Positions 1-64,000 are shown, counted from the first letter of the stretch. The stretch: 64,000 nucleotides of DNA from an uncultured Dehalococcoidia bacterium (GCA_951812395.1 CATOSD010000002.1:255049-319048), one strand, 5' to 3'. Numbers and translations: made by a program. Notes: a model not told the origin generated them from the letters alone.

Positions 1-1
1 G

Positions 2-544
2 TACTCCGCGCTCACCAATCCCGAACGCTTCCCCATGCCATCCGGCCGCCCCGGCGCTGAGATTGGTCACGGCGTCCCGATAACGTACGTGCCGCTGCGC
101 AACACCATCTTTCTGGCGCTCGCGGCGGCGTACCTGGAGAGCAACGTGCTGCACGGCATAGAGGTGGAAGGCGTAGCCCCGTCTGAAGTCGCCGCGTCAG
201 TCTACATGGCCCCAAACGCCCTGGACTACAGCGGCTATCCCGACTGCCGGCCCGAGTTCTACGAGAAGGCGAGGCAGACGCTGGACTTCGGCAGCAAGCT
301 CTGGACAGAGTACGGCGTAACGATCGGCGTCGAGACCCCCATCATCCACCTGTCGAAAGCCGAGATAGCCGCGCTGGGCACGCGGCTTGGGGCGCCTCTG
401 GAGCACACCTGGAGCTGCTACGAGGGCGGCGACGTCCCTTGCGGATCCTGCGATAGTTGCATACTGCGCGCCAAAGGCTTCGCCGAAGCCCGCATCCCCG
501 ATCCGCTGCTGTTGAGACTCGCCGCTACCCCTCGAACCGCCTGA
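2..544 (+). CDS. queC: 7-cyano-7-deazaguanine synthase (5'-truncated by window edge)
   Basis: Motifs TYVPLRN, DYSGYPDCRPEF, TWSCY and CGSCDSC. The frame is open from position 2. Confidence 0.93.
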   Translation, partial: YSALTNPERFPMPSGRPGAEIGHGVPITYVPLRNTIFLALAAAYLESNVLHGIEVEGVAPSEVAASVYMAPNALDYSGYPDCRPEFYEKARQTLDFGSKLWTEYGVTIGVETPIIHLSKAEIAALGTRLGAPLEHTWSCYEGGDVPCGSCDSCILRAKGFAEARIPDPLLLRLAATPRTA

Positions 545-1784
545 ACACCAGGCAGGCGTTCTGGCCGCCAAACCCGAAACTGTTCGACAGCACCGTGTCA
601 ACCCGCGTCTTGCGCGACACGTTGGGCACGTAATCGAGGTCGCAATCGGGGTCGGCGAACTCGTAGTTGATGGTGGGATGGATCTCGTTGTGGGCGATGG
701 ACTGGATACACGCCACCGCCTCGACGGCGCCCGCTCCGCCCAACGCGTGGCCTATCATCGACTTGGTCGAGCTGATGGGCACGCTGTAGGCGCGTTCGCC
801 AAAAAGCGACTTGATCGCTAGAGTTTCGACGTGATCGTTTTTAGGCGTGGACGTGCCGTGGGCGTTGATGTAATCGACCTCGTCGATGCCGACGCCCGCG
901 TTCTCCAGCGCCCAGCGCATCGCCCTCGCCGCGCCGGCCCCGTCCTCGTCCGGCTGCACGGCGTGGAAGGCGTCGGAGGACACTCCGTATCCGGCCACCT
1001 CCGCCAGTACGTTCGCCCCCCGGTCGATGGCGTGCTCCAGGCTCTCGATCACAAACACGGCCGCAGCCTCCGCGGGCACAAAGCCGTCGCGCTTGGCGTC
1101 GAATGGGCGGCTCGCTTTCTCTGGCTCGTCGTTGCTGCGTGTGAGCGCCTTGATGACGTTGAATCCTCCCAGCGCGAGCTGGCATATGCCTGCCTCGCAG
1201 CCGCCGCCCAGTATCACGTCCGCCGCACCCCTGCGCACCGCCTCCGTGGCCTCGCCTATGGCCTGGTTGCCGGCGGCGCAGGCCGTTATCACCGTGGAGG
1301 TATAACCCTTAAGCCCGTACAGGCGGCTCACGTTGGCCGCGGCCATGTTCGGCAGAATCATGGGGATGAAGAACGGGCTAACGCGCATACCGCCCCGCCG
1401 CATCATGATGCGAGCGTTCTCCTCGGTCACCGGAAAGCCCCCGTTGCCATTGCCCATCACCACGCCCAGACGCTCCGGGTCTTCCCTCGACAGGTCCAGG
1501 CCGCCGTTCTCTATCGCGAGCCCCGCCGCGGCCACCGCCATCTGCGAAAACCGCGCGATTCGCCGGGACTCCCTGCGGTCCATAAAATCGCCGGCGTCGA
1601 ACCCCGTCACCTCTCCGGCTATCTGGCAGGGGTACTCGCTGTAGTCGCACAGCACGCCCGGGGCTATGCCCGACCTGCCGGCCACCAGGTTGCCCCAGTA
1701 CTCGTCTATCGTCATGCCGAGAGGCGTTATCGCCCCCATGCCGGTTATCACTACTCGCCGTCTGTTGTTGTCCATAACTCTCAC
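525..1784 (-). CDS. fabF: 3-oxoacyl-ACP synthase II
   Basis: RRVVITGMG, TACAAG (catalytic Cys), NAHGTST, GHALG, SNSFGFGGQN. Confidence 0.96.
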   Translation of the reverse strand: MRVMDNNRRRVVITGMGAITPLGMTIDEYWGNLVAGRSGIAPGVLCDYSEYPCQIAGEVTGFDAGDFMDRRESRRIARFSQMAVAAAGLAIENGGLDLSREDPERLGVVMGNGNGGFPVTEENARIMMRRGGMRVSPFFIPMILPNMAAANVSRLYGLKGYTSTVITACAAGNQAIGEATEAVRRGAADVILGGGCEAGICQLALGGFNVIKALTRSNDEPEKASRPFDAKRDGFVPAEAAAVFVIESLEHAIDRGANVLAEVAGYGVSSDAFHAVQPDEDGAGAARAMRWALENAGVGIDEVDYINAHGTSTPKNDHVETLAIKSLFGERAYSVPISSTKSMIGHALGGAGAVEAVACIQSIAHNEIHPTINYEFADPDCDLDYVPNVSRKTRVDTVLSNSFGFGGQNACLVFRRFEG

Positions 1785-3271
1785 ACCGTGTCCGGGGCGC
1801 CCCTGGACGGGGGCAGCTTGATAGTTGGGTACAGCTCGGGTGATATGCCTCTCACGTGCTCTATGACCTCCGCGGCCACCGTCAGCGAGCCGGTACCCAG
1901 CACCAGGTCGCCGTCGCCGGCCATCTCGAGAGCGCAGCGGGTCCCCTCGCCCACGTCCTCTGTTCGGTACACGACCGGCAGCCCCCTGCTCTCGAACAGC
2001 TCGGCCACGCGCTCAGAGGGTGCGGACCTCGGGTGGCGCGAGCGCACCGCTACCACCACCGGCGAAAGCTGAGCGATGGCGTCCACCATGCCCTCCGCGC
2101 TGTGTCCGCCCAGCGATCCAAATATCAGGATAACACGATTGAATCGGAAGATGTCCCTGACCGCCTCCGCCAGCCGTGCCATCGATTGAGGGTTGTGGGC
2201 GCCGTCCACCACCAGCGTGCTGCCATTGGTGGACAGGACATCGAGGCGCGCTGGCCAGCGGACGTTGGCTATGCCGCTCACGATGCTGTCCTTGGGTACG
2301 GCGTAGCGGTCGGGCAGGGACTCGACGGCCGCTATGGCGGTAGCGGCGTTGGCAAGCTGGTGGTCGCCGAGGAGGGGAGTGCGAAGCCGGTAGGCGCCGC
2401 GCAGTCCCTCGACAACGAACGACTGGCCTGAGAAGTCGGAGTCCAGCTTGGAAACAGACAACTCGCGCTCGACGCGCACCAGCGGCGCCCCCCGCTCTTC
2501 GGCCACGCCTGCGATAACCTCCATGGCCGCGTCGCTGTTGGGCGCCGCCACTACAGGCACGCCGGGCTTGATGATGCCGGCCTTCTCGAAGGCGATCTTC
2601 TCTACCGTGTCTCCCAGCGTGGCCACGTGGTCCAGGCTGATGGATGTTATCGCGCAAACCTCCGGACGCACTATGTTGGTGGAGTCCAGCCTGCCGCCCA
2701 GCCCCACCTCCATCACCTGGAAGTCAGCCCCGATGCGCGCGAAGTGGACGAACGCCATCGCCGTCAGCGCCTCGAACGTCGTGGCGGGGCCGTATGGGCT
2801 ATCCTCGTCGAGGCCGAGTACCGTCGGCCATATGTGGGCCACGGCCGAGGCGAAGTCGGCCTCACTTATGGGCGTCATGCCGACGCGGATGCGCTCCGTG
2901 GCCCGGTGCAGGTGCGGTGAAGTGAACAGGCCCACCGTGTGCCCCTGCGCCGCGAGTATCGACGCCACCATTGCGGACGTGCTGCCCTTACCCTTGGTGC
3001 CGGCGACGTGTACGGTGGGCGTTGCGAGGTGGACGTTGCCCAGTCGCTGCATGAGCAACTCCATCCGCTCCAGGTGAAAGGTCGAGTGGCCGGGCCTGGT
3101 CTTCGAGCGCTCGAAGTCGGCGAGGCCCATCACCATCCCCAGCGCCTCTTCGTAGATCGGAAGGCTGTCGGGTTGGCCGGGGTCCCAGACTCTGGAATTG
3201 TCGGCGGCGGAAATGGCAAGCCCCTCCACGGTGGCGGCGCGTCCAGTGCGCCGGGCGCTGCTCATTGGCAA
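1781..3271 (-). CDS. folC: Folylpolyglutamate synthase/dihydrofolate synthase
   Basis: HVAGTKGKGST, FTSPHL, EVGLGGRLDSTN, EKAGIIK, DGAHNP. Start position uncertain. Confidence 0.95.
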   Translation of the reverse strand: MPMSSARRTGRAATVEGLAISAADNSRVWDPGQPDSLPIYEEALGMVMGLADFERSKTRPGHSTFHLERMELLMQRLGNVHLATPTVHVAGTKGKGSTSAMVASILAAQGHTVGLFTSPHLHRATERIRVGMTPISEADFASAVAHIWPTVLGLDEDSPYGPATTFEALTAMAFVHFARIGADFQVMEVGLGGRLDSTNIVRPEVCAITSISLDHVATLGDTVEKIAFEKAGIIKPGVPVVAAPNSDAAMEVIAGVAEERGAPLVRVERELSVSKLDSDFSGQSFVVEGLRGAYRLRTPLLGDHQLANAATAIAAVESLPDRYAVPKDSIVSGIANVRWPARLDVLSTNGSTLVVDGAHNPQSMARLAEAVRDIFRFNRVILIFGSLGGHSAEGMVDAIAQLSPVVVAVRSRHPRSAPSERVAELFESRGLPVVYRTEDVGEGTRCALEMAGDGDLVLGTGSLTVAAEVIEHVRGISPELYPTIKLPPSRGAPDTV

Positions 3272-3383
3272 GGAACTTTATCCTATGACGCTGGGTTTTG
3301 CTAGGGGCTAACCGCCTGGCGCGCTCCGGGAGGCCACGGCAGAGTCGGACGCGGCAGAGCCAGACATAACGTGCCTGCGCGAC

Positions 3384-3411
3384 AAAGCCCCCTCCGGATG
3401 GGGAGGGGGCT
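3384..3411 (-). terminator. Probable intrinsic terminator after the ATPase gene
   Basis: Stem AGCCCCCTCC/GGAGGGGGCT followed by a short T run on the minus strand. Confidence 0.55.
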
Positions 3412-3458
3412 CTGCTTTCATCAGGCTTGGCGCCCGGGCGGTTGGGCGCGGGTCTCGT

Positions 3459-5447
3459 CTACAAAATAGGCGCCAGGACCTTGGCCGCCGCGGCGTTGAT
3501 GCCGCTTTCCGATGCGCCGTTGGAGGGAAGCAACGAGTTGATGCGCTCGAACAAGGAGGCGGCGCGCTCCACGGTGGGCTCGGTGATCATGCCGCGCAGT
3601 TGCGAATGCCGCTGGAGCAGTAGCGCCGCCGGACGGTAGGGGTCGAATCGGCCGCCCGCGATGTGCTGGCGCCTGAAGTACGAGTCCAGGCGTTTCACTA
3701 TGCGAGGGTTGGACTCGGAAATCGACTTCATCGTCACCGGCTCGGCCAGCTCGTCGGCGTAGGCCTCATTGACCAGCTTCAGGTAGAAGGCGGGCTCGAA
3801 TAGGTCTTCGATGTCGGCGGTCCGCACCTTGGCCACCTCGACCCACTTGATGGGGTTGTGGCGCTTCACGGCGGCGTTGCGGTTTATCTGGTCGAGCTTT
3901 ACGCGGTTCTTGGTCGAAACGTCCATCATCACCGCCACGCTCACGTAGTTTTCGCCCAGCGTCGAGATGAAAGTGGGCAGGTTGTCGGCGCCGCCCACCG
4001 GAATGACAACCCAGCGCGGGTCGAGCCGCATCTGGCCGGTGGATGCCACCGCCTCCCCAAGCACCTGCATGTAAATGAGGTCGGACGGATAGTTTACCAT
4101 CAGGCAGTGGGGCGCCAGGAACAGCGTCTGCGCCATCTGGTAGCCCAGGGCGACCTGTATGGGGAACACCGTCTCGCGGTCGTTGCTTAGCGTGTCGTCG
4201 CTTACGAACGTGCCGCGGTCGTCCACGTCCTGTACCGTGCGCACCGAGCTCAACTTGTCGAGGTTGATCATGAACGGCGAGTGCGTGGAGTAGACAACCT
4301 GGTTCTTGGGCGCCAGCCGGTCGTCGATGAAGCGCAGGAAGTCGCGCTGGGCCATAGCGTGAAGGTTTAGGCCGGGCTCGTCCAGCAGCAGTATGAGGTC
4401 GGCGTCCTCCTCCTCTTCCAACGTGGAGAAGTAGGACAGGAACGAGAAGAACCAGACGAACCCCTTGGAACGCTCGTCAAACGGCACAGATACGCGATGC
4501 CTGTTGTTCCAGATGCGGACGTGCAATATAGTGCCCTGGTTCAGCGGCGGCGGGTCGTTGGGATTGGCGGCCGACAGGTCGAACTCGACCCTGAGCTGCT
4601 TGTTCTGGTTCCAGAACTCGAAGATCTCGTCGGAGATCTCTATCGAGGCCGACTCCAGCTCCGCCTTCAGGTACTCGTAGCTGATCTGGTTCTCCAGGTC
4701 TTCGAGCTTCGCGCCCACCAGCTTCAGGAGCGCTAGGAAGGTGCGGTCCGCATCGTCGAGATACTCGCCGTTCTCCACGCGATTCATCATGTCCTGTATG
4801 GAAATCCGACCCCGCATTGCGCTGTAGTCGTCGAAGTAAACGAAACGGGGCAGAAACGCCGTCATGCAGTCTTCGACCATCGCCCGTTTTAGGCCGCCCG
4901 AGAATCGCGTGTTGATCTCCTCTAGCACCGACTGCACCGAGGCCGGCTTGACCGGCAGATCCCCCAGGCACTCCGTCAACTGTTCCAGCGTGTTCGAGTC
5001 CCAAGCGTGGTGCTGTATCTCAACGGGCAGGTTTGCGCTGCCGAGGATGTTCTCTATCACCATGCGCTCATTCGCCTGGAAATCCCAGTGCAGGACGTTG
5101 TCGTACCCTTTGGATATGACCAGTGTGTCCGACTCGAGCACGCTCTCCCCGAAAACGCTCTCGACCTCCTGCATCTCGCTGTCCGTGAGCTTGAACTCGG
5201 CCTCGACGACGGTTGCGGGGCGGTCGGGGTGTATGCGCTTGTACCGCACGTAGCCCTTGCGTGGGTAATCCTTGATGTCGAAGTCGCCGCTAACGCCGGT
5301 CACGGGACTGAGGTGCCTCAGCGCGTGCAGAAACGCGGTCTTTCCCGACTCGTTCTTGCCCACCATGCACGTCACGTCGTCTATGGTGACCCAGCCGGTA
5401 TCTTCGATGCTCTTGAAGTTGGTCACCCTTGCCCGAGTAAGCTTCAT
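3459..5447 (-). CDS. OLD-like ABC/AAA ATPase with a degenerate C-terminal TOPRIM-like domain
   Basis: Begins MKLTRARVTNFKSI after an AGGAGG RBS. Walker A GKNESGKT, Walker B LLLDEPG, H-loop STHSP, C-terminal DIEDLF. Confidence 0.8.
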   Translation of the reverse strand: MKLTRARVTNFKSIEDTGWVTIDDVTCMVGKNESGKTAFLHALRHLSPVTGVSGDFDIKDYPRKGYVRYKRIHPDRPATVVEAEFKLTDSEMQEVESVFGESVLESDTLVISKGYDNVLHWDFQANERMVIENILGSANLPVEIQHHAWDSNTLEQLTECLGDLPVKPASVQSVLEEINTRFSGGLKRAMVEDCMTAFLPRFVYFDDYSAMRGRISIQDMMNRVENGEYLDDADRTFLALLKLVGAKLEDLENQISYEYLKAELESASIEISDEIFEFWNQNKQLRVEFDLSAANPNDPPPLNQGTILHVRIWNNRHRVSVPFDERSKGFVWFFSFLSYFSTLEEEEDADLILLLDEPGLNLHAMAQRDFLRFIDDRLAPKNQVVYSTHSPFMINLDKLSSVRTVQDVDDRGTFVSDDTLSNDRETVFPIQVALGYQMAQTLFLAPHCLMVNYPSDLIYMQVLGEAVASTGQMRLDPRWVVIPVGGADNLPTFISTLGENYVSVAVMMDVSTKNRVKLDQINRNAAVKRHNPIKWVEVAKVRTADIEDLFEPAFYLKLVNEAYADELAEPVTMKSISESNPRIVKRLDSYFRRQHIAGGRFDPYRPAALLLQRHSQLRGMITEPTVERAASLFERINSLLPSNGASESGINAAAAKVLAPIL

Positions 5448-5875
5448 CGGTCCGTCCCTCCTAAGTCCCAATTTCCTATGTGAATCGGTTCGTTGCCGGT
5501 AGGCGCTTCCGCTACCGCACACGCTGACGCGCCGGGTCGCAATGCGGGAGTGGCAGACCGGCCATTGTTTCAGGGTAGCTGGATTGGCCGTCTGCGGAGC
5601 ATGTCTTTAACCAGCCTGTTCAAGACCTTATTGTATGATTCAATACACATTCAAGGCTTTTTCTGGTACTAATATCGTAAGTAAGACAGATACGACTCGC
5701 GGGCGCGACGGCGCCGAAATGCGCGCGAAATCCGCGGATCGGCTCTCCGAGCGATTGAGGCGCGCGGGGGGACAAACACGCGAGTGGCGGCCTGGAAGGC
5801 CACACCCGACGCTATTGTAGGATAGAACGAGTGGGGGCTGCTTTCCGCTGAGGGGCGCGGTGGATGTCTTCTTGA

Positions 5876-6691
5876 TCAGGCGTCGTCGCTGTGCTCGATC
5901 CGCGACTCCAGGCGCCGCAGAGCCTCCTGGGTGGCGCGCAACTCCTGAAGAAGCTCATCTCGGCTCACAGGCCGTTGGAGGTCTTGCAGCCTGTCCAGCT
6001 TCGCCTCGTCGAGGTTGTTGACGATAATCGCGATGAACAGGTTGATGACGACGAATGTGCCGACTACCACGTAGCTCACGAAGTAGATCCACGCGAGCGG
6101 GTTCACCTCCATCGCCTTGTACATGACCTTGGCCCAGTCGTCCAGCGTGAGTATATTGAACAGGGTGAGCACCGACTTGCTCAGAGACCCCCAGGCGTCG
6201 GGATCGTTCTCGTGGAACATGTAGTAGCCCATGATGGCGTATACGTACACCACTATGCTCATGAGCATAAGCACGTGGAAGACGCTGGGGATGGAACGTA
6301 CCAGGGCCGCGACAATGAGCCGGAGGTCGCGAATGGTGGTTATGAGCCGCACCACTCGCAGCAGCCGCGCCAGCCGCGCGACGAGGGCAAGCTGGCCCGT
6401 AGCCGGTATCAGCGCCAGCACGATGACCAGGAAGTCGAATACGTTCCAGCCGTCCTTGAAGTACCTGAGCGGATGTGGCCAGAGAGCGAACAATTTTAGC
6501 GCAGCCTCGGCTATGAAGATGCCCAGCGCGAGCTGGAAGCCAAGGTGAATCCAGCCCGCGTACTCCAGTTCGATTCTCGGCGAGGTTCCCAGCCCCAGCA
6601 GCGCGGCGTTAGCCAATATAACGCCGATGATGAACAGCTCGAACAGGTTAGAACTGACGATGCGGTCAGCGCGTTGGGCCCATCGGTCCAT
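5876..6691 (-). CDS. BacNav-type voltage-gated cation channel (6TM)
   Basis: WNVFDF, S4 RLARLLRVVRL, pore TLDDWAK, S6 NLFIAIIVNN, C-terminal coiled coil. Confidence 0.92.
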   Translation of the reverse strand: MDRWAQRADRIVSSNLFELFIIGVILANAALLGLGTSPRIELEYAGWIHLGFQLALGIFIAEAALKLFALWPHPLRYFKDGWNVFDFLVIVLALIPATGQLALVARLARLLRVVRLITTIRDLRLIVAALVRSIPSVFHVLMLMSIVVYVYAIMGYYMFHENDPDAWGSLSKSVLTLFNILTLDDWAKVMYKAMEVNPLAWIYFVSYVVVGTFVVINLFIAIIVNNLDEAKLDRLQDLQRPVSRDELLQELRATQEALRRLESRIEHSDDA

Positions 6692-6787
6692 CGTTTAGCG
6701 TCTCTGGCTCCTGTGAGAATCTGGGGGAGATTTCGTATGTTCACTATCTCAAAACGCGCTTGGTACAGTCAAGCCGCGCCCGCGCCC

Positions 6788-7342
6788 TCAAGACAACAGG
6801 CCCGTAATCACCCGCCACCAGTCGACCACGACTTCCACTGCGTCGTATCCGTCGAGCCACTTGCCCCAGTGCAGTACGAACTCCTGAAACAACTTCAGGG
6901 CAGTCAACAATATCAGCCAAAGGGCTGCCCGCTTCCGCGTCATCTCGTAGTCCGTCTTGATGCGGTTCAGACCGGCAACCAACAGGAACCAGAATTCGAA
7001 CACATTCGGGAACAGCAGCAAGATACCCCGCCAGGAATCGACGAGCTCGAAATACGTGAAGCCGACGAGCCTGTAGCCGAAAAGCCCTATCGCCACCTGT
7101 CGCGTCACGCCCTTCCACCTCAGCGCCACCACCAGGAACGTCACCATGTACGCCTGGTCGACCCACTTGTCAAACTCCTGATAGTTGCCCACGCCGCCGG
7201 CGTCCAGCAGGCTGATCATGAACAGGTCGGAGAAGTCGACCAGAACCGCTGTCACACCACCGGCGAACGGCCACCGCAACACCGGCAGCGATCCGGCAAT
7301 GCGAACAGTCGCTATGACTAACTCTTCGAGGGTGAGTGGCAT
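6788..7342 (-). CDS. Hypothetical multi-pass membrane protein
   Basis: Hydrophobic helices with YQEFDKWVD and LFPNVFEFW motifs. Start taken at MPLTLEEL; the longer ORF overlaps the NUDIX gene antisense. Confidence 0.7.
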   Translation of the reverse strand: MPLTLEELVIATVRIAGSLPVLRWPFAGGVTAVLVDFSDLFMISLLDAGGVGNYQEFDKWVDQAYMVTFLVVALRWKGVTRQVAIGLFGYRLVGFTYFELVDSWRGILLLFPNVFEFWFLLVAGLNRIKTDYEMTRKRAALWLILLTALKLFQEFVLHWGKWLDGYDAVEVVVDWWRVITGLLS

Positions 7343-7535
7343 TATCTGCAGTCGCCGGCGCTGGGTGTCCCTGAGTGAGATGATCAAGATACCATGTAGA
7401 GGGCACAAGTTCCCAGACTTGCCGGTGTGATGGGCCTCACTCCTGCGCCCGCTCCGCAGCCGCGCGCACGCCACCGTGCGACTGGGCGTCGCTTGACTGC
7501 CAGCCAAGCGGACAAATAGAATTGTCCCAGCATCA

Positions 7536-7994
7536 TTGGCAACGGAATTCATGGAAGGCTCAACTGAAGTGTTACAGGTGGAGTCTGCCGGCGGTGTCGT
7601 GTTCCGCGAGACTGCCGGCGTCATAGAGGTCGTCTTGTGCGGAGTGCGCAACCCTCGGCTTTGGAGGCTGCCCAAGGGTACGCCCGACCAGGGCGAATCC
7701 CGTGAGCAGACGGCTCTCAGGGAGGTCTGCGAGGAGACGGGCCTGGAAGTGGAGCTGCTCGGCACAATAGGCAGCATCGAGTACGAGTTCGCCCGTCCGG
7801 GCGACGGGGCCATCTGCCACAAGACCGTACACTTCTACCTCATGGCTCCAACCGGCGGCGACCTGTCGCTGCACGACAACGAGTTCGACGTGGCCGAGTG
7901 GTTCCCCCTCGGAGACGCCCTCGACTCGCTCACCTATAGGGACGAGGCCGATATTGTTCAAAAGGGTATTCGGGAAGTCGCCCAAAAGCACTGA
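7536..7994 (+). CDS. NUDIX hydrolase
   Basis: Nudix box LPKGTPDQGESREQTALREVCEETGL. Confidence 0.92.
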   Translation: MATEFMEGSTEVLQVESAGGVVFRETAGVIEVVLCGVRNPRLWRLPKGTPDQGESREQTALREVCEETGLEVELLGTIGSIEYEFARPGDGAICHKTVHFYLMAPTGGDLSLHDNEFDVAEWFPLGDALDSLTYRDEADIVQKGIREVAQKH

Positions 7995-8574
7995 TACCGA
8001 AAAGCAGCCGATCGTGAGCGGCGATAAGGTGGTCTTGCGAGATAAGGTGTTGAGCGACGCCGAGGACGACTACGCCTGGCGCACCGACGAAGAGCTGGCC
8101 ACGCTCGACGCCACGCGACCACTGAGAATGGCGTTCAACGACTTCCTGCGCTACACCCGCGAAGAGATCGACTACCCCAGCCCGCGCTCACGGCGCTTCG
8201 CCATCGACACCCTCGATGGCAGGCACATTGGCAACTGCATGTACTACGATATCGACCTCAACCGAGGCCAGGCTGAACTGGGCATTATGATTGGCGAACG
8301 CGAGTACTGGAGCAGGGGTTACGGCACCGACTCGGTCAACACTCTTCTGAAGCACATCTTCAACTCGACCTCCATCAGCCGTGTGTACCTCCATACCCTG
8401 GATTGGAATCACCGTGCCCGCAACTCCTTCGCGAAGTCAGGCTTCAAGGAGCTAAGACCCGTGCGCCGCAACGGCTTGGACTTCATATACATGGAGGTGT
8501 GGCGCACCGAGTGGGAACGCATCGCAAACGGGCCGCGCGCTCCCATTGCCGGAGGAGAGCCCGACCAAGGCTGA
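7954..8574 (+). CDS. GNAT acetyltransferase, RimJ/RimL family
   Basis: AELGIMIGEREYWSRGYGT, NHRARNSFAKSGF. Confidence 0.88.
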   Translation: MFKRVFGKSPKSTDTEKQPIVSGDKVVLRDKVLSDAEDDYAWRTDEELATLDATRPLRMAFNDFLRYTREEIDYPSPRSRRFAIDTLDGRHIGNCMYYDIDLNRGQAELGIMIGEREYWSRGYGTDSVNTLLKHIFNSTSISRVYLHTLDWNHRARNSFAKSGFKELRPVRRNGLDFIYMEVWRTEWERIANGPRAPIAGGEPDQG

Positions 8575-8639
8575 TCGCCCCGACGGAGACTGCTTGCGGT
8601 TCATCCCGCGTACCCCGGCGGGCAGCCTCTTCCGTCGTC

Positions 8640-8668
8640 TTGACCGCGTTCGCCTCACGGCTTATATT
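8640..8668 (+). promoter_or_regulatory. Sigma70-type promoter for the NHL gene
   Basis: TTGACC-17 nt-TATATT upstream of the AGGAGG RBS and ATG at 8734. Confidence 0.55.
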
Positions 8669-8733
8669 TACGCTCAACGCGAGGACGCTCCGGCGCCCTC
8701 TCTCGCGCACTCGCTCGTAGGAGGTCTACACCC

Positions 8734-9621
8734 ATGGCTTTCGGCAGTGGAGACTACACATTTGAATTGGATGAGAACTGGGGCAAGCTACCGGAGGGGT
8801 ACGAGTTCTTCCAGGTCGCCGACGTGGCTGTCAACAAGGACGACCAGGTCTACGTCTACAACCGCAGCGCCCACCCGCTGATGGTATTCGACCGCGAGGG
8901 CAACTTCGTAAAGTCGTGGGGCGTGGAGTTCGCCAACCCGCACGGCATCCACATATCGCCCGACGGCAGCATCTTCTTTGCCGACCGCGACGCCCACGTC
9001 ATATTGAAGTACTCGCCCGATGAGCGGCTACTGCTCACCCTGGGTACACGCGACAGCCCGTCCGACACCGGCTATACGCTGCCTGAACGGGTGGTGCACC
9101 GCGCCGCGGGCCCCTTCAATCTGCCAACGGGCATTGCCGTCACGAAAGAGGGCGATATATTCGTGTCCGACGGATACGGCAACGCCCGCATGCACAAGTA
9201 CAACAGCTCCGGCGCGCTGATCACCTCGTGGGGCGCGCCCGGCAGCGCCAACCCTGTAGACTTCAACCTGCCGCACGGCGTGACCCTCGACAACGACGGC
9301 AACCTGATCGTGTGCGACCGGGAAAACAATCGCCTCCAATTCTTCGACCAGGACGGCGAGTTCCTCTACATGCGACAGGGCTTCCGCCAGCCGGCGGACG
9401 CGGTGGTGGGCCCGAACGACGAGATTTACGTCGCGGAGCTGGGCCACCGCCTGACCATAATCGACGATGACGGCGATATTCTGGCCCGGTGGGGCGACGA
9501 CAGTAGCCACGATCCGGGCCAGTTCGTCGCGCCGCACGGCATCGCCATAGACTCGCACAGCGACATCTACGTCGGGGAAGTGCTCGAAGGCCAACGCATC
9601 CAGAAGTTCGTTAGGCAGTAA
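8734..9621 (+). CDS. NHL-repeat beta-propeller (PAL-like)
   Basis: Repeated F..PHGIA....G.IYVxD units; DGYGNAR, DRENNRLQ. Confidence 0.88.
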   Translation: MAFGSGDYTFELDENWGKLPEGYEFFQVADVAVNKDDQVYVYNRSAHPLMVFDREGNFVKSWGVEFANPHGIHISPDGSIFFADRDAHVILKYSPDERLLLTLGTRDSPSDTGYTLPERVVHRAAGPFNLPTGIAVTKEGDIFVSDGYGNARMHKYNSSGALITSWGAPGSANPVDFNLPHGVTLDNDGNLIVCDRENNRLQFFDQDGEFLYMRQGFRQPADAVVGPNDEIYVAELGHRLTIIDDDGDILARWGDDSSHDPGQFVAPHGIAIDSHSDIYVGEVLEGQRIQKFVRQ

Positions 9622-9681
9622 CGCACCTCCCGAGACAACGCCGCACAACGCGGCCATAGCCGACCCAACCGGATCGGAGGC

Positions 9682-10467
9682 TTGACCATGACGACCACCG
9701 GCGCCAATCCGCCGGCGCAGCCCACAGCCGCCGCCGGGGCGACGCCCTGGTACGAGCTCATCAACGACTCCCCGGAGCCGCCTGAAGACGCGATGCAGCA
9801 AGCGAGCACAATACTATACATTACCTCCATTCTCATGGCCCGCTACCAGGACGATCCAACAGCGCTTGTGTCCGAACAGACCAATGTCATCTACAATTCC
9901 GCCGTGCCCGGCTCTGTCATCGTTCCGGACGTGTACGTGGTTCTCGGCGTGGATGCCCAGACCATCGAAACTTACCGGCGCAGCTACCGCATAGACGAGT
10001 GGGGCGTGCCGCCCGCTTTCGTCATCGAAGTGGGGACTCCGGTCACTGCCGGCAGAGATCTGAGCGTCAAGCGTGACCTGTACGCTCGTATGGGCGTGCG
10101 GGAGTACTGGAGACTGGACAGGATCGGAGAGAGCTACCCCGAGCCGCTGGTGGCTGAGCGCCTGGTGGACGGGCAGTACGTCCGCATTGAGCTGCACACC
10201 GAATCCGATGGCGCAGTCTGGTCCCGCAGCGAGGTGCTGGGCGTGGACATCTTCTGCCAAACATCAGAGGATGGCATCAGCGACTTCAAGTTGCGGGATA
10301 CCGCCTCGGGCGAGTGGCTGAACACGCTTGGCGACGAGATAGCGGCACGACAGGCCGCCGAGGCGCAAGCCCAGGCCGCCGAGGCGCAAGCCCAGACCGC
10401 TGAGGCCCGCGCCGCGGAACTCGAAGCTGAGCTGCAACGCCTGCGCAAGAAACTTGACCAGCAATGA
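9682..10467 (+). CDS. Uma2/DUF820 family restriction-endonuclease-like protein
   Basis: VPDVYVV, PAFVIEV, KRDLYARMGVREYWRLD, and an Ala-rich coiled-coil tail. Confidence 0.85.
   Translation: MTMTTTGANPPAQPTAAAGATPWYELINDSPEPPEDAMQQASTILYITSILMARYQDDPTALVSEQTNVIYNSAVPGSVIVPDVYVVLGVDAQTIETYRRSYRIDEWGVPPAFVIEVGTPVTAGRDLSVKRDLYARMGVREYWRLDRIGESYPEPLVAERLVDGQYVRIELHTESDGAVWSRSEVLGVDIFCQTSEDGISDFKLRDTASGEWLNTLGDEIAARQAAEAQAQAAEAQAQTAEARAAELEAELQRLRKKLDQQ
10351..10406 (+). repeat. In-frame 21-bp tandem repeat (QAAEAQA) in the Uma2 tail
   Basis: CAGGCCGCCGAGGCGCAAGCC twice, plus a partial third copy. Confidence 0.85.
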
Positions 10468-10511
10468 ACAGAGCCGGCGTCTCGGCTGTATGACGCACGA
10501 AGGAGCAACGA

Positions 10512-12155
10512 ATGAACGGTGACCAGGCTATCGTGAAGATTCTCAAGGCCGAAGGCGTGGAATGGCTCTCGTGCTTTCCGGCGCAGACGCTGATAAACGA
10601 GGCTTCCAAGGAGGGCATTCGCCCCATCCTCTGCCGGCAGGAGCGCGCCGGCGTGAACATGGCCGACGGCTACAGCCGCGTCAACAACGGCCAGAAGATT
10701 GGTGTCTTCACGATGCAGACCGGACCCGGCGCCGAGAACGCATTCGGCGGCGTGGCCCAGGGCTACGCTGACTCCGTGCCCTTCCTCACCATACCCGGCG
10801 GCAACCCCGGCCCCAGACAGGGCGTTCACCCCAACTTCGAGTCCGTGCCCAACTACCAGGGAATCACCAAGTGGGCCGGCTTCATCAACATGGTCGAGCG
10901 CATTCCGGAGATGATGAGCCGCGCCTTCACCCACCTGAAGCACGGCAGGCTCGGCCCCGTGATGCTGGAGCTGCCCCGCGACGTGGCCCTGGCCGAGTAC
11001 CCAAGCGAAACGCTGGACTACACGCCCGTCCGGCAGTACAAGTCCGGCGCGGCGCAGGAAGACGTCCAGGACCTGGTAGCCGCCATGCTCGCCGCGAAGT
11101 GCCCCATCATCAACGTCGGCCAGGGCGTGCTTTACGCCGAGGCCACGCCGGAACTCGTGGAGTTCGTCGAACTCACCAACATCCCCGTCATGACGACGCT
11201 CGCGGGCAAGAGCGCCTTCCCCGAAAACCACCCGTTCTCGCTGGGCGCCGGCGCGTCCTCGGGCACGCTCATGGCGAGCCACTTCTTGGACAAGACCGAC
11301 TTCGTCCTGGGCCTGGGCACCAGCTTCACCATTTCCAACTTCAACGCGCCTATGCCCGCCGGCGTGACCCTGGGCCACGTCACCAACTGCGCAGAGGACG
11401 TGAACAAGGACTACCGTGTACAGCTCGGCGCGATTGGCGACGCCAAGCTGGTGCTCGGCCAGATGATCGAAGAGGTCAAGCGTCAGGTCGGCGAGCACGG
11501 ACGCGGCGACGTGGAGGGCGTGGCGGACGAGATTGCGAGAGTGCGCGCCGAGTTCATGGCCGAGTGGGCCCCCCGGCTGTCATCCGATGAGGTGCCCATA
11601 AGCCCGTACCGTGTCATCAGCGAGATTGCCAACGCCGTGGACGTGCCCAACACCATCATTACCCACGATTCCGGCTACCCGCGCGAACAGATCGTGCCCT
11701 TCTGGCAGCCCGTACGGCCCAGGGGTTACCTTGGCTGGGGCAAGTCCACCCAGCTCGGCTACGGGCTGGGTCTGGCTATGGGCGCGAAGGTAGCGAGGCC
11801 GGACATGACGGTCGTTAACCTGATGGGCGACGCCGCGTTCGGCATGGCCGGCATGGACATCGAGACGGCCGCGCGCTCAAACATCGGCACCCTCACGGTG
11901 ATTCTCAACAACGGCGTTATGACCCACTACTACGACCACTTCCCACACGCGACGGAGCACTGGGGCAGCAACAAGCTGGGCGGGCACTACGCCACCGTCG
12001 CCCAGGGCCTCGGCGCCTACGCCGAGCGCGTGGACGCGCCCGACCAGGTCGGCCCCGCCCTGCAGAGGGGCCTCGAGGCAACCAGGAACAACCAGCCCGC
12101 CGTCATCGAAATGATAACCAAGGAAGAGGAGACGATCCCCCGCTACTGGCGGTAG
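10512..12155 (+). CDS. Thiamine-pyrophosphate-dependent enzyme (acetolactate synthase-like family)
   Basis: RQERAGVNMADG, GPGAEN, TPP motif GDAAFGM...LNN. Confidence 0.92.
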   Translation: MNGDQAIVKILKAEGVEWLSCFPAQTLINEASKEGIRPILCRQERAGVNMADGYSRVNNGQKIGVFTMQTGPGAENAFGGVAQGYADSVPFLTIPGGNPGPRQGVHPNFESVPNYQGITKWAGFINMVERIPEMMSRAFTHLKHGRLGPVMLELPRDVALAEYPSETLDYTPVRQYKSGAAQEDVQDLVAAMLAAKCPIINVGQGVLYAEATPELVEFVELTNIPVMTTLAGKSAFPENHPFSLGAGASSGTLMASHFLDKTDFVLGLGTSFTISNFNAPMPAGVTLGHVTNCAEDVNKDYRVQLGAIGDAKLVLGQMIEEVKRQVGEHGRGDVEGVADEIARVRAEFMAEWAPRLSSDEVPISPYRVISEIANAVDVPNTIITHDSGYPREQIVPFWQPVRPRGYLGWGKSTQLGYGLGLAMGAKVARPDMTVVNLMGDAAFGMAGMDIETAARSNIGTLTVILNNGVMTHYYDHFPHATEHWGSNKLGGHYATVAQGLGAYAERVDAPDQVGPALQRGLEATRNNQPAVIEMITKEEETIPRYWR

Positions 12156-12287
12156 TCCGCTAGCACGGGCCTGCCTTTACTGCATGAGGAATACTTGGCG
12201 CCGGAGACGTTCTCGTGAGGTTGCCTTCTAATTCGACATTGACGCCGCACGTTTGGCGTTATGCCCCACTCCAGATGAACGTCGAAG

Positions 12288-14297
12288 ATGCGCGTGCCCA
12301 ACAAGCGACTCAGGGTACCAATGTTGAAGTTGAAAGTGTTTCTCGCCGTCATTGCCGTGGTCGTCACGTTAATGGTAGTCGTGATGGAGGCTGCACCCCT
12401 TACGGAAGCCCAAACGCCGGCGCCAGTGCGGGACGGTTATTCCTTCGTTAGCGCCGGGTATAGCCACACATGCGGCGTCAGGGCGGATGGAACCGTGCAT
12501 TGCTGGGGGTCCAACGTGGACTTTGACGACAGATGGCTGGGCCAAGCCACCCCGCCGTCCGGCAGTTTCTCATCCATCAGTGCAGGGCTCTTTTTTCACA
12601 CGTGCGGAATCAGAACGGACGGCGACGTCGCCTGTTGGGGCGAAGACGACAATGGTCAAGCCACGCCGCCTTCCGGTAGCTTCTCCGTCGTCAGCGCCGG
12701 AGCACAACACACGTGCGGAGTTAGGACGACTGGGACCGTGCACTGTTGGGGGACCAACGCGGGCATTGCCGGCAACTGGGTGGGCCAGTCCACGCCGCCA
12801 TCAGGCACATTCACCACTGTAGATGCCGGATCAGTTCACACGTGCGGTGTCAGGACGAGTGGTACACTCGCATGCTGGGGCGGCGATGGAAATGGCCAAT
12901 CCAGCCCGCCTTCGGGTACTTTCTTAAGTGTCAGCGCAGGCGGTTTTCATACGTGTGGTATCAGGACGAGCGGTGCAGTCGCATGCTGGGGCGCAGATGG
13001 TGGAGGCAAGGCCTCGCCGCCGTCGGGCGCCTTCAAGTCAGTCGACGCCGCCATTTCTCACACTTGCGGCGTGAGAAATGATGGGGCCATCGATTGCTGG
13101 GGCGCCGAGTCAAGTGATAAGTCTCAGCCGCCCCCAGGCAGCTTCACTTCAGTCGGAGTTGGAAGTTCCCACACCTGTGCTGTTAAAACGGGCGGTGAAG
13201 TCGTCTGCTGGGGATTGAGCGGACGCGGCCAGACGAAGTCGCCGAAAGGTAGCTTCTCCTCGGTCAGTGTCGGGGAAGTTCACACCTGTGGCATGAGGCC
13301 GAACGGCGCCATCCTCTGCTGGGGATTGGACTTTGATGGTCAATCAAGCCCGCCCTCGGACATCTTCTCCGCAGTGAGTGCAGGAGGCTCCCACACATGC
13401 GGTGTGAGGCCGAATGGCACGGTTACCTGCTGGGGAACCGACGGATTGTTTGACTTTGTTTCGCCTACAGGCAGCTTCACCTCAGTTAGCGGTGGGGATG
13501 CTTTCGCTTGTGGCGTGAGACCTGACGGCGCGGTCTCCTGTTGGGGTTCAGAGAGCTCGGGCGAGTTGGAGTTAGCGCCTGGAGGGTACTCGTCCGTGGA
13601 CGCCGGATGGAATCACATCTGTGGGCTGAGAACGAACGCAACCGTCACTTGCTGGGGCCAAGACGAAATCGGTGATGCCAGCCCGCCATCAGGCAGTTTC
13701 TCGTCTGTAAGCGCCGGGCGGGGTCATACCTGCGGTGTAAGTACAGATGCGACCGTCGAGTGCTGGGGACGTGACGATTTCGACCAGTCCAGTCCGCCGC
13801 CCGGCGAGTTCAAGTCCGTAAGCGCCGGAAGTGCTTTTACATGCGGCGTTATGGCGGATAGCACCTTAGCCTGCTGGGGTTCGGATAGTTTTGGACAATC
13901 CAGCCCTCCGTCCGGGAGCTTCGAGTCCGTTAGCTCTGGAAGGCTGCACTCCTGTGGCGTGAGGGTTGACGGCACAGTTGTCTGTTGGGGATCAGAAGAT
14001 TACGGTCAGGCCATTCCGCCCATTCTCGGTCCAACATCAGCCGCCACTCCGACACATACGTCCACAATTGTTTCTCCAACACCCGCCCAAACTATTGTAC
14101 AAACGCACACGCCGCCAACCCCTACTTCGACATCCAAGGCCGAATCTGGCAAGGTCACACCCGCAGCGTTGCCTGGCAACGGCGGTTGCGGCCGGAACTC
14201 GGGCGAGGCGTCTCAACCGACGTCAATCGCCAGTATCGCGATGCTGGTCGCGCCCCTTGCGCTGGCAGCGGCAATGAGGCGGAGATCACATAGGTGA
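12288..14297 (+). CDS. Secreted RCC1/BLIP-II repeat protein with a Pro/Thr linker and C-terminal anchor
   Basis: Signal peptide, about 14 repeats of F.SVSAG..HTCG.R..G.V.CWG, then GGCG, a TM segment and RRR. Confidence 0.88.
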   Translation: MRVPNKRLRVPMLKLKVFLAVIAVVVTLMVVVMEAAPLTEAQTPAPVRDGYSFVSAGYSHTCGVRADGTVHCWGSNVDFDDRWLGQATPPSGSFSSISAGLFFHTCGIRTDGDVACWGEDDNGQATPPSGSFSVVSAGAQHTCGVRTTGTVHCWGTNAGIAGNWVGQSTPPSGTFTTVDAGSVHTCGVRTSGTLACWGGDGNGQSSPPSGTFLSVSAGGFHTCGIRTSGAVACWGADGGGKASPPSGAFKSVDAAISHTCGVRNDGAIDCWGAESSDKSQPPPGSFTSVGVGSSHTCAVKTGGEVVCWGLSGRGQTKSPKGSFSSVSVGEVHTCGMRPNGAILCWGLDFDGQSSPPSDIFSAVSAGGSHTCGVRPNGTVTCWGTDGLFDFVSPTGSFTSVSGGDAFACGVRPDGAVSCWGSESSGELELAPGGYSSVDAGWNHICGLRTNATVTCWGQDEIGDASPPSGSFSSVSAGRGHTCGVSTDATVECWGRDDFDQSSPPPGEFKSVSAGSAFTCGVMADSTLACWGSDSFGQSSPPSGSFESVSSGRLHSCGVRVDGTVVCWGSEDYGQAIPPILGPTSAATPTHTSTIVSPTPAQTIVQTHTPPTPTSTSKAESGKVTPAALPGNGGCGRNSGEASQPTSIASIAMLVAPLALAAAMRRRSHR

Positions 14298-14430
14298 AGA
14301 ATGTGAGAGACGTCGAATCTCGCTTGCCCAGTGCGGCGCCGGATTCATGCGCTCGCGGACGTGAACAACTGGGGTGTCGATGCGACCTCGTGGCTGGGCT
14401 TGACAATCCCCCGATACTGGCGGAAGTCCG

Positions 14431-15330
14431 CTACCCCACGCGCCCGGGGTCCGACAGAATCGACCGAACGTCGTCGGCGTACTTCAGCTCCGAATCGTCC
14501 TCCGGCTCGTAGCCCAGCACCTGCCGCGCGTTGCTCAGCGACCAGAACGCGCGTGTGTTGCCGCTGATTCCGTACACCACCTGCCACGGCACACCGTGCT
14601 CGTTGTCGATGTTCGGCGTCTCCACCGCCCGCCGGAACAACTGCGTCAGGTCGCGCGGGCTGATGTACGCCCCCAGGTCCCGCTTGTACCCCGCCGGGTC
14701 TCCGCGATAAAGCTCTGGGTCCAGCTCCCGCGGCGCGCCGATGCGCACCATCACCACGCCCATCCTCCGGCCCACCGGCGTGCCGGACACGTGACTCTCG
14801 CCGCCGTCGGAGTCGCCGAAGCCGCCCAGCCCGCATGCGAACAGGAATCCCAAGTGCTCGTACGTCGCCTTCGCCCAGCCGTAGAAGTTGTCCGACAGCG
14901 GCAGCACGTACGGGTCCAGCGACTCCATCCTGCGCGTGTGAATCAGGTTGTGCTCGTACCAGTCCGCGGCGTGGTTGGAGCTGGCTATCACCAGGCGCGG
15001 CACGCCCTCGTCATAGGCGGTGCGCAACACGTTGTAGGCCATCTCCACGTTCGCCTTCTCGTCGAAAAAATGGTCCAGCGGGTCGCCCGACCTTCGCTTG
15101 TAGCCCAGATGCACCACAGCGTCCACGCCCTCGAATAGCGCCGCATACTTCGAGCGGTCATGGTCGATCAGGTCCGCGATCTGCACACCGTCGACCGCCT
15201 CGCCGCGGGGATTCTCCGCCTTCACGTCCACGAGCGTCATCTCGTAGCTCTCGCGAAATGTCGGCAGCAACTGGTTTGCGATATAGCCTGTGGCCCCGGT
15301 CATCAGCACCCGCTGGACGTCGTAGGACAA
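14431..15330 (-). CDS. NAD-dependent epimerase/dehydratase
   Basis: TGATGYIA, ASSNHA, YGWAK. Confidence 0.88.
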   Translation of the reverse strand: MSYDVQRVLMTGATGYIANQLLPTFRESYEMTLVDVKAENPRGEAVDGVQIADLIDHDRSKYAALFEGVDAVVHLGYKRRSGDPLDHFFDEKANVEMAYNVLRTAYDEGVPRLVIASSNHAADWYEHNLIHTRRMESLDPYVLPLSDNFYGWAKATYEHLGFLFACGLGGFGDSDGGESHVSGTPVGRRMGVVMVRIGAPRELDPELYRGDPAGYKRDLGAYISPRDLTQLFRRAVETPNIDNEHGVPWQVVYGISGNTRAFWSLSNARQVLGYEPEDDSELKYADDVRSILSDPGRVG

Positions 15331-15368
15331 GACGCGCTCCTCTCTCTACTCCGCGGCCCCGGCCGGAT

Positions 15369-15803
15369 TCAGCCGAGCCGTTTCACCATCTTGATGTGCT
15401 CGATTCGCACTTCCATGAACGGCTCGCCGCGAGTGACATAGCCGTGCCGCTCGTAGAACGCCGTGACGTAGGTCTGCGCATGAAGCGTCACGCTGGTCGC
15501 GCCCCTCAGAGCCGCCTGCCCCTCCAGGAAGTCCAGCACCAGCCCACCGATGCCCTCGCGCCGCATCGCCGGCTCGACCGCCATGCGCCCTATCAGCGTC
15601 TCCCCCGTTGGCAGTGTGAACATCCGGCCCGTGCCGACCACCTCGTCGTCCGCGAACGCCGCCGCGTGTACCGCGTCCGCGTCGAACTCGTCGAACTCCT
15701 CCTCGTGCGTGGCGCCCTGCTCCAGCACGAACACTCGCTCGCGCAGGCGGCACGCCGCCTCCCACTCCTCCGGGGTCTCTACGAGCTTAACGCGAGTGTT
15801 CAT
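15369..15803 (-). CDS. GNAT acetyltransferase (ElaA/YjcF-like)
   Basis: LRERVFVLEQG, IGRMAV, LHAQ, FYERHGY. Start taken at MNTRVK. Confidence 0.88.
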   Translation of the reverse strand: MNTRVKLVETPEEWEAACRLRERVFVLEQGATHEEEFDEFDADAVHAAAFADDEVVGTGRMFTLPTGETLIGRMAVEPAMRREGIGGLVLDFLEGQAALRGATSVTLHAQTYVTAFYERHGYVTRGEPFMEVRIEHIKMVKRLG

Positions 15804-15914
15804 ACGTGGAGCAGCGCTGATGAGGTCAATTCCAAGGACCGATTCCTGTCTACCTCCTCCCCACCTTAACAGTCTGGCAGGGGCATAGGTATCGGGAGTG
15901 AGCTTTCCAAAGAG

Positions 15915-15956
15915 TCTCTTCCCCCTCGCAGGGGGAAGGCTAAGATGGGGGTGAAG
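15915..15956 (+). repeat. REP-like palindromic repeat, family A
   Basis: Matches consensus CCCTTCCCCCTCGCAGGGGGAAGGTTAGGATGGGGGTG. Confidence 0.85.
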
Positions 15957-15968
15957 TCGAGCCACCCT

Positions 15969-16619
15969 CTACGGCATGTACATCTGCGCCGACGCCGCCA
16001 CCGAAAGCTCGATGTCGTAGATGGCCTGCGTCATCGCCTGGCCGATCAGGTCGAGCTGGCGAACCTGCGCGATGCGTTCGGACGCGCGGTCCAACTCCTG
16101 CCGTGGCAGCAGCCGGTTGAAGATTCGGCAGGCGTCCACCAGGCAGATGAGCATGACGTCCCTGGGATCCGGAATGTCTTCGCTCAGCAGCACGCCCATG
16201 ATTCGCAGCTTCACCTCGCGGTCGGCCTGGCCGTCCACGAGCGGGTAGCGCCTGGTGCGAAACACCCAGAGCACACGGTCGTCCTCGCGCTCCAGGATGC
16301 CGCGGTCCACCAGCCGGGTAAGGGCCTCTTCGTGGATCGCTGCGGCACGTTCGGCGGTGCGTTCTACCCAGTAGCGTGTGGTGTGCTTATCGCCCGCCGC
16401 GATGTCGGCCAGCGTCTGGTCGAGTAGGTTGTCGCCTGTCGGCGTGGCGTCCAGAAGCACCAGTCCGTCGAGGTCGGTGTCGATCCGATCTTCCATCGCC
16501 AGGTCCATCAGCACGCCGCCCGCGAGGGCGTAGTCCAGCGACCACCTGGGCACGTTCACGAACCTGCCCCCGTCGTCCCTGAGCAGTAGCAGTATTACCT
16601 CTTCAACGAATCTAAGCAT
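15969..16619 (-). CDS. GPP34/GOLPH3 family phosphoprotein
   Basis: EEVILLLL, ALAGGVLMDLAMEDRI, PTGDNLLD, LVDRGIL, RRYP. Confidence 0.85.
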   Translation of the reverse strand: MLRFVEEVILLLLRDDGGRFVNVPRWSLDYALAGGVLMDLAMEDRIDTDLDGLVLLDATPTGDNLLDQTLADIAAGDKHTTRYWVERTAERAAAIHEEALTRLVDRGILEREDDRVLWVFRTRRYPLVDGQADREVKLRIMGVLLSEDIPDPRDVMLICLVDACRIFNRLLPRQELDRASERIAQVRQLDLIGQAMTQAIYDIELSVAASAQMYMP

Positions 16620-16790
16620 GGCTTTCATCCTGGCGCAGTTGGGGTTGGCCGGCTGGCGGCCCTTTTCGGCTTGGGTGCCGTGCGAAATCGTAGCACATCG
16701 CCCTTGGGCGAACAACTTAGAGTGGGGTCTCAATGAGGGTGTCAGTAGGGCGTAGACGCCATGTATGCTAGGGCAGGAATTTATGCATGA

Positions 16791-17674
16791 CTACGATGCG
16801 GCAGTGTGGGAGACGCAAATCTTGCAGGAGCAACCTGGGCTGGTGAATTGCCTGACGCCGACTGTGGCATCTCCCATCCTGTCTGCCTTTTGGAAGATTA
16901 GATCAAATAGTTCAGTCTCGTTATTTTCAAGATATCGCCGAAGCGCGTAGGCGCAAAGGTCAGCCATCTGAACCATGCTTGTTAACTGGCTGTCGACAAA
17001 CATCGGCGTCTCTATGACGTACTCTATCTGCGTCCACAGTGTTCCGCTTCGCAGAAATGCCTTCATCAACTCGGTGTGCTTATGCGCCACGGTCTCGTTG
17101 CTATCGTGAATCGGAGTCCGTAACCCGTCTGGCGGTTTTGCAGGTAACGTTCAAACCGAGATACGACCTGCTCAAATGCCTGCCCGTGGACCGACGTTCC
17201 CGCAATCGCCGGATCAAAGTGCAACTTGTCTATGCACTCAGCAAATGGCCGGACTACTCTCCAACTCGACATGACCTCTGCTACCTCCCTTACAGCCTGC
17301 TTCCTTTCATCCAGCGTGAGATGAACGTAAGGTTCAGTACGGTCGTAGTTTTTCTTGGTCTGCTTGTAGCCTTTCCTGTTAACCTTCTACAGTCGCAGCA
17401 ACTCTTCATGCCGCTTCCTGCGCACTTCGGATCGGCGTTTGCTGGAGGGCATTGACTCAAAGCCGGGAATCAATTGTTGTTCAAGGTATCTTCTCATCAC
17501 CCAGCCGACATGGACTTCAACATCCTCAAGTCCATATCTGCGCTTGACTCGCTCAATCTGAACGTCGTGCTGCTTCTAGTATTCGTCGGGAATCGAAAGT
17601 CCTGCCAGAACATAGTGGGAAGTGTTGCCTGGAAGATCCGGGGTCCCTGATTCGTCCATGTAGCAAAGGTACAC
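16791..17674 (-). pseudogene. DUF3800 (RNase H-like fold) pseudogene
   Basis: GTG start gives (M)YLCYMDESGT; C-terminal FVDS..TSMVQMADLCAY. In-frame TAG at 17576-17578 and 17387-17389, plus a frameshift near 17112. Confidence 0.85.
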
Positions 17675-17692
17675 AGGGAAACCTCAAGAATA

Positions 17693-17750
17693 GCGACTAG
17701 GTTCCGGGCAAAGCCCCGATAAGAGACGCTTGGCGACTCCTCCTAGACGC
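17693..17750 (-). ncRNA. Structured leader RNA upstream of DUF3800 (three-way junction)
   Basis: P1 GCGtCTAGG/CCTAGtCGC encloses two hairpins (GAGtCGC-caa-GCGtCTC and CGGG-gctttg-CCCG). TTGACA lies upstream. Confidence 0.55.
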
Positions 17751-17831
17751 AAAAGTATTGCGATTTAGTAAAATGTACTTTGTCAATCGAATCTGGAGGT
17801 TTCGGTCTGACCCAAATGTGCACCCAGGCTC

Positions 17832-20144
17832 TTACCCCAACTTCTCCAGCGGCGCGAAACTCAGTAGCAGCCGCTTCACGCCGTGCCCTTCCTTGAACGC
17901 CACCGTGAGCTGAAAGTCGCCTGCGGAAGGCGTGCAGCTCATCACGATGCCGTCGCCGAACGCCGGATGCCGCACCTTGTCGCCGGTCGCGTAGGCGGCT
18001 GCCGGCGCCGCGGGCTCCGCCTCACGCCGGCCTCGCACCCTCCGGCGTGCGCGTTCCACTGCCGGCCTCGCCTCGCCACCGCCGTTGGTCGCCGGCCGAC
18101 GCCTCGCCGGTCTCGCGGGCGGCGCGACAGTCTGCGCGGCCGGCTTCTCGGGCGCTTCGCTCGGCGTCGCGCCTTCGATCAGTTTTCGCGGGATGTCTTC
18201 AAGAAAGCGGGAGGGATCGCTTGGCCCAGAGCCGCCCCAGAACCCCCTGCGGAACGCCCGCAGCAGGTACAGCCTCTTCTGCGCGCGGGTCACCCCCACG
18301 TAGCACAGCCGACGCTCCTCCTCGATCTCCTCGGGCGTGTCCATAGAGCGTGAGTGAGGCAATAGCCCCTCCTCCATGCCGACCATGAACACCACCGGGA
18401 ACTCAAGCCCCTTGCTCTGGTGAAGCGTTATCAGGGTCAATGCGTCGGGCTGATCCTCGAAGCTGTCCACGTCGCTCACCAGGCTCACGCCCTCCAGGAA
18501 CGCGGTCAGTGCTTCCTCGATTCCGAGGTGTGTGAACTCCCTCGCCGAGCCGCGAAACTCCTGTACGTTATCCAGGCGTTCCTCGCCCCTCTCTTTGGTC
18601 TCCGCGGACTCCTCGATGTGTCGCCTGTAGCCCGTCTGCTCCAACACCGCGTCGATGAGCTCGACGAGGTCCAGCGTCCGGCTCTCCTCGTTCAGTCTGC
18701 CTATCAACTCGCGGAACCTCGTTAACGCCTGCGCCTGCGCCGGGCGGAGCGAGAAGGGTCCGCCGCCGGGTTCGCTCAGGCTCTCAATCGCCGCGTACAT
18801 GGACGAGCCCCTGTCGCGGGCGGCGCGCGTCAGGTTGTCCACCGTGCGCTGCCCTATACCCCTGGTTGGCACGTTGATGACCCGGTCCAGAGCCACGTCG
18901 TCGTGCGGATTCGACACCAGCCTTAAGTAAGCCGCCACGTCCTTGATCTCCCGGCGCTGGTAGAACTTGATCCCCCCAACTATCTGGTACGCCACGCCGA
19001 ACCGCCGGCAGGCCTCCTCCAGCGCGCGGGACTGTGCGTTGACCCGGTACATGACGGCAATGTCGCCCAGCGCAAAGCCCTCGGCCCTGGAAAGCCTGTA
19101 CACCTCGCGCACCACGTATTGGGCCTCGTCCTCCTCGTTGTACTCCTCGCGCACAACGATCGGTGAGCCTACCCCGTTGTTCGTCCACAGGCTCCTCTCG
19201 ATTCGCTGTGAGTTGGGGGATATGACCTTCGTTGCCGCGTCCAGTATCGTGCTTGTGGATCGGTAGCTCTCGTCGAGCGTGATGACCTTCGCCGTTGGGA
19301 AGTCCTGCTGAAAGCTGAGGATGTTTCCCACTCTGGCGTTGCGCCACGAGTAGATCGACTGGTCCGGGTCGCCCACCACCACCAGGTTGTTGTGACGCTT
19401 CGCTATGCTGCGCGCGATGGCGTACTGCGCCACGTTCGTGTCCTGGAACTCGTCGATCATGAAGTGGACGTAGCGGTCCTGGTACTTCTCGGCCACCCGG
19501 GGGAACTTGTTCAACAGCGTGTGGGTCTTGAACAACAGGTCGTCGAAGTCGAGCGCCGAGCTCTGCGCCAGCATCTGCTCGTACTGCTCGTACACCCGGT
19601 GGGCAATCTCGTCCAGGTAGTTCTCCTTGCGCAGTCCGAAGCCCTCCACTCCCACAAGCTCGCTCTTGGCCTTGGAGATAATGGAGAGCACCGCGCCTGG
19701 CGAGAACGCCTTGAAGTCCACTCCCGCCTCGGCCATGGCGCGCTTGATGGCGGCGGTCTGGTCGGCGGCGTCGTAGATGGCGAAGTTGCGGTCCAGCCCC
19801 ATCACCTCGCCGTCTGTTCTCAGCAGCCGGGCGCAGAACGAGTGGAAGGTGCCCACGGCAAGACCGGAGCTTCGAAGGCGCCATCCCAGCAGGGGAGCGG
19901 CGGAATCGTCTTGGCTCGTGCCGAAGAGCCGCGATTGCATCTCCCGCGCCGCCTTGTTGGTGAAGGTCAGGGCGGCTATGCGGTAGGGGGATACACCCGC
20001 TCTGCCGATGAGGTAGGCGATGCGGTGGGTGATGACGCGGGTCTTGCCGCTTCCCGGCCCGGCCACGATGAGCAGCGGCCCGTCGATGGCCTCCACCGCC
20101 TCGCGCTGGCGGTCGTTCAGTCCCGCGAGTGGGTCGGCAGGCAT
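17832..20144 (-). CDS. pcrA: ATP-dependent DNA helicase PcrA/UvrD
   Basis: AGPGSGKT, TFTNKAA, DEFQD, VGDPDQSIY, KGLEF, EERRLCYVGVTRA, C-terminal Tudor (VRHPAFGDG). Confidence 0.95.
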   Translation of the reverse strand: MPADPLAGLNDRQREAVEAIDGPLLIVAGPGSGKTRVITHRIAYLIGRAGVSPYRIAALTFTNKAAREMQSRLFGTSQDDSAAPLLGWRLRSSGLAVGTFHSFCARLLRTDGEVMGLDRNFAIYDAADQTAAIKRAMAEAGVDFKAFSPGAVLSIISKAKSELVGVEGFGLRKENYLDEIAHRVYEQYEQMLAQSSALDFDDLLFKTHTLLNKFPRVAEKYQDRYVHFMIDEFQDTNVAQYAIARSIAKRHNNLVVVGDPDQSIYSWRNARVGNILSFQQDFPTAKVITLDESYRSTSTILDAATKVISPNSQRIERSLWTNNGVGSPIVVREEYNEEDEAQYVVREVYRLSRAEGFALGDIAVMYRVNAQSRALEEACRRFGVAYQIVGGIKFYQRREIKDVAAYLRLVSNPHDDVALDRVINVPTRGIGQRTVDNLTRAARDRGSSMYAAIESLSEPGGGPFSLRPAQAQALTRFRELIGRLNEESRTLDLVELIDAVLEQTGYRRHIEESAETKERGEERLDNVQEFRGSAREFTHLGIEEALTAFLEGVSLVSDVDSFEDQPDALTLITLHQSKGLEFPVVFMVGMEEGLLPHSRSMDTPEEIEEERRLCYVGVTRAQKRLYLLRAFRRGFWGGSGPSDPSRFLEDIPRKLIEGATPSEAPEKPAAQTVAPPARPARRRPATNGGGEARPAVERARRRVRGRREAEPAAPAAAYATGDKVRHPAFGDGIVMSCTPSAGDFQLTVAFKEGHGVKRLLLSFAPLEKLG

Positions 20145-20151
20145 CGGCGGC

Positions 20152-21081
20152 CTAATCGACGAAGATGGGGTTGTCGCGCGTTATCGTCCGCGTCTCGGCG
20201 GCCAGGGCGGCCCGCATGTACTTGGGCAACGAGAACATGCCACGATGCGTTATGCCGTCGTAGTAGCGCAGCTCGCCGTCGACTCTCCGCGCGATCTTGG
20301 CGTCCACCTCGTCCGCCCCCAACGCCGTCGGGTCCGGCCCCAGCGAGCCCAGCGCGAAGCCCCACGTGGAGCCGAACGACGGCACGAACGCCTCGCAGGC
20401 GTGGAACTGCGGGAACACGGCGCCGATGGTGTTGGCCACCGCGGAGAAGCACTGCTCATAGAAGGCCGGCCCGGTCGGGCCGGCCTGCGCCACCATGATG
20501 CCGCCCGGATTCAGGCGACGGCGCAGCAGCCGGTAGAACTCCTCGGTGTAGAGCATCAGCGCGGGCCCCTCTTCCAGCGGATCGGGGACGTCGATGATGG
20601 CCACGTCAAAGCTGTGGTCGGTCTGCTCCAGGTATGCGTAGGCGTCCGCGTGGATAAGCTCGAGCCTCGGGTCGTCGAAGGAGCCCCGGTGGAAGTCGGG
20701 CAGGTGTTGCCGGCACAGTTCGACCACCTCGCGGTCCAGGTCCACCATCACCGCGCTCCGGACCGTATTGTGCGCCAGCGCCTCGCGGGCCGTCGCGCCC
20801 TCACCACCGCCCGCGATGAACACGTCTCGCGGGTTGGGGTGCGCCAGCATGGCCGGATGCGTCAGCGCCTCGTGGTAGATGAACTCGTCCACCGCCGTGG
20901 ACTGGGTCTTGTCATCCAGAATGAGGCTGCGGCCGAAACAGGCCGTTTCCTGAAGCGTGACGTGCTGGTATGCTGTACGGCCCTCGTAGAGCATGCCGAC
21001 CACCCGTTCCGCCTGCACCAGGTCGGGCGTGATGGTCTCGTAGTGCCACGCGCCTTCTCTGAGGCGCTCCTGGACGCTCAT
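20152..21081 (-). CDS. speE: Polyamine aminopropyltransferase (spermidine synthase)
   Basis: DEFIYHEAL, GGGEGATARE, DVPDP. Overlaps the speD stop codon. Confidence 0.93.
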   Translation of the reverse strand: MSVQERLREGAWHYETITPDLVQAERVVGMLYEGRTAYQHVTLQETACFGRSLILDDKTQSTAVDEFIYHEALTHPAMLAHPNPRDVFIAGGGEGATAREALAHNTVRSAVMVDLDREVVELCRQHLPDFHRGSFDDPRLELIHADAYAYLEQTDHSFDVAIIDVPDPLEEGPALMLYTEEFYRLLRRRLNPGGIMVAQAGPTGPAFYEQCFSAVANTIGAVFPQFHACEAFVPSFGSTWGFALGSLGPDPTALGADEVDAKIARRVDGELRYYDGITHRGMFSLPKYMRAALAAETRTITRDNPIFVD

Positions 21082-21461
21082 CGGGGCACTTCGACAGGCG
21101 ACGCGACTCGCCGCTGGATGAAGCCCCGCTTGACCTCTTTCAGGGTGGGATTGGCGCACTCGAGCCTATCTATCAGCAGCGCGGCGGCCTTGTGCGGGCT
21201 GAAGTCCTCCCCGCAGGTGAAGATGTCAACCGCGGCGAAGCCGTACTCGGGCCAAGTGTGTACGCCCATGTGCGACTCCGCTATGGCCAGTATGCCTGTT
21301 ACGCCCACGGGCTGAAACTTGTGAAAGGTCTCGCCGACTATGGTCGCTCCAGCCTCGCTCGCCGCGCTCATAAGCGCCTGCCTGACGTGCTCCACATCGT
21401 CGAGCAGCGCCGGGCTGCAGTCCTCCAAGTCGAGTAACAGATGCGTCCCTAGCGCATTCAA
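21078..21461 (-). CDS. speD: S-adenosylmethionine decarboxylase proenzyme
   Basis: LGTHLL, FQPVGVT, AESH cleavage site, HTWPE, DIFTCG. Confidence 0.95.
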   Translation of the reverse strand: MNALGTHLLLDLEDCSPALLDDVEHVRQALMSAASEAGATIVGETFHKFQPVGVTGILAIAESHMGVHTWPEYGFAAVDIFTCGEDFSPHKAAALLIDRLECANPTLKEVKRGFIQRRVASPVEVPR

Positions 21462-21563
21462 TCACCTACCCTCCGTTCGTTCTTCCGGGATTGTTTGGCT
21501 GGTGAGCTAAAACTGAGATTATACATGAACGAAGGGCGTGATGCGACGCGCGGCAACGCGCGG

Positions 21564-22031
21564 CTAGTCCGCCACTTCGACGATTACCTCGATCTCGATG
21601 GGGATGTTGTTTGGCAGCGATCCCATGCCCACCGCCGACCGCGCGTGCTTGCCCTTGTCCCCGAACACCTCGACCATCAGGTCGGAGCAACCGTTGGCTA
21701 CGGCGGGTTGCTGTGTGAAGTCGGTCGCGGCGTTCACCATGGAGAGCAGCTTCACAACCCGGTTCACGCGGTCCAGGTCGCCCAGTTCCCCCTTGAGACG
21801 CGCCAGGATGTTGATGCCGGTAAGGCGCGCCGCCTCGTAGCCCTCCTCCACGCTCAGATCCTGGCCCACCTTGCCGGTCGGCGAGGTGCCGTCGGGCCGG
21901 GCCGCCGGACCGAGACCCGCCAGGTACAGCAGGTTGCCGGTTCGCACCGCGGGCACGTAGTTTGCCATCGGCGCCGGGGAGTCTGGCAACTCGATCCCCA
22001 TCTCTTCAAGTTTCGCTTCGATCGCGGACAT
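21564..22031 (-). CDS. RidA/YjgF family protein
   Basis: ANYVP, VANGCSD, HARSAVG, LPNNIPIEIE. Confidence 0.9.
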   Translation of the reverse strand: MSAIEAKLEEMGIELPDSPAPMANYVPAVRTGNLLYLAGLGPAARPDGTSPTGKVGQDLSVEEGYEAARLTGINILARLKGELGDLDRVNRVVKLLSMVNAATDFTQQPAVANGCSDLMVEVFGDKGKHARSAVGMGSLPNNIPIEIEVIVEVAD

Positions 22032-22154
22032 CGCTTCCTCCTATCTGATGTGGCCACTGCTGTGGCCGCCGCCAATTCTATCTCAAAACAGCCGGTATGT
22101 GAAACCGGACGCTGCTACGCGATGTTGAGTCAGATTGCCTGGCGCCCCCTCCCA

Positions 22155-22227
22155 CCGTTGGTCTCGCTCCCCGCCCATTCGGCAAGCTCAGGGCATGCTT
22201 CCACGGGGACAGGCTTCGCGGGAACGC
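22155..22227 (-). repeat. Triply nested palindromic repeat composite
   Basis: Minus strand reads ttcccgcga[agcctgtccccgtgga{agcatgccctgagcttgccgaatg}ggcgggg]agcgagacc. Confidence 0.65.
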
Positions 22228-22394
22228 AAAATCTGTTCTATTCTGCGACATTCTGTGCGACTCCTAGCTGGGAGTGTCGGCGGTCGTGCGCAATTCTGTA
22301 ATGTCGGCGTGTGCACTTCGGGGCAGAAACGTCACGCCGCGTGACAGAGTAGGACAGGGGGCGGAGCAGGGACACTCGGCCGTGTCTTCTATGC

Positions 22395-22424
22395 CACAGG
22401 GCGCCCACAAGGGACGCCCCTACG
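22395..22424 (-). repeat. GTAG-type REP
   Basis: CCGTAGGGGCGTCCCTTGTGGGCGCCC on the minus strand. Related copies near 23447, 23793, 31095 and 60188. Confidence 0.75.
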
Positions 22425-22815
22425 GATGCCTGCAGCTTACCCCCGCTGGAGGTAGGCTGCCCGGGCCGCAGGGTCGGTCCCTCGCGTAAGCGATGTTAGC
22501 ACGTGTGTGCGTATAATTCCAGAGGGGTGGCGAAATTGCGGGATCGAGGCGGATTGGTGGGGAGAAACGGCGCAGGTGTGGGGACGGGTAGGACGTCCGT
22601 GGGGTTGGATGGGCCAGGGCCGGGAACGGGTGGCGCGCGAGAGTGACGCTTTTTTCCTGGTACAGGCGCGAATGGGGTCGGGTGTGGACGAGGCTGTGCG
22701 GCCGGGGTGTGCGTTGGGGCGTCCGGGGGACAAAGGCTGAGCGACGTGGCGAACGCAAGGCACAGGCCGCAGGCCCAGGGTTGCGGACGGGGACAGGCTG
22801 TTGGCGATGGAGGCG

Positions 22816-22870
22816 GTTCTCCCTGAGCGTAGCCGAACGGTCTGAGTTGCTTCGATAGGCTCAGCATGAC
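22816..22870. repeat. Inverted REP doublet, family C
   Basis: CCCTGAGCGTAGCCGAACGG facing TTCGATAGGCTCAGCATGAC. Confidence 0.7.
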
Positions 22871-22978
22871 AATCGAAACACCCCGCTGTCGGCCCGCTTT
22901 GTGCCGGACGCGCCGCCCGTGATACATTCGGCCTGTCCGACACCTGCGGCACGACGACGCCCAATCTAGGAGAACCCA

Positions 22979-23374
22979 ATGACTACACGTGACGACGCCA
23001 TCAGGCTCAAGCGGGTGAACCACCTGACCTACAACGTGACCGACAAAGACCGAGCACTCCGCTTCTGGGAGGACGTCCTGGGAGTGAAGCGGATTCCCAG
23101 CCAGGTGGACCGCGACCACATCATCTGGCTGCAACTCCCCAGTGGGGCCATGGTGCACCTGGTGGAAACGCCGGACGGCCCATCGGCGCCCTCGCACCAC
23201 GGCGCGTTCGAGGTGGACGACATCGAGTCCGCACAGGCCGCGCTGCGCGCCCGTGGCATTGACACGACCGACATCACGACCCGCAACGACGGACAGCGCG
23301 TCTTCTTCATCGAAGACCCCGACGGCAACCGCATCGAAATCTGCACAAAGTCCGGCTTCGGCGTGCTGGTGTAG
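22979..23374 (+). CDS. VOC/glyoxalase family protein
   Basis: NHLTYNV, HHGAFEV, FFIEDPDGNRIE; AGGAG RBS. Confidence 0.9.
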   Translation: MTTRDDAIRLKRVNHLTYNVTDKDRALRFWEDVLGVKRIPSQVDRDHIIWLQLPSGAMVHLVETPDGPSAPSHHGAFEVDDIESAQAALRARGIDTTDITTRNDGQRVFFIEDPDGNRIEICTKSGFGVLV

Positions 23375-23380
23375 GCCAAT

Positions 23381-23418
23381 CCCCTCTCCCTCGAGGGAGA
23401 GGGACAGGGTGAGGGTGA
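23381..23418 (+). repeat. REP family A variant
   Basis: CCCCTCTCCCTCGAGGGAGAGGGACAGGGTGAGGGTGA. Confidence 0.8.
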
Positions 23419-23531
23419 CGGGGGTGAGGCCACCGCCCGCATTGCCGTAGGGGCAGGCCCTGTGACATTTGTCCCAACGGCTTTCAGGTGTAGTAAGATG
23501 AATACGACCCTAAGACGTGCGTAGGTGAGCG

Positions 23532-23735
23532 ATGACAATGGATGCCAGGCTCGATACGGTGGAAGGTCGGGTGGAGGAGCACGCGGCGGCAATAGCTGAC
23601 CTGCGGGAGGGCCAGCGTGAGATCCGCAACATGCTGGCCGCTATGAACAGCCGAATCGACCGTTTATTCCTCGCCATTCTGGGCATAGGCGCGGCGCAAA
23701 TCGCGCTGCTCATCACGCTCATATTTCGCAACTAG
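23532..23735 (+). CDS. Small coiled-coil protein with a C-terminal TM helix
   Basis: Heptad-rich N-terminus, then LFLAILGIGAAQIALLITLIF; AGGTGA RBS. Confidence 0.7.
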   Translation: MTMDARLDTVEGRVEEHAAAIADLREGQREIRNMLAAMNSRIDRLFLAILGIGAAQIALLITLIFRN

Positions 23736-23874
23736 AGGTGGTCGACAACAAGCCCAAACATCCCCGTCAACCGGAATCCCTTCCCAACCACCGTAGGGGC
23801 AAGCATCGTGCCTGCCGGGGTCTCGTGCCCCTTCGTACCCTTCGTGGATAAACGAGAATGGGGCAACGCACCCC

Positions 23875-24927
23875 CTACGCGAAGGCCAGCACCCGCGCCG
23901 GGTTGTCCACGAGTATGGCCCGAATGTCTTCGCGCGTGAATCCTCTCCGGCGCATTCGCGGCACGATCCGCTCCATGATGTAGCCGTATCCGTGGCCGCC
24001 GTACTTCGCCAGACGGTGCTTGGTGCAGATGTCATGGGCGATGACTATCTTGTCGCCGAAACCCTCATCTACCAGCCGCTTGATCGTGTCCAGGCGCGTG
24101 GAGTCGCTGGGCATGTCGATGTTCGACAGAGGGTAGTACGAGGTCTCGATGCCGAACAGGTCCCACTCCAGGTAGCAGTCGGCCGCCGCCAGGTCCAGTA
24201 GCGAATCGATGTCGAACATGGTGCGGTCGAGGTGGCCCATGATGACGCGCGACAGGTTGGCGCCGGCCATCGTGAGCACGTCCAGAATCTCGAACGGCGC
24301 CTGGTCGCTGCGTCCCGGGTGTATCAGAATGGGCGCGCCCGTTACGAGCTGCGCGGCCGCGGCGGCCCGCAGCACCTTGCGCTCGTTCGGCGTGAGCGGC
24401 CAGGTGCACCCGATCTCGCCGATGATCCCCGCGCGCACCCCCGTGTAGTCCACGCCCTCCCTGATGTCCTCCACGATCCGCCGCGCGATCTCCAACTCGC
24501 TGCGCATATCCATGTCCGCGGGATGAACGGCGTCGACGTAGTAGCCCGCCCCCATGACGATGTTAACTCCGGTCGCGCGGGAGATGCGGGCCAGCGCCAG
24601 TGGGTCCCGCCCTATCCCCAGCGTCGTGGCGTCAACTATCGTGCCGCCCCCGTGCCTGGCGAACAGAGCCGCCTCGGCGATGGCGGTGTCCTCGTCCGTC
24701 AGCAGCAGGTTGTCGTGGTAGCTGTAGTAGTCCTGCCTCACGCGCCCCAGGTTCTCGATGGTGATCGGCTCGTACACACGCCCGAGGTCGGACGCCTCCT
24801 CCGGCGGAGTAAACATGCACAAGAAGTTGATGAGCAGATGCTCGTGGGTCATGGTGGGTCCGAGCGCCTCGGGCGATACCGGCCCGAGCACTGTTTGCGC
24901 CATTCCGCTAAGCTCGCTCAACGACAT
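23875..24927 (-). CDS. Phosphotriesterase-family protein (PHP-like, Glu-bridged)
   Basis: THEH, GEIG, IHPG, GHLD, AHD. Confidence 0.9.
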   Translation of the reverse strand: MSLSELSGMAQTVLGPVSPEALGPTMTHEHLLINFLCMFTPPEEASDLGRVYEPITIENLGRVRQDYYSYHDNLLLTDEDTAIAEAALFARHGGGTIVDATTLGIGRDPLALARISRATGVNIVMGAGYYVDAVHPADMDMRSELEIARRIVEDIREGVDYTGVRAGIIGEIGCTWPLTPNERKVLRAAAAAQLVTGAPILIHPGRSDQAPFEILDVLTMAGANLSRVIMGHLDRTMFDIDSLLDLAAADCYLEWDLFGIETSYYPLSNIDMPSDSTRLDTIKRLVDEGFGDKIVIAHDICTKHRLAKYGGHGYGYIMERIVPRMRRRGFTREDIRAILVDNPARVLAFA

Positions 24928-25522
24928 TTCCGTTCTCCCTGGCTGTAGATTGTGGGGCGCCGTCACCCGGCCCGCCCCGTAGGGACGCCTCGAATCGCCT
25001 TAGCTGGTCTAGCTGGGGCGGCATGATGTGAATGAACGGGCGCGTTTCGCGTATGAGCGCGACCGCGTCCTCCAGCGTATACCCCCGGCTGATAAAGTAA
25101 GCCGCGGCCATCGTGGGCGCCCGGCCTATGCCCCCGCCACAGTGGATGTACACGCTCTCCCCTTCCGACACCGCGCCGTCCACGAACTCGACGCCGCGCC
25201 GTAGATGCTCGAGCGTGGGCGCCTCGTCGTCCACGGTCGGCAGATGGCAGTAGTGTTCCGGCGCAAGCCCGTGCTCGGCGTCGTCGAACTCGACCCGCAT
25301 GTTGACGCAGTAGCGCACGCCCATCTCTGTCAGCCGGCGCAGCCCGGCCTGCCGATACTGCGGCCCCACCAGCACCCCCGGCGCCACCAGGCTGTACTTG
25401 ATCATCGGCGTCCCGGTGACCGCGGGTATGCCGCGCCCATACAGCCAGAGCAGCGAGGTTCTCAGTCCGTCGCGCCTCAGCCGCTGCACGAAAATCGATG
25501 GCATCCTTGCCAGTATTCCCAT
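24908..25522 (-). CDS. Dual-specificity protein phosphatase
   Basis: P-loop IHCGGGIGRA; general acid in PTVDD. Confidence 0.88.
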   Translation of the reverse strand: MGILARMPSIFVQRLRRDGLRTSLLWLYGRGIPAVTGTPMIKYSLVAPGVLVGPQYRQAGLRRLTEMGVRYCVNMRVEFDDAEHGLAPEHYCHLPTVDDEAPTLEHLRRGVEFVDGAVSEGESVYIHCGGGIGRAPTMAAAYFISRGYTLEDAVALIRETRPFIHIMPPQLDQLRRFEASLRGGPGDGAPQSTARENGNVVERA

Positions 25523-25583
25523 CGGTCTAGTCTAGCTCCAGCCGTATGCCGGCCCCGTGCCGGCGCGATTTTCGTCGGCCGCG

Positions 25584-25871
25584 TCAGTCGTGCTCGTTGT
25601 CCTCGTCGTCGGACATGTAGGGGCCGCTGTCCTCCCTCATGCCCATCTGCTCGCCGTAGGACGTGCGAATGCGCGAGATTCGCAGCTCTGCGGAGCTCAG
25701 GATTTCGTTGCACACGCGGGCGAGCTTGACCCCGTCCTCGTACAGCTTCGTCGCCTCCTCCAGGCTCAGCCCCCCCGACTCCAGCGAGCGCACAGTCTCC
25801 TCCAGCCGGCCCAGCGCCTCTTCGAAGCTGAGGCTCTCGATGTCCGTCTTCCCATTAACTTCCGGTTGCAT
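25584..25871 (-). CDS. xseB: Exodeoxyribonuclease VII small subunit
   Basis: SFEEALGRLEETVRSLESGGLSLEE; lies downstream of xseA. Confidence 0.93.
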   Translation of the reverse strand: MQPEVNGKTDIESLSFEEALGRLEETVRSLESGGLSLEEATKLYEDGVKLARVCNEILSSAELRISRIRTSYGEQMGMREDSGPYMSDDEDNEHD

Positions 25872-27072
25872 CGTCGCCTCCAGCGTGCACGTCCGTCACG
25901 CTTGCCTCCGCCGAGCCGCGGCCGAACATCAACTCCACCGCGTCGCCCGGCGAAAGCTGCGAATAGTCGGTCACGATTCTACCACTTTCAGGCGCGGTTA
26001 CTATCGAGTATCCTCGCCGCAATATGACACTGGGATTGAGCGCCGTCAGCCGCGATCTCAGCCCCTCCAGCCGTTGCGCCTCCATCTCGGCGTTGTGCTT
26101 GGCGTGCGCCCCGGCCGCCCGCAGCGCGTCGTCCACGCGCTGCCTCAGCCCGTCCACGTCAGGGCGCGTGCGGCCCAGCCGCGCCTCTAGCTGCCGCGCC
26201 GTCTCACGTCCCACCGCTGCCCGGCCCGATGCCCACGTGTGCAGCGCTTGGACCGCGCCGGCAATCTGCCCCGCGAGCTCGACCGCGCTCGGCGCCGCCA
26301 GCTCCGCGGCGGCGGATGGAGTGGCCGCGCGCACGTCGGCCACCATGTCCGATACTGTGACGTCGGTCTCGTGGCCTATCGCGCTTATCACCGGAGCGCG
26401 GCAGGCGTACACCGCTCTCGCCACCGGCTCCTCGTTGAAAGGCCAGAGGTCCTCGAGCGAGCCGCCACCGCGCGCCAGAATCACCACGTCTGTCGCCGGC
26501 GCTTCGTCGAGCGCGTCGAACGCCGCCACGATGTGTCCCGCCGCCTCCGCGCCCTGCACCTGCGTCGGCGCCAGCACCAGGTCCGCGATGGGAAAACGCC
26601 GCCCTACAACCGTCTGTATGTCGTGCCACACCGCGCCCGACGGCGACGTGACCACGCCAATCCGCTGCGGAAACCGCGGCAGGCCGCGCTTGCGCGACTG
26701 GTCGAACAGGCCCTCGCTTTCCAGCTTGAGCTTGAGCTGCTCCAGCCTCATCTGGAGCTCGCCCACGCCCTCCGGCTGCGCGACGTCGGCCACGAGCTGC
26801 ACCTCGCCCCGCTGCGCGTAGATGGACACCCGCCCGTGCACCACGACCGCCGCGCCGCTGACAAGGTGCTGCATCCCCCGCGAACGCTGCCGGAACATGA
26901 CGCAACGTAGCTGGGACCTGTCGTCCCTCAGCGTGAAGTAGGCGTGACCGGACGCCGCCCGCGTGACGTTCGCGACTTCTCCGCCGATCCAGATGTCCGC
27001 GAGCAGTTCGTCCGCGTCGAGCAGGTCACGCAGGTGGGAGGTTACTTGAGAGACCGCGTAGTAAATGGGCAT
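25855..27072 (-). CDS. xseA: Exodeoxyribonuclease VII large subunit
   Basis: SGHAYFTL, RGGGSLEDLWPFNEE, SAIGHETD, TPSAAAE. Confidence 0.96.
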   Translation of the reverse strand: MPIYYAVSQVTSHLRDLLDADELLADIWIGGEVANVTRAASGHAYFTLRDDRSQLRCVMFRQRSRGMQHLVSGAAVVVHGRVSIYAQRGEVQLVADVAQPEGVGELQMRLEQLKLKLESEGLFDQSRKRGLPRFPQRIGVVTSPSGAVWHDIQTVVGRRFPIADLVLAPTQVQGAEAAGHIVAAFDALDEAPATDVVILARGGGSLEDLWPFNEEPVARAVYACRAPVISAIGHETDVTVSDMVADVRAATPSAAAELAAPSAVELAGQIAGAVQALHTWASGRAAVGRETARQLEARLGRTRPDVDGLRQRVDDALRAAGAHAKHNAEMEAQRLEGLRSRLTALNPSVILRRGYSIVTAPESGRIVTDYSQLSPGDAVELMFGRGSAEASVTDVHAGGDDATGS

Positions 27073-27105
27073 GAATCGTGCCGGGCCGACTCCATTCGTA
27101 GTAGA

Positions 27106-27174
27106 CCCTTCCCCCTTGACTGAGGAAGAGCCTGACCTGAGCTTGCCGAAGGGTAGGGTTAGGATGCGGATGAA
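27106..27174 (+). repeat. REP family A with a nested 24-nt module (27129-27152)
   Basis: ...GAAG|AGCCTGACCTGAGCTTGCCGAAGG|GTAGGGTTAGGATG. Confidence 0.75.
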
Positions 27175-27181
27175 GGCCTAG

Positions 27182-27745
27182 CTACACCCGTGACAGGTAG
27201 CTGCCGCTGCGCGTGTCGACCTTGATCCGGTCCCCGCGGTTGACGAACAGCGGAACGTTCACCACAAGCCCCGTCTCGAGCGTCGCCGGCTTGGAGCCGC
27301 CCTGCGCCGTGTCGCCCTTGAAGCCGGGGTCTGTCTCGGTCACCTCGAGGTCCACCGAAACGGGCATCTCTATGGCGACCGGGCTCTCACGGAAGAGCAC
27401 CAACTCCACGTTCGTCTGCTCTACCAGGTACTGGAGCTCGTCCTTGATCTGGTCGTCGGACAGGGGAAACTGGTCGTAGGTCTGCACGTCCATGAAGTAG
27501 CGGAAGTCGTCGTCCTGGTAGATGTACTGGGCGGTGCGTCGCTCGACGGCGGCCAGCTTGAACGCCACGTCGTACCCAGAGAACGTGCGCTCCATGAGCC
27601 GGCCGCTAACCAAGTCGCGGAACTTGATGCGCATCACGGGCGCGCGCTGTTGCATCTTGCTGCGCTCGTAGTCGACGACAATGAAGGGGTTGCCGTCCAG
27701 CTCGACGGCCATGCCTTTCCTCAGTTCTCCGTAGCTCAGAGTCAT
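27182..27745 (-). CDS. efp: Elongation factor P
   Basis: PGFKGDT, KPATLETG, VPLFV, DTRSGSY. The N-terminal loop KMQQRAP is atypical. Confidence 0.95.
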   Translation of the reverse strand: MTLSYGELRKGMAVELDGNPFIVVDYERSKMQQRAPVMRIKFRDLVSGRLMERTFSGYDVAFKLAAVERRTAQYIYQDDDFRYFMDVQTYDQFPLSDDQIKDELQYLVEQTNVELVLFRESPVAIEMPVSVDLEVTETDPGFKGDTAQGGSKPATLETGLVVNVPLFVNRGDRIKVDTRSGSYLSRV

Positions 27746-27774
27746 CCCGGAGCCTCCTCGCGTTGTGCCGATAA

Positions 27775-27812
27775 GTCCCTTCCCCCTCGCGGGGGGAAGT
27801 TAGGATGGGGGT
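27775..27812 (+). repeat. REP family A
   Basis: GTCCCTTCCCCCTCGCGGGGGGAAGTTAGGATGGGGGT. Confidence 0.85.
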
Positions 27813-27828
27813 GGATATCGGATAGGCC

Positions 27829-28911
27829 CTAAACCGCCCTCTCCCGCTTGTGGGTGGTGGTGATGATGCGGGCGCGACCGTTCTCCAGCACCACGTTGTC
27901 TTCGATTCTCACGCCACCCCAGCCGGACAGGTATATGCCCGGCTCGATGGTGAACACCATGCCGTCTTCGAGCACCTGGTCGGACATAGCGCTCACGCGA
28001 GGCTCCTCGTGCACCTCCAGGCCGATGCCGTGGCCCAGGCTGTGGCCGAACGCTTCGCCGTATCCCGCCTCGGCGATTATGTCGCGCGCTATGGTGTCCA
28101 GCTCTTTGCCTGTCATGCCCGAGCGCACCAGGTCCTCGGCCTCGAGCTGCGCGCGCAGCACGGTGTCGTACACTCGCCGGAACGTCTCGTCCGCCTCGCC
28201 GACCAGGACCGTCCGCGTCATGTCGGACGTGTAGCCCTCGTAGACGCAGCCCATGTCGATCACGATGGCGTCCCCGTCGCGCACCACCGTGTCGTCCGCG
28301 CGGTGGTGGGGCAGGGCGCCGTTCGGGCCGGCGGCCACGATGATGTCGTAGCCCAGCTTCTCGGTGCCGCGCTCGCGCATCACCTTCTCGAGCTCCCAGG
28401 CTATCTCCTTCTCGGTGATCCCCGGCTCGATAGTGGGCGCGACCTGCGCGAACGCCTCGTCCCCGATGTGGATCGCCCGTGTCAGCAGCGCCAACTCGTC
28501 GGCGTCCTTGATCGCCCTCAGCTTCTCCACGACGCCGGAGACCGGAACCAGCTCCGGCTTGTTCACGCCTTCGGCATCCTCGATGGCCTTGAGGAACGCC
28601 GCGTTGGTGGCGTAGGTCATTTCCGTGGACTCGAACCCGACGCGCTTCGCCCCCATCTCCGACGCGAGCTGCGGCAGCCAGCCGAGGCTCGCCCTCACCT
28701 CATGTACCCGAAAGCCGGGCGACTGCTGCCCCGCCTGCTCGACGTAGCGGAAGTCGGTCGCCAGAACGGCGTCTCCCTCGCTCACCAGCAGGTATCCCGC
28801 GGACCCTGTAAAGCCGGACACGTAGCGCCTGTTCTCCGGCGTGGACACCAGTATGGCGTCCAGCTCGTTCTCTTGCAGGGCTGCCCTCAGCCGGTTCAGG
28901 CGTTCTCTCAT
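27829..28911 (-). CDS. Xaa-Pro aminopeptidase (M24B)
   Basis: SDMTRT, HSLGHGIGLEVHE, EPGIY, GVRIED; aroQ-M24-efp synteny. Confidence 0.93.
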   Translation of the reverse strand: MRERLNRLRAALQENELDAILVSTPENRRYVSGFTGSAGYLLVSEGDAVLATDFRYVEQAGQQSPGFRVHEVRASLGWLPQLASEMGAKRVGFESTEMTYATNAAFLKAIEDAEGVNKPELVPVSGVVEKLRAIKDADELALLTRAIHIGDEAFAQVAPTIEPGITEKEIAWELEKVMRERGTEKLGYDIIVAAGPNGALPHHRADDTVVRDGDAIVIDMGCVYEGYTSDMTRTVLVGEADETFRRVYDTVLRAQLEAEDLVRSGMTGKELDTIARDIIAEAGYGEAFGHSLGHGIGLEVHEEPRVSAMSDQVLEDGMVFTIEPGIYLSGWGGVRIEDNVVLENGRARIITTTHKRERAV

Positions 28912-28918
28912 CTTTCGT

Positions 28919-29359
28919 TCACCCTCTGTTCTTCATTTCGTCGGCAAAGTACTCCAGCGCGTACAGGTATCCCTTCCACCCCAGCCCCGCGATCTGGCCT
29001 ACGGCGACGTCCGCGACCACCGAGTGGCGCCGGAACTCCTCCCGCGCGTGAATGTTGGACAGGTGCACCTCGATTATGGGAAGCCGAGAATCGATCAGCG
29101 CGTCGCGCAGCGCCAACCCGTAGTGCGTCAGCGCGCCCGCGTTGACGATGATGCCGGAGGCGTCGGGCGCGTTGGCCTGCACGTAGTCGATGATCGCCCC
29201 CTCGTGGTTGGACTGGAACGCCTCCAACTCCACGTCGAGGTCGCGCGCGGCCTCCTCCAGGGCCTCCAGGATGTCATCCAGCGTCTTGACGCCGTAGTAC
29301 GACGGCTCGCGCGCGCCCAGCATGTTCAGGTTGGGGCCGTTTATCACGAGCACTCTCAT
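28919..29359 (-). CDS. aroQ: Type II 3-dehydroquinate dehydratase
   Basis: NGPNLNMLG, QSNHEG, EVHLSNIHAREEFR. Confidence 0.97.
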   Translation of the reverse strand: MRVLVINGPNLNMLGAREPSYYGVKTLDDILEALEEAARDLDVELEAFQSNHEGAIIDYVQANAPDASGIIVNAGALTHYGLALRDALIDSRLPIIEVHLSNIHAREEFRRHSVVADVAVGQIAGLGWKGYLYALEYFADEMKNRG

Positions 29360-29380
29360 CGCGCGAGCCGTCGGCGCCGT

Positions 29381-30835
29381 CTAGCCGGTTGACGCCCGGG
29401 CGGCGATGGAGTCGAGCCTGGCGAGCTCCGGCGAGCCGGGATCAGCGTCCTTCCAGCCCTGCTTCACGCTGTCCACGCCCTTGAGCGCGGCCTCACCGTC
29501 ACCCGTGCTCACCTGCGCCGTGCTCAGCCACAGCGTGTCCCGCACCGAGGTGCGCTGGTTCAGGCGGGCCCGCAGCAGGTCTTCCGCCTTGTCGAACTGC
29601 TCGGAGCGCAGGTAGGCGGCGAGCAGCGTGTCCTCGAACACCTCTCGCTGCGCGTGGCTGCCGCCCAGCCGCACAAGCTCGCCCTGGATGGGAGCTATCA
29701 GGCTGGCGGACTTGGCGTAGTCGCCCCGGGAGAACGCGCGTATGCCCTTCACCAGCGGCAGCGTAACCTCGGCCGCCTGCGCGTTGCCCTCCGCCCCGTA
29801 CTGGCGGAGGCCCTCGATCATGCGGTCCAGGCCCTCGTCGTCGCCGCTGCCCGCGAAGGCGAACGCGGCGTGCGCTATGCCAAAGCCCGGCCCGCGCCCG
29901 GCGCCGGCGAACTCGGCCTGGTCGCGCACCTCTTGCCACGGCATGGCGGGGGGAGTGTCGCCATAGAGTTGCATACGCCACATAATCGAGCAGCTATCGG
30001 CTATCGAGCTCGTGTTCTTGGACACGACCGAAGGACGTATGGCGTCGCCGTACAGCCCGAGCACGTTCTCGTAGCGGCCCAGCGCAAGCTGGAACAGCGC
30101 GTGATGCCAGGACAGGTGGACGAAGAACGGGCCCCGCCTATCGTAGTCCTGTATCCACTCGCCCAGGAAGCTCTGGCCCGTGGCGTGGTCGCCAAGCTCG
30201 AAGTACACGTGCGCGACGGAGTGCGAGGCGTTGCCGTTGTCGGGCCGCTGTTCGAGCGACCGCTCGGCGTACCGGAGCGCGTCATCGAAGAGTCCCGACT
30301 CGTGGTGGGCGAACGCGAAGTTCCCCAGGAACGACCACTCTTCGCCGTAGGCGTGCTCAACGCCCTTGAGCATCTCCAGCAGTTCGGGCGGGTAGTTCGG
30401 CACGCCCGCCGCGCCGCAGCCCATCACCAGCAGCCTGTGACCCGCGTTCAGCGCCATCGCGTCGTTCGGGTACTCCCGCAGGTGTTCTCGCACCCGCGAG
30501 TAGGCCTTGCGACCTTCGCCGCCCACCCACAGCGACACGGTGTCCGCGTAGCCCTGCACCCGCCTAGACTGCGAGCGAGCCAGTTCGGCGGCGCGCTCGG
30601 CGGCCTGTAGCGCCTCCTGTTGCTGTCCGGCGTGCTGCCGCAGCACCGCAAGCGAGGCGTACGCCGTCGCGAAATCCTCGTCCTCCTCGATTGCCGCCAG
30701 GTACTTGGCGTCCGAGCCGAAGTTTCGCGAGAGCGCCAGATCCACACCCTCAGAGTAGAGTTGAGCCGCCTTCGCGGAAGTGGTGCCCAGGTCCACGCCA
30801 AAGCGGTCTTCGAATCCCTTCTGCATCGTGCCCAC
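29381..30835 (-). CDS. TPR protein (TTC38-like)
   Basis: HSVAHVY, HLSWHHAL, GGSHAQREVFE. Confidence 0.8.
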   Translation of the reverse strand: MGTMQKGFEDRFGVDLGTTSAKAAQLYSEGVDLALSRNFGSDAKYLAAIEEDEDFATAYASLAVLRQHAGQQQEALQAAERAAELARSQSRRVQGYADTVSLWVGGEGRKAYSRVREHLREYPNDAMALNAGHRLLVMGCGAAGVPNYPPELLEMLKGVEHAYGEEWSFLGNFAFAHHESGLFDDALRYAERSLEQRPDNGNASHSVAHVYFELGDHATGQSFLGEWIQDYDRRGPFFVHLSWHHALFQLALGRYENVLGLYGDAIRPSVVSKNTSSIADSCSIMWRMQLYGDTPPAMPWQEVRDQAEFAGAGRGPGFGIAHAAFAFAGSGDDEGLDRMIEGLRQYGAEGNAQAAEVTLPLVKGIRAFSRGDYAKSASLIAPIQGELVRLGGSHAQREVFEDTLLAAYLRSEQFDKAEDLLRARLNQRTSVRDTLWLSTAQVSTGDGEAALKGVDSVKQGWKDADPGSPELARLDSIAARASTG

Positions 30836-31176
30836 CTCCTAACAATGAGCGATTCAATTGACCTGAATCCGTCTACTGGTGGTTATCGCCGGTCGAAACC
30901 GTGCTGCGCTCGCCAATCATACAACTTTATGGTACACGTTTGCGGCCCGCCAGTCAGCACTTTGCAGAGACTTGCAAAAGTTGAGAGGCGACGGTCGGCG
31001 GCAGTCAGTTCGCGGCCTGTCACGCACGCGGTGCGCGCCTCGGCCGGCAGGGGCGGTTTGCAACCTGACGCCCGCGCTGCGCGGGCCCTGGTCCGTAGGG
31101 GCGGTTCGCGAACCGCCCGCGGTGTTGGCTGCGGGGAACGATTGCCATGTACCGCGCCTCTGCGTGTCCCCCGCAC

Positions 31177-31207
31177 AAAAAAGTGGCCCCGCACAAGGCG
31201 GGGCCAC
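31177..31207 (-). terminator. Rho-independent terminator
   Basis: GTGGCCCCGC-cttgt-GCGGGGCCAC-TTTTTT. Confidence 0.85.
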
Positions 31208-31326
31208 AAGTGAGAGGTGCTCCAGGGAACACCTACCTGGCGCACCTCTTTCTACTACTGTCCAATGCGCATCCTCCTTTCTCGAGACCCTCCACAAAGG
31301 CTGTCATCCACATCCACTACGTCTCT
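31177..31326 (-). ncRNA. Candidate ~150-nt small RNA divergent from xerC
   Basis: TATAAT at 31333-31338 (minus), internal hairpin 31213-31249, terminator 31177-31207. No substantial ORF between promoter and terminator. Confidence 0.6.
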
Positions 31327-31438
31327 GCCCCCATTATATCGCAAGATTCCCATCCGTAAAGGGCAACGCCCCTCATCAACCGCAAATGAACCCCCGTGCC
31401 GCTAGATGCCCGCGCCCCTCTCTCGCTACTCTCACGTC

Positions 31439-32401
31439 ATGGAGCAACATGACTGGCGCGAGCTGATGCACCGCTTCGAACAGCACCTGCGCGCGGAACG
31501 CGGCCTCGCTGATCTCACCGTGCGCAACTACAGGACGGACCTCGAGCCGCTGTTCGACTTCATGCTCAAGAACGGCGTGTCGGACTTAAAGGCGCTCGAC
31601 CGCGCCGCGCTGCGCGCCTACCTCGCCTGGCTCATCGAGCTCGGCTACGTCCGGCGCAGCGTCGCCCGGAAGGTGAGCGCCCTCCGCACCCTGCTGCGCT
31701 GGCTCGTGCGGCTCAAGCTCATCGACGCCGACCCGCTGCCCCGCCGCGGCGTGATGAAGCTCGACTCCAGGCTGCCCCGCTTCCTCTCCCAGAACGAGGC
31801 CGCCAAACTGGTGCAGGCCGCCGATTCCGGTTCGAGGACCGGAATGACGTCTCCCAGCCGGATCAGGGACCGCGCCCTGCTCGAGCTCATCTACGGCGCC
31901 GGACTGCGCGTAAGTGAGGCCCGGGACCTCGACGTCGCCGATCTCAACCTCGACGCCCGTGAGCTGCGCGTCGTCGGCAAGGGCTCCAAGCAACGCGTCG
32001 TCCTCATCGGCGTCCCTGCTCGCGACGCGCTGTCTCTGTACCTGCGCGACGTCCGCTCCTCGCTCGCCTCCAAAGACACCGACGGAGCCCTGTTCCTCAA
32101 CCGCTTTGGCGGCCGTCTGAGTCAGCGGAGCATCCAGCAGAAGGTGCGCTCCTACGCGACCCAGGCCGGACTCGGCGGCTGGGTCCACCCCCACACCCTT
32201 CGCCACTCCTACGCCACCCACATGCTCGAGGGCGGCGCCGACCTCCGCGTCGTCCAGGAGCTGCTCGGCCACGCCAGCCCCGCCACCACCCAGATATACA
32301 CCCACGTCACCGGCGCCGAGGCCCGCCGCGTCTACGAGGCCGCTCACCCCCGCGCCGGCGAAGACGACGACCCGCCCACCGACACCGCACAGGCCCCGTA
32401 A
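31439..32401 (+). CDS. xerC: Tyrosine recombinase XerC/XerD
   Basis: RDRALLELIYGAGLRVSE, GKGSK, HPHTLRHSYATH, LGHA, TTQIY. XerC versus XerD is not resolved. Confidence 0.88.
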   Translation: MEQHDWRELMHRFEQHLRAERGLADLTVRNYRTDLEPLFDFMLKNGVSDLKALDRAALRAYLAWLIELGYVRRSVARKVSALRTLLRWLVRLKLIDADPLPRRGVMKLDSRLPRFLSQNEAAKLVQAADSGSRTGMTSPSRIRDRALLELIYGAGLRVSEARDLDVADLNLDARELRVVGKGSKQRVVLIGVPARDALSLYLRDVRSSLASKDTDGALFLNRFGGRLSQRSIQQKVRSYATQAGLGGWVHPHTLRHSYATHMLEGGADLRVVQELLGHASPATTQIYTHVTGAEARRVYEAAHPRAGEDDDPPTDTAQAP

Positions 32402-32498
32402 CACGGGCGCCGCCGTTTGAAAGCCCGCCCACGCCTTGCTATAGTAGCCGGCATCCGGCGGCAGGACGCCGCCACTTCCCACGGAGGTCGAGGCCATC

Positions 32499-33278
32499 AT
32501 GCGCTGGGTGAGGTATCAATCAGACGGTCAGGCCGTCTATGGCATCGTGGAGGGCGACCACGTTCAGCCCGTGACCGGCACTCCCTTCGGAGACCACCAG
32601 CGGTCCGGCAACCCCGTCGCCCTGGACTCCGTTAAGCTGCTCGCCCCTGTCATTCCCCGCACGTTCTACGCCGCCGGCATCAACTACGAAGCCCACGTGC
32701 GTGAGGCCGCGACGCTGCTCGGCGCCGAGCCCAACCTGCCCGAAAAGCCCGACATCGGGTACCGCGCCAACAACGCCATCATCGCCCACGGCGAACCGAT
32801 TGTGATTCCCTCCGACGCTACCGAACGCGTGCATTACGAGGGCGAGCTTGTGGTCGTGATTGGCAAGCAGGCGAAGAACTTGTCGGAGGCCGACGCCCTA
32901 TCCTGTGTGCTCGGATACACCGTCGGCAACGACGTCAGCGAGCGCACCTGGCAGGCGTCCGACCGCACTATGTGGCGCGCCAAGAACACCGACACCTTCA
33001 AGCCCATGGGACCCTGGATCGAGACCGACGCCGATCTGGAATCGATGCAGACCACCGTAACGCTGAACGGGGAAATCCAGATCGAGTTCCCCACCAACGA
33101 TATGATCTTCGGAGTGGAGACCTACATCAGCGCGATGAGCCGCTACCTCACCCTCTACCCCGGCGACGTAATCTGGATGGGCACTGACGGCTCTTCCAAG
33201 AACCTGAAAGCCGACGACGTGGTCGAAATCGAGATAAGCGGCGTCGGCACCCTCACCAACCCCCTCGTGGCGGGATAG
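32499..33278 (+). CDS. Fumarylacetoacetate hydrolase family protein
   Basis: HYEGELVVVIGK, GNDVSER, KNTDTF, LYPGDVI. Confidence 0.92.
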   Translation: MRWVRYQSDGQAVYGIVEGDHVQPVTGTPFGDHQRSGNPVALDSVKLLAPVIPRTFYAAGINYEAHVREAATLLGAEPNLPEKPDIGYRANNAIIAHGEPIVIPSDATERVHYEGELVVVIGKQAKNLSEADALSCVLGYTVGNDVSERTWQASDRTMWRAKNTDTFKPMGPWIETDADLESMQTTVTLNGEIQIEFPTNDMIFGVETYISAMSRYLTLYPGDVIWMGTDGSSKNLKADDVVEIEISGVGTLTNPLVAG

Positions 33279-33295
33279 GCCGGTGCCTTCCACTT

Positions 33296-33335
33296 GTCCC
33301 TTCCCACTCGCAGGGGGAAGGTTAGGATGGGGGCG
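33296..33335 (+). repeat. REP family A
   Basis: GTCCCTTCCCACTCGCAGGGGGAAGGTTAGGATGGGGGCG. Confidence 0.85.
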
Positions 33336-33370
33336 CCCCGCGCCCAGAACCGAAAGGGAGACGCGCTAAC

Positions 33371-34327
33371 ATGCCAACCATCAACTCCGTCCTCGGTCTC
33401 ATCGACACCGCCGACATGGGCTTCACCCTGTCCCATGAGCACGTCATCGTCTCCTCCGCCGGCATCCAGTACGTCTACCCGGAGTTCATCGACCGCGAGG
33501 GCACCATCGAGCGCGCCATCGCCCAGCTCAGCGCGGCCCGTGCCGAGGGCCTGCGCACCATCATCGACGTGACCACCATAGACCTAGGCCGCGACATCCG
33601 TATGCTCGAGCAGGTCTCCCGCGAGTCCGGCGTCAACATCATCTGCGCCACCGGCACCTGGCGCGACATCCCCCGCGTGTTCTGGACCGCCAGCCCGGAC
33701 GTGATCGCCCCCCTCTACATCCGCGAGATCGAGGAGGGCATCGAGGGCACCGGCATCAAGGCGGCCATCATCAAGGTCGCCAACGACGTGGGCGGCGTGA
33801 CCCCGGAGGGCGAGATAATTCTGCGGGCCGCCGCCAGAGCGCACAAGGCCACCGGTGTCCCCATATCCACCCACACCTGGGCGCCCGAGCGTGTGGGCGA
33901 GCAGCAAGTGCGCATCTTCGAGGACGAGGGCGTGGACCTCAACCGCGTCTACGTCGGGCACAGCAACGACACCACCGACACCGATTACCTCGTAGGCCTG
34001 CTGGAGAAGGGCGTGTGGATCGGGCTGGACCGTTATCCCGGCGGCCGCACGCCCGGCACGCCGGACTGGGAAGGCCGCACGCAGACGGCCATGCGGCTGA
34101 TAGAGGCCGGGTTCGGCCATCGCATCATGCTGGGCCACGACTGGTCCGTCACCCTCAGCATCGCCAGCCGCGAAATGCAGGCCGACCGGCGGCGCTACAA
34201 CCCCGACGGCTACCTGTTCATAACCCGCAAGGTGCTGCCCCGCCTGCTGGAGCTGGGCGCCACCCAGGACGACGTCGACAACATCATGGTCAATAACCCC
34301 CGCCGCTTCTTCGAAGGCGCTCCGTAG
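33371..34327 (+). CDS. Phosphotriesterase/lactonase family protein (Lys-bridged)
   Basis: SHEH, IIKVA, STHT, GHS, GHD. Confidence 0.9.
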   Translation: MPTINSVLGLIDTADMGFTLSHEHVIVSSAGIQYVYPEFIDREGTIERAIAQLSAARAEGLRTIIDVTTIDLGRDIRMLEQVSRESGVNIICATGTWRDIPRVFWTASPDVIAPLYIREIEEGIEGTGIKAAIIKVANDVGGVTPEGEIILRAAARAHKATGVPISTHTWAPERVGEQQVRIFEDEGVDLNRVYVGHSNDTTDTDYLVGLLEKGVWIGLDRYPGGRTPGTPDWEGRTQTAMRLIEAGFGHRIMLGHDWSVTLSIASREMQADRRRYNPDGYLFITRKVLPRLLELGATQDDVDNIMVNNPRRFFEGAP

Positions 34328-34352
34328 GAGGCTGTGACCCTTCGCACCTAGA

Positions 34353-34458
34353 GTCTCTTTCCCCTCGCAAAGGGAAGGACAGGATAGGGCCAATGTCCCT
34401 TCCCCCTCGCAGGGGGAAGAGCCTGCCCTGAGCTTGTCGAAGGGTTAGGATGGGGGCG
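34353..34458 (+). repeat. Two REP family A copies; the second carries a nested 24-nt module (34420-34443)
   Basis: AGGGGGAAG|AGCCTGCCCTGAGCTTGTCGAAGG|GTTAGGATGGGGG. Confidence 0.85.
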
Positions 34459-34478
34459 CCTCCAACTCTACCCCAGCC

Positions 34479-35303
34479 TTACCCCACCACCTGCCACGCC
34501 GCCCCCACCAGCGTCACCGCGCCCACGGCTACCACGAACCCGCCCAAGTTCACCCGCTGCGCGAACGCCAGCAACGCCCTTATCGTTACGAGCCCCACGG
34601 CGCAGGCCATCCCCGCGGCCGCCAGCGCCGGCCACGTGCTCGCCGCGCCGCCATCCACAACCGCGTACAGCCCAGCGCCCAGGCTCGCCGGAATGCTCAT
34701 CAGGTAGCTCAGTACCAGCGCCTCGCCTCGCTCCACGCGCCTTCCCAACAGCGCGGCCACCGTCAGGCCCGACCGACTCAGCCCCGGTAGCACGGCCAGA
34801 CCCTGCGCCACGCCCGCGACGAGGGCGTCCGCCGTCGTCGGCTCCATCCGGCCCTGCGCCGCCCCCCTTTGTGGGTTCTCGCTTTCGCGAGAATGACGGT
34901 CGCTGGGTGGACGGCGTAGCTGCAGCACCCCAGACGCTATCATCAGGACGCCCACGACGCCCATTCCAAGCGCCCCGAGCCTCTCCGAAAACTCTCCGAG
35001 CGAGAGCAGAAGCGGAAACCCGACCGCCGCGCTGACGACGGTCGCGATTATCAGGAATCGGAGCCGGGGCGATGGGCTTAACGGAGTGGAGGTCGCGTCC
35101 CGCAACACGCCCCACGCCTCGCCTCTCAGCGCGATAAGCGCGGCGCACGCTGTCCCGGCGTGGAGCCACAGGGCGAAGGCCACGGCCTCGCTCAGCGGGC
35201 GGTCGAGCAGGGCGGACTGTACGACGGTCACCACGCCCTGGGAGCTGACGGGTAGCCACTCGGTCAGTCCTTGCAGAATGCCAAGCAGTAGCGCCGCGTC
35301 CAT
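34479..35303 (-). CDS. uppP: Undecaprenyl-diphosphate phosphatase
   Basis: GILQGLTEWLPVSS, LHAGT, AVLPGLSRSGLT, SYLMSIP. Confidence 0.92.
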   Translation of the reverse strand: MDAALLLGILQGLTEWLPVSSQGVVTVVQSALLDRPLSEAVAFALWLHAGTACAALIALRGEAWGVLRDATSTPLSPSPRLRFLIIATVVSAAVGFPLLLSLGEFSERLGALGMGVVGVLMIASGVLQLRRPPSDRHSRESENPQRGAAQGRMEPTTADALVAGVAQGLAVLPGLSRSGLTVAALLGRRVERGEALVLSYLMSIPASLGAGLYAVVDGGAASTWPALAAAGMACAVGLVTIRALLAFAQRVNLGGFVVAVGAVTLVGAAWQVVG

Positions 35304-35318
35304 TCCTGTAGCCGGAGT

Positions 35319-37085
35319 CTAGGCTTCGCGCAGGGCGTGCGGCACAGTAAAGGTGAACGTGCTGCCCACGCCCTCTTCGCTTGTAACGCCCACCTCGCCG
35401 CCGTAGGCGTGCACGATGTGCTTGACGATGGCGAGCCCCAGTCCCGCGCCCGAGTCCCGGCGCGCCCGGTCCACCTTGTAGAAGCGCTCGAACACGTGCG
35501 CCAGGTGCTCCCGCGGAATACCGACGCCCGTGTCGCTCACGCCAATTTCCACGTGGTCGCCGGCGTCTCTGGCCCATAGCGTAATCGTCTTCCCTGCAGG
35601 GGTGAACTTGAGCGCGTTCTCGAGAAGGTTCACCAGCACCTGCAGCAGCTTCTCCTCCTCCGCCGTCACCATGGGCAGCATCGGCGAAACGTCGCAGACC
35701 AGGCCGACGTCCATAACCGCCGCCTGCAGCCGGAACTGAGAGGCCGCTTCCTCCAGCACGTGCTCCAATTCGATAGCCGTGGGGCGCAAATCCGCCTGGC
35801 CGCTCTCCAGGCGCGAAAGGTGAAGCAGGTCGTTGACCATGGTGGTCATCCGGTTTACGTCCCGGTGTACCCTTTTCAGGAAGTCCTGCGCCACGTTGCG
35901 ATCGTCGATCGCGCCGCCCTCCAGCGTCTCGACCATCGCCTTCACCGACGCCAGCGGGCTGCGCATCTCGTGCGACACGTTGCTTACGAACTCCTTGCGC
36001 GTAGTCTCGGCCTGCCGGATGCTCGTAAGGTCGTGGAGAGTCAGCAGCACGCCGCCCTGTGGCCCCTGACTCAGCGGCACGGCGGTCGCGCTGAGAAAGC
36101 GGCGTCGGTGCAACAGTTCCACCTCGCCCTGGATAGGCTCGCCGGTCGCCAGCGCGCGCGCTATAAGCTGTTGTAGCTCGTGGTCTCGCACCACCTCCAC
36201 CAGGCGGCTTCCCGCCGCGCGGCTCATGCTCGCGTCCAGCATCTCGCCGGCGGCCTCGTTCATCAGGGTGATTTCGCCGCTCGTCTCGACCACTATCACG
36301 CCGTCCCTCATCACGTCGAGCACGGCGGATAGCTTGTTGCGCTCTGCCGAGAGGTGGCCGACCATCTCGCGCAGCGACGCCGCCATGCCGTTGAACGCGG
36401 CGGCCAACTCCTGGGTCTCGTCCATTGACAGCGCCCGCACGCGGTGGTCCAGGTCGCCCCGGGCGAGCCTGCGCGCGCCCTCCGCCACGGACTTGACCGA
36501 GCGCGAGGTGCGGCGCGCCAGGTAGAAGCCGAGACCGACCGAGAGGCAGGCGACGATGAGCGCCGCCAGGACGATGGTGGCGATTATGCGGTTGACGCCG
36601 GACTGCGCCCTCGAGACGGGCACCTCGATGATCACGATGCCCACGGGCAGTCCGCCCGCCTCGACTCGCGAGCCCACGTAGAGCGAGTCCTCGCCCGTTC
36701 GGGGGTTTCTGCGCGTCACCTCACTTGCGCCGATGTTCGCCGCCCAGCGAAACTCCGGCCGATCGACGAATGCCTCGTCGCTCGTGAGAGGGTCCACCGA
36801 GTCTGCGAGCACGCTTCCGTACAGGTCCAGCACCGTAACGCGGGCATCTATGATCTCGCTGGTGCGCCGTGCAGTCCGCTCCAGCCCTTCCAGGTCGATC
36901 GGATGCAACATCAGGGGAGACACGCCCTCGCTCAGAAGCCCCGCCTCCTCCTGGAGCCGTTGCTCGAGATTGGCGTAGAAGGCGTCGCGGACGAAGCCGA
37001 CCAGGTAGATGCTTACGACGCCCATTGTGACGAATATGAGCGTTGTGTACGCGAGCGCGATCCGCCACTGCAGCGACCGTGGCAG
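35319..37085 (-). CDS. phoR: PhoR-like sensor histidine kinase (HAMP-PAS-HisKA-HATPase)
   Basis: NVSHEMRSPL, NLLENALKF, DTGVGI, FERFYKVD, GAGLGL. Start uncertain; an in-frame CTG follows the regulator's stop. Confidence 0.8.
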   Translation of the reverse strand: MPRSLQWRIALAYTTLIFVTMGVVSIYLVGFVRDAFYANLEQRLQEEAGLLSEGVSPLMLHPIDLEGLERTARRTSEIIDARVTVLDLYGSVLADSVDPLTSDEAFVDRPEFRWAANIGASEVTRRNPRTGEDSLYVGSRVEAGGLPVGIVIIEVPVSRAQSGVNRIIATIVLAALIVACLSVGLGFYLARRTSRSVKSVAEGARRLARGDLDHRVRALSMDETQELAAAFNGMAASLREMVGHLSAERNKLSAVLDVMRDGVIVVETSGEITLMNEAAGEMLDASMSRAAGSRLVEVVRDHELQQLIARALATGEPIQGEVELLHRRRFLSATAVPLSQGPQGGVLLTLHDLTSIRQAETTRKEFVSNVSHEMRSPLASVKAMVETLEGGAIDDRNVAQDFLKRVHRDVNRMTTMVNDLLHLSRLESGQADLRPTAIELEHVLEEAASQFRLQAAVMDVGLVCDVSPMLPMVTAEEEKLLQVLVNLLENALKFTPAGKTITLWARDAGDHVEIGVSDTGVGIPREHLAHVFERFYKVDRARRDSGAGLGLAIVKHIVHAYGGEVGVTSEEGVGSTFTFTVPHALREA

Positions 37086-37087
37086 TC

Positions 37088-37789
37088 TCAGCCGTCGAAT
37101 CGGTATCCTACTCCCCTTATGGTCACGATCCTCCGGGGCCTGCCGGGAACGGGCTCGATCTTCTCCCGCAGCCAGCGAACGTGCACGTCCACCGTCCGAG
37201 CGTCGCCGATGTAGTCGTAGCCCCAGAGGCGTTCCAGAATCTGCTCTCGCGTGAACGCCCTGCCCATGTTCTCCATCAACAGCGCGAGAAGGCTGAACTC
37301 GCGTGGCTTCATCGGGAGCGGCTGCCCATCCAGCCTCGCGCTGTGCCCGTCCACGTCCACTTCCAGGCCGTTCACGCTCAGCACGCTGCTGGGCGCCGGC
37401 GGAGAGTCCCGACCGGCGGGCGTCCTGGAGCGCCGCAGCAGGTTTCGCACCCTCACCACGAGCTCCCTCATGCTGAACGGCTTCGTAACGTAGTCGTCCG
37501 CGCCCAACTCCAGCCCCACCACCCGGTCGATCTCCTCGCCCTTCGCAGTCAGCATCAGTATCGGCACGTCGCTCTCGCGGCGCAGTATGCGGCACAGCTC
37601 GAACCCGTCGAGCTGTGGCAGCATGATGTCCAGCACCACCAGGTCAGGGTTGTCCTGGCGTGTCAGCGTGAGACCCTCTTCGCCGTCCGGCGCGGCCAGC
37701 ACCCGGTACCCCTCGTGTTCGAGGTTGTACCTGATTGCCTCCAGAATATTCTCTTCGTCCTCGACGACGAGCACGGTCTGTTCGGGCAT
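37088..37789 (-). CDS. phoB: OmpR/PhoB family response regulator
   Basis: VVEDE, LDIMLP, GADDYVTKPF, RTVDVHVRWLREKIE, RGVGYRF. Confidence 0.8.
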   Translation of the reverse strand: MPEQTVLVVEDEENILEAIRYNLEHEGYRVLAAPDGEEGLTLTRQDNPDLVVLDIMLPQLDGFELCRILRRESDVPILMLTAKGEEIDRVVGLELGADDYVTKPFSMRELVVRVRNLLRRSRTPAGRDSPPAPSSVLSVNGLEVDVDGHSARLDGQPLPMKPREFSLLALLMENMGRAFTREQILERLWGYDYIGDARTVDVHVRWLREKIEPVPGRPRRIVTIRGVGYRFDG

Positions 37790-37926
37790 GGCAGGCTCCG
37801 GTATGGTGAACTACGGCCCCATTATAGCGCGATTCGCGCAGCACGGGTGAGTCTCGAGTCTTCCAACGCTCAATGGCTGAGAGGCATAGGCTTATGGGCA
37901 GGGGGTGCAGGCCGTGTCCAGGTCCA

Positions 37927-37988
37927 TTCCCCCTTGATGGGCGAATGTTAGAGCCTGCCCTGAGCGTGTCGAAGGGATGGGGGTGAAG
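37927..37988 (+). repeat. REP family A with a nested 24-nt module (37952-37975)
   Basis: GTTAG|AGCCTGCCCTGAGCGTGTCGAAGG|GATGGGGGTGAAG. Confidence 0.8.
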
Positions 37989-38009
37989 GCGCGAACTCGT
38001 GCCCGCCCC

Positions 38010-38780
38010 TCAGCGCAGGACGAACGGCGAAACTCTCACACCGGCCTGCGGGTCGAGGTCCACCACGATGGCCGTCCTGGTCTGGGAGCCTGAGGGAGCG
38101 CCGGAATAGTACGCGGTGACGCCGTTCTGCGACACTTCCCGCAGCGCGTGAACATGCCCCAGCGCCACGTAGTCGCAGTCCGCCTCGGCTATCTCGGCGG
38201 TGGTGATAGGTGAAGACCGGAACTCGTCCACCGGCCCGTCCATGAACAGCCCGTGAGCCATGGGCACGTACCAGCAGCCCTGTGGCCGGGGCGGCAGATC
38301 GGCCATGGGCCGGTTCCCCGGGTGGTGATCGTACACGGGACGCCCCCACAGGGCCAGGCCCAACTCCGCCACGAACACCATGTCCGCGCCGTCCGTGCGC
38401 ATCAGTTTGAGGTTCGGAGGCAGCTTGGGCGACTTCCAGGCGGTGGTCAACAGCGTGTCGTGGTTGCCTGGCAGCACCACCACCGGCTTGCCGAGTGCGC
38501 CGAGGTCGGCCAACACCTTGTCCACCATGGCATCGGAGACACGCTTGTTGTCGAAGAGGTCCCCGGCGATTAGAAGCGCGTCCGCCTCATTCTGTCGCGC
38601 CGACGCGAGCACGGCGTCGAGGCCCTGCAGGGCGTCGTCCGCGTAGACGTCGCTGCCGACGTGCAAGTCCGAAGTGTGCAGCAGCCGGACCGCCGGACGT
38701 CTCCCATTCTCCTCAAGTTCGTATATCCCCAATGCCGTGAAACGCTCCCCAGATGGCCGATAGCTTAAAATCACGCCCAT
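38010..38780 (-). CDS. Metallophosphoesterase (SbcD/Mre11-like)
   Basis: HTSDLH, AGDLFD, PGNHD, AHG, LGHVH. Start uncertain. Confidence 0.85.
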   Translation of the reverse strand: MGVILSYRPSGERFTALGIYELEENGRRPAVRLLHTSDLHVGSDVYADDALQGLDAVLASARQNEADALLIAGDLFDNKRVSDAMVDKVLADLGALGKPVVVLPGNHDTLLTTAWKSPKLPPNLKLMRTDGADMVFVAELGLALWGRPVYDHHPGNRPMADLPPRPQGCWYVPMAHGLFMDGPVDEFRSSPITTAEIAEADCDYVALGHVHALREVSQNGVTAYYSGAPSGSQTRTAIVVDLDPQAGVRVSPFVLR

Positions 38781-38824
38781 TGTATGCTATCGTGAAATTG
38801 GGAACAAGCAAACTTGCACAGTCG

Positions 38825-38862
38825 CTTCCCCTTCGATGGGGGAATGTTAGGATGGGGCTGAA
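38825..38862 (+). repeat. REP family A
   Basis: CTTCCCCTTCGATGGGGGAATGTTAGGATGGGGCTGAA. Confidence 0.75.
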
Positions 38863-38888
38863 GGACTGCCCATCCCCCGGAGTCCCTG

Positions 38889-40025
38889 TTGAGCGAGTAC
38901 GAACTAGTAGAGACCACTGACCAGCTGGCCCGAGCGGCGGACGCTCTGTCCAGGTCGTCGACCGTCGCCGTCGACCTGGAGTCCAACGGATTCTTCAGGT
39001 ACAGGGAGCAGATTTGCCTGGTGCAGCTCGCTTCCACCGACGCCGTGTACCTCGTCGACCCGCTGGCCGTCGGAGACATCTCCCCGCTTGGCGAGCTTAT
39101 GGCCGAGCCGGCGGTGGAAAAAATCTTCCACGCCTCCGGTTACGACATACGCAGCCTGGACAGGGACTGGGGCTTCAGAGTGAACAGCCTGTTCGACACG
39201 TCCGTGGCCGCGGCGTTCGTCGGCTCCAAACGCCTCGGACTGCAGGCCGTGCTTGAGGAGCACGCCGGGGTCAGGCTCCCCAAGCCGCGAAGGCTCCAGC
39301 GGTCCGACTGGACGGTTCGCCCGCTGAGCGACGAGGCCATGCGCTACGCCGCCGGCGACGTTGCGTATCTCGCGCGGCTGCGGAACACCCTCGCCGACCG
39401 GCTCCGGAGGCTCGAACGCACTCACTGGGTGCGAGAGGAATGCGAACGCATGGGACGGCTCCGGCACTCCGAACCGGATAGAGAAGGGGCCTTCCTGTCC
39501 GTCAAAGGAAGCCGCGCGCTCGACGGGCGAGGGCTGGCCGTGCTGCGCTCGCTGTGCCGGCTTCGAGAGGAGCTGGCCCGCGAGTTGGACAGGCCGCCGT
39601 TCAAGGTTATGTCCAACGACGCTCTCCTTAGCGTGTCGGCGGACCCGGACACTAAGCTCGGTGAGGTGAAAGGCCTGGGCCGGTTCAGGCGGCGGCCGGG
39701 CGTGCAAAGACTCAGGGACGCCATTCGGGAGGGCCTGGACGCGGACCCGGTACGTCCGCCAAAACAGACACCCTACCGCGAGCGGCTGAGCCCGTCGGAG
39801 CGCGGCAAAGTGGGCGAACGTATGAAGCGGCTCAAGCAGTGGCGGACGGCGCTGGGCACGCAGTTGGGGCTGGACCCCAGCCTCCTCTGGCCCACCGCGA
39901 GCCTGACACGGCTCGCGCGCAGCCCCGGCACCCTTTCTGCCGAGCTCGAAAGCCCGGACGTGCGCCTCTGGCAGTCGAGGGAATTCGACCACTCGCTGCG
40001 AGACGTCCTGTCCTCGCTCGGCTAA
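38889..40025 (+). CDS. rnd: Ribonuclease D (DEDDy plus HRDC)
   Basis: AVDLE, CLVQL, LFDT, SDWTVRPL, YAAGD, HRDC region. Confidence 0.9.
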   Translation: MSEYELVETTDQLARAADALSRSSTVAVDLESNGFFRYREQICLVQLASTDAVYLVDPLAVGDISPLGELMAEPAVEKIFHASGYDIRSLDRDWGFRVNSLFDTSVAAAFVGSKRLGLQAVLEEHAGVRLPKPRRLQRSDWTVRPLSDEAMRYAAGDVAYLARLRNTLADRLRRLERTHWVREECERMGRLRHSEPDREGAFLSVKGSRALDGRGLAVLRSLCRLREELARELDRPPFKVMSNDALLSVSADPDTKLGEVKGLGRFRRRPGVQRLRDAIREGLDADPVRPPKQTPYRERLSPSERGKVGERMKRLKQWRTALGTQLGLDPSLLWPTASLTRLARSPGTLSAELESPDVRLWQSREFDHSLRDVLSSLG

Positions 40026-40053
40026 CAGTCCGTATGACCGGAGGAGGCACGGC

Positions 40054-41346
40054 TTGAGAGCTGCGGCATATGTAATCGTCCTGTTCGCGCTGCTGGGTGC
40101 GGTCGCTGTATTCGGCGAGAGCGGCGGGACGCTCTCCACTACGGAGCCGTCGCCCCCCAGGACCACTGTCGATCAGGTGGCCTACGTCGACCTGGATGGC
40201 AGGGTGATGACCGTTGAGCCGGACGGCAGGAATCCGACGAGACTGAGCCCCGAGGAGGGCTTCTACACCTGGCCTGCCTGGTCGCCCGACGCCCGCAGGG
40301 TAGCCTTCTCCGGCGTGACAGCCGAGGCCGGTTCTCGAAGGCCTCTGACGCTGTTTGTGGGTCAGGCGGGAGATGAGGACGCGGGAGAACCACGCGCCGT
40401 GTTCGTGAACGAGAGGGGATTTGGGCCTGTGCTCGCCAGCATGCCTCACTACACTCTGTGGTCGCCCGACAGCCGCTGGCTCAGCTTCATGGCCAACACG
40501 CCCAGCGGCCTGTCACTGCTTCTGGACGACCCGGACGACGATGACGAAGCCAGCTTGCTGCTGACTGGCGCCCCGCTGTACGCATCATGGTCGGCCAACT
40601 CGGAGGACCTGCTGGCGCACGCGGGCGTGGGACACCACTTCGTGGACGTGAACGACGACTATGCCGTCAACGATCTGGACATTCTCGCGGCGGGCTACCG
40701 CGTGCCGGCGTGGCGGCCCCGCACGGGCAGCGTGGCCTACGTGTCCGAGAGCCCGGACGGGGCCGGGACGCTGTACCTGGACGATCCGGCTCAGGGGCGG
40801 CGCAAAGCGCTGGATGAGGCGCGCGGAGTCACCGCGTTCCTGTGGTCGCCCGACGGCGATGCTCTGGCGGTCGCACACTCGGGGCAGGTCTCCCCGGTCT
40901 CCGGCGGCTATGTGTACCGGGGAGTGAGGCTAATCTCGCCCGAGGGCGAACGGCGAGACGTGGAGATCGACCAGATAGTTGTGGCCTTCTTCTGGTCGCC
41001 CGACAGCGAGAAGATCGCCTACGTTACCTTCGCTGAGGGTGGGGAAGGGCTGCGCTGGAACATCCTGGACGTTGCGTCCGGCCAGCGCTGGCCCCTTGTG
41101 GACTTCGTCCCCACGAGAGACCAGCTCAGCATATTGGTCTTCTTCGACCAGTTCGCCTACTCTCACCGCGTCTGGTCGCCCGACTCGCGCTCGCTGGTGT
41201 TCGCCGGCGGAATCGTCGGCAACGTCGGCGTGTCGGCGTCTCTGTCCCTCCAGGAGACCCCGAAGGTGCTGGTGCTGCCTATCGAGCCGGCCTCCACCGC
41301 GCAAACCCTCGCAGACGGGATAATGGCCACCTGGTCACCCCGCTAA
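40054..41346 (+). CDS. Secreted TolB-like (PD40) beta-propeller
   Basis: Signal peptide and repeated WSPD motifs. Confidence 0.8.
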   Translation: MRAAAYVIVLFALLGAVAVFGESGGTLSTTEPSPPRTTVDQVAYVDLDGRVMTVEPDGRNPTRLSPEEGFYTWPAWSPDARRVAFSGVTAEAGSRRPLTLFVGQAGDEDAGEPRAVFVNERGFGPVLASMPHYTLWSPDSRWLSFMANTPSGLSLLLDDPDDDDEASLLLTGAPLYASWSANSEDLLAHAGVGHHFVDVNDDYAVNDLDILAAGYRVPAWRPRTGSVAYVSESPDGAGTLYLDDPAQGRRKALDEARGVTAFLWSPDGDALAVAHSGQVSPVSGGYVYRGVRLISPEGERRDVEIDQIVVAFFWSPDSEKIAYVTFAEGGEGLRWNILDVASGQRWPLVDFVPTRDQLSILVFFDQFAYSHRVWSPDSRSLVFAGGIVGNVGVSASLSLQETPKVLVLPIEPASTAQTLADGIMATWSPR

Positions 41347-41487
41347 CGGCGGGCATCCTGCACCGTCATTTCGTGCGCAGCCCTCAATGTCAATCCGAGT
41401 GTGGCCGAGGAATCTGCGCCGACAGTGGGGGAGTGGCAAGCGGCTATTCGCGAAATCGAGCTAAGTGCATCTTCAGATAGGAAGACC

Positions 41488-42882
41488 ATGGCAACCGTAG
41501 AAGGAAAGCCAACCCTGTTGCGAATAGCCATTGTCGGGGGAGGCATCTCGGGCCTGGGGGCCGCATGGGCGCTGAGCCACAGCCCGGACCGCTTTGACTT
41601 CCGGCTGTACGAAGCCCGGGCACAGATCGGCGGAAATGCCATCACGGTGGACATGCCACAGGACGACGGCGGCTCGATACCTTTCGACATCTCCGTAACC
41701 GCCTGCATCCCGTTAGTCTATCCCCACATCCTGTTGCTGATGGAGAAGTTTGGCATAGACCTGGTCGATACCAGGTTCAGCTACAGCGTGAAGTACGGCG
41801 GCCAGGTCTACGCGCACGACCTCGATTCCTCTATCAGGGACCAGCTTCAGCCGGAGATAGCCAGGTTTCAACGACTCCTCCGCCGCCTGCACAGGTTTGG
41901 CTGGCTGACCCGCTCCCGTTCGAAGTTCCTGAATTCCCTGAACCCGTACAATTACATCAGCATGGGAACGCTTCTCAACCTGGGAGGATACTCAGGCGAC
42001 TTCAGGTACAAGGTGCTGAAGCCCATGTTCGTCAACTTCCTGATGGCGACGAACGTGTTCGACATGCCCGCCTCTCTTTTTTCGAGGTATCTTGACTTCT
42101 TTGACATCGAATCCGCCACTCCCATGCAGACGTGGGACCAGGGAACGCGACGCATCTACGAGAACCTATCGGCCGGGTTCCAAGAGAAGATCTACCTCGA
42201 ACGGCCTGTCCGAAAGGTGTACCGCCACAAGTCCGGCGTCGTTATCGAGGACGAAGACGGCGTACGGGAGACGTTTGATAAGGTGGTCTTCGCTTGCAAC
42301 GCGAACCAGACTCTGATGATCCTCGACAAACCCACTTTCCTGGAGCGCTACATCCTCTCGTCAGTTCGCTACGAGAGCGAACTCCACAACCATACGGTCG
42401 TCCACTCCGACTCTTCTGTCCTCCCCGACAACGAAGCGAAGCCTCTGGCCACACGAAGCAATCACATCGAGCAATACGGGGCGAGACCGGACAACTACGA
42501 AATCACCTACATCATGCACAACCAACAACCGTGGGCTGGCCGGTCCGACAAGCCCTGCCTCGTGACCTACAATCCTGTCAGCCAGATCGACGAGCGGAAG
42601 GTCGTCAAGAGGTGGTGGTTTCAGCATGTCGTCCACGACGTTCGCCACGTCGTGTTGCTCGTCAATCTGTTCCGCTTCATCCAGGGCAAAAGGCACACCT
42701 GGCATTGTGGGGCCCACACGCTCATCAACAGCCAGGAGACGTGCTTTGTAACCGGACTGGCCGCCGCAAGGCAGATCGGCGCGGACTACCCGTTCGCCGA
42801 TCCCGAGGCAATGCGTACGTTCAACTACTACGGACGCATCATGTACGGCTGGCGCTTCAAGAAGGCCAAGCGGCGCAAGTAG
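41488..42882 (+). CDS. FAD-dependent oxidoreductase (amine oxidase-like)
   Basis: IAIVGGGISGLGAAW, EARAQIGG, C-terminal WHCGAH. Confidence 0.82.
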   Translation: MATVEGKPTLLRIAIVGGGISGLGAAWALSHSPDRFDFRLYEARAQIGGNAITVDMPQDDGGSIPFDISVTACIPLVYPHILLLMEKFGIDLVDTRFSYSVKYGGQVYAHDLDSSIRDQLQPEIARFQRLLRRLHRFGWLTRSRSKFLNSLNPYNYISMGTLLNLGGYSGDFRYKVLKPMFVNFLMATNVFDMPASLFSRYLDFFDIESATPMQTWDQGTRRIYENLSAGFQEKIYLERPVRKVYRHKSGVVIEDEDGVRETFDKVVFACNANQTLMILDKPTFLERYILSSVRYESELHNHTVVHSDSSVLPDNEAKPLATRSNHIEQYGARPDNYEITYIMHNQQPWAGRSDKPCLVTYNPVSQIDERKVVKRWWFQHVVHDVRHVVLLVNLFRFIQGKRHTWHCGAHTLINSQETCFVTGLAAARQIGADYPFADPEAMRTFNYYGRIMYGWRFKKAKRRK

Positions 42883-42958
42883 CCGATTGTCACGTACTGG
42901 CATTTTTCTGCTGGATATGGAATAGCAATGGCTGTTGTTCAACGCGACCTCTAGTCTT

Positions 42959-43080
42959 CTGACGGTCGGCAGGGCCTTGTGGTAGGCTCAGCGGTACCCC
43001 CTATCTCTTCGCCGGTAGGGTCGAGACCGCCCTTTGTGGCGGTCTCTGTATTTGTAAGGGGAGCGGTGACCATGACAAAC
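42959..43080 (+). repeat. Copy 1 of the promoter plus two-hairpin leader (orphaned)
   Basis: CTGACG-18-TAGGCT, hairpins 42999-43020 and 43023-43046, RBS, then GTG ACC ATG ACA AAC. Confidence 0.75.
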
Positions 43081-43216
43081 AGAGCTTGTGTCAGATTATT
43101 AGGAGCGCAAGAAATCGTCTTTCCCGAGCCCTCATTCGTCTTTCCCGCGAAAGCGGGAATCCAGAGGGGCCGGGACCTCCGTGTAGAGTCTGCCTAGTGA
43201 TCTGACACAGGCTCTG
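43080..43216. mobile_element. MITE-like element with ~24-bp terminal inverted repeats and an internal REP
   Basis: CAGAGCTTGTGTCAGATTATTAGG ... CCTAGTGATCTGACACAGGCTCTG (21/24 complementary). Internal GTCTTTCCCGCGAAAGCGGGAATCCAG. Confidence 0.75.
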
Positions 43217-43230
43217 ACCAACAATCATGG

Positions 43231-43340
43231 TTGACGACCGCGGAGGCTTAGTGATACTATTCAGATACCGCACCTATCGCTTCGGCGGTAGGCCCGAGAC
43301 CGCCCTCTGTGGCGGTCTCTGTCTTTGTAGGAGAGCACGA
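43231..43340 (+). promoter_or_regulatory. Copy 2 of the promoter plus two-hairpin leader, upstream of NYN
   Basis: TTGACG-18-TACTAT (TG-extended), CCTATCGC-TTCG-GCGGTAGG, GAGACCGCC-ctctgt-GGCGGTCTC, AGGAG RBS. Confidence 0.75.
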
Positions 43341-43972
43341 TTGCTTACCAACGTTTCCATAGACGGATTCAATCTCTACTACCGTGCCCTCAAAGACACC
43401 CCATTCCGATGGCTTGACCTGCGTAAGCTTGCCGAGTCTCTCTTCCCGGATGACACTGTCCAGAAGGTCTGTTATTTCACCGCGCGGCTAGAGGCGCGCC
43501 CAGGCAATCTGTTTCAACCTCAGCGGCAACAGGCGTACTTGAGAGCGCTCGCGACTTTGCCTGGCTACACGAAGTCTACTACGGCGTGTTTCGCTCCGGG
43601 TTCAGGCGCCGCCCGCTGGCCGAGCCGGTTCCGGGTCTGCCCACCCAAGTCCTGGTCAGAGAATCCGAAGAGAAAGGATCGGACGTGAACCTTGCTACGC
43701 GCCTTTTGGTGGACGGCTTCAATGGGGATTACGAGCAGGCGGTCGTCGTGTCGAACGACGCCGATTTCGCTGGCGCGATGCTCTATGTCCGCAACAACCT
43801 GGGGCTTCGCGTGACGCTGGTGAACCCAGACGCCAAGACCCGTAGTCCCACCCGGCTGGCCGACGCTGCGACTTACGTGAAGCGCCTGTGGAAGAGCCAC
43901 CTGCGGCGCCGCCGGTTCCCCGACACGCTGACAGACGACGTCGGCGTCATCACCAAGCCCCCCGGCTGGTAA
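43341..43972 (+). pseudogene. NYN/LabA-DUF88 (PIN-like) RNase, frameshifted
   Basis: IDGFNLYY in one frame; EEKGSDVNLA and VVSNDADF in the next. A 2-nt AC duplication at ~43569 explains the shift. Confidence 0.85.
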
Positions 43973-44078
43973 GCCAATCTCGGCCCTCCATACTAGCCAC
44001 ACCCTCCCGTCGCGTCACCCCGGCTCGTGATAGAATAGCGCCACACCGCCTTCCCAACCTACCCGAGGAGCGTCCCCA

Positions 44079-45710
44079 ATGGCCGGTGAAGCCGACAATC
44101 CCAAAAGCGCCAGCACGCCGCCTCCCGCCGAACGCAAAGACCGCTTTGCCACCGTGTCCGGCATCCCCATAGACCGCGCCTACACGGCCGACAGCCGCGA
44201 AACTGCGCCGGGCGAGCCGGACGTGCCGGGCCGCTATCCGTTCCTGCGCGGCGTCCACGCCACCGGGTACCGCGGTCGGCTTTGGACCATGCGCATGTTC
44301 GCCGGGTTCGGCGCCGCCGAGGACACCAACCAGCGCTTCAAGTACCTGCTCGAGCAGGGCCAGTCCGGCCTGAGCGTCGCCTTCGACATGCCCACGCTGT
44401 ACGGCTACGACACCGACGACCCGCCCGCGCAAGGCGAGTTCGGCAAGTGCGGCGTCGCTGTCTCCTCTCTCGCCGACATGGAGATTCTCTTCGACGGTAT
44501 CCCCCAGGACCAGGTCACCACGTCGATGACCATCAACGCGCCCGCGGCCATCATCTGGGCCATGTACATCGCCGCGGCCGAAAAGCGCGGCATCCCCGCC
44601 GCCTCGCTCGGCGGCACCATACAGAACGACATCCTCAAGGAGTACACCGCCCAGAACGAGTACATCTTCCCGGTGGAACCCTCCATGAGGCTGGTCGTCG
44701 ACACCATCGAGTACGCCTCCGAAAACCTGCCGCGCTGGAATCCCATCAGCATTAGCGGCTACCACATACGGGAGGCCGGCTCCACCGCCGTGCAGGAGCT
44801 GGCGTTCACGCTCGCCGACGGATTCGAGTACGTCCGCGCGTGTCAGGAGCGCGGCCTGGACGTGGACGACTTCGCACCCCGCCTCAGCTTCTTCTTCAAC
44901 GTCCACCAGGACTTCTTCGAGGAGATCGCCAAGTTCAGGGCGGCCCGCAGAATCTGGGCGCGCGAGATGCGTGAACGGTTCGGCGCGAAGAACGAACGCT
45001 CCTGGTGGCTCCGCACCCACGCCCAGACGGCGGGCGCGACGCTCACCGCCGAGCAGCCGGAGAACAACGTGGTCAGGGTGGCCATCCAGGCCCTCGCCGC
45101 CGTGCTCAGCGGCGCCCAGTCGCTGCACACCAACTCGATGGACGAGGCCTGGGCGCTTCCCAGCCAGGCCGCCGCTCGTCTCGCGCTCCGAACCCAGCAG
45201 ATAATCGCGCACGAGACCGGCGTCACAGACACCGTGGACCCTCTCGGCGGCAGCCACTATCTGGAGTGGCTAACGGACAAACTGGAGACCGGAGCCTACG
45301 ACTACTTCCGCCGCATCGAGGAGGCTGGCGGCGTCAGGGCCGCCGTGGACGACGGCTTCTTCGTGCGCGAGATAGCCGAAGCCGCCTCCGACTTCCAGCG
45401 CGAGCTGGAGCGCAACGAGCGGGTGATCGTCGGCGTAAACGAGTTCACCGGTGACGACGCTCTGGACATCCCGCTGCTGCGCGTGGACGAGGAGGGCGAG
45501 CGCCGTCACCTGGAGCGGCTCAGCCGCGTGCGGCGTGAGCGGGACGCCGAGGCCGCGGCGGTTGCGCTCCGCCGCCTCCGCGACGCCGCCACAGGCGACG
45601 CCAACCTCATGCCCCACATCCTCGAAGCCGTCAGGGCCTACGCCACGCTAGGCGAGATGATGGGCGTGCTCCGCGACGAGTGGGGCGAATACCAGCCCAC
45701 CTGGTACTAG
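44079..45710 (+). CDS. B12-dependent acyl-CoA mutase large subunit (isobutyryl-CoA mutase-like signature)
   Basis: [49 protein letters not shown]. No B12-binding domain. Confidence 0.9.
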
Positions 45711-46477
45711 CGCGCGGCTATCGGGGCATTTACGGCAGCGATTGGTTGGTACTCCGGCAGATCCCGCATAGGGCTGAACCCCTTCGGCAGTCTGCCACGG
45801 AAGTCCACCAGAAGCCGGTGGCTAAGCGGCGCGTCGCCATTTACCTGCGCCACCGTTGCCTCGACCTCTTCTACAATCCACGCATTGTCTTGATGCATAC
45901 CGGCGAGCAGATAATGCGGCAACCAGCCCACTAGGTAGTGGTCAGTCGTCTTGACGATTATCGAGTGCGTTGCAACGGGGTTGTTTAACTCGAATGCGAA
46001 CTCTAGCGACTCTCCAGGTTCAAGCAGTTCGGAGCGCTGAATCGAGTCGGGGTTTGTGTAACGCAGGCCGTGCAGGATGAAGCGCGTAGTGAAGTGGCCT
46101 GACTCGTCGGGCGTAATCGCTGGGAATGTCTCGAAGCTGTCCGAGCGGACGCGGCCGCCCGAAAGCGAAAGTTCTGTCACCACGTCCCAACTATCGGGAT
46201 TCATGCCGAGCATCGCCAGGTACTCCGGACGATCGGGCCGACTCAGATTCATGATTCGATTGCGAAACATTGGGAAGATTGCCGGCGCCTTGTACAGCCG
46301 ATCAAACTCCATGAATCCAGGCACCATGAAGAAGCTTGCTTCATCCTTCGCCTGTTCCGCGCCCTGTAGGTAGGCAAACTCGTACTCGGCGGGCTCGGCT
46401 TCGTGGCGGACAAGTCTTCCCACCGGAAACCACTTTCGGCTGCGGGGGTGTTGCCAGGCCACGTAAAGGGAGTTCAT
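45707..46477 (-). CDS. HipS-like N-terminus plus HIRAN domain protein
   Basis: LYVAWQ...VGRL...YEFAY; HIRAN HGLRY...ELNNP...VGWLP. ATG overlaps the kinase stop. Confidence 0.8.
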
Positions 46478-47418
46478 TTAATGCTCCTCGACAATTCGGC
46501 TTTACTTGCTACAACCGCCTGACAGGCGAAATCCTTGGCCAGTTCAGACGCAAACTCACTTGGGATTCTGTCGAATACGGATTGAATGTCAGTGTGCGTT
46601 ATGGAATTGAGCCGGTTACGCCAGTCTTCCGCTAACTCTCGGTTCCATCGACAGAGCAGTTGCGCCAGATGTAGGGGGGATGGGGCGCGTCGATGTTTTT
46701 CGTCTATGTACACGCCGCCCCGTCCTCTTCTCAGGTAGTTCAGGACACCACTTGAAGATAGTATTCGCTCGCGCCGCTCGTCCGTCAACTCGCGGCCGAG
46801 CGAAGATGCATGGTCAAATGTAGGCGCGGCACGCATCCATACCTGGCCAGAGGCTACACCATACTTCAACATCCAATTGTCGTGGTGCCTGTCAGTGTTC
46901 CCGACTAGTCCGTCCAAGAAGACGTACGATGCCAGTTCGTCCAATATTTCTTTCAAGCGGTGAACTGCATTGGCGTCGCCCACGGTTTGTATGGCGTCCA
47001 TTACGGTCTTCACATTGTGGTCTCGGTTGCCCCGAACAATGTGGGGATCATAATAGTCGATGGCTATGTCAAGGAATTCGGACCCGTGGAAGTGACTGGT
47101 GAAAGAGTCAGCATCATTGTAGACCTCGTCATCATCGGTCAAAAACGATTGGCAAATGGTGGCTATCTCTCCATCAACCCTCGCCAGTTCGACGCGCGCG
47201 GTGTTGATCTGGAACAGCCTCCCAATTTCTGACGCCACCTTCTCGGCCCAGTGCTCACCGGTGTTCGACCTCGGGAACTTCAGCAGCCACTGCGTGCCAT
47301 CGTCTTCCAGTGACACCCAGAACTTGCGGCGCGCGCCTCTATTCTCAATCTCGCCTCGCGGCATTGCCACCGGAATTACCGGGAAGAATTGGATCGGGTC
47401 TCCGGAACTGCGTCGCAT
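46474..47418 (-). CDS. HipA-like Ser/Thr kinase
   Basis: GARRKFW, LLKFPR, EHWAEKVA, GNTDRHHDNW, PTFDHASSLG. Start placed just downstream of TATAAT at 47431-47436. Confidence 0.85.
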   Translation of the reverse strand: MRRSSGDPIQFFPVIPVAMPRGEIENRGARRKFWVSLEDDGTQWLLKFPRSNTGEHWAEKVASEIGRLFQINTARVELARVDGEIATICQSFLTDDDEVYNDADSFTSHFHGSEFLDIAIDYYDPHIVRGNRDHNVKTVMDAIQTVGDANAVHRLKEILDELASYVFLDGLVGNTDRHHDNWMLKYGVASGQVWMRAAPTFDHASSLGRELTDERRERILSSSGVLNYLRRGRGGVYIDEKHRRAPSPLHLAQLLCRWNRELAEDWRNRLNSITHTDIQSVFDRIPSEFASELAKDFACQAVVASKAELSRSIK

Positions 47419-47470
47419 GCTATCCATACGATTATAGCGTCTTGTGCTGAGACCATCACTCACCTTCTTG

Positions 47471-47499
47471 TTGACGCCCGCCACTGCCGCACATATAAT
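47471..47499 (+). promoter_or_regulatory. Near-consensus sigma70 promoter for CocE
   Basis: TTGACG-17 nt-TATAAT. Confidence 0.75.
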
Positions 47500-47563
47500 C
47501 GCAGCGCCTGTCGCCCCGCAGCCCGATGACCGTCACGCCCAAGCAGCCCGGAGAGTCGCGCGG

Positions 47564-49396
47564 ATGACCCAGCAGTCCCAGCCCGAGTACGAAGTCCAAC
47601 TTCAGAGCGACGTCATGGTCACGCTCCGAGACGGCGTGCGACTCGCCACCGACCTCTACTTTCCCGCAAGAAACGGCAAACCCGTCGAGGGCCCCTTGCC
47701 CGCCGTCATGCAGCGGACGCCCTACAACAAGGAGGCCCAGCGCAATCGCGCCGAGGCGCGTTACTTCGGCAGCCGCGGGTACGTCGTCATCTTCCAGGAC
47801 AACCGCGGCAGGTTCAAGTCCGAAGGCTCCTTCGTCAAGTACCTCGATGATCCCCAGGACGGCTACGACACCCTGGAGTGGATCGGCAACCAGCCCTGGT
47901 CCAACGGCCGCGTCGGCGCCTTCGGCATCTCCTACGGCGCGCACACGCAGGCCGCCATGGCAGCCACCAACCCGCCCAACCTCGCCTGCACCTTCATGGA
48001 CTGCGGCGGCTTCACCAACGCCTACGACAACTCCTGCCGCAACAGCGGCGCCCTGGAGCTGCGCCAGGTATGCTGGGCCTTCACCCACGCCCGCAACAGC
48101 AAGGAAGCGCTCGCCGACCCCACCGTGAAGGCCGCCCTCGAGGCCGAAGACCTGCGCGAGTGGTTCAAGCGAATGCCCTGGAAGAAGGGCCAGTCACCCC
48201 TGCGCTGGGCCCCCGACTACGAGGATTATGTCTTCGACATGTGGACTCAGGCCGACTTCGGCGAGTACTGGCAGCAGATAGGCATCTGTAACGAGCTATA
48301 CTTCGACCAGTACGCCGACATCCCCCAGCTTCACCTCGGTAGCTGGTACGACCCCTACACCCGCACCACCACCCGCAACTACACCGGCCTGTCCCCCATC
48401 AAGAGCGGCCCCATCCGCATGGTCCTGGGCCCCTGGACTCACGGCGCACATGATGTGAGCTACTCCGGCGACGTGGATTTCGGGCCGCGCTCGGTCGTGT
48501 CCGGCAGCCTCGCCGACGACTACAGCCACATGCGGCTCCGCTGGTTCGACCGCTGGCTGAAGGACATGGACAACGGCGTCGAGCGCGACGCCGCCGTCCG
48601 GCTGTTCGTGATGGGCGGGGGCGACGGCCGCAAGAACGCCGACGGCCGGCTCAACCACGGCGGCCGTTGGCGCGACGAACAGGACTGGCCGCTCGCCCGC
48701 GCCCACGACACCCCGTTTTATCTGCACTCCGGCGGCGGCCTGTCGGCCCAGGCGCCCCGCGCCGGCTCGCGGCCCAGCGAGTACCTGTTCGACCCCAACA
48801 ACCCGGTGCCCACCATCGGCGGCAACATCTCCTCCGGCGCCGACATCATGGAAGGCGGCGCGTTCCACCAGCAGGAAGGGCCTCGCTTCTACGGCTCCCG
48901 CGAGCCCTACCTGCCCCTGGCCTCGCGCCACGACGTGCTCACCTTCCAGACGCCGCCGCTCGAGGAGGCCGTGGAGGTGACCGGCCCGGTCGTCGCCAGG
49001 CTCTGGGCCTCATCGTCGTGCGTCGACACCGACTTCACCGCCAAGCTCGTGGACGTGTACCCGCCCAGTCCCGACTATCCCCAGGGCTTCGACATGAACA
49101 TAACCGACGGCGTCATCCGCGCCCGCTACCGCGACTCGTTCGAGCGCGCCGAGTTCATGGAGCCGGGCACGGTGTACGAGTTCACCATCGAGCTGTACCC
49201 GACCAGTAACCTGTTCGCCAAGGGGCACCGCATCCGCGTGGACGTGGCCAGCAGCAACTTCCCCCGGCTGGACGTCAACCCCAACACCGGCGAGCCGCTG
49301 GGCCTCAGCAGACGCACCGAGGTCGCCCGCAACACCGTGTACCACGACGCCGACCGGCCCTCGCACGTAGTGCTGCCGGTCGTGCCGGGGCAGTGA
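47564..49396 (+). CDS. CocE/NonD family hydrolase
   Basis: RDGVRLATDLY, RTPYNK, GISYG nucleophile, GPWTHG, DTDFTAKL, SSNFP. Confidence 0.93.
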   Translation: MTQQSQPEYEVQLQSDVMVTLRDGVRLATDLYFPARNGKPVEGPLPAVMQRTPYNKEAQRNRAEARYFGSRGYVVIFQDNRGRFKSEGSFVKYLDDPQDGYDTLEWIGNQPWSNGRVGAFGISYGAHTQAAMAATNPPNLACTFMDCGGFTNAYDNSCRNSGALELRQVCWAFTHARNSKEALADPTVKAALEAEDLREWFKRMPWKKGQSPLRWAPDYEDYVFDMWTQADFGEYWQQIGICNELYFDQYADIPQLHLGSWYDPYTRTTTRNYTGLSPIKSGPIRMVLGPWTHGAHDVSYSGDVDFGPRSVVSGSLADDYSHMRLRWFDRWLKDMDNGVERDAAVRLFVMGGGDGRKNADGRLNHGGRWRDEQDWPLARAHDTPFYLHSGGGLSAQAPRAGSRPSEYLFDPNNPVPTIGGNISSGADIMEGGAFHQQEGPRFYGSREPYLPLASRHDVLTFQTPPLEEAVEVTGPVVARLWASSSCVDTDFTAKLVDVYPPSPDYPQGFDMNITDGVIRARYRDSFERAEFMEPGTVYEFTIELYPTSNLFAKGHRIRVDVASSNFPRLDVNPNTGEPLGLSRRTEVARNTVYHDADRPSHVVLPVVPGQ

Positions 49397-49408
49397 GCGT
49401 GCGCCACC

Positions 49409-49801
49409 ATGGTTGCTATCGAGCCGCGCTGCCTGTTCGCGGTGTTCGCCGGCGAGTACCGGCCCGGAAACGCCGGATTCGACCTGTTGAACGTCCGCAA
49501 CCACGTCTCCGTGATTACTGCCCATCCGGGCCAAACCGGCGTGAAGCGCCATCGTATGACACTGTTCGTGATGGTCTACGCCGCCGAAGGCGCCCACACC
49601 CTCTCATTCTTCCACGAAGGATTCGAGTACATGAAGCCCGTCGAGTTTGAGATACTACCGCAGCACCGCAACGTTTTCACCCAGGCCGTTACACAGGAGT
49701 TTCCGGTGGCATTCTTCGACGACACCGTCCTGAACGTCTACCCGATACTCCTGGACGGTGAGCCGCTCACCACGGCTTACCTCGTTTCCGACACGCTCTG
49801 A
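49409..49801 (+). CDS. Hypothetical protein
   Basis: 130-aa ORF with host-like codon usage filling the gap between two co-oriented genes. Confidence 0.55.
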   Translation: MVAIEPRCLFAVFAGEYRPGNAGFDLLNVRNHVSVITAHPGQTGVKRHRMTLFVMVYAAEGAHTLSFFHEGFEYMKPVEFEILPQHRNVFTQAVTQEFPVAFFDDTVLNVYPILLDGEPLTTAYLVSDTL

Positions 49802-49833
49802 AGAGCACACAGACACGCTGGAAGGAGAGCCCC

Positions 49834-50889
49834 ATGAAGATCGTCGCCGTACTGTACCCTGGTGGCCCCAATGCGAAGGACACTCCCGAGCTGTTGGGCT
49901 GTGCCGAAAATGCCCTGGGCCTGCGCGAAATGGTGGAGGGCGCAGGCCACGAGTTGGTGGCCATTACCGACCCGGGTGATGAGCTGGACAGCCACCTGCC
50001 GGACACCAACGTAATCATCACCACCCCCTTCTGGCCCACCTACGTCACGAAAGAGAAGATGGACAAGGCCCCCGGCCTCCAGGCCGTCCTCACCGCGGGC
50101 GTAGGCTCCGACCACGTGGACCTCGCCGTCGCCGCCGAGCGCAACATCACCGTCGCCGAGATTACCGGCAGCAACGTCGTCAGCGTCGCCGAGCACGCCG
50201 TCATGCAGATCCTCACCCTCGTGCGCAACTACTTTCCCTCGTACGAAGAGGTCGTTTCCGGCGGCTGGGACATCGGCAAGATAGCCGCCCGCTCCCACGA
50301 CCTCGAGGACAAGACGGTCGGAATCGTCGGCATGGGCCGCATCGGGCAGCGCGTGGCCGCCCGCCTCAAGCCGTTCGACGTCACCATGTACTACTACGAC
50401 CTCATGCACCTCAGCACCGTGGACGAGGCCGCCCTCGGCGCCCGCTACATGAGGCTCGACCCTCTTCTGCGCGCCTGCGACGTGGTCACCATCCACATCT
50501 CGCTCACGCCCCAGACGCGGGGCCTGTTCGATAGGCAGCGCCTGCTCAGCATGAAGAAGGGCGCCTATCTCATAAACACCGCCCGCGGCGCGATCGTGGA
50601 AACGGACGCGCTGGTCGAGATCATGGAGGAGGGCCACCTGGCCGGCTACGCCGGAGACGTCTGGTTCCCGCAGCCCGCGCCATCCGACCACCCCTGGCGC
50701 TCCATGCCAAACCACGCCATGACTCCGCACGTCTCAGGCACCAGCCTCGAGGCGCAGAAGCGCTACTCCGACGGCATCAGCGACTGCCTGCAGCGCTTCT
50801 TCGCCGGCGAGCAGCTCGACCGCGATTACCTCATAGTCGACGGCGGCCGCGTCGTAGGCGCCGCCTACAGCTACGCTTACCAGTCATAG
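49834..50889 (+). CDS. fdh: NAD-dependent formate dehydrogenase
   Basis: TPFWP, AGVGSDH, GSNVVSVAEH, GMGRIG, GDVWFPQPAP, PHVSG. Confidence 0.93.
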   Translation: MKIVAVLYPGGPNAKDTPELLGCAENALGLREMVEGAGHELVAITDPGDELDSHLPDTNVIITTPFWPTYVTKEKMDKAPGLQAVLTAGVGSDHVDLAVAAERNITVAEITGSNVVSVAEHAVMQILTLVRNYFPSYEEVVSGGWDIGKIAARSHDLEDKTVGIVGMGRIGQRVAARLKPFDVTMYYYDLMHLSTVDEAALGARYMRLDPLLRACDVVTIHISLTPQTRGLFDRQRLLSMKKGAYLINTARGAIVETDALVEIMEEGHLAGYAGDVWFPQPAPSDHPWRSMPNHAMTPHVSGTSLEAQKRYSDGISDCLQRFFAGEQLDRDYLIVDGGRVVGAAYSYAYQS

Positions 50890-50902
50890 AGAAAAACGAG
50901 GA

Positions 50903-51029
50903 GCCCCTTCCCCCTCGCAGGGGAAATGTCCCGAGCGCGTTGATCCGTTCCCCCTCGCAGGGGGAAGGTTAGGATGGGGGTGAAGCGCCCCTGGCGCTCA
51001 TCGTCATTCCGAGCGTAGCCGAGGAATCT
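50903..51029 (+). repeat. REP cluster (two family A, one family D)
   Basis: Family A near 50903 and 50947; GTCATTCCGAGCGTAGCCGAGGAATCT at 51003. Confidence 0.85.
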
Positions 51030-51122
51030 AAAACCCTTGCCCGCCGAGCAGGCCGCGCCGGCGGCGGGCAAGGGCAGCACCCCCACACGTGCCACCGCAT
51101 GGTCTAGGAAGGCAGCCGCGGC

Positions 51123-52148
51123 ATGAAATTCCCATGGGCCAACACTCTTCTGCTGGTGCTCATCGCCGCCGAACTCGTCAGCGGCTTCTTCGGCCTCGTG
51201 TCCAGCTCCCCACGCGAGTGGTACTTCATCGTCGCCCACCGCATCAGCGGCTACGGCATTATCGTCATCCTCGTATGGAAGGGCGCAAACGTCCTCTTCT
51301 CGTTGCGCTGGAAGCGGTCCGCCGCCCCCCGCACCGCCTCTGTCGTGCTCATGGCGCTGCTCGCCGTCACCCTCGCCCTGGGATTCGCCTGGTCGTTCGT
51401 CGGCCCGTTCGGCTGGGCTTGGTTCAGCGGCGTAAGTTGGCACATCTACGTCGGCGCGGCGCTCATCCCGCTGCTCGTCTGGCACGCCCTCTACCACACC
51501 CGCGGCTTCCCAATCGGCTTCTGGGCCGACCGCCGCACCTTCCTCAGGCTCGCCGCCCTCGCCGTCGCCGCCACCGCCGCCTGGCAGGCCGGCGAGCTCA
51601 GCGCCAAGGCCGCCGACCTCAGCGGCGCACGACGCAGGTTCACCGGCTCCCACGAGGCGCAGAGCTTCTCCGGCAATTCCTTCCCGCTCACGTCCTGGCT
51701 CAACGACTCCCCGGCCCGCGTAGACCCCGCCGCGTGGCGTCTCACCGTCGGTGGCGCAGTCGAGCGCGAGCTCTCCATCGCCTACGACGATCTCGCCTCC
51801 GAAGCCGAGACCACCGCGACCATCGACTGCACCGGCGGCTGGTACTCCACCCAGGTGTGGCGCGGCGTCCCCGTAGCCGACCTGCTCGCCCGCGCCGGCC
51901 CCACCGGCGCGGCGTCCAGCGTTACCTTCACCTCCGTCACCGGCTACTACCGCCGCTTTTCCATGGCCGAAGCATCCGGCTACATCCTCGCTTCCCACGT
52001 CGGCGACGAAACCCTCTCCCACGGCCACGGCTTCCCGCTGCGCCTCGTCGCCCCCGACAAGCGCGGCTTCGAGTGGGTCAAGTGGATCGTCGACGTCCAC
52101 GTCAACACAACCCCCAAGTGGCTACAGCCCCCACTCCCAACCCAATAA
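51123..52148 (+). CDS. Membrane-bound molybdopterin oxidoreductase (sulfite oxidase/MsrP-like)
   Basis: N-terminal TM helices with His; IDCTGGW, WRGV, HGFPLRLVAP, WVKW. Confidence 0.85.
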   Translation: MKFPWANTLLLVLIAAELVSGFFGLVSSSPREWYFIVAHRISGYGIIVILVWKGANVLFSLRWKRSAAPRTASVVLMALLAVTLALGFAWSFVGPFGWAWFSGVSWHIYVGAALIPLLVWHALYHTRGFPIGFWADRRTFLRLAALAVAATAAWQAGELSAKAADLSGARRRFTGSHEAQSFSGNSFPLTSWLNDSPARVDPAAWRLTVGGAVERELSIAYDDLASEAETTATIDCTGGWYSTQVWRGVPVADLLARAGPTGAASSVTFTSVTGYYRRFSMAEASGYILASHVGDETLSHGHGFPLRLVAPDKRGFEWVKWIVDVHVNTTPKWLQPPLPTQ

Positions 52149-52158
52149 GACAGGAGCA

Positions 52159-52301
52159 TCCCTTCCCCCTCGCAGAGTGAAGATCAGGATGGGGGTGCCA
52201 GAGTCGCCTCTCCCACACGGGGAAGGGGGCTAGGGTGAGGGCGCCTTCCCCCACCGCGCAGTCCCTTCCCCTCCGCAGGGGGAAGGTTAGGATGGGGGTG
52301 C
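52159..52301 (+). repeat. Three tandem REP family A copies
   Basis: Copies near 52159, 52207 and 52261. Confidence 0.85.
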
Positions 52302-52404
52302 GTTACCCCTCCCCAACATCCCCCGCATCCCGATGGAACCTTTCCCCCGCCACCCGCGTATCATCTTGTGAGAGGACTCTCAAACACCTGGCTGGAGGCA
52401 GGCT

Positions 52405-52953
52405 ATGACCGAAGCCGAGGCCATACGGCTCTGCCAGGAAGGCTCTCCGGACGCCTTCCGGCACCTGGTTGAGCAACACAAGAACACGCTCTTCGGCACG
52501 GCGGTGCTCATGACCGGTGACAGGGCGGTCGCGGAAGAACACGTCCAGGAAGCATTCCTGTCCGCGTGGCGAGCCATTCGAGGCTTCAAACGGGACCGCC
52601 CGTTCAAGCCCTGGGTCGTCCGCATCCTGGTCAACCGCATCGTATCCAGCCGCAGGGCGAAAAGGCCGCCGACCGCCCCGCTCGAGGACGCCGAGCGCGT
52701 CACCGGCCCCGCCGACGTATTGGAGTCGGCTATGTCCGCCGAGAGGCGCGACGAAGTCCAGGCCGCGCTCAGCCGCCTCAGCCCGCAGCACCACCAGGTG
52801 GTGGTCCTCCGCTACTTCGCGGAGCTGTCGCTGCGGGAGGTCGCCGAAACGCTGGGAGTCCGGGAAGGAACAGTAAAGTCCAGGCTGAGCCGCGCGCTCG
52901 GCCGCCTACGAGAAGAACTCACCGAAACTTGCGACACGGAGGCGCGGCGATGA
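52405..52953 (+). CDS. ECF sigma factor
   Basis: AEEHVQEAFL, FKPWVVRI, LRYF..LS..EVAETLG...GTVKSRLSRA. Confidence 0.93.
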   Translation: MTEAEAIRLCQEGSPDAFRHLVEQHKNTLFGTAVLMTGDRAVAEEHVQEAFLSAWRAIRGFKRDRPFKPWVVRILVNRIVSSRRAKRPPTAPLEDAERVTGPADVLESAMSAERRDEVQAALSRLSPQHHQVVVLRYFAELSLREVAETLGVREGTVKSRLSRALGRLREELTETCDTEARR

Positions 52954-55070
52954 GCACTAACGATTCGTTCGACCGCGAAATGGAACGCACCCTCAGAGAC
53001 TACTACGCCGCCCGCTCCCGCGAGCTTGAAGCCCCCGCGGACACCTGGGCGCGCCTCGAGCGCCGCCTGGACCGGCCGCGCCGCTTCGACTGGTTTGGAG
53101 GAAACATGTGGAAGATACTAACGGCAGGGGCAGGCACTGTAGCCGCCGCCGTACTCGTAATCGTGGCCATCAACCTGGCCGGCAATCCGTCTGAAAGCGA
53201 CGAAGCCCAGGAAGCGGCCCCGGTCATAGCTCACGTACAGGCCACAGCCGCCGCAGCCCCTGCCTCTGTCCAAGTGACGGAAAACATCTCGCCGCCGCTA
53301 CCACCGGCCCACGCGCAGCCCACTGCGCCGCCTGCCGCCCAGTCCGCGGCCCACGCGCAGCCCACTGCGCCGCCTGCCGCCCAGTCCGCGCCCCCCGCGC
53401 CGGTTGTCGCCCCCACGCCCATGGCGGCGTACGGGCAGCCCACACCGGCCGCGGCCCCCGCACCGCTGCCCACGCCGGCGCCGCAGATCGCTGCGCGCGC
53501 GCAGCCCACCGCGGCGCCCGCTCCGGCGGCTGATGTGTTCCGCGCGACCTCTGAGTCCGCCGCTGCATCGCCGCCCGCGGTCGGCTCGCAGGCAGCCGCC
53601 GAGCCCCCTCCCGCGCCGCCCGTGCGGCCCGGCGCAACCACGTTCGCCGACCTCGCGCGCCAGCCCGCCGTGCTCGCCTCCGAAGACGCCGTTTCCACCT
53701 TCAGCCTGGACGTGGACCGCACGTCCTACTTCCTCGCGCTAGAGTGGGCGCGCGCGGGCTACGGCGTGGAGCCGGACTCGGTCCGAGCCGAAGAGTGGAT
53801 CAACACCTTCGACTATGGCTACCAGCTTCCCTCGGACGAATGGGGATTCGGCGTCGAGACCAGCCTCGTGGAACACCCTCTGGACCCCGGCAAGCTGCTC
53901 GCGCGCGTCGGATTTCAGGCGCCGCACCTGCCCGACGACAGGCCGCTCAACGTGACGCTCGTGCTCGACGCCTCCGGCTCGATGGCGAACGGCAACCGCG
54001 TCGACATCGCGCGCGCCGCCGCCGAGGCAATCCGCCAGAGCCTGCGCCCCGAAGACCGTATCGCGGTCGTGCACTTCACCACGGACGTCCTCCACAACCT
54101 GACGGTCGATCACCGGGTTTCTGACGACACCGCCGTCGCCAACTCTATCGGCTGGCTCGCCCCACACGGAAGCACCAACGTGCAAGCCGGCCTGGACGAG
54201 GGCGTTCGCCTGGCCGACCAGGCTCGCCGCCAGCGCCCCGGCGCTTACAACTACGTCATCCTCATGTCCGATGGCGTCGCCAACGTGGACGCCACAGACC
54301 CGTTCGGCATTCTCGAGACCGCATATGACCGCGACGCCGCGAACACGCTGCGGCTCATAACCATCGGTGTCGGCATCGAAAACTACAACGACTACCTGCT
54401 AGAGCAGCTAGCCCAGCACGGCAATGGCTGGTATCGCTACCTGAACACCGTCGACCAGGCGCAGGCCACCTTCAGCCGCGAGAACTGGCTCGCCCTGTCT
54501 ACGCCCTTCGCCGACCAGACACGCGCCCAGGTCACCTGGGACCCCGCTCTCGTCTACTCGTGGCGCATAGTCGGCTACGAAAACCGCGTCACCCCTGACG
54601 AGACCTTCGCCGAAGACCGCAAGGAGTTCGCCGAGATATACTCCGGCGCCGCCACCACCGTGCTCTACGAGCTGGAGCTCCGAGCCGACGCAAGGCTCCC
54701 CCTTGGCCAGAACGTCGACCTGGGTCGCGTCGAGCTGCGCTGGATCGTGCCCGACACCCAGCAGTCCCGCAGCCAGCGTGCGGACGTGACGGGCAGGGCG
54801 GATGCCGGGTTCGGCGGCGGTACCGACCCGATGCTGCGCCTCGCCGCCATAGTCGGCCTCGCCGCCGACCGCTACAGCGCGCTGACGCAAGTCCCGGCCG
54901 AGGGCCACTACGGCATACGCGACGACCTCGACCGGCTGCGGGAGCACCTCGCCGTCCTGCGCCCCAACCTCGGCCACCTCGACGCATACCACGACTTCGC
55001 CTACCTGCTCGAGCACATCACCGACAGCGTGCAGGCCCGCCCGCCCAAACCCTCCGGCTACAGCAACTAG
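52950..55070 (+). CDS. Putative anti-sigma factor: TM, Pro/Ala linker, YfbK-like vWA domain
   Basis: ATGA overlap with the sigma gene; STFSLDVD, VRAEEWIN, MIDAS DASGS, GSTN, SDG, GYENR. Confidence 0.82.
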   Translation: MSTNDSFDREMERTLRDYYAARSRELEAPADTWARLERRLDRPRRFDWFGGNMWKILTAGAGTVAAAVLVIVAINLAGNPSESDEAQEAAPVIAHVQATAAAAPASVQVTENISPPLPPAHAQPTAPPAAQSAAHAQPTAPPAAQSAPPAPVVAPTPMAAYGQPTPAAAPAPLPTPAPQIAARAQPTAAPAPAADVFRATSESAAASPPAVGSQAAAEPPPAPPVRPGATTFADLARQPAVLASEDAVSTFSLDVDRTSYFLALEWARAGYGVEPDSVRAEEWINTFDYGYQLPSDEWGFGVETSLVEHPLDPGKLLARVGFQAPHLPDDRPLNVTLVLDASGSMANGNRVDIARAAAEAIRQSLRPEDRIAVVHFTTDVLHNLTVDHRVSDDTAVANSIGWLAPHGSTNVQAGLDEGVRLADQARRQRPGAYNYVILMSDGVANVDATDPFGILETAYDRDAANTLRLITIGVGIENYNDYLLEQLAQHGNGWYRYLNTVDQAQATFSRENWLALSTPFADQTRAQVTWDPALVYSWRIVGYENRVTPDETFAEDRKEFAEIYSGAATTVLYELELRADARLPLGQNVDLGRVELRWIVPDTQQSRSQRADVTGRADAGFGGGTDPMLRLAAIVGLAADRYSALTQVPAEGHYGIRDDLDRLREHLAVLRPNLGHLDAYHDFAYLLEHITDSVQARPPKPSGYSN
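53305..53390 (+). repeat. In-frame 42-bp tandem duplication (AHAQPTAPPAAQSA twice)
   Basis: CGGCCCACGCGCAGCCCACTGCGCCGCCTGCCGCCCAGTCCG, repeated. Confidence 0.9.
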
Positions 55071-55091
55071 CAGACCCTTCCTCAGCTGTTA

Positions 55092-55176
55092 TCCCTTCCC
55101 CATCGCTGGGGGAAGGTTAGGATGGGGGAGCCAAAGTCCCCTCTCCCCCGCGGGGGAGAGGGCTAGGGTGAGGGGG
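55092..55176 (+). repeat. Two REP family A copies
   Basis: Copies near 55092 and 55136. Confidence 0.85.
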
Positions 55177-55262
55177 TCGCTCCCCACTCCGCCTTTCGGC
55201 CCCTCCCAATTCGTGTCCTTCGTGGAAAATCCCGAATGGATGGCCCGCGCCCACTCGCCCCC

Positions 55263-56099
55263 CTAAACCCCCAGAAACTCCCGCGTCGCATCGATGAACT
55301 CCTGCGGTTTGTCCACCGTTACCACGTGCCCCGCGTCCGCCACGTCCACCCAGTCGAACGCCGCGCCCACCCGCTTCATCCGCTCCAGCGTCTCGTCCCC
55401 CACCAGACCGCTCTCCGAGCCGCGAACCTCCAGGATAGGGCAGGGGATAGTCTCCACCGCCTTCCAGTACCGGCCCATCAACTCAGGATCCGTCATATCC
55501 GGCAGCGGCCGGTTGAACAGCTCCGGGTCCGCCTTCCAAGTCCACGACCCGTCTGCCCGCTGCTTGGTCTTGTCCTCGATGTCCTTGCGCAGCCGCTCGT
55601 CGCTCGCCCACGCGTTGCCCTCCCGCGCCCACGCCACCGCCTCGTCCAGCGTAGCGAACTCCATCGGCGTGGGCGGTCGGTTTGCCCTCGAGGCCGCCGA
55701 CTCCGGGTTCGGCTCCGGCGCGATGTCCACAATCACGATGCGCTCCACTCTGTCAGGGTTGTCCGCCGTGTACAGCAGCGAGTGCCAGCCGCCCATCGAC
55801 AGCCCCGCCAGCGTGAACTTCGAAAGCCCCAGCGCGTCCACGAACGCCGCCAGGTCCTCCACGAACCTGTCCCGCGCGTAGCCGTCCTCGGCTCGTCCGC
55901 TGCCGCCGTGGCCGCGCTGGTCGACCGCGTAGACGTGGTACGCGGACGATGCCGCTTCAGCAAACTCGTCCCATATGTGCGCCTGCCCCGTGTGGCCGTG
56001 CAGGCACACCAGCGGCGGCTTTCCCTCGCTGCCCCAGTCCAGGTAGCGCAGCTTCACCCCATTCACCAACACGGACTTCTCTTGGTACCTTTTAGTCAT
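55263..56099 (-). CDS. Alpha/beta hydrolase
   Basis: LHG, DQRGHG, GLSMGG, AGH. Confidence 0.92.
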   Translation of the reverse strand: MTKRYQEKSVLVNGVKLRYLDWGSEGKPPLVCLHGHTGQAHIWDEFAEAASSAYHVYAVDQRGHGGSGRAEDGYARDRFVEDLAAFVDALGLSKFTLAGLSMGGWHSLLYTADNPDRVERIVIVDIAPEPNPESAASRANRPPTPMEFATLDEAVAWAREGNAWASDERLRKDIEDKTKQRADGSWTWKADPELFNRPLPDMTDPELMGRYWKAVETIPCPILEVRGSESGLVGDETLERMKRVGAAFDWVDVADAGHVVTVDKPQEFIDATREFLGV

Positions 56100-56173
56100 A
56101 TCTCTCCTCCTTTAAGTTCCTTCTTCCTTGACGGGCTGACAGGTGCGGGTGTAGTGAGAACGCCCTCCGAACT

Positions 56174-56216
56174 GTCCCTTCCCCCCTCGCAAGGGGGAAG
56201 GTTTGGGATGGGGGTG
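56174..56216 (+). repeat. REP family A
   Basis: GTCCCTTCCCCCCTCGCAAGGGGGAAGGTTTGGGATGGGGGTG. Confidence 0.85.
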
Positions 56217-56319
56217 TAACGCCCGCACTCCCCACCCCTCACTATGCTACCGTACCCCCAGAACATGCCAGTCTCGCTTCGAACGCGCCCACGCAACGAC
56301 GGAGGAACACCGCACCCCC

Positions 56320-57465
56320 TTGAACACCGAAACCGAACAGCCGGACGCCGCCCCCGCCGCCCCCGCTCAGCGATTCCACGAACTCGACGCCCTGCGCGCC
56401 TTCGCCATGCTGCTCGGCGTCGTGCTACACGCCGCCCTCTTCTTCATGCCCGACGCCTGGTCTAAAGCCTACTCCGCCGAGGGCTATCCCGCCGAGGTCT
56501 CAGGCTTCTACACGCTCCTCTTCTACGCTATACACGGCTTCCGCATGCCCGTCTTCTTCCTGCTCAGCGGCTACTTCGCAGCGCTCCTGTGGCAACGACG
56601 TGGCCTCCGCTCGCTCGCCGTTCAGCGCCTGAAGCGAGTCGGCCTGCCGCTCGCCATCGGCGCGGTCACCGTCATCCCGGTCACCACCATCGCCTTTCTC
56701 TGGGCCTTCGACGTCTTCCAAGAGGTCGAGTTCTCGATCTTCTGGTGGCCGTTCATCTGGCTCAGCACCCTGAGCCACCTGTGGTTCCTCTGGCATCTCC
56801 TCTGGCTGTGCGGCGGATTCATCGTCGCCGCCAGGATGGGCATGAGGTTCGACCACCCCGTCGCATGGTGGCTCGCCATCCCCCTCACGCTGATACCTCA
56901 GTTCCTGATGACGGAACCCGTCTTCGGCCCCGACACGTCCGACAAGCTGACTTTCGATCCCGTCGTGCTGTCCTACTACGCGACGTTCTTCGTGTTCGGC
57001 GCGTTCATCTACCGCCGTGGCTTCCGGGTCAGCCGCTGGTGGACGCTCGCCCTCGTGCCCGCACTCACGCTGGTCTTCTGGGCCGGCCTGGCGCTGCTCT
57101 ATGACGTGAAGGAAGACTGGTCGAGGCCCCTTGCCGCCGTGGCGCAGGTCGCGTTCGCCTGGCTCATGTGCTTCGGGTTGACAGGCCTGTTCCGGCTGAT
57201 AGCCCACCGCGAGCGGTCCTGGGTTCGCTACCTCTCCGACGCTTCCTACTGGATCTACCTGTGGCGCCTGCCGTTGGTGGTGGTGGCATTCGAGATGATT
57301 GCCGGCTGGCGCATCGGCTCCCACGCGAAGTTCGCGCTCATAGTCGTGGCCGTCACCGCCGTCCTGCTCCCGCTCTACCAGGTCGCCGTGCGCTACACCG
57401 CTATCGGAACTATGCTAAACGGCCCCCGCGCCCGCCGTCCCCGACCTTCCCCCGGCCCGTTGTAG
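56320..57465 (+). CDS. Acyltransferase family 3 (OpgC/MdoC-like)
   Basis: LDALRAFAMLLGVVLH, FRMPVFFLLSG, HLWFL, SYWIYL. Confidence 0.88.
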   Translation: MNTETEQPDAAPAAPAQRFHELDALRAFAMLLGVVLHAALFFMPDAWSKAYSAEGYPAEVSGFYTLLFYAIHGFRMPVFFLLSGYFAALLWQRRGLRSLAVQRLKRVGLPLAIGAVTVIPVTTIAFLWAFDVFQEVEFSIFWWPFIWLSTLSHLWFLWHLLWLCGGFIVAARMGMRFDHPVAWWLAIPLTLIPQFLMTEPVFGPDTSDKLTFDPVVLSYYATFFVFGAFIYRRGFRVSRWWTLALVPALTLVFWAGLALLYDVKEDWSRPLAAVAQVAFAWLMCFGLTGLFRLIAHRERSWVRYLSDASYWIYLWRLPLVVVAFEMIAGWRIGSHAKFALIVVAVTAVLLPLYQVAVRYTAIGTMLNGPRARRPRPSPGPL

Positions 57466-57480
57466 GAGGCCTTCATTGTT

Positions 57481-57519
57481 TCCCTTCCCCCTCGCAGGGG
57501 GAAGGCTAGGATGGGGGTG
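57481..57519 (+). repeat. REP family A
   Basis: TCCCTTCCCCCTCGCAGGGGGAAGGCTAGGATGGGGGTG. Confidence 0.88.
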
Positions 57520-57555
57520 GCGACAGCGAACCACTAACCACCGGCCCCTCGCCCC

Positions 57556-59166
57556 TCACCGCTCGTACACCAGCTCGCCGTCCACCCACGTCTGGTCCAC
57601 GTAGATCTCCTGGATGTACTCCGCCGCCACGCTCGTCGGATCGTGGCTCAGCACCAGCAGGTCCGCCCGCTTGCCCACCTCCAGCGAACCCACCTCCGAC
57701 TCCCGCGACATGGCGTAGGCTGCGTTCGCCGTGTACATACGCAGCCCCTCTTCCGGCGTCACCGCCTCGTCCGGTCCGGCGTGCTCGCCGTCGCGAGTCC
57801 GCCGCGTCACGATGGAGTACAGACCCAGCAGCGGCTCCAGCGGCGCGCAGGGACAGTCCGAGCTCGCCGCCACCATCAGTCCCGCGTCCAGCATCGACCT
57901 GAACGGGTGCGCGCCCACTTCGCCGCCAAGCTCCGCCGCCCTCTGGACCGCCGAGTCGCCGCCCGTGTACACGAACGGCGGCTGCACCACCGGCACGACG
58001 CCCAGCGACGCCGCCCGGCGCATCTGCGGCGGCGTGGGGAAGCCGTAGTGCTCGATGCGGAACCGCGGCTCCTCCACCCGCCGATCCCTCAGCGCCGCCT
58101 CGAAGCTGTTCAGCGCCTGCTCGATGGCCCACGTCCCCAGGCAGTGAATCGCCACCTGCAGGCCGCGCCCGTGCGCGTTCACCGTCAGGGTGTCCGCCTC
58201 GTCCTGCGTGTAGTAGCGCTCGCCGATACGTTCCTCGCCGCCGTGCGGGTGGAAGCGTATCAGCGCCGCGCTAGGAAACACCGGGTCCATGAACATCTTC
58301 ATGGTGCCGCCCCGCAGCCTGTCCGAAACGTTGCCGTCGCCCAGTTCGCCCCGTGACGCCTCCTCCGGCGCGGCGAAAAACCCCTGGCCGCCGAGCATCT
58401 GGTGTACGGTCATCGGCAGCTTGCCTCTGCTCTCGGCGGCGCGGTACAGCCCGGCCGCGGTCGTCGTCACGAGCGCGTCGCCCACCGACGTTATCCCGCT
58501 CGCAAGGTGGCGCAGGCAGTTCTGGCGCACCAGCTCAGCCGCGCCGTCGTCGCCGTAGTAGTCGATGAAGTTGCGCATAGACAGGTTGTACACCGGGTCC
58601 ATCGCCCCTTCCCACAGCGTCCCGTCCGGCTCGCCGCGGTCGTCGTGCAGAATCTGGCCGTGTGACGGATCGGGCGTGTGCCTGTCAATCCCCGCGATCC
58701 CCAGCGCCGCGGAGTTCGCGTAGCAGGCGTGCACCGAGCCGTCCATCACGGACACCGGATTGTCCGGCGCGGCCTCGTCGAGCTGCCCGCGCGTGAGACG
58801 CGCGCCGTCCGGCATCATCCGGCCGCGGAACCCCCATCCCCACAGCCAGCGACCCCGCGGGGCGTCCTTCGCCGCGTTGGCGATTGCGTCCAGTATGCTG
58901 TTGACGCTCCCGTGCGGCGGCACGCTGCAGTCCACCGACACCGGCTGGAACGTCGTCAGGCTGAAGTGATTATGCGGGTCCACGAACCCCGGCATCAGCG
59001 TCCGCCCGTTCAGGCGCACCACACGTGTGTCCGGGCCGGTGAGCTTCGCAATCTCCGCGCTGGCCCCCACGGCCCGCAGCCTGCCATCCCTCACGGCAAT
59101 TGCCTCCGTCCGGCTGTTTCGCCCATCCATCGTCAGCACGTTGCCACCCGTCAGCACCAGGTCCAT
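57556..59166 (-). CDS. Amidohydrolase 3 family (YtcJ-like)
   Basis: PGFVDPHNH, AIHCLG, RIEH, SSDCP, GSLEVGKRAD. Confidence 0.9.
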   Translation of the reverse strand: MDLVLTGGNVLTMDGRNSRTEAIAVRDGRLRAVGASAEIAKLTGPDTRVVRLNGRTLMPGFVDPHNHFSLTTFQPVSVDCSVPPHGSVNSILDAIANAAKDAPRGRWLWGWGFRGRMMPDGARLTRGQLDEAAPDNPVSVMDGSVHACYANSAALGIAGIDRHTPDPSHGQILHDDRGEPDGTLWEGAMDPVYNLSMRNFIDYYGDDGAAELVRQNCLRHLASGITSVGDALVTTTAAGLYRAAESRGKLPMTVHQMLGGQGFFAAPEEASRGELGDGNVSDRLRGGTMKMFMDPVFPSAALIRFHPHGGEERIGERYYTQDEADTLTVNAHGRGLQVAIHCLGTWAIEQALNSFEAALRDRRVEEPRFRIEHYGFPTPPQMRRAASLGVVPVVQPPFVYTGGDSAVQRAAELGGEVGAHPFRSMLDAGLMVAASSDCPCAPLEPLLGLYSIVTRRTRDGEHAGPDEAVTPEEGLRMYTANAAYAMSRESEVGSLEVGKRADLLVLSHDPTSVAAEYIQEIYVDQTWVDGELVYER

Positions 59167-59190
59167 ACCGCACCTCCGTCTTGTCCCATT

Positions 59191-59302
59191 GTCATTCCGG
59201 GCCGCGCCGTCATCCCGACGCAGCCTGCGCCGTCACTCCGCCACCTCAGCACCGTCACTCCGCCACCCCTGCATTGTCATTCCGAGCGAAGCCGAGGAAT
59301 CC
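59191..59302 (+). repeat. Array of five GTCAYYCCG units ending in a family D REP
   Basis: gtcattccg / gtcatcccg / gtcactccg / gtcactccg / gtcattccgagcgaagccgaggaatc. Confidence 0.7.
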
Positions 59303-59392
59303 ACCGCACCCGCCCACGCCAGCCCCTTGACGCTGCCCGCCGCAGGATGCCATATTCTAGCCCCATGCCGACCACACCCGCCACTCTACAAA

Positions 59393-59479
59393 GTCCCCTC
59401 TCCATTGAAGGAGAGGGCCGGGGTGAGGGTGAACGAAGAATCCCTTCCCCCTCGCAGGGGGAAGGCTAGGATGGGGGTG
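59393..59479 (+). repeat. Two REP family A copies
   Basis: Copies near 59393 and 59441. Confidence 0.85.
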
Positions 59480-59499
59480 ACGCCCCCCGGAGGTCCACA

Positions 59500-60153
59500 A
59501 TGACCAGCGCCCACATCCCCGACGACGCCCCCGCATCGCGGCTGTTCCCCGAATTCGACGGCCTCTACGACCTCATCGCCCGCGAGATGGACGGCCTCAC
59601 CGATGACCAGCTCGACTTCGTATCGGACAGGTGGGAGTGGAGCGAGTGGAGCATCCGAATGCAGCTAAGCCACATGGCCTCGCTCACGTTCAGGTGGATG
59701 CTGATTCGCTGGGCCGACGTGCTGTACCCTGGCGGCCACGGCGTGGACGACGTGCGAAGCCTCGCGGACTCACCCTCCGACCGCCGGCTCGACGACGCCA
59801 TCTACCACGATCTCGGCGTGATCATGCCCAAGCTGCGTGAGGGCATCGACCTCGTGCGTTCGGTGCTCGCCGCCCACGACGCCGGATTCGCCCGCCGCGC
59901 CTCCATCGCCTACGCCGGCGGCGCGACCTGGGTGCCCATGGCGCGCGCCCATCCCACCGGCCTCACCCCCGGCGAGGACGGCGGTGAGGGCCGCATGACG
60001 CTGGAGGCCACCATCCGCCACGTCTACTTCGAAGAGACGACCCACCTATACAACATCCAGCGCCTCAAGCGCGCGCAGGGCCTGGACACGGTCGTGGACG
60101 TTCCCCGCGTGGGCTACTGGGTCCTGCCCGGATGGGACAGAAGCGAGCCTTAG
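59500..60153 (+). CDS. DinB-like family protein
   Basis: WSIRMQLSHMA ... RHVYFEETTHLYNIQRLK; GGAGG RBS. Confidence 0.7.
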   Translation: MTSAHIPDDAPASRLFPEFDGLYDLIAREMDGLTDDQLDFVSDRWEWSEWSIRMQLSHMASLTFRWMLIRWADVLYPGGHGVDDVRSLADSPSDRRLDDAIYHDLGVIMPKLREGIDLVRSVLAAHDAGFARRASIAYAGGATWVPMARAHPTGLTPGEDGGEGRMTLEATIRHVYFEETTHLYNIQRLKRAQGLDTVVDVPRVGYWVLPGWDRSEP

Positions 60154-60222
60154 CGGGGTCCTACCGAAGCCCCTTCGCCCGGAACTTTAGGGGCCGGTTT
60201 CAAACCTGCCCGCCGGCGCTCA

Positions 60223-60264
60223 GTCCCTTCCCTCTTGATGGGGGAAGGTCAGGATGGGGGTGAA
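60223..60264 (+). repeat. REP family A overlapping the peptidase stop codon
   Basis: GTCCCTTCCCTCTTGATGGGGGAAGGTCAGGATGGGGGTGAA. Confidence 0.8.
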
Positions 60265-61451
60265 GGGTCGCTCCCCCACTCCCGCGCCGTCGCCGCCATC
60301 CGCTCACGCACTTCCTGACCCACGTCCGGCAGCCTGCGCTCAGCCGTCGCGCCGCCCGACCCCCGCATCGCCTCCGCCATCAACTCCACACCGCCCAGGA
60401 AGTCGGGAAGGGCGATGAACTCCGCACCCACGCCCCCGTCGGCGTCCCGCAGGTCCGTCGTCGCGTTGTGGTAATTGCCCAGTGGGAAGGCGATCCCAGT
60501 CACGCTGTACCCGTACATCGCGAACGCCGTTCCCTCGCACGTGCCCCCACTCATAAGCTGCCTCTGACATCGGAAGTCCGGGTCGCGCTCCAGGATGCGC
60601 TGCCGCGCGTCGATCAGCGCCAGCTCCGCGCGTCCGTCGAACGTGCTCATCGCGTCCCCCGTGCGTATCACCGGCCCCCGGCTCTGCGCTACTCCCGGTA
60701 TCACCGGGCTCGACTCAATCGAAACCGCCAGTGCATCAGCCGGAAGCGTGCCCGCCTGCGCCATCAGCCGAGCGCCGAACAAGCCGCCCTCCTCGCCGCG
60801 CGTGAACACCGCGAATACGTCCGCGTCCGCGCCCTCGTTCGCCAGCCGTTCCACCGCCGCCAGGATGCTCGCGCAGCCCGCCAGGTCGTCCAGCGCCCTC
60901 ATGCGAATCGTGTCGCCGTCCAGCTCGAAGTCCGGCAGATCGAACACCACCGCCACCGGCGGCGCCACCTCGATCTCCTCCGCCAGCGTCGCCACCACAA
61001 GTCGGTCCGCCCCGTCGCGTGCCGGCCCGTCATAGGGTGTCAGCCCGCACGGCACGCGCCGCCCCCCGGGCAGCAGCGCCAGCGCCGCCGTCGGCTTGGC
61101 GAGTGACGCCGCCGGCACGCCGCCGAGCGCCCGCGCGACATAGCGCCGTCCGGCCCCCTCGATTAACTCGAACCCGGGATGGTCCATGTGCGCGACGAAC
61201 GCGATGGGCCGCCGGCCGTCCTGGTTGTCGGGATGGGCGTATCGCGCCAGCACGTTGCCGAACTCGTCCCGCCACGGCTCAAGCCCGCTCTCCCGCAGCG
61301 TGCTCTCCACGCTCTCGGCGACTCCCCGCTCATGGAACGGCGCCGCCGGCCGCGCGCCGAGCCGCGCCAGTATCTCCAGCGCCCTCTCGTCCTCGCGCCG
61401 CGAGATGAGGCCGTGCCGGCGTTCGGCCGCCGCATCCCCGTCGGAGCTCAA
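60249..61451 (-). CDS. M42/M20/M28 family metallopeptidase
   Basis: AHMDH, RALDDLAG, RGEEGG, GGTCE, NYH. Confidence 0.85.
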   Translation of the reverse strand: MSSDGDAAAERRHGLISRREDERALEILARLGARPAAPFHERGVAESVESTLRESGLEPWRDEFGNVLARYAHPDNQDGRRPIAFVAHMDHPGFELIEGAGRRYVARALGGVPAASLAKPTAALALLPGGRRVPCGLTPYDGPARDGADRLVVATLAEEIEVAPPVAVVFDLPDFELDGDTIRMRALDDLAGCASILAAVERLANEGADADVFAVFTRGEEGGLFGARLMAQAGTLPADALAVSIESSPVIPGVAQSRGPVIRTGDAMSTFDGRAELALIDARQRILERDPDFRCQRQLMSGGTCEGTAFAMYGYSVTGIAFPLGNYHNATTDLRDADGGVGAEFIALPDFLGGVELMAEAMRGSGGATAERRLPDVGQEVRERMAATAREWGSDPSPPS

Positions 61452-61639
61452 TTCTCGTCGTCCTTGTCCAACAGATGGTCCACCAGCCGCTCAGCCCAGT
61501 CCCGCAGGTTGTCCTCGATGTCGGATCCGCACCGGGGACAGTCCAGGTCGCCGAATCGCAGCCGCGTACCGCACCGGTTGCAGCTCTCGACGTCGTACAG
61601 GCTGTTCACAACCATCTGAATCTGCTCTTCCGTAGCCAT
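61448..61639 (-). CDS. Small zinc-ribbon protein
   Basis: CNRC...CPRC; its stop overlaps the peptidase start. Confidence 0.65.
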   Translation of the reverse strand: MATEEQIQMVVNSLYDVESCNRCGTRLRFGDLDCPRCGSDIEDNLRDWAERLVDHLLDKDDEN

Positions 61640-61784
61640 ATGGAGTGTTTCCCCAGTCAAAAGTTCTTGAGACTCTAAGGCCGGCAAAAGCGAGCGTACC
61701 CGCCTCCCGGCCACCCACTAATGATACTTGCCAGATTCAAGCGTGACAATTCCCCCACCAACCGAGCGCACGTCGCCTCTCCGA

Positions 61785-61903
61785 GTCTCTCCCCCCCGCA
61801 GCGGAAAGGCTAGCGCCCGCCCTGAGCGTGTCGAAGGGATGGACGTGAACGGTCCCCCCAGTCACTTTGCCCTCGCAGGGGGAAGGTCAGGATGGGGGTG
61901 AAG
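61785..61903 (+). repeat. Two REP family A copies; the first carries a nested 24-nt module (61814-61837)
   Basis: GGCTAG|CGCCCGCCCTGAGCGTGTCGAAGG|GATGG. Confidence 0.8.
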
Positions 61904-61957
61904 GCAGCCACCGCCCACTGGCCACTGACCCACTGACCAACCTGCTAAACTACCATC

Positions 61958-63046
61958 GTGACCACCCACAACGACATCCCCTTTCCCCCCGTCGGCCCCC
62001 GCGACCGCCGACGCCTCCTCTCCGGCGTCCTCCCCCGTGTGTCCAGGGCGTTCTACCTCACCATTCGCGTTCTGCCCGGCCCGCTCCGCACGTCCATCGG
62101 CCTCGCATACCTCCTCGCCCGCGCCGCCGACACCATCGCCGACTCCCGCGCCGCAACGCCCACCAGCCGCCTCGTCGCGCTGCGCCGCTTCCGCGCCACG
62201 ATCGCGCGTCCAGCCGGCGCCGATGACGCCCGCGCGCTGGCCACCCTCGCCGCCCGATTCGCCGCCACAGACGCCGAACGCGCCCTCGCCGACTCGATGC
62301 CCACGCAGCTCTCCCTGCTTGACTCGCTCTCGGAAGACGACGCCGCCCGCATCCGAGCCGTCGTCACCACGCTCACGCGAGGCATGGAGGTCGACCTGAC
62401 CGACTTTCCAGACGAGGCCGCCGCCGCACCCGCCGCGCTCCGCACGTTCGACGACCTGGACCATTACACATACCTCGTCGCCGGATGCGTCGGCGAGTTC
62501 TGGACCGACACCTGTGTCGCCAATACGCCCGCCCTCTCCGGCTGGGACGTGCCCCGAATGTCGAGACTCGGCGTCGCATTCGGCAAGGCGCTCCAGCTCA
62601 CAAACGTCCTCCGCGACGTCCCCGCCGACCTCCGCGCCGGCCGCTGCTACCTGCCCGCCGACTGGCTCGCCGACGAGGGCCTCGTCCCCGCCGACCTCCT
62701 CGACCCCGCCAACTCGAACCGCGCCCGGCCCGTGCTCGCCCGCGCTCTCCGCGACGCTCTAGTGCACTACCGCGACGCCGAGACCTACGCCCTCGCCATC
62801 CCCCGCCGCTGCGTCCGACTCCGCCTCGCCGTCCTCTGGCCCGCCCTCATGGGACTCGCCACCCTCGCCCTCATCGCCCGCAACCCCCGCTGGCTCGACC
62901 CGTCCCGCCCCTCCAAGGTCACCCGCGCCTGGGTCTACCGCACCATGGCCCTCTCCCTCCTCACCGTCGCCTCCAACTCAGCCCTCCGCCGCTGGTTTCA
63001 CCGCCTCCGCACCCGCATTGAAGTCCCTCCCCCCTCGATGGACTGA
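61958..63046 (+). CDS. Squalene/phytoene synthase family protein
   Basis: VSRAF, RAADTIAD, YTYLVAGCVG, LQLTNVLRDVPAD, GRCYLP. Confidence 0.9.
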   Translation: MTTHNDIPFPPVGPRDRRRLLSGVLPRVSRAFYLTIRVLPGPLRTSIGLAYLLARAADTIADSRAATPTSRLVALRRFRATIARPAGADDARALATLAARFAATDAERALADSMPTQLSLLDSLSEDDAARIRAVVTTLTRGMEVDLTDFPDEAAAAPAALRTFDDLDHYTYLVAGCVGEFWTDTCVANTPALSGWDVPRMSRLGVAFGKALQLTNVLRDVPADLRAGRCYLPADWLADEGLVPADLLDPANSNRARPVLARALRDALVHYRDAETYALAIPRRCVRLRLAVLWPALMGLATLALIARNPRWLDPSRPSKVTRAWVYRTMALSLLTVASNSALRRWFHRLRTRIEVPPPSMD

Positions 63047-63070
63047 CAAGGGTAGGTGTCCTTCAACTTA

Positions 63071-63337
63071 TCCCTTCCTCCCTTGGCAGGGGAAGGTCGC
63101 AAAGAGTCCCTTCCCCCTCGCAGGGGGAAGGTTAGGATGGGGGCGCCAAAGCCCCCTCTCCTCCCTGTCATTCCGAGCGCAGCCGAGGAATCTAAACCAC
63201 CCCCGCCGTGCCCGCTCTCCCTGTGTTAGAATGCCGCCACACAGTAAAGCCACCGCAAAGAGTCCCTTCCTCCCTTGGCAGCGGAAGGTCGCAAAGAGTC
63301 CCTTCCCCCTCGCAGGGGGAAGGTTAGGATGGGGGTG
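63071..63337 (+). repeat. 73-bp direct repeats of family A doublets flanking a family D REP and a promoter
   Basis: 63071-63143 and 63263-63335 differ at one base. The spacer holds GTCATTCCGAGCGCAGCCGAGGAATCT and TGTTAGAAT. Confidence 0.9.
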
Positions 63338-63340
63338 AAA

Positions 63341-64000
63341 ATGACCACGCAAGCAACCCAGACCGCAACCACCTACTTCCCCGGCCCAGGCGCCGACTGG
63401 GAACGCCGCACGCCTGAGCAGGTCGGCATGGACCCCGACCTGCTCCAGAAGGCCATCGACTACTCCAACGAATCCTCCCGCGAGGGCCACCTCCGTGACC
63501 TCGCCGAGCAGATCCGTCAGAACAACGCCAACAAGCAGTACGACGACGGCGTCACCCTCGGGCCCACCAAGACCCGCGGCGCCGTCACCGGCGTCGTCCT
63601 CCGCAACGGCTACCTCGTCGCCGAGTGGGGCGAGCCCGAACGCGTCGACATGACCTTCAGCGTGACCAAGAGTTTCCTTTCCACCGTCGCCGGCCTCGCC
63701 TACGACCGCGGCCTCATCCGCGACGTCCACGACAAGGTCGCCGACTACGTGGACGACGGCGGCTACGACTCCCCCCACAACGCCAAGATCACATGGGACC
63801 ACTCCCTGCGACAGATCAGCGAGTGGGACGGCGCCCTGTGGGACAAGCACTACTCCGCCGGCAACCACGAAGACCTGTTCCGTCCCGTAGAGGAGCCCGG
63901 CGCCGCCTACGAGTACAACGACGTCCGCGTCAACCGCTTCTCGCTCTCCCTCCTCCGCGTCTGGAAGCGCCCCCTGCCCGAGGTGCTCAAGGAGCACGTC
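63341..64000 (+). CDS. Serine hydrolase, beta-lactamase class C-like (3'-truncated by window edge)
   Basis: Translated by hand: MTTQATQ...WERRTPEQVGMD...FSVTKS (SxxK)...YEYND (YxN). It has no stop in the window, so it is absent from the ORF track. Confidence 0.88.
   Translation, partial: MTTQATQTATTYFPGPGADWERRTPEQVGMDPDLLQKAIDYSNESSREGHLRDLAEQIRQNNANKQYDDGVTLGPTKTRGAVTGVVLRNGYLVAEWGEPERVDMTFSVTKSFLSTVAGLAYDRGLIRDVHDKVADYVDDGGYDSPHNAKITWDHSLRQISEWDGALWDKHYSAGNHEDLFRPVEEPGAAYEYNDVRVNRFSLSLLRVWKRPLPEVLKEHV

Follow-up and report, generated by a model that had tools for sequence, protein, structure and literature searches.

A 24-nt sequence, here called module 1, sits inside other repeats at five places in a 64,000-nt stretch of DNA from an uncultured Dehalococcoidia bacterium (the window). 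Module 1 is gained independently of the repeats that host it, and is probably lost independently of them as well. With a probability of about 0.5, we read it as a gene-less insertion unit of 24 or 25 nt that is moved as single-stranded DNA at the replication fork by an enzyme acting in trans. It appears to rank among the smallest known units of mobile DNA.

A short module inside family A repeats

A preliminary description of the window placed a degenerate 24-mer at five positions, all of which matched, four without mismatches and one (22176-22199) with two; these 5 matches compare with 0.01 expected from 100 shuffles. The four perfect copies interrupt family A repeats, the main host of module 1 in the source genome, at position I (after GAAG, before G) or at position II (after TAG, before G, in the family A tail).

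34420..34443, plus strand: module 1, 24-nt form, 0 mismatches, position I of a consensus family A copy
34395..34458, plus strand: family A host of the 34420 copy, hairpin arm 34395-34419, tail 34444-34458
27129..27152, plus strand: module 1, 24-nt form, 0 mismatches, position I; the family A host, about 27106-27176, is diverged
37952..37975, plus strand: module 1, 24-nt form, 0 mismatches, position II, host about 37923-37989
61814..61837, plus strand: module 1, 24-nt form, 0 mismatches, position II; the family A host, about 61786-61852, is diverged
57482..57520, plus strand: example of an unfilled family A host
15916, 27777, 33298, 50945, 52160, 52263, 55093, 59442, 60225, 61863, 63108, 63300: starts of other unfilled family A hosts

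Excision of the 24 nt yields the uninterrupted family A form, as first proposed, and this form accounts for 85 of the 117 matches when the genome is searched strictly for the left arm, with at least 15 unfilled copies inside the window. Folding of the family A hairpin at 34395..34458 persists with the insert present, and the diverged host at 27129 has five additional bases.

The whole genome holds 110 matches to module 1 versus 3 in a shuffled genome, corresponding to about 100 copies. Among the 94 good copies (at most 3 mismatches), the originally claimed length of exactly 24 nt applies to 69; the other 25, including the copy at 22175-22199, are 25 nt long and carry one additional base ahead of the final GG. 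Insertion occurs with AG before and G after, base -1 being G in 82 of the 94 copies and base -2 being A in 76. The boundaries slide by one base at most, so that there is no target duplication, which bears out the proposal of two AG^G positions used without one. The three bases on the 5′ side are AAG in 54 copies, TAG in 11 and GAG (family B) in 4, the remaining 25 having other contexts. Further hosts are a MITE hairpin and a repeat of the type that flanks GIY-YIG genes; in the source genome the insertion positions or hosts number at least four.

Conservation across the 94 copies is at least 90% at every position except 1, 15, 18 and the 3′ end, which resembles host sequence at the target. A single insertion class contains each of the four combinations possible at the two variable loop positions, and the loop variants are mixed across classes. 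By nearest-neighbour energies module 1 alone folds at -1.9 kcal/mol (z 0.36, not significant), with a single, weak stem of 4 bp. Neither terminal inverted repeats nor a target-site duplication, both MITE traits, was found in module 1. It is the most abundant of modules 1, 2 and 3, a small set about 23-25 nt in length with a common six-letter 5′ tag.

A three-layer nest carried by a MITE

The fifth copy lies on the minus strand as the innermost layer of a nest, whose three-layer structure proved real.

22130..22820, minus strand: non-coding MITE copy of about 660-720 nt, with the nest near its 3′ end
22160..22225, minus strand: nest of three layers (outer hairpin, middle module 3, inner module 1)
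22160-22168 and 22216-22225, minus strand: outer layer, a small hairpin of the Neisseria NTS/dRS3 type
22169-22175 and 22200-22215, minus strand: middle layer, module 3, about 23 nt, which shares the six-letter 5′ tag and has a stem of its own
22175..22199, minus strand: innermost layer, module 1 variant, 25-nt form, with the 2 mismatches to the 24-mer at 22176-22199

The surrounding MITE has 75 BLAST matches in the genome and no Rfam match; its terminal inverted repeats are 19 bp long and its target duplication measures 7 nt. The outer hairpin is intact in the consensus of 14 full-length MITE copies. Nests of this type occur in five genomic copies, all of which derive from one event inside a MITE.

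Filled and empty sites

The comparison with sister genomes proposed in the preliminary description was run, and empty-site alleles are present at orthologous host copies of congeners. The host of the 37952 copy is filled in the source genome (G000), G002 and G006 and empty in G008; G002, G006 and G008 lie 2-5% apart from one another and 8-12% from the source genome. A second orthologous host copy, recognisable by a rare spacer variant, holds module 1 in the source genome, is empty in G006 and G005, and holds module 2 at the other site in G008. The family A copy matching the 34420 site is unfilled in congeners G007, G001 and G004, as is the family A place corresponding to 27129 in G007, G001 and G005. 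Within four public runs, contigs span the 27129 site in its filled state, and no presence/absence difference of the 24 nt was seen at 27129 or 37952.

Paralogous larger units behave in the same way. Unit X (n=14) has 8 empty and 5 filled copies and unit Y (n=13) has 7 empty and 6 filled, while unit Z (n=8) has 3 empty copies, 2 containing module 1, 1 containing module 2 and 2 containing both. Two filled copies keep the rare spacer variant of their host beside the insert.

These data bear on the possibility that the module is not itself mobile, a few host-plus-module chimeras having arisen once and spread whole with their nesting inherited. The five MITE-borne nests are of just this kind, and in a second region none of the aligned congeners has either host or module at 3 of 5 informative sites, where the two may have arrived jointly. 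Fixed boundaries, several AG^G sites and hosts, and the coexistence of filled and empty alleles nevertheless argue that the composites do not descend from a single chimeric ancestor. The shuffling of loop variants over insertion classes and the unrelated hosts in other phyla point the same way. We give inherited nesting a small chance overall, and for part of the copies it is already contradicted.

Distribution across bacteria

A 23-mer of module 1 is multi-copy in genomes of more than 15 phyla (assigned by record titles), inside unrelated local repeats that have no homology to family A. One-genome-per-species contigs contain at least 118 stretches with the exact 23-mer, versus 0.07-0.4 expected. 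Among 78 copies from other genomes, the first base is A in 61, AG precedes in 39 and G follows in 76. Five genomes of other phyla, again by record titles, contain 9-47 copies each, with 47 in an acidobacterial genome (G223); among congeners G004 has the most, 113. Module 1 was also found at 25 loci on viral contigs.

Strong conservation except at two positions, this cross-phylum distribution and the intergenic location of 90 of the 94 good copies (by crude gene calls) might suggest a functional site, such as a protein-binding or RNA motif, that is kept by selection and whose spread is secondary. Such a role seems very unlikely to us. Module 1 shows no bias relative to flanking genes (29 copies in the same direction, 27 opposite, 14 convergent and 20 divergent), its occurrence is patchy (36 of 201 genomes in a phylum sample), its presence varies at orthologous sites, and no Rfam family was matched anywhere in the window.

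Orientation, strand and mode of movement

Module 1 has the orientation of its host in 63 of 63 composites with a recognisable host tail. Of 277 family A copies, 223 have their forward strand on the locally C-rich strand (circular shifts: mean 137.7, maximum 192), as do 72 of 94 copies of module 1; GC skew is noisy in the source genome and serves only as a proxy for replication direction. Module 1 thus lands in a strand-specific manner, 3′ in other hairpin repeats and at an AG^G step. In the mechanism that we favour, it would travel as single-stranded DNA at the replication fork, and a sequence-specific enzyme in trans would cut and join it or copy it.

The strand bias also suits a replication-linked process of another kind, and a possible, if rather doubtful, alternative dispenses with a dedicated enzyme. 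Homology- or microhomology-guided copying among hairpin repeats, either by gene conversion or by template switching at the foot of a stalled hairpin through common AG/GG steps, would suit the resemblance of the module's 3′ end to the host target and the fact that no mobiliser was found. It would also suit several recombinant-looking arrangements. One form lacks the 5-nt host spacer (AAG-module-tail) and another has the spacer on both sides; a cassette of module 1, spacer and module 2 is present at 6 places within different larger units, and one copy of unit X has lost its native spacer variant, which was overwritten along with this cassette. Harder to reconcile with such copying are the letter-perfect identity over more than 15 phyla, with variation only at the same two loop positions throughout, and the hosts in other phyla without homology to family A. 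Flanking homology amounts to only about 25 nt plus about 15 nt, and in the two filled copies noted above the rare host spacer variant survives beside the insert.

Candidate mobilising enzymes

The preliminary description noted the absence of a mobiliser gene from the window, which holds for the four families searched, and attributed movement to a RAYT or IS200/IS605-type Y1 HUH transposase acting on a REP-like hairpin unit. Elements derived from IS200/IS605 enter on the 3′ side of a specific short sequence, keep to one orientation, duplicate no target and are linked to the replication strand. Module 1 fits this pattern formally, including its fixed target (AG before in 76-82 of 94 copies) and host orientation, and Y1_Tnp is encoded in 19 of the 36 module-bearing genomes of the phylum sample. 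Nonetheless, this frequency shows no association when set against 65 of 165 other genomes (p 0.19), and Pfam Y1_Tnp gave 0 matches in the two-contig source genome under a search that detected its positive controls. Of 9 congeners one gave a match to the family, and a weak one; of 5 module-rich genomes one did. At 24 nt and without end hairpins, the module is too short for the two subterminal hairpins of an IS200/IS605 end pair, and inverted doublets are absent, with 0 pairs within 150 nt among 101 copies. Mobilisation by a Y1 HUH enzyme is scarcely credible. No reverse transcriptase was found in the source genome, and the enzyme that we envisage would be neither of these two kinds.

Small single-domain GIY-YIG nucleases of the Ssn type, enzymes that cut single-stranded DNA at a short distance (a few bases) 5′ of their own hairpin motif, are the best candidate class. 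SsnA cuts single-stranded DNA "a few nucleotides upstream" of its hairpin, according to PMC11893778 (Nat Commun 2025). As a correlation, small GIY-YIG (Ssn-like) genes are the best tracker of the module, strong small-type matches occurring in 30 of 36 module-bearing versus 37 of 165 other genomes (related genomes counted), although this co-occurrence may reflect repeat-rich genomes in general. The nearest solved chain to these genes is 1zg2 (E 0.0026). As in the SRM/NTS repeats of that account, module 1 is oriented and has a conserved 5′ tag adjoining a small stem; the nearest local relatives of its core, with the same letters, are the repeats that bracket the small GIY-YIG gene. The derivation from a family C REP given in the preliminary description is one possible origin.

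Several observations separate module 1 from the SRMs as they are described there. The published SRM consensus fits 0 of 110 module copies, taken with 12-nt flanks, and is not enriched in the source genome (40 matches versus 44 in a shuffle). The module directly brackets the GIY-YIG gene at 0 of 7 loci (a count that leaves out L253-L257), the genes being bracketed by a different, related repeat, and a copy lies within 1.5 kb at 2 of the 7. SRMs are free-standing repeats according to PMC11893778, whereas module 1 is an insert inside other repeats, and its stem is only 4 bp long. The two most module-rich genomes tested for a small GIY-YIG gene both lack one; G004 gave a UvrC-like match only, and no strong GIY-YIG match was found in G223. 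In the source genome the small GIY-YIG gene has an in-frame TAG stop, which suggests that the approximately 100 genomic copies may now be immobile relics. DUF559 genes, which the preliminary description suggested examining for flanking repeats, are flanked by host families A and B and not by module 1.

A broader version of the mobile-unit reading, which we consider unlikely, would make module 1 a pan-bacterial 24-nt transposable unit moved in trans by site-specific nucleases for single-stranded DNA, of the Ssn kind (GIY-YIG), or by a partner. The unit would be cut or copied and then pasted at AG^G, where extruded hairpins have their foot. If true, the unit would be smaller than any element with a known mechanism, nuclease-plus-repeat systems (Ssn/SRM, perhaps DUF559 with families A and B) would form a new class of transposition machinery, and the letter-identical short repeats of distant phyla would be accounted for.

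Comparison with known systems

The closest known kind is the cyanobacterial small dispersed repeats (SDRs), of which module 1 is at most an analogue. SDRs are gene-less sequences of 21-27 nt in many dispersed copies that vary between relatives, and they are nested in other repeats, in heptamer arrays and in themselves. SDR1-8 of Nostoc punctiforme and relatives were reportedly described by Elhai et al. 2008, Genome Res 18:1484, who are said to have favoured an RNA route for their spread; the lack of a reverse transcriptase in the source genome argues against such a route here. Module 1 is alike in size class, in being gene-less, dispersed and multi-copy, in presence or absence between relatives, and in its nesting in other repeats, in tandem heptamers (loci L032, L103) and beside its own copies (L085, L108). 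In contrast, its sequence is probably unrelated, its target (AG^G) is defined, its orientation follows that of the host, and it shows a replication-strand bias. The SDR work of Elhai et al. 2008 is cited in PMC3116915, and a passage on SDR5 in PMC5861425 places no SDR outside Nostocaceae, whereas module 1 occurs in more than 15 phyla, including Chloroflexota.

Like the REP/REPIN-RAYT systems portrayed in PMC3116915 and PMC6006769, module 1 is short, intergenic, strand-biased and found in mosaic arrays, and a nuclease gene is bracketed, here by the hosts (families A/B with DUF559). It differs from those portrayals in having no Y1 enzyme, no palindrome and no inverted doublets, and in lying within a single host repeat and not between two. 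The BIME mosaics of E. coli are likewise mosaic arrays.

Rickettsia palindromic elements and yeast mitochondrial GC clusters are small selfish units that are mutually nested and sometimes lie in frame in genes; they are hairpins of 40-150 nt, each confined to one lineage. Module 1 resembles them in its nesting. Here, too, one of modules 1 and 2 is present in each of two ORFs, whose lengths differ in frame; in these two in-gene cases the difference from empty relatives is 18 nt and not a clean 24.

Module 1 and its host repeats

Module 1, the 24-nt insert, recurs throughout the source genome G000 (3,685,641 bases in two contigs, C1 and C2). The window corresponds to C2:255049-319048, and a typical module 1 copy spans window positions 34420-34443. 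A Hamming scan allowing up to five mismatches returned 110 copies, 28 of them perfect, against three in a shuffled genome used as control, and the degenerate 24-mer matched the window five times versus 0.01 expected. Re-reading the window recovered the five sites of the preliminary description in the sequence contexts given there, with exact matches on the plus strand at 27129, 34420, 37952 and 61814 and two mismatches at 22176 (minus strand). The earlier observation is real, and more general than was visible from the window sequence.

Repeat elements discussed in the text
Family A, e.g. window 57482-57520: 9-10-bp hairpin with an asymmetric G-rich tail; main host of module 1.
Family B, e.g. 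just upstream of the DUF559 gene at locus L192: sister type of family A.
Module 2, e.g. G000 C1:1188564-1188587: 24-mer with about 20 copies in G000 and none in the window.
Module 3, window 22169-22175 plus 22200-22215: middle layer of a three-layer nest, with the same six-letter tag as module 1.
MITE copy, window 22130-22820, minus strand: perfect 19-bp terminal inverted repeats and a 7-nt target duplication.

Among the 94 copies with at most three mismatches, internal positions of module 1 are 90-99% conserved, except for position 1 (A in 75) and two loop positions (C55/T36 and C64/T30). The length of exactly 24 nt originally proposed holds for 69 copies, and the remaining 25 measure 25 nt. 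Base -1 is G in 82 of the 94 and base -2 is A in 76. Because the boundary is free to slide by one base only, a target duplication is ruled out, as had been claimed. A strict search of G000 for the family A left arm gave 117 matches: the tail follows a plain 4-nt spacer in 85, a spacer longer by 24 nt in 8 and one longer by 25 nt in 3, and 2 carry modules 1 and 2 together. From these spacing classes it follows that taking the insert out recovers uninterrupted family A, which supports the restoration of the host first described at individual sites.

The use of different AG^G positions also extends to more sites and hosts than had been listed. The left context is AAG (position I, at the hairpin foot) in 54 of 94 copies, TAG (position II, in the tail) in 11, GAG (family B) in 4 and other in 25; the last group comprises, among others, a GIY-YIG-flanking type of repeat, two MITE-internal places and a few apparent coding contexts. 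Module 2, also 24 nt, has its first nine letters in common with module 1 and a 7-bp stem; its roughly 20 copies in G000 lie mostly at position II, after TAG in the family A tail, and the two modules occur together in six places. The six-letter tag followed by a hairpin of at least 4 bp was rejected as a general rule, being no more frequent (10.7%) than six control hexamers (9.0-10.8%); its use is confined to modules 1 and 2 and the rare module 3.

Larger units with a palindromic or terminal-inverted-repeat structure (X, Y and Z; e.g. around C1:1337620 and C2:1175349) have family A itself at their center, so nesting is at least three levels deep outside the window too. Within the window, the nest (22160-22225) lies in a small hairpin near the 3′ end of the MITE. 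The consensus of 14 full-length MITE copies shows this hairpin without interruption, and five genomic copies carry the nest, so a single event lies behind all five nests. The MITE terminal repeat has 99 matches genome-wide, and the family falls into three size classes of about 115-147 nt (9 pairs), 570-810 nt (15 pairs) and 2.5 kb (2 pairs), the last of which is possibly the autonomous form. With about 75 BLAST matches, the MITE occupies roughly 1% of G000. Rfam returned no family in the window at the gathering score, and no match to the MITE region (around 21900-23100) at E up to 1.

Two further elements were seen in G000. Two filled family A copies with the same downstream flank enclose a 508-codon transposase-like ORF (C1:1833680-1843998), which suggests an insertion sequence ending in, or targeting, family A. 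A 1.4-kb element (locus L025, positions 9761-11189; C1, about 1346260-1347690) has 99% identical copies at two other places and is probably a recently active insertion sequence.

Filled and empty host copies

The window region is syntenic in all eight congeners (G001-G008); G002, G006 and G008 are 2-5% apart and 8-12% from G000, and the other five are 14-16% away. At site 37952, where both flanks align only in G002, G006 and G008, the diverged host copy contains the module in G000, G002 and G006 but not in G008, which means a single gain plus a precise loss, or else two gains that hit the same step. Unfilled family A occupies the corresponding place in three congeners each at 34420 and 27129; host orthology is less certain there because the remaining congeners have other repeats. 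Contigs of four public runs, which cannot reveal rare variants, show 27129 and 37952 as filled and are interrupted at 34420.

A second region of 20 kb contains eight module copies, three of them in a tandem cluster without a usable alignment. One copy occupies a host with a rare spacer variant common to G000 and G006: G000 is filled with module 1 (25 nt) and G006 is empty, with module 2 at position II in G008 and nothing in G005. For another copy the composite is missing in seven congeners, G004 having the unfilled host, and for three copies the whole composite is missing in every aligned congener.

Paralogous copies within G000 present both states as well. Unit X (14 copies) is unfilled in eight cases, lacks family A in one and bears a module in five; unit Y (13 copies) is unfilled in seven and filled in six; unit Z (8 copies) is unfilled in three, with module 1 in two, module 2 in one and both in two. 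Moreover, the two variable loop positions occur in all four combinations within insertion class I. The comparison of sister genomes called for in the preliminary description thus found filled and empty alleles at orthologous as well as paralogous hosts, which, together with the mixing of loop variants in class I, excludes descent of all composites from a single chimera.

Certain composites nonetheless look recombinant. In some copies the module is preceded by AAG and runs into the tail without the 5-nt spacer, and in others a spacer flanks it at each end; crossing-over between class I and class II composites would yield both forms. A cassette of module 1, spacer and module 2 recurs in six places within different larger units, and in one copy of unit X the cassette came with replacement of the unit's own spacer variant, which another filled copy of unit X has kept. 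On these grounds spread of module 1 by enzyme-free conversion or template switching is kept as the main rival account; we nevertheless judge it rather unlikely.

Modules also occur within genes, namely module 2 at C1:1477214-1477237 (L162, a 432-codon ORF) and module 1 at C1:263526-263549 (L163, a 310-codon ORF). Both are present in some congeners or paralogues and missing in others, but the net in-frame length change is 18 nt and the flanking sequence also varies, so these were rejected as clean insertions. For a third in-gene copy, no DNA-level paralogue was found for comparison.

Strand preference

In all 63 composites, module 1 points the same way as the host tail. Because the cumulative GC skew of G000 is noisy and gives no clean origin or terminus, local skew was used, calculated in windows of 25 kb on either side with repeats masked. 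For 223 of 277 family A copies, the forward strand is locally the C-rich one, compared with a mean of 137.7 (sd 22, maximum 192) in 200 circular shifts, and 43 of 57 50-kb bins agree with this rule. Module 1 is on the C-rich strand in 72 of 94 copies. From local skew, we infer that the bias of both elements follows the replication strand. By crude gene calls, module 1 is intergenic in 90 of 94 copies and its orientation shows no trend relative to neighboring genes (29, 27, 14 and 20 in the four arrangements); family A orientation in G000 likewise does not depend on gene direction. The window has 18 family A tails, all but one of them on the plus strand.

Distribution across phyla

All nine genomes of the genus carry module 1 (34-113 copies each, at most one mismatch), as do 36 of 201 genomes sampled evenly across the phylum, with a reversed-pattern control at zero everywhere; five genomes of other phyla have 9-47 copies each. 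The exact 23-mer occurs in at least 118 stretches (one genome per species), versus 0.07-0.4 expected by chance. By record title, the 80 loci listed are mostly from Acidobacteriota, with others from Chloroflexota, Planctomycetota, Bacteroidota, Myxococcota, Nitrospirota, Nitrospinota, Gemmatimonadota, Thermodesulfobacteriota, Chlamydiota, Lentisphaerota, Latescibacterota, Pseudomonadota, a candidate-phyla-radiation lineage and others. Viral contigs contribute 25 loci with module 1.

Junctions elsewhere are as in G000: among copies with full flanks at the loci listed, the first base is A in 61 of 78, AG precedes in 39 and G follows in 76. Hosts in other phyla are local, unrelated repeats; among them are hairpins that have the module close to the loop or the 3′ arm, as well as tandem arrays of heptamers or of the module itself. 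A hairpin spanning the junction is weakly enriched (46 of 78, 35.3 expected, maximum 45.2 in 20 permutations). Cross-phylum identity with change at the same two positions only points to a sequence-specific constraint rather than neutral copying, and to that extent argues against conversion or template switching. In the literature collection searched, 16-letter strings of module 1 matched no paper, and short peptide words derived from it retrieved nothing relevant.

Candidate mobilizing proteins

The preliminary description favored a RAYT or IS200/IS605-like mobilizer. Pfam Y1_Tnp (transposase) and RVT_1 (reverse transcriptase) had no match in G000, although the positive controls matched, which removes these usual suspects for this genome. 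Among relatives, Y1_Tnp was found in one of nine congeners (weakly) and one of five module-rich genomes. Across the phylum sample it was present in 19 of 36 module-bearing and 65 of 165 other genomes (p 0.19). With Y1_Tnp missing from G000 and no association across the phylum, module 1 was rejected as a REP/RAYT or IS200-type element. A mobilizer gene bracketed by modules was rejected as well, as the eleven module pairs 300-3500 nt apart enclose ordinary genes or an insertion sequence.

A nuclease family offers a better lead. As described in PMC11893778, small GIY-YIG single-strand nucleases (Ssn) bind ssDNA that carries an oriented hairpin motif, cutting a few bases upstream of it, and their genes are bracketed by that motif.

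GIY-YIG gene in the source genome
G000 C1:643858-644073 (L160), minus strand: small single-domain GIY-YIG (Ssn-like) gene with an in-frame TAG.

This gene is bracketed by inverted copies of its own hairpin repeat, whose core letters match those of module 1, and intact homologues in G007 and G005 are bracketed by the same repeat; NCBIfam gave no name for a congener's protein. Strong GIY-YIG matches (E 5e-11 or better, a threshold that in most cases tells the small type from UvrC) were obtained for 30 of 36 module-bearing and 37 of 165 other genomes, an odds ratio of 17 among genomes that, being related, are not independent. None of the 110 module 1 copies fits the published consensus of the Ssn-related motif (SRM), no module 1 was found bracketing small GIY-YIG genes at the loci read, and neither G004 (113 copies) nor an acidobacterial genome with 47 copies has a strong match.

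Overall, we give about even odds (roughly 0.5) to module 1 being an independently mobile, protein-dependent single-strand module, for which an Ssn-type nuclease is the best but unproven candidate. Such a nuclease would move the module by acting on it as a single strand. Module 1 works like the small dispersed repeats (SDRs) of Elhai. How 20-30-nt repeats spread has been a standing question since the cyanobacterial SDRs, and module 1 makes it testable through its AG^G target, fixed orientation, replication-strand bias, clean filled and empty alleles in sister species and paralogous copies, and recurrence as one and the same unit across many phyla. Concrete leads come from two candidate nuclease families whose genes are intact in close relatives. 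In practice, such modules give 8-codon in-frame gene differences, break assemblies at intergenic repeats and yield spurious 'conserved' peptides in annotation.

DUF559 genes and the host repeats

The second family is DUF559, a Vsr-like endonuclease present in 24 of 36 module-bearing and 37 of 165 other genomes. Two genomes flagged unpublished (G058 and G165), both without module 1, are in the Y1_Tnp and DUF559 tallies; without them the comparison groups become 63 of 163 and 36 of 163, respectively.

DUF559 loci
G000 C1:1310546-1310857 (L026) and C1:1961366-1961680 (L027): DUF559 pseudogenes with stops.
L192-L195: DUF559 loci in congeners.
L224-L252: DUF559 loci across the phylum.

The suggestion that DUF559 genes might be flanked by these repeats holds for the hosts: all stand-alone DUF559 genes of the genus have a host repeat on both sides, family A in G004 and at the two G000 pseudogenes, family B in G006, G003 and G005. 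Module 1 is not the flanking repeat, and its co-occurrence with DUF559 is weaker than with GIY-YIG. Usually the repeat is forward upstream and reverse-complement downstream, the same placement around a nuclease gene as in RAYT-REP. By analogy, DUF559 with families A and B looks like the RAYT-REP and Ssn-SRM arrangements with a third nuclease fold. A literature search on DUF559 and palindromic repeats found no account of repeat-bracketed DUF559 genes. An inverted repeat across the gene was present at 14 of 27 phylum loci and included the asymmetric tail at 9 of those 14. Genome-wide and at the DUF559 loci, the two variable bases of the 5-nt hairpin-to-tail step of families A and B take every C/T combination, and one of these forms is a Dcm/Vsr-type site, intriguing given the Vsr-like fold of DUF559.
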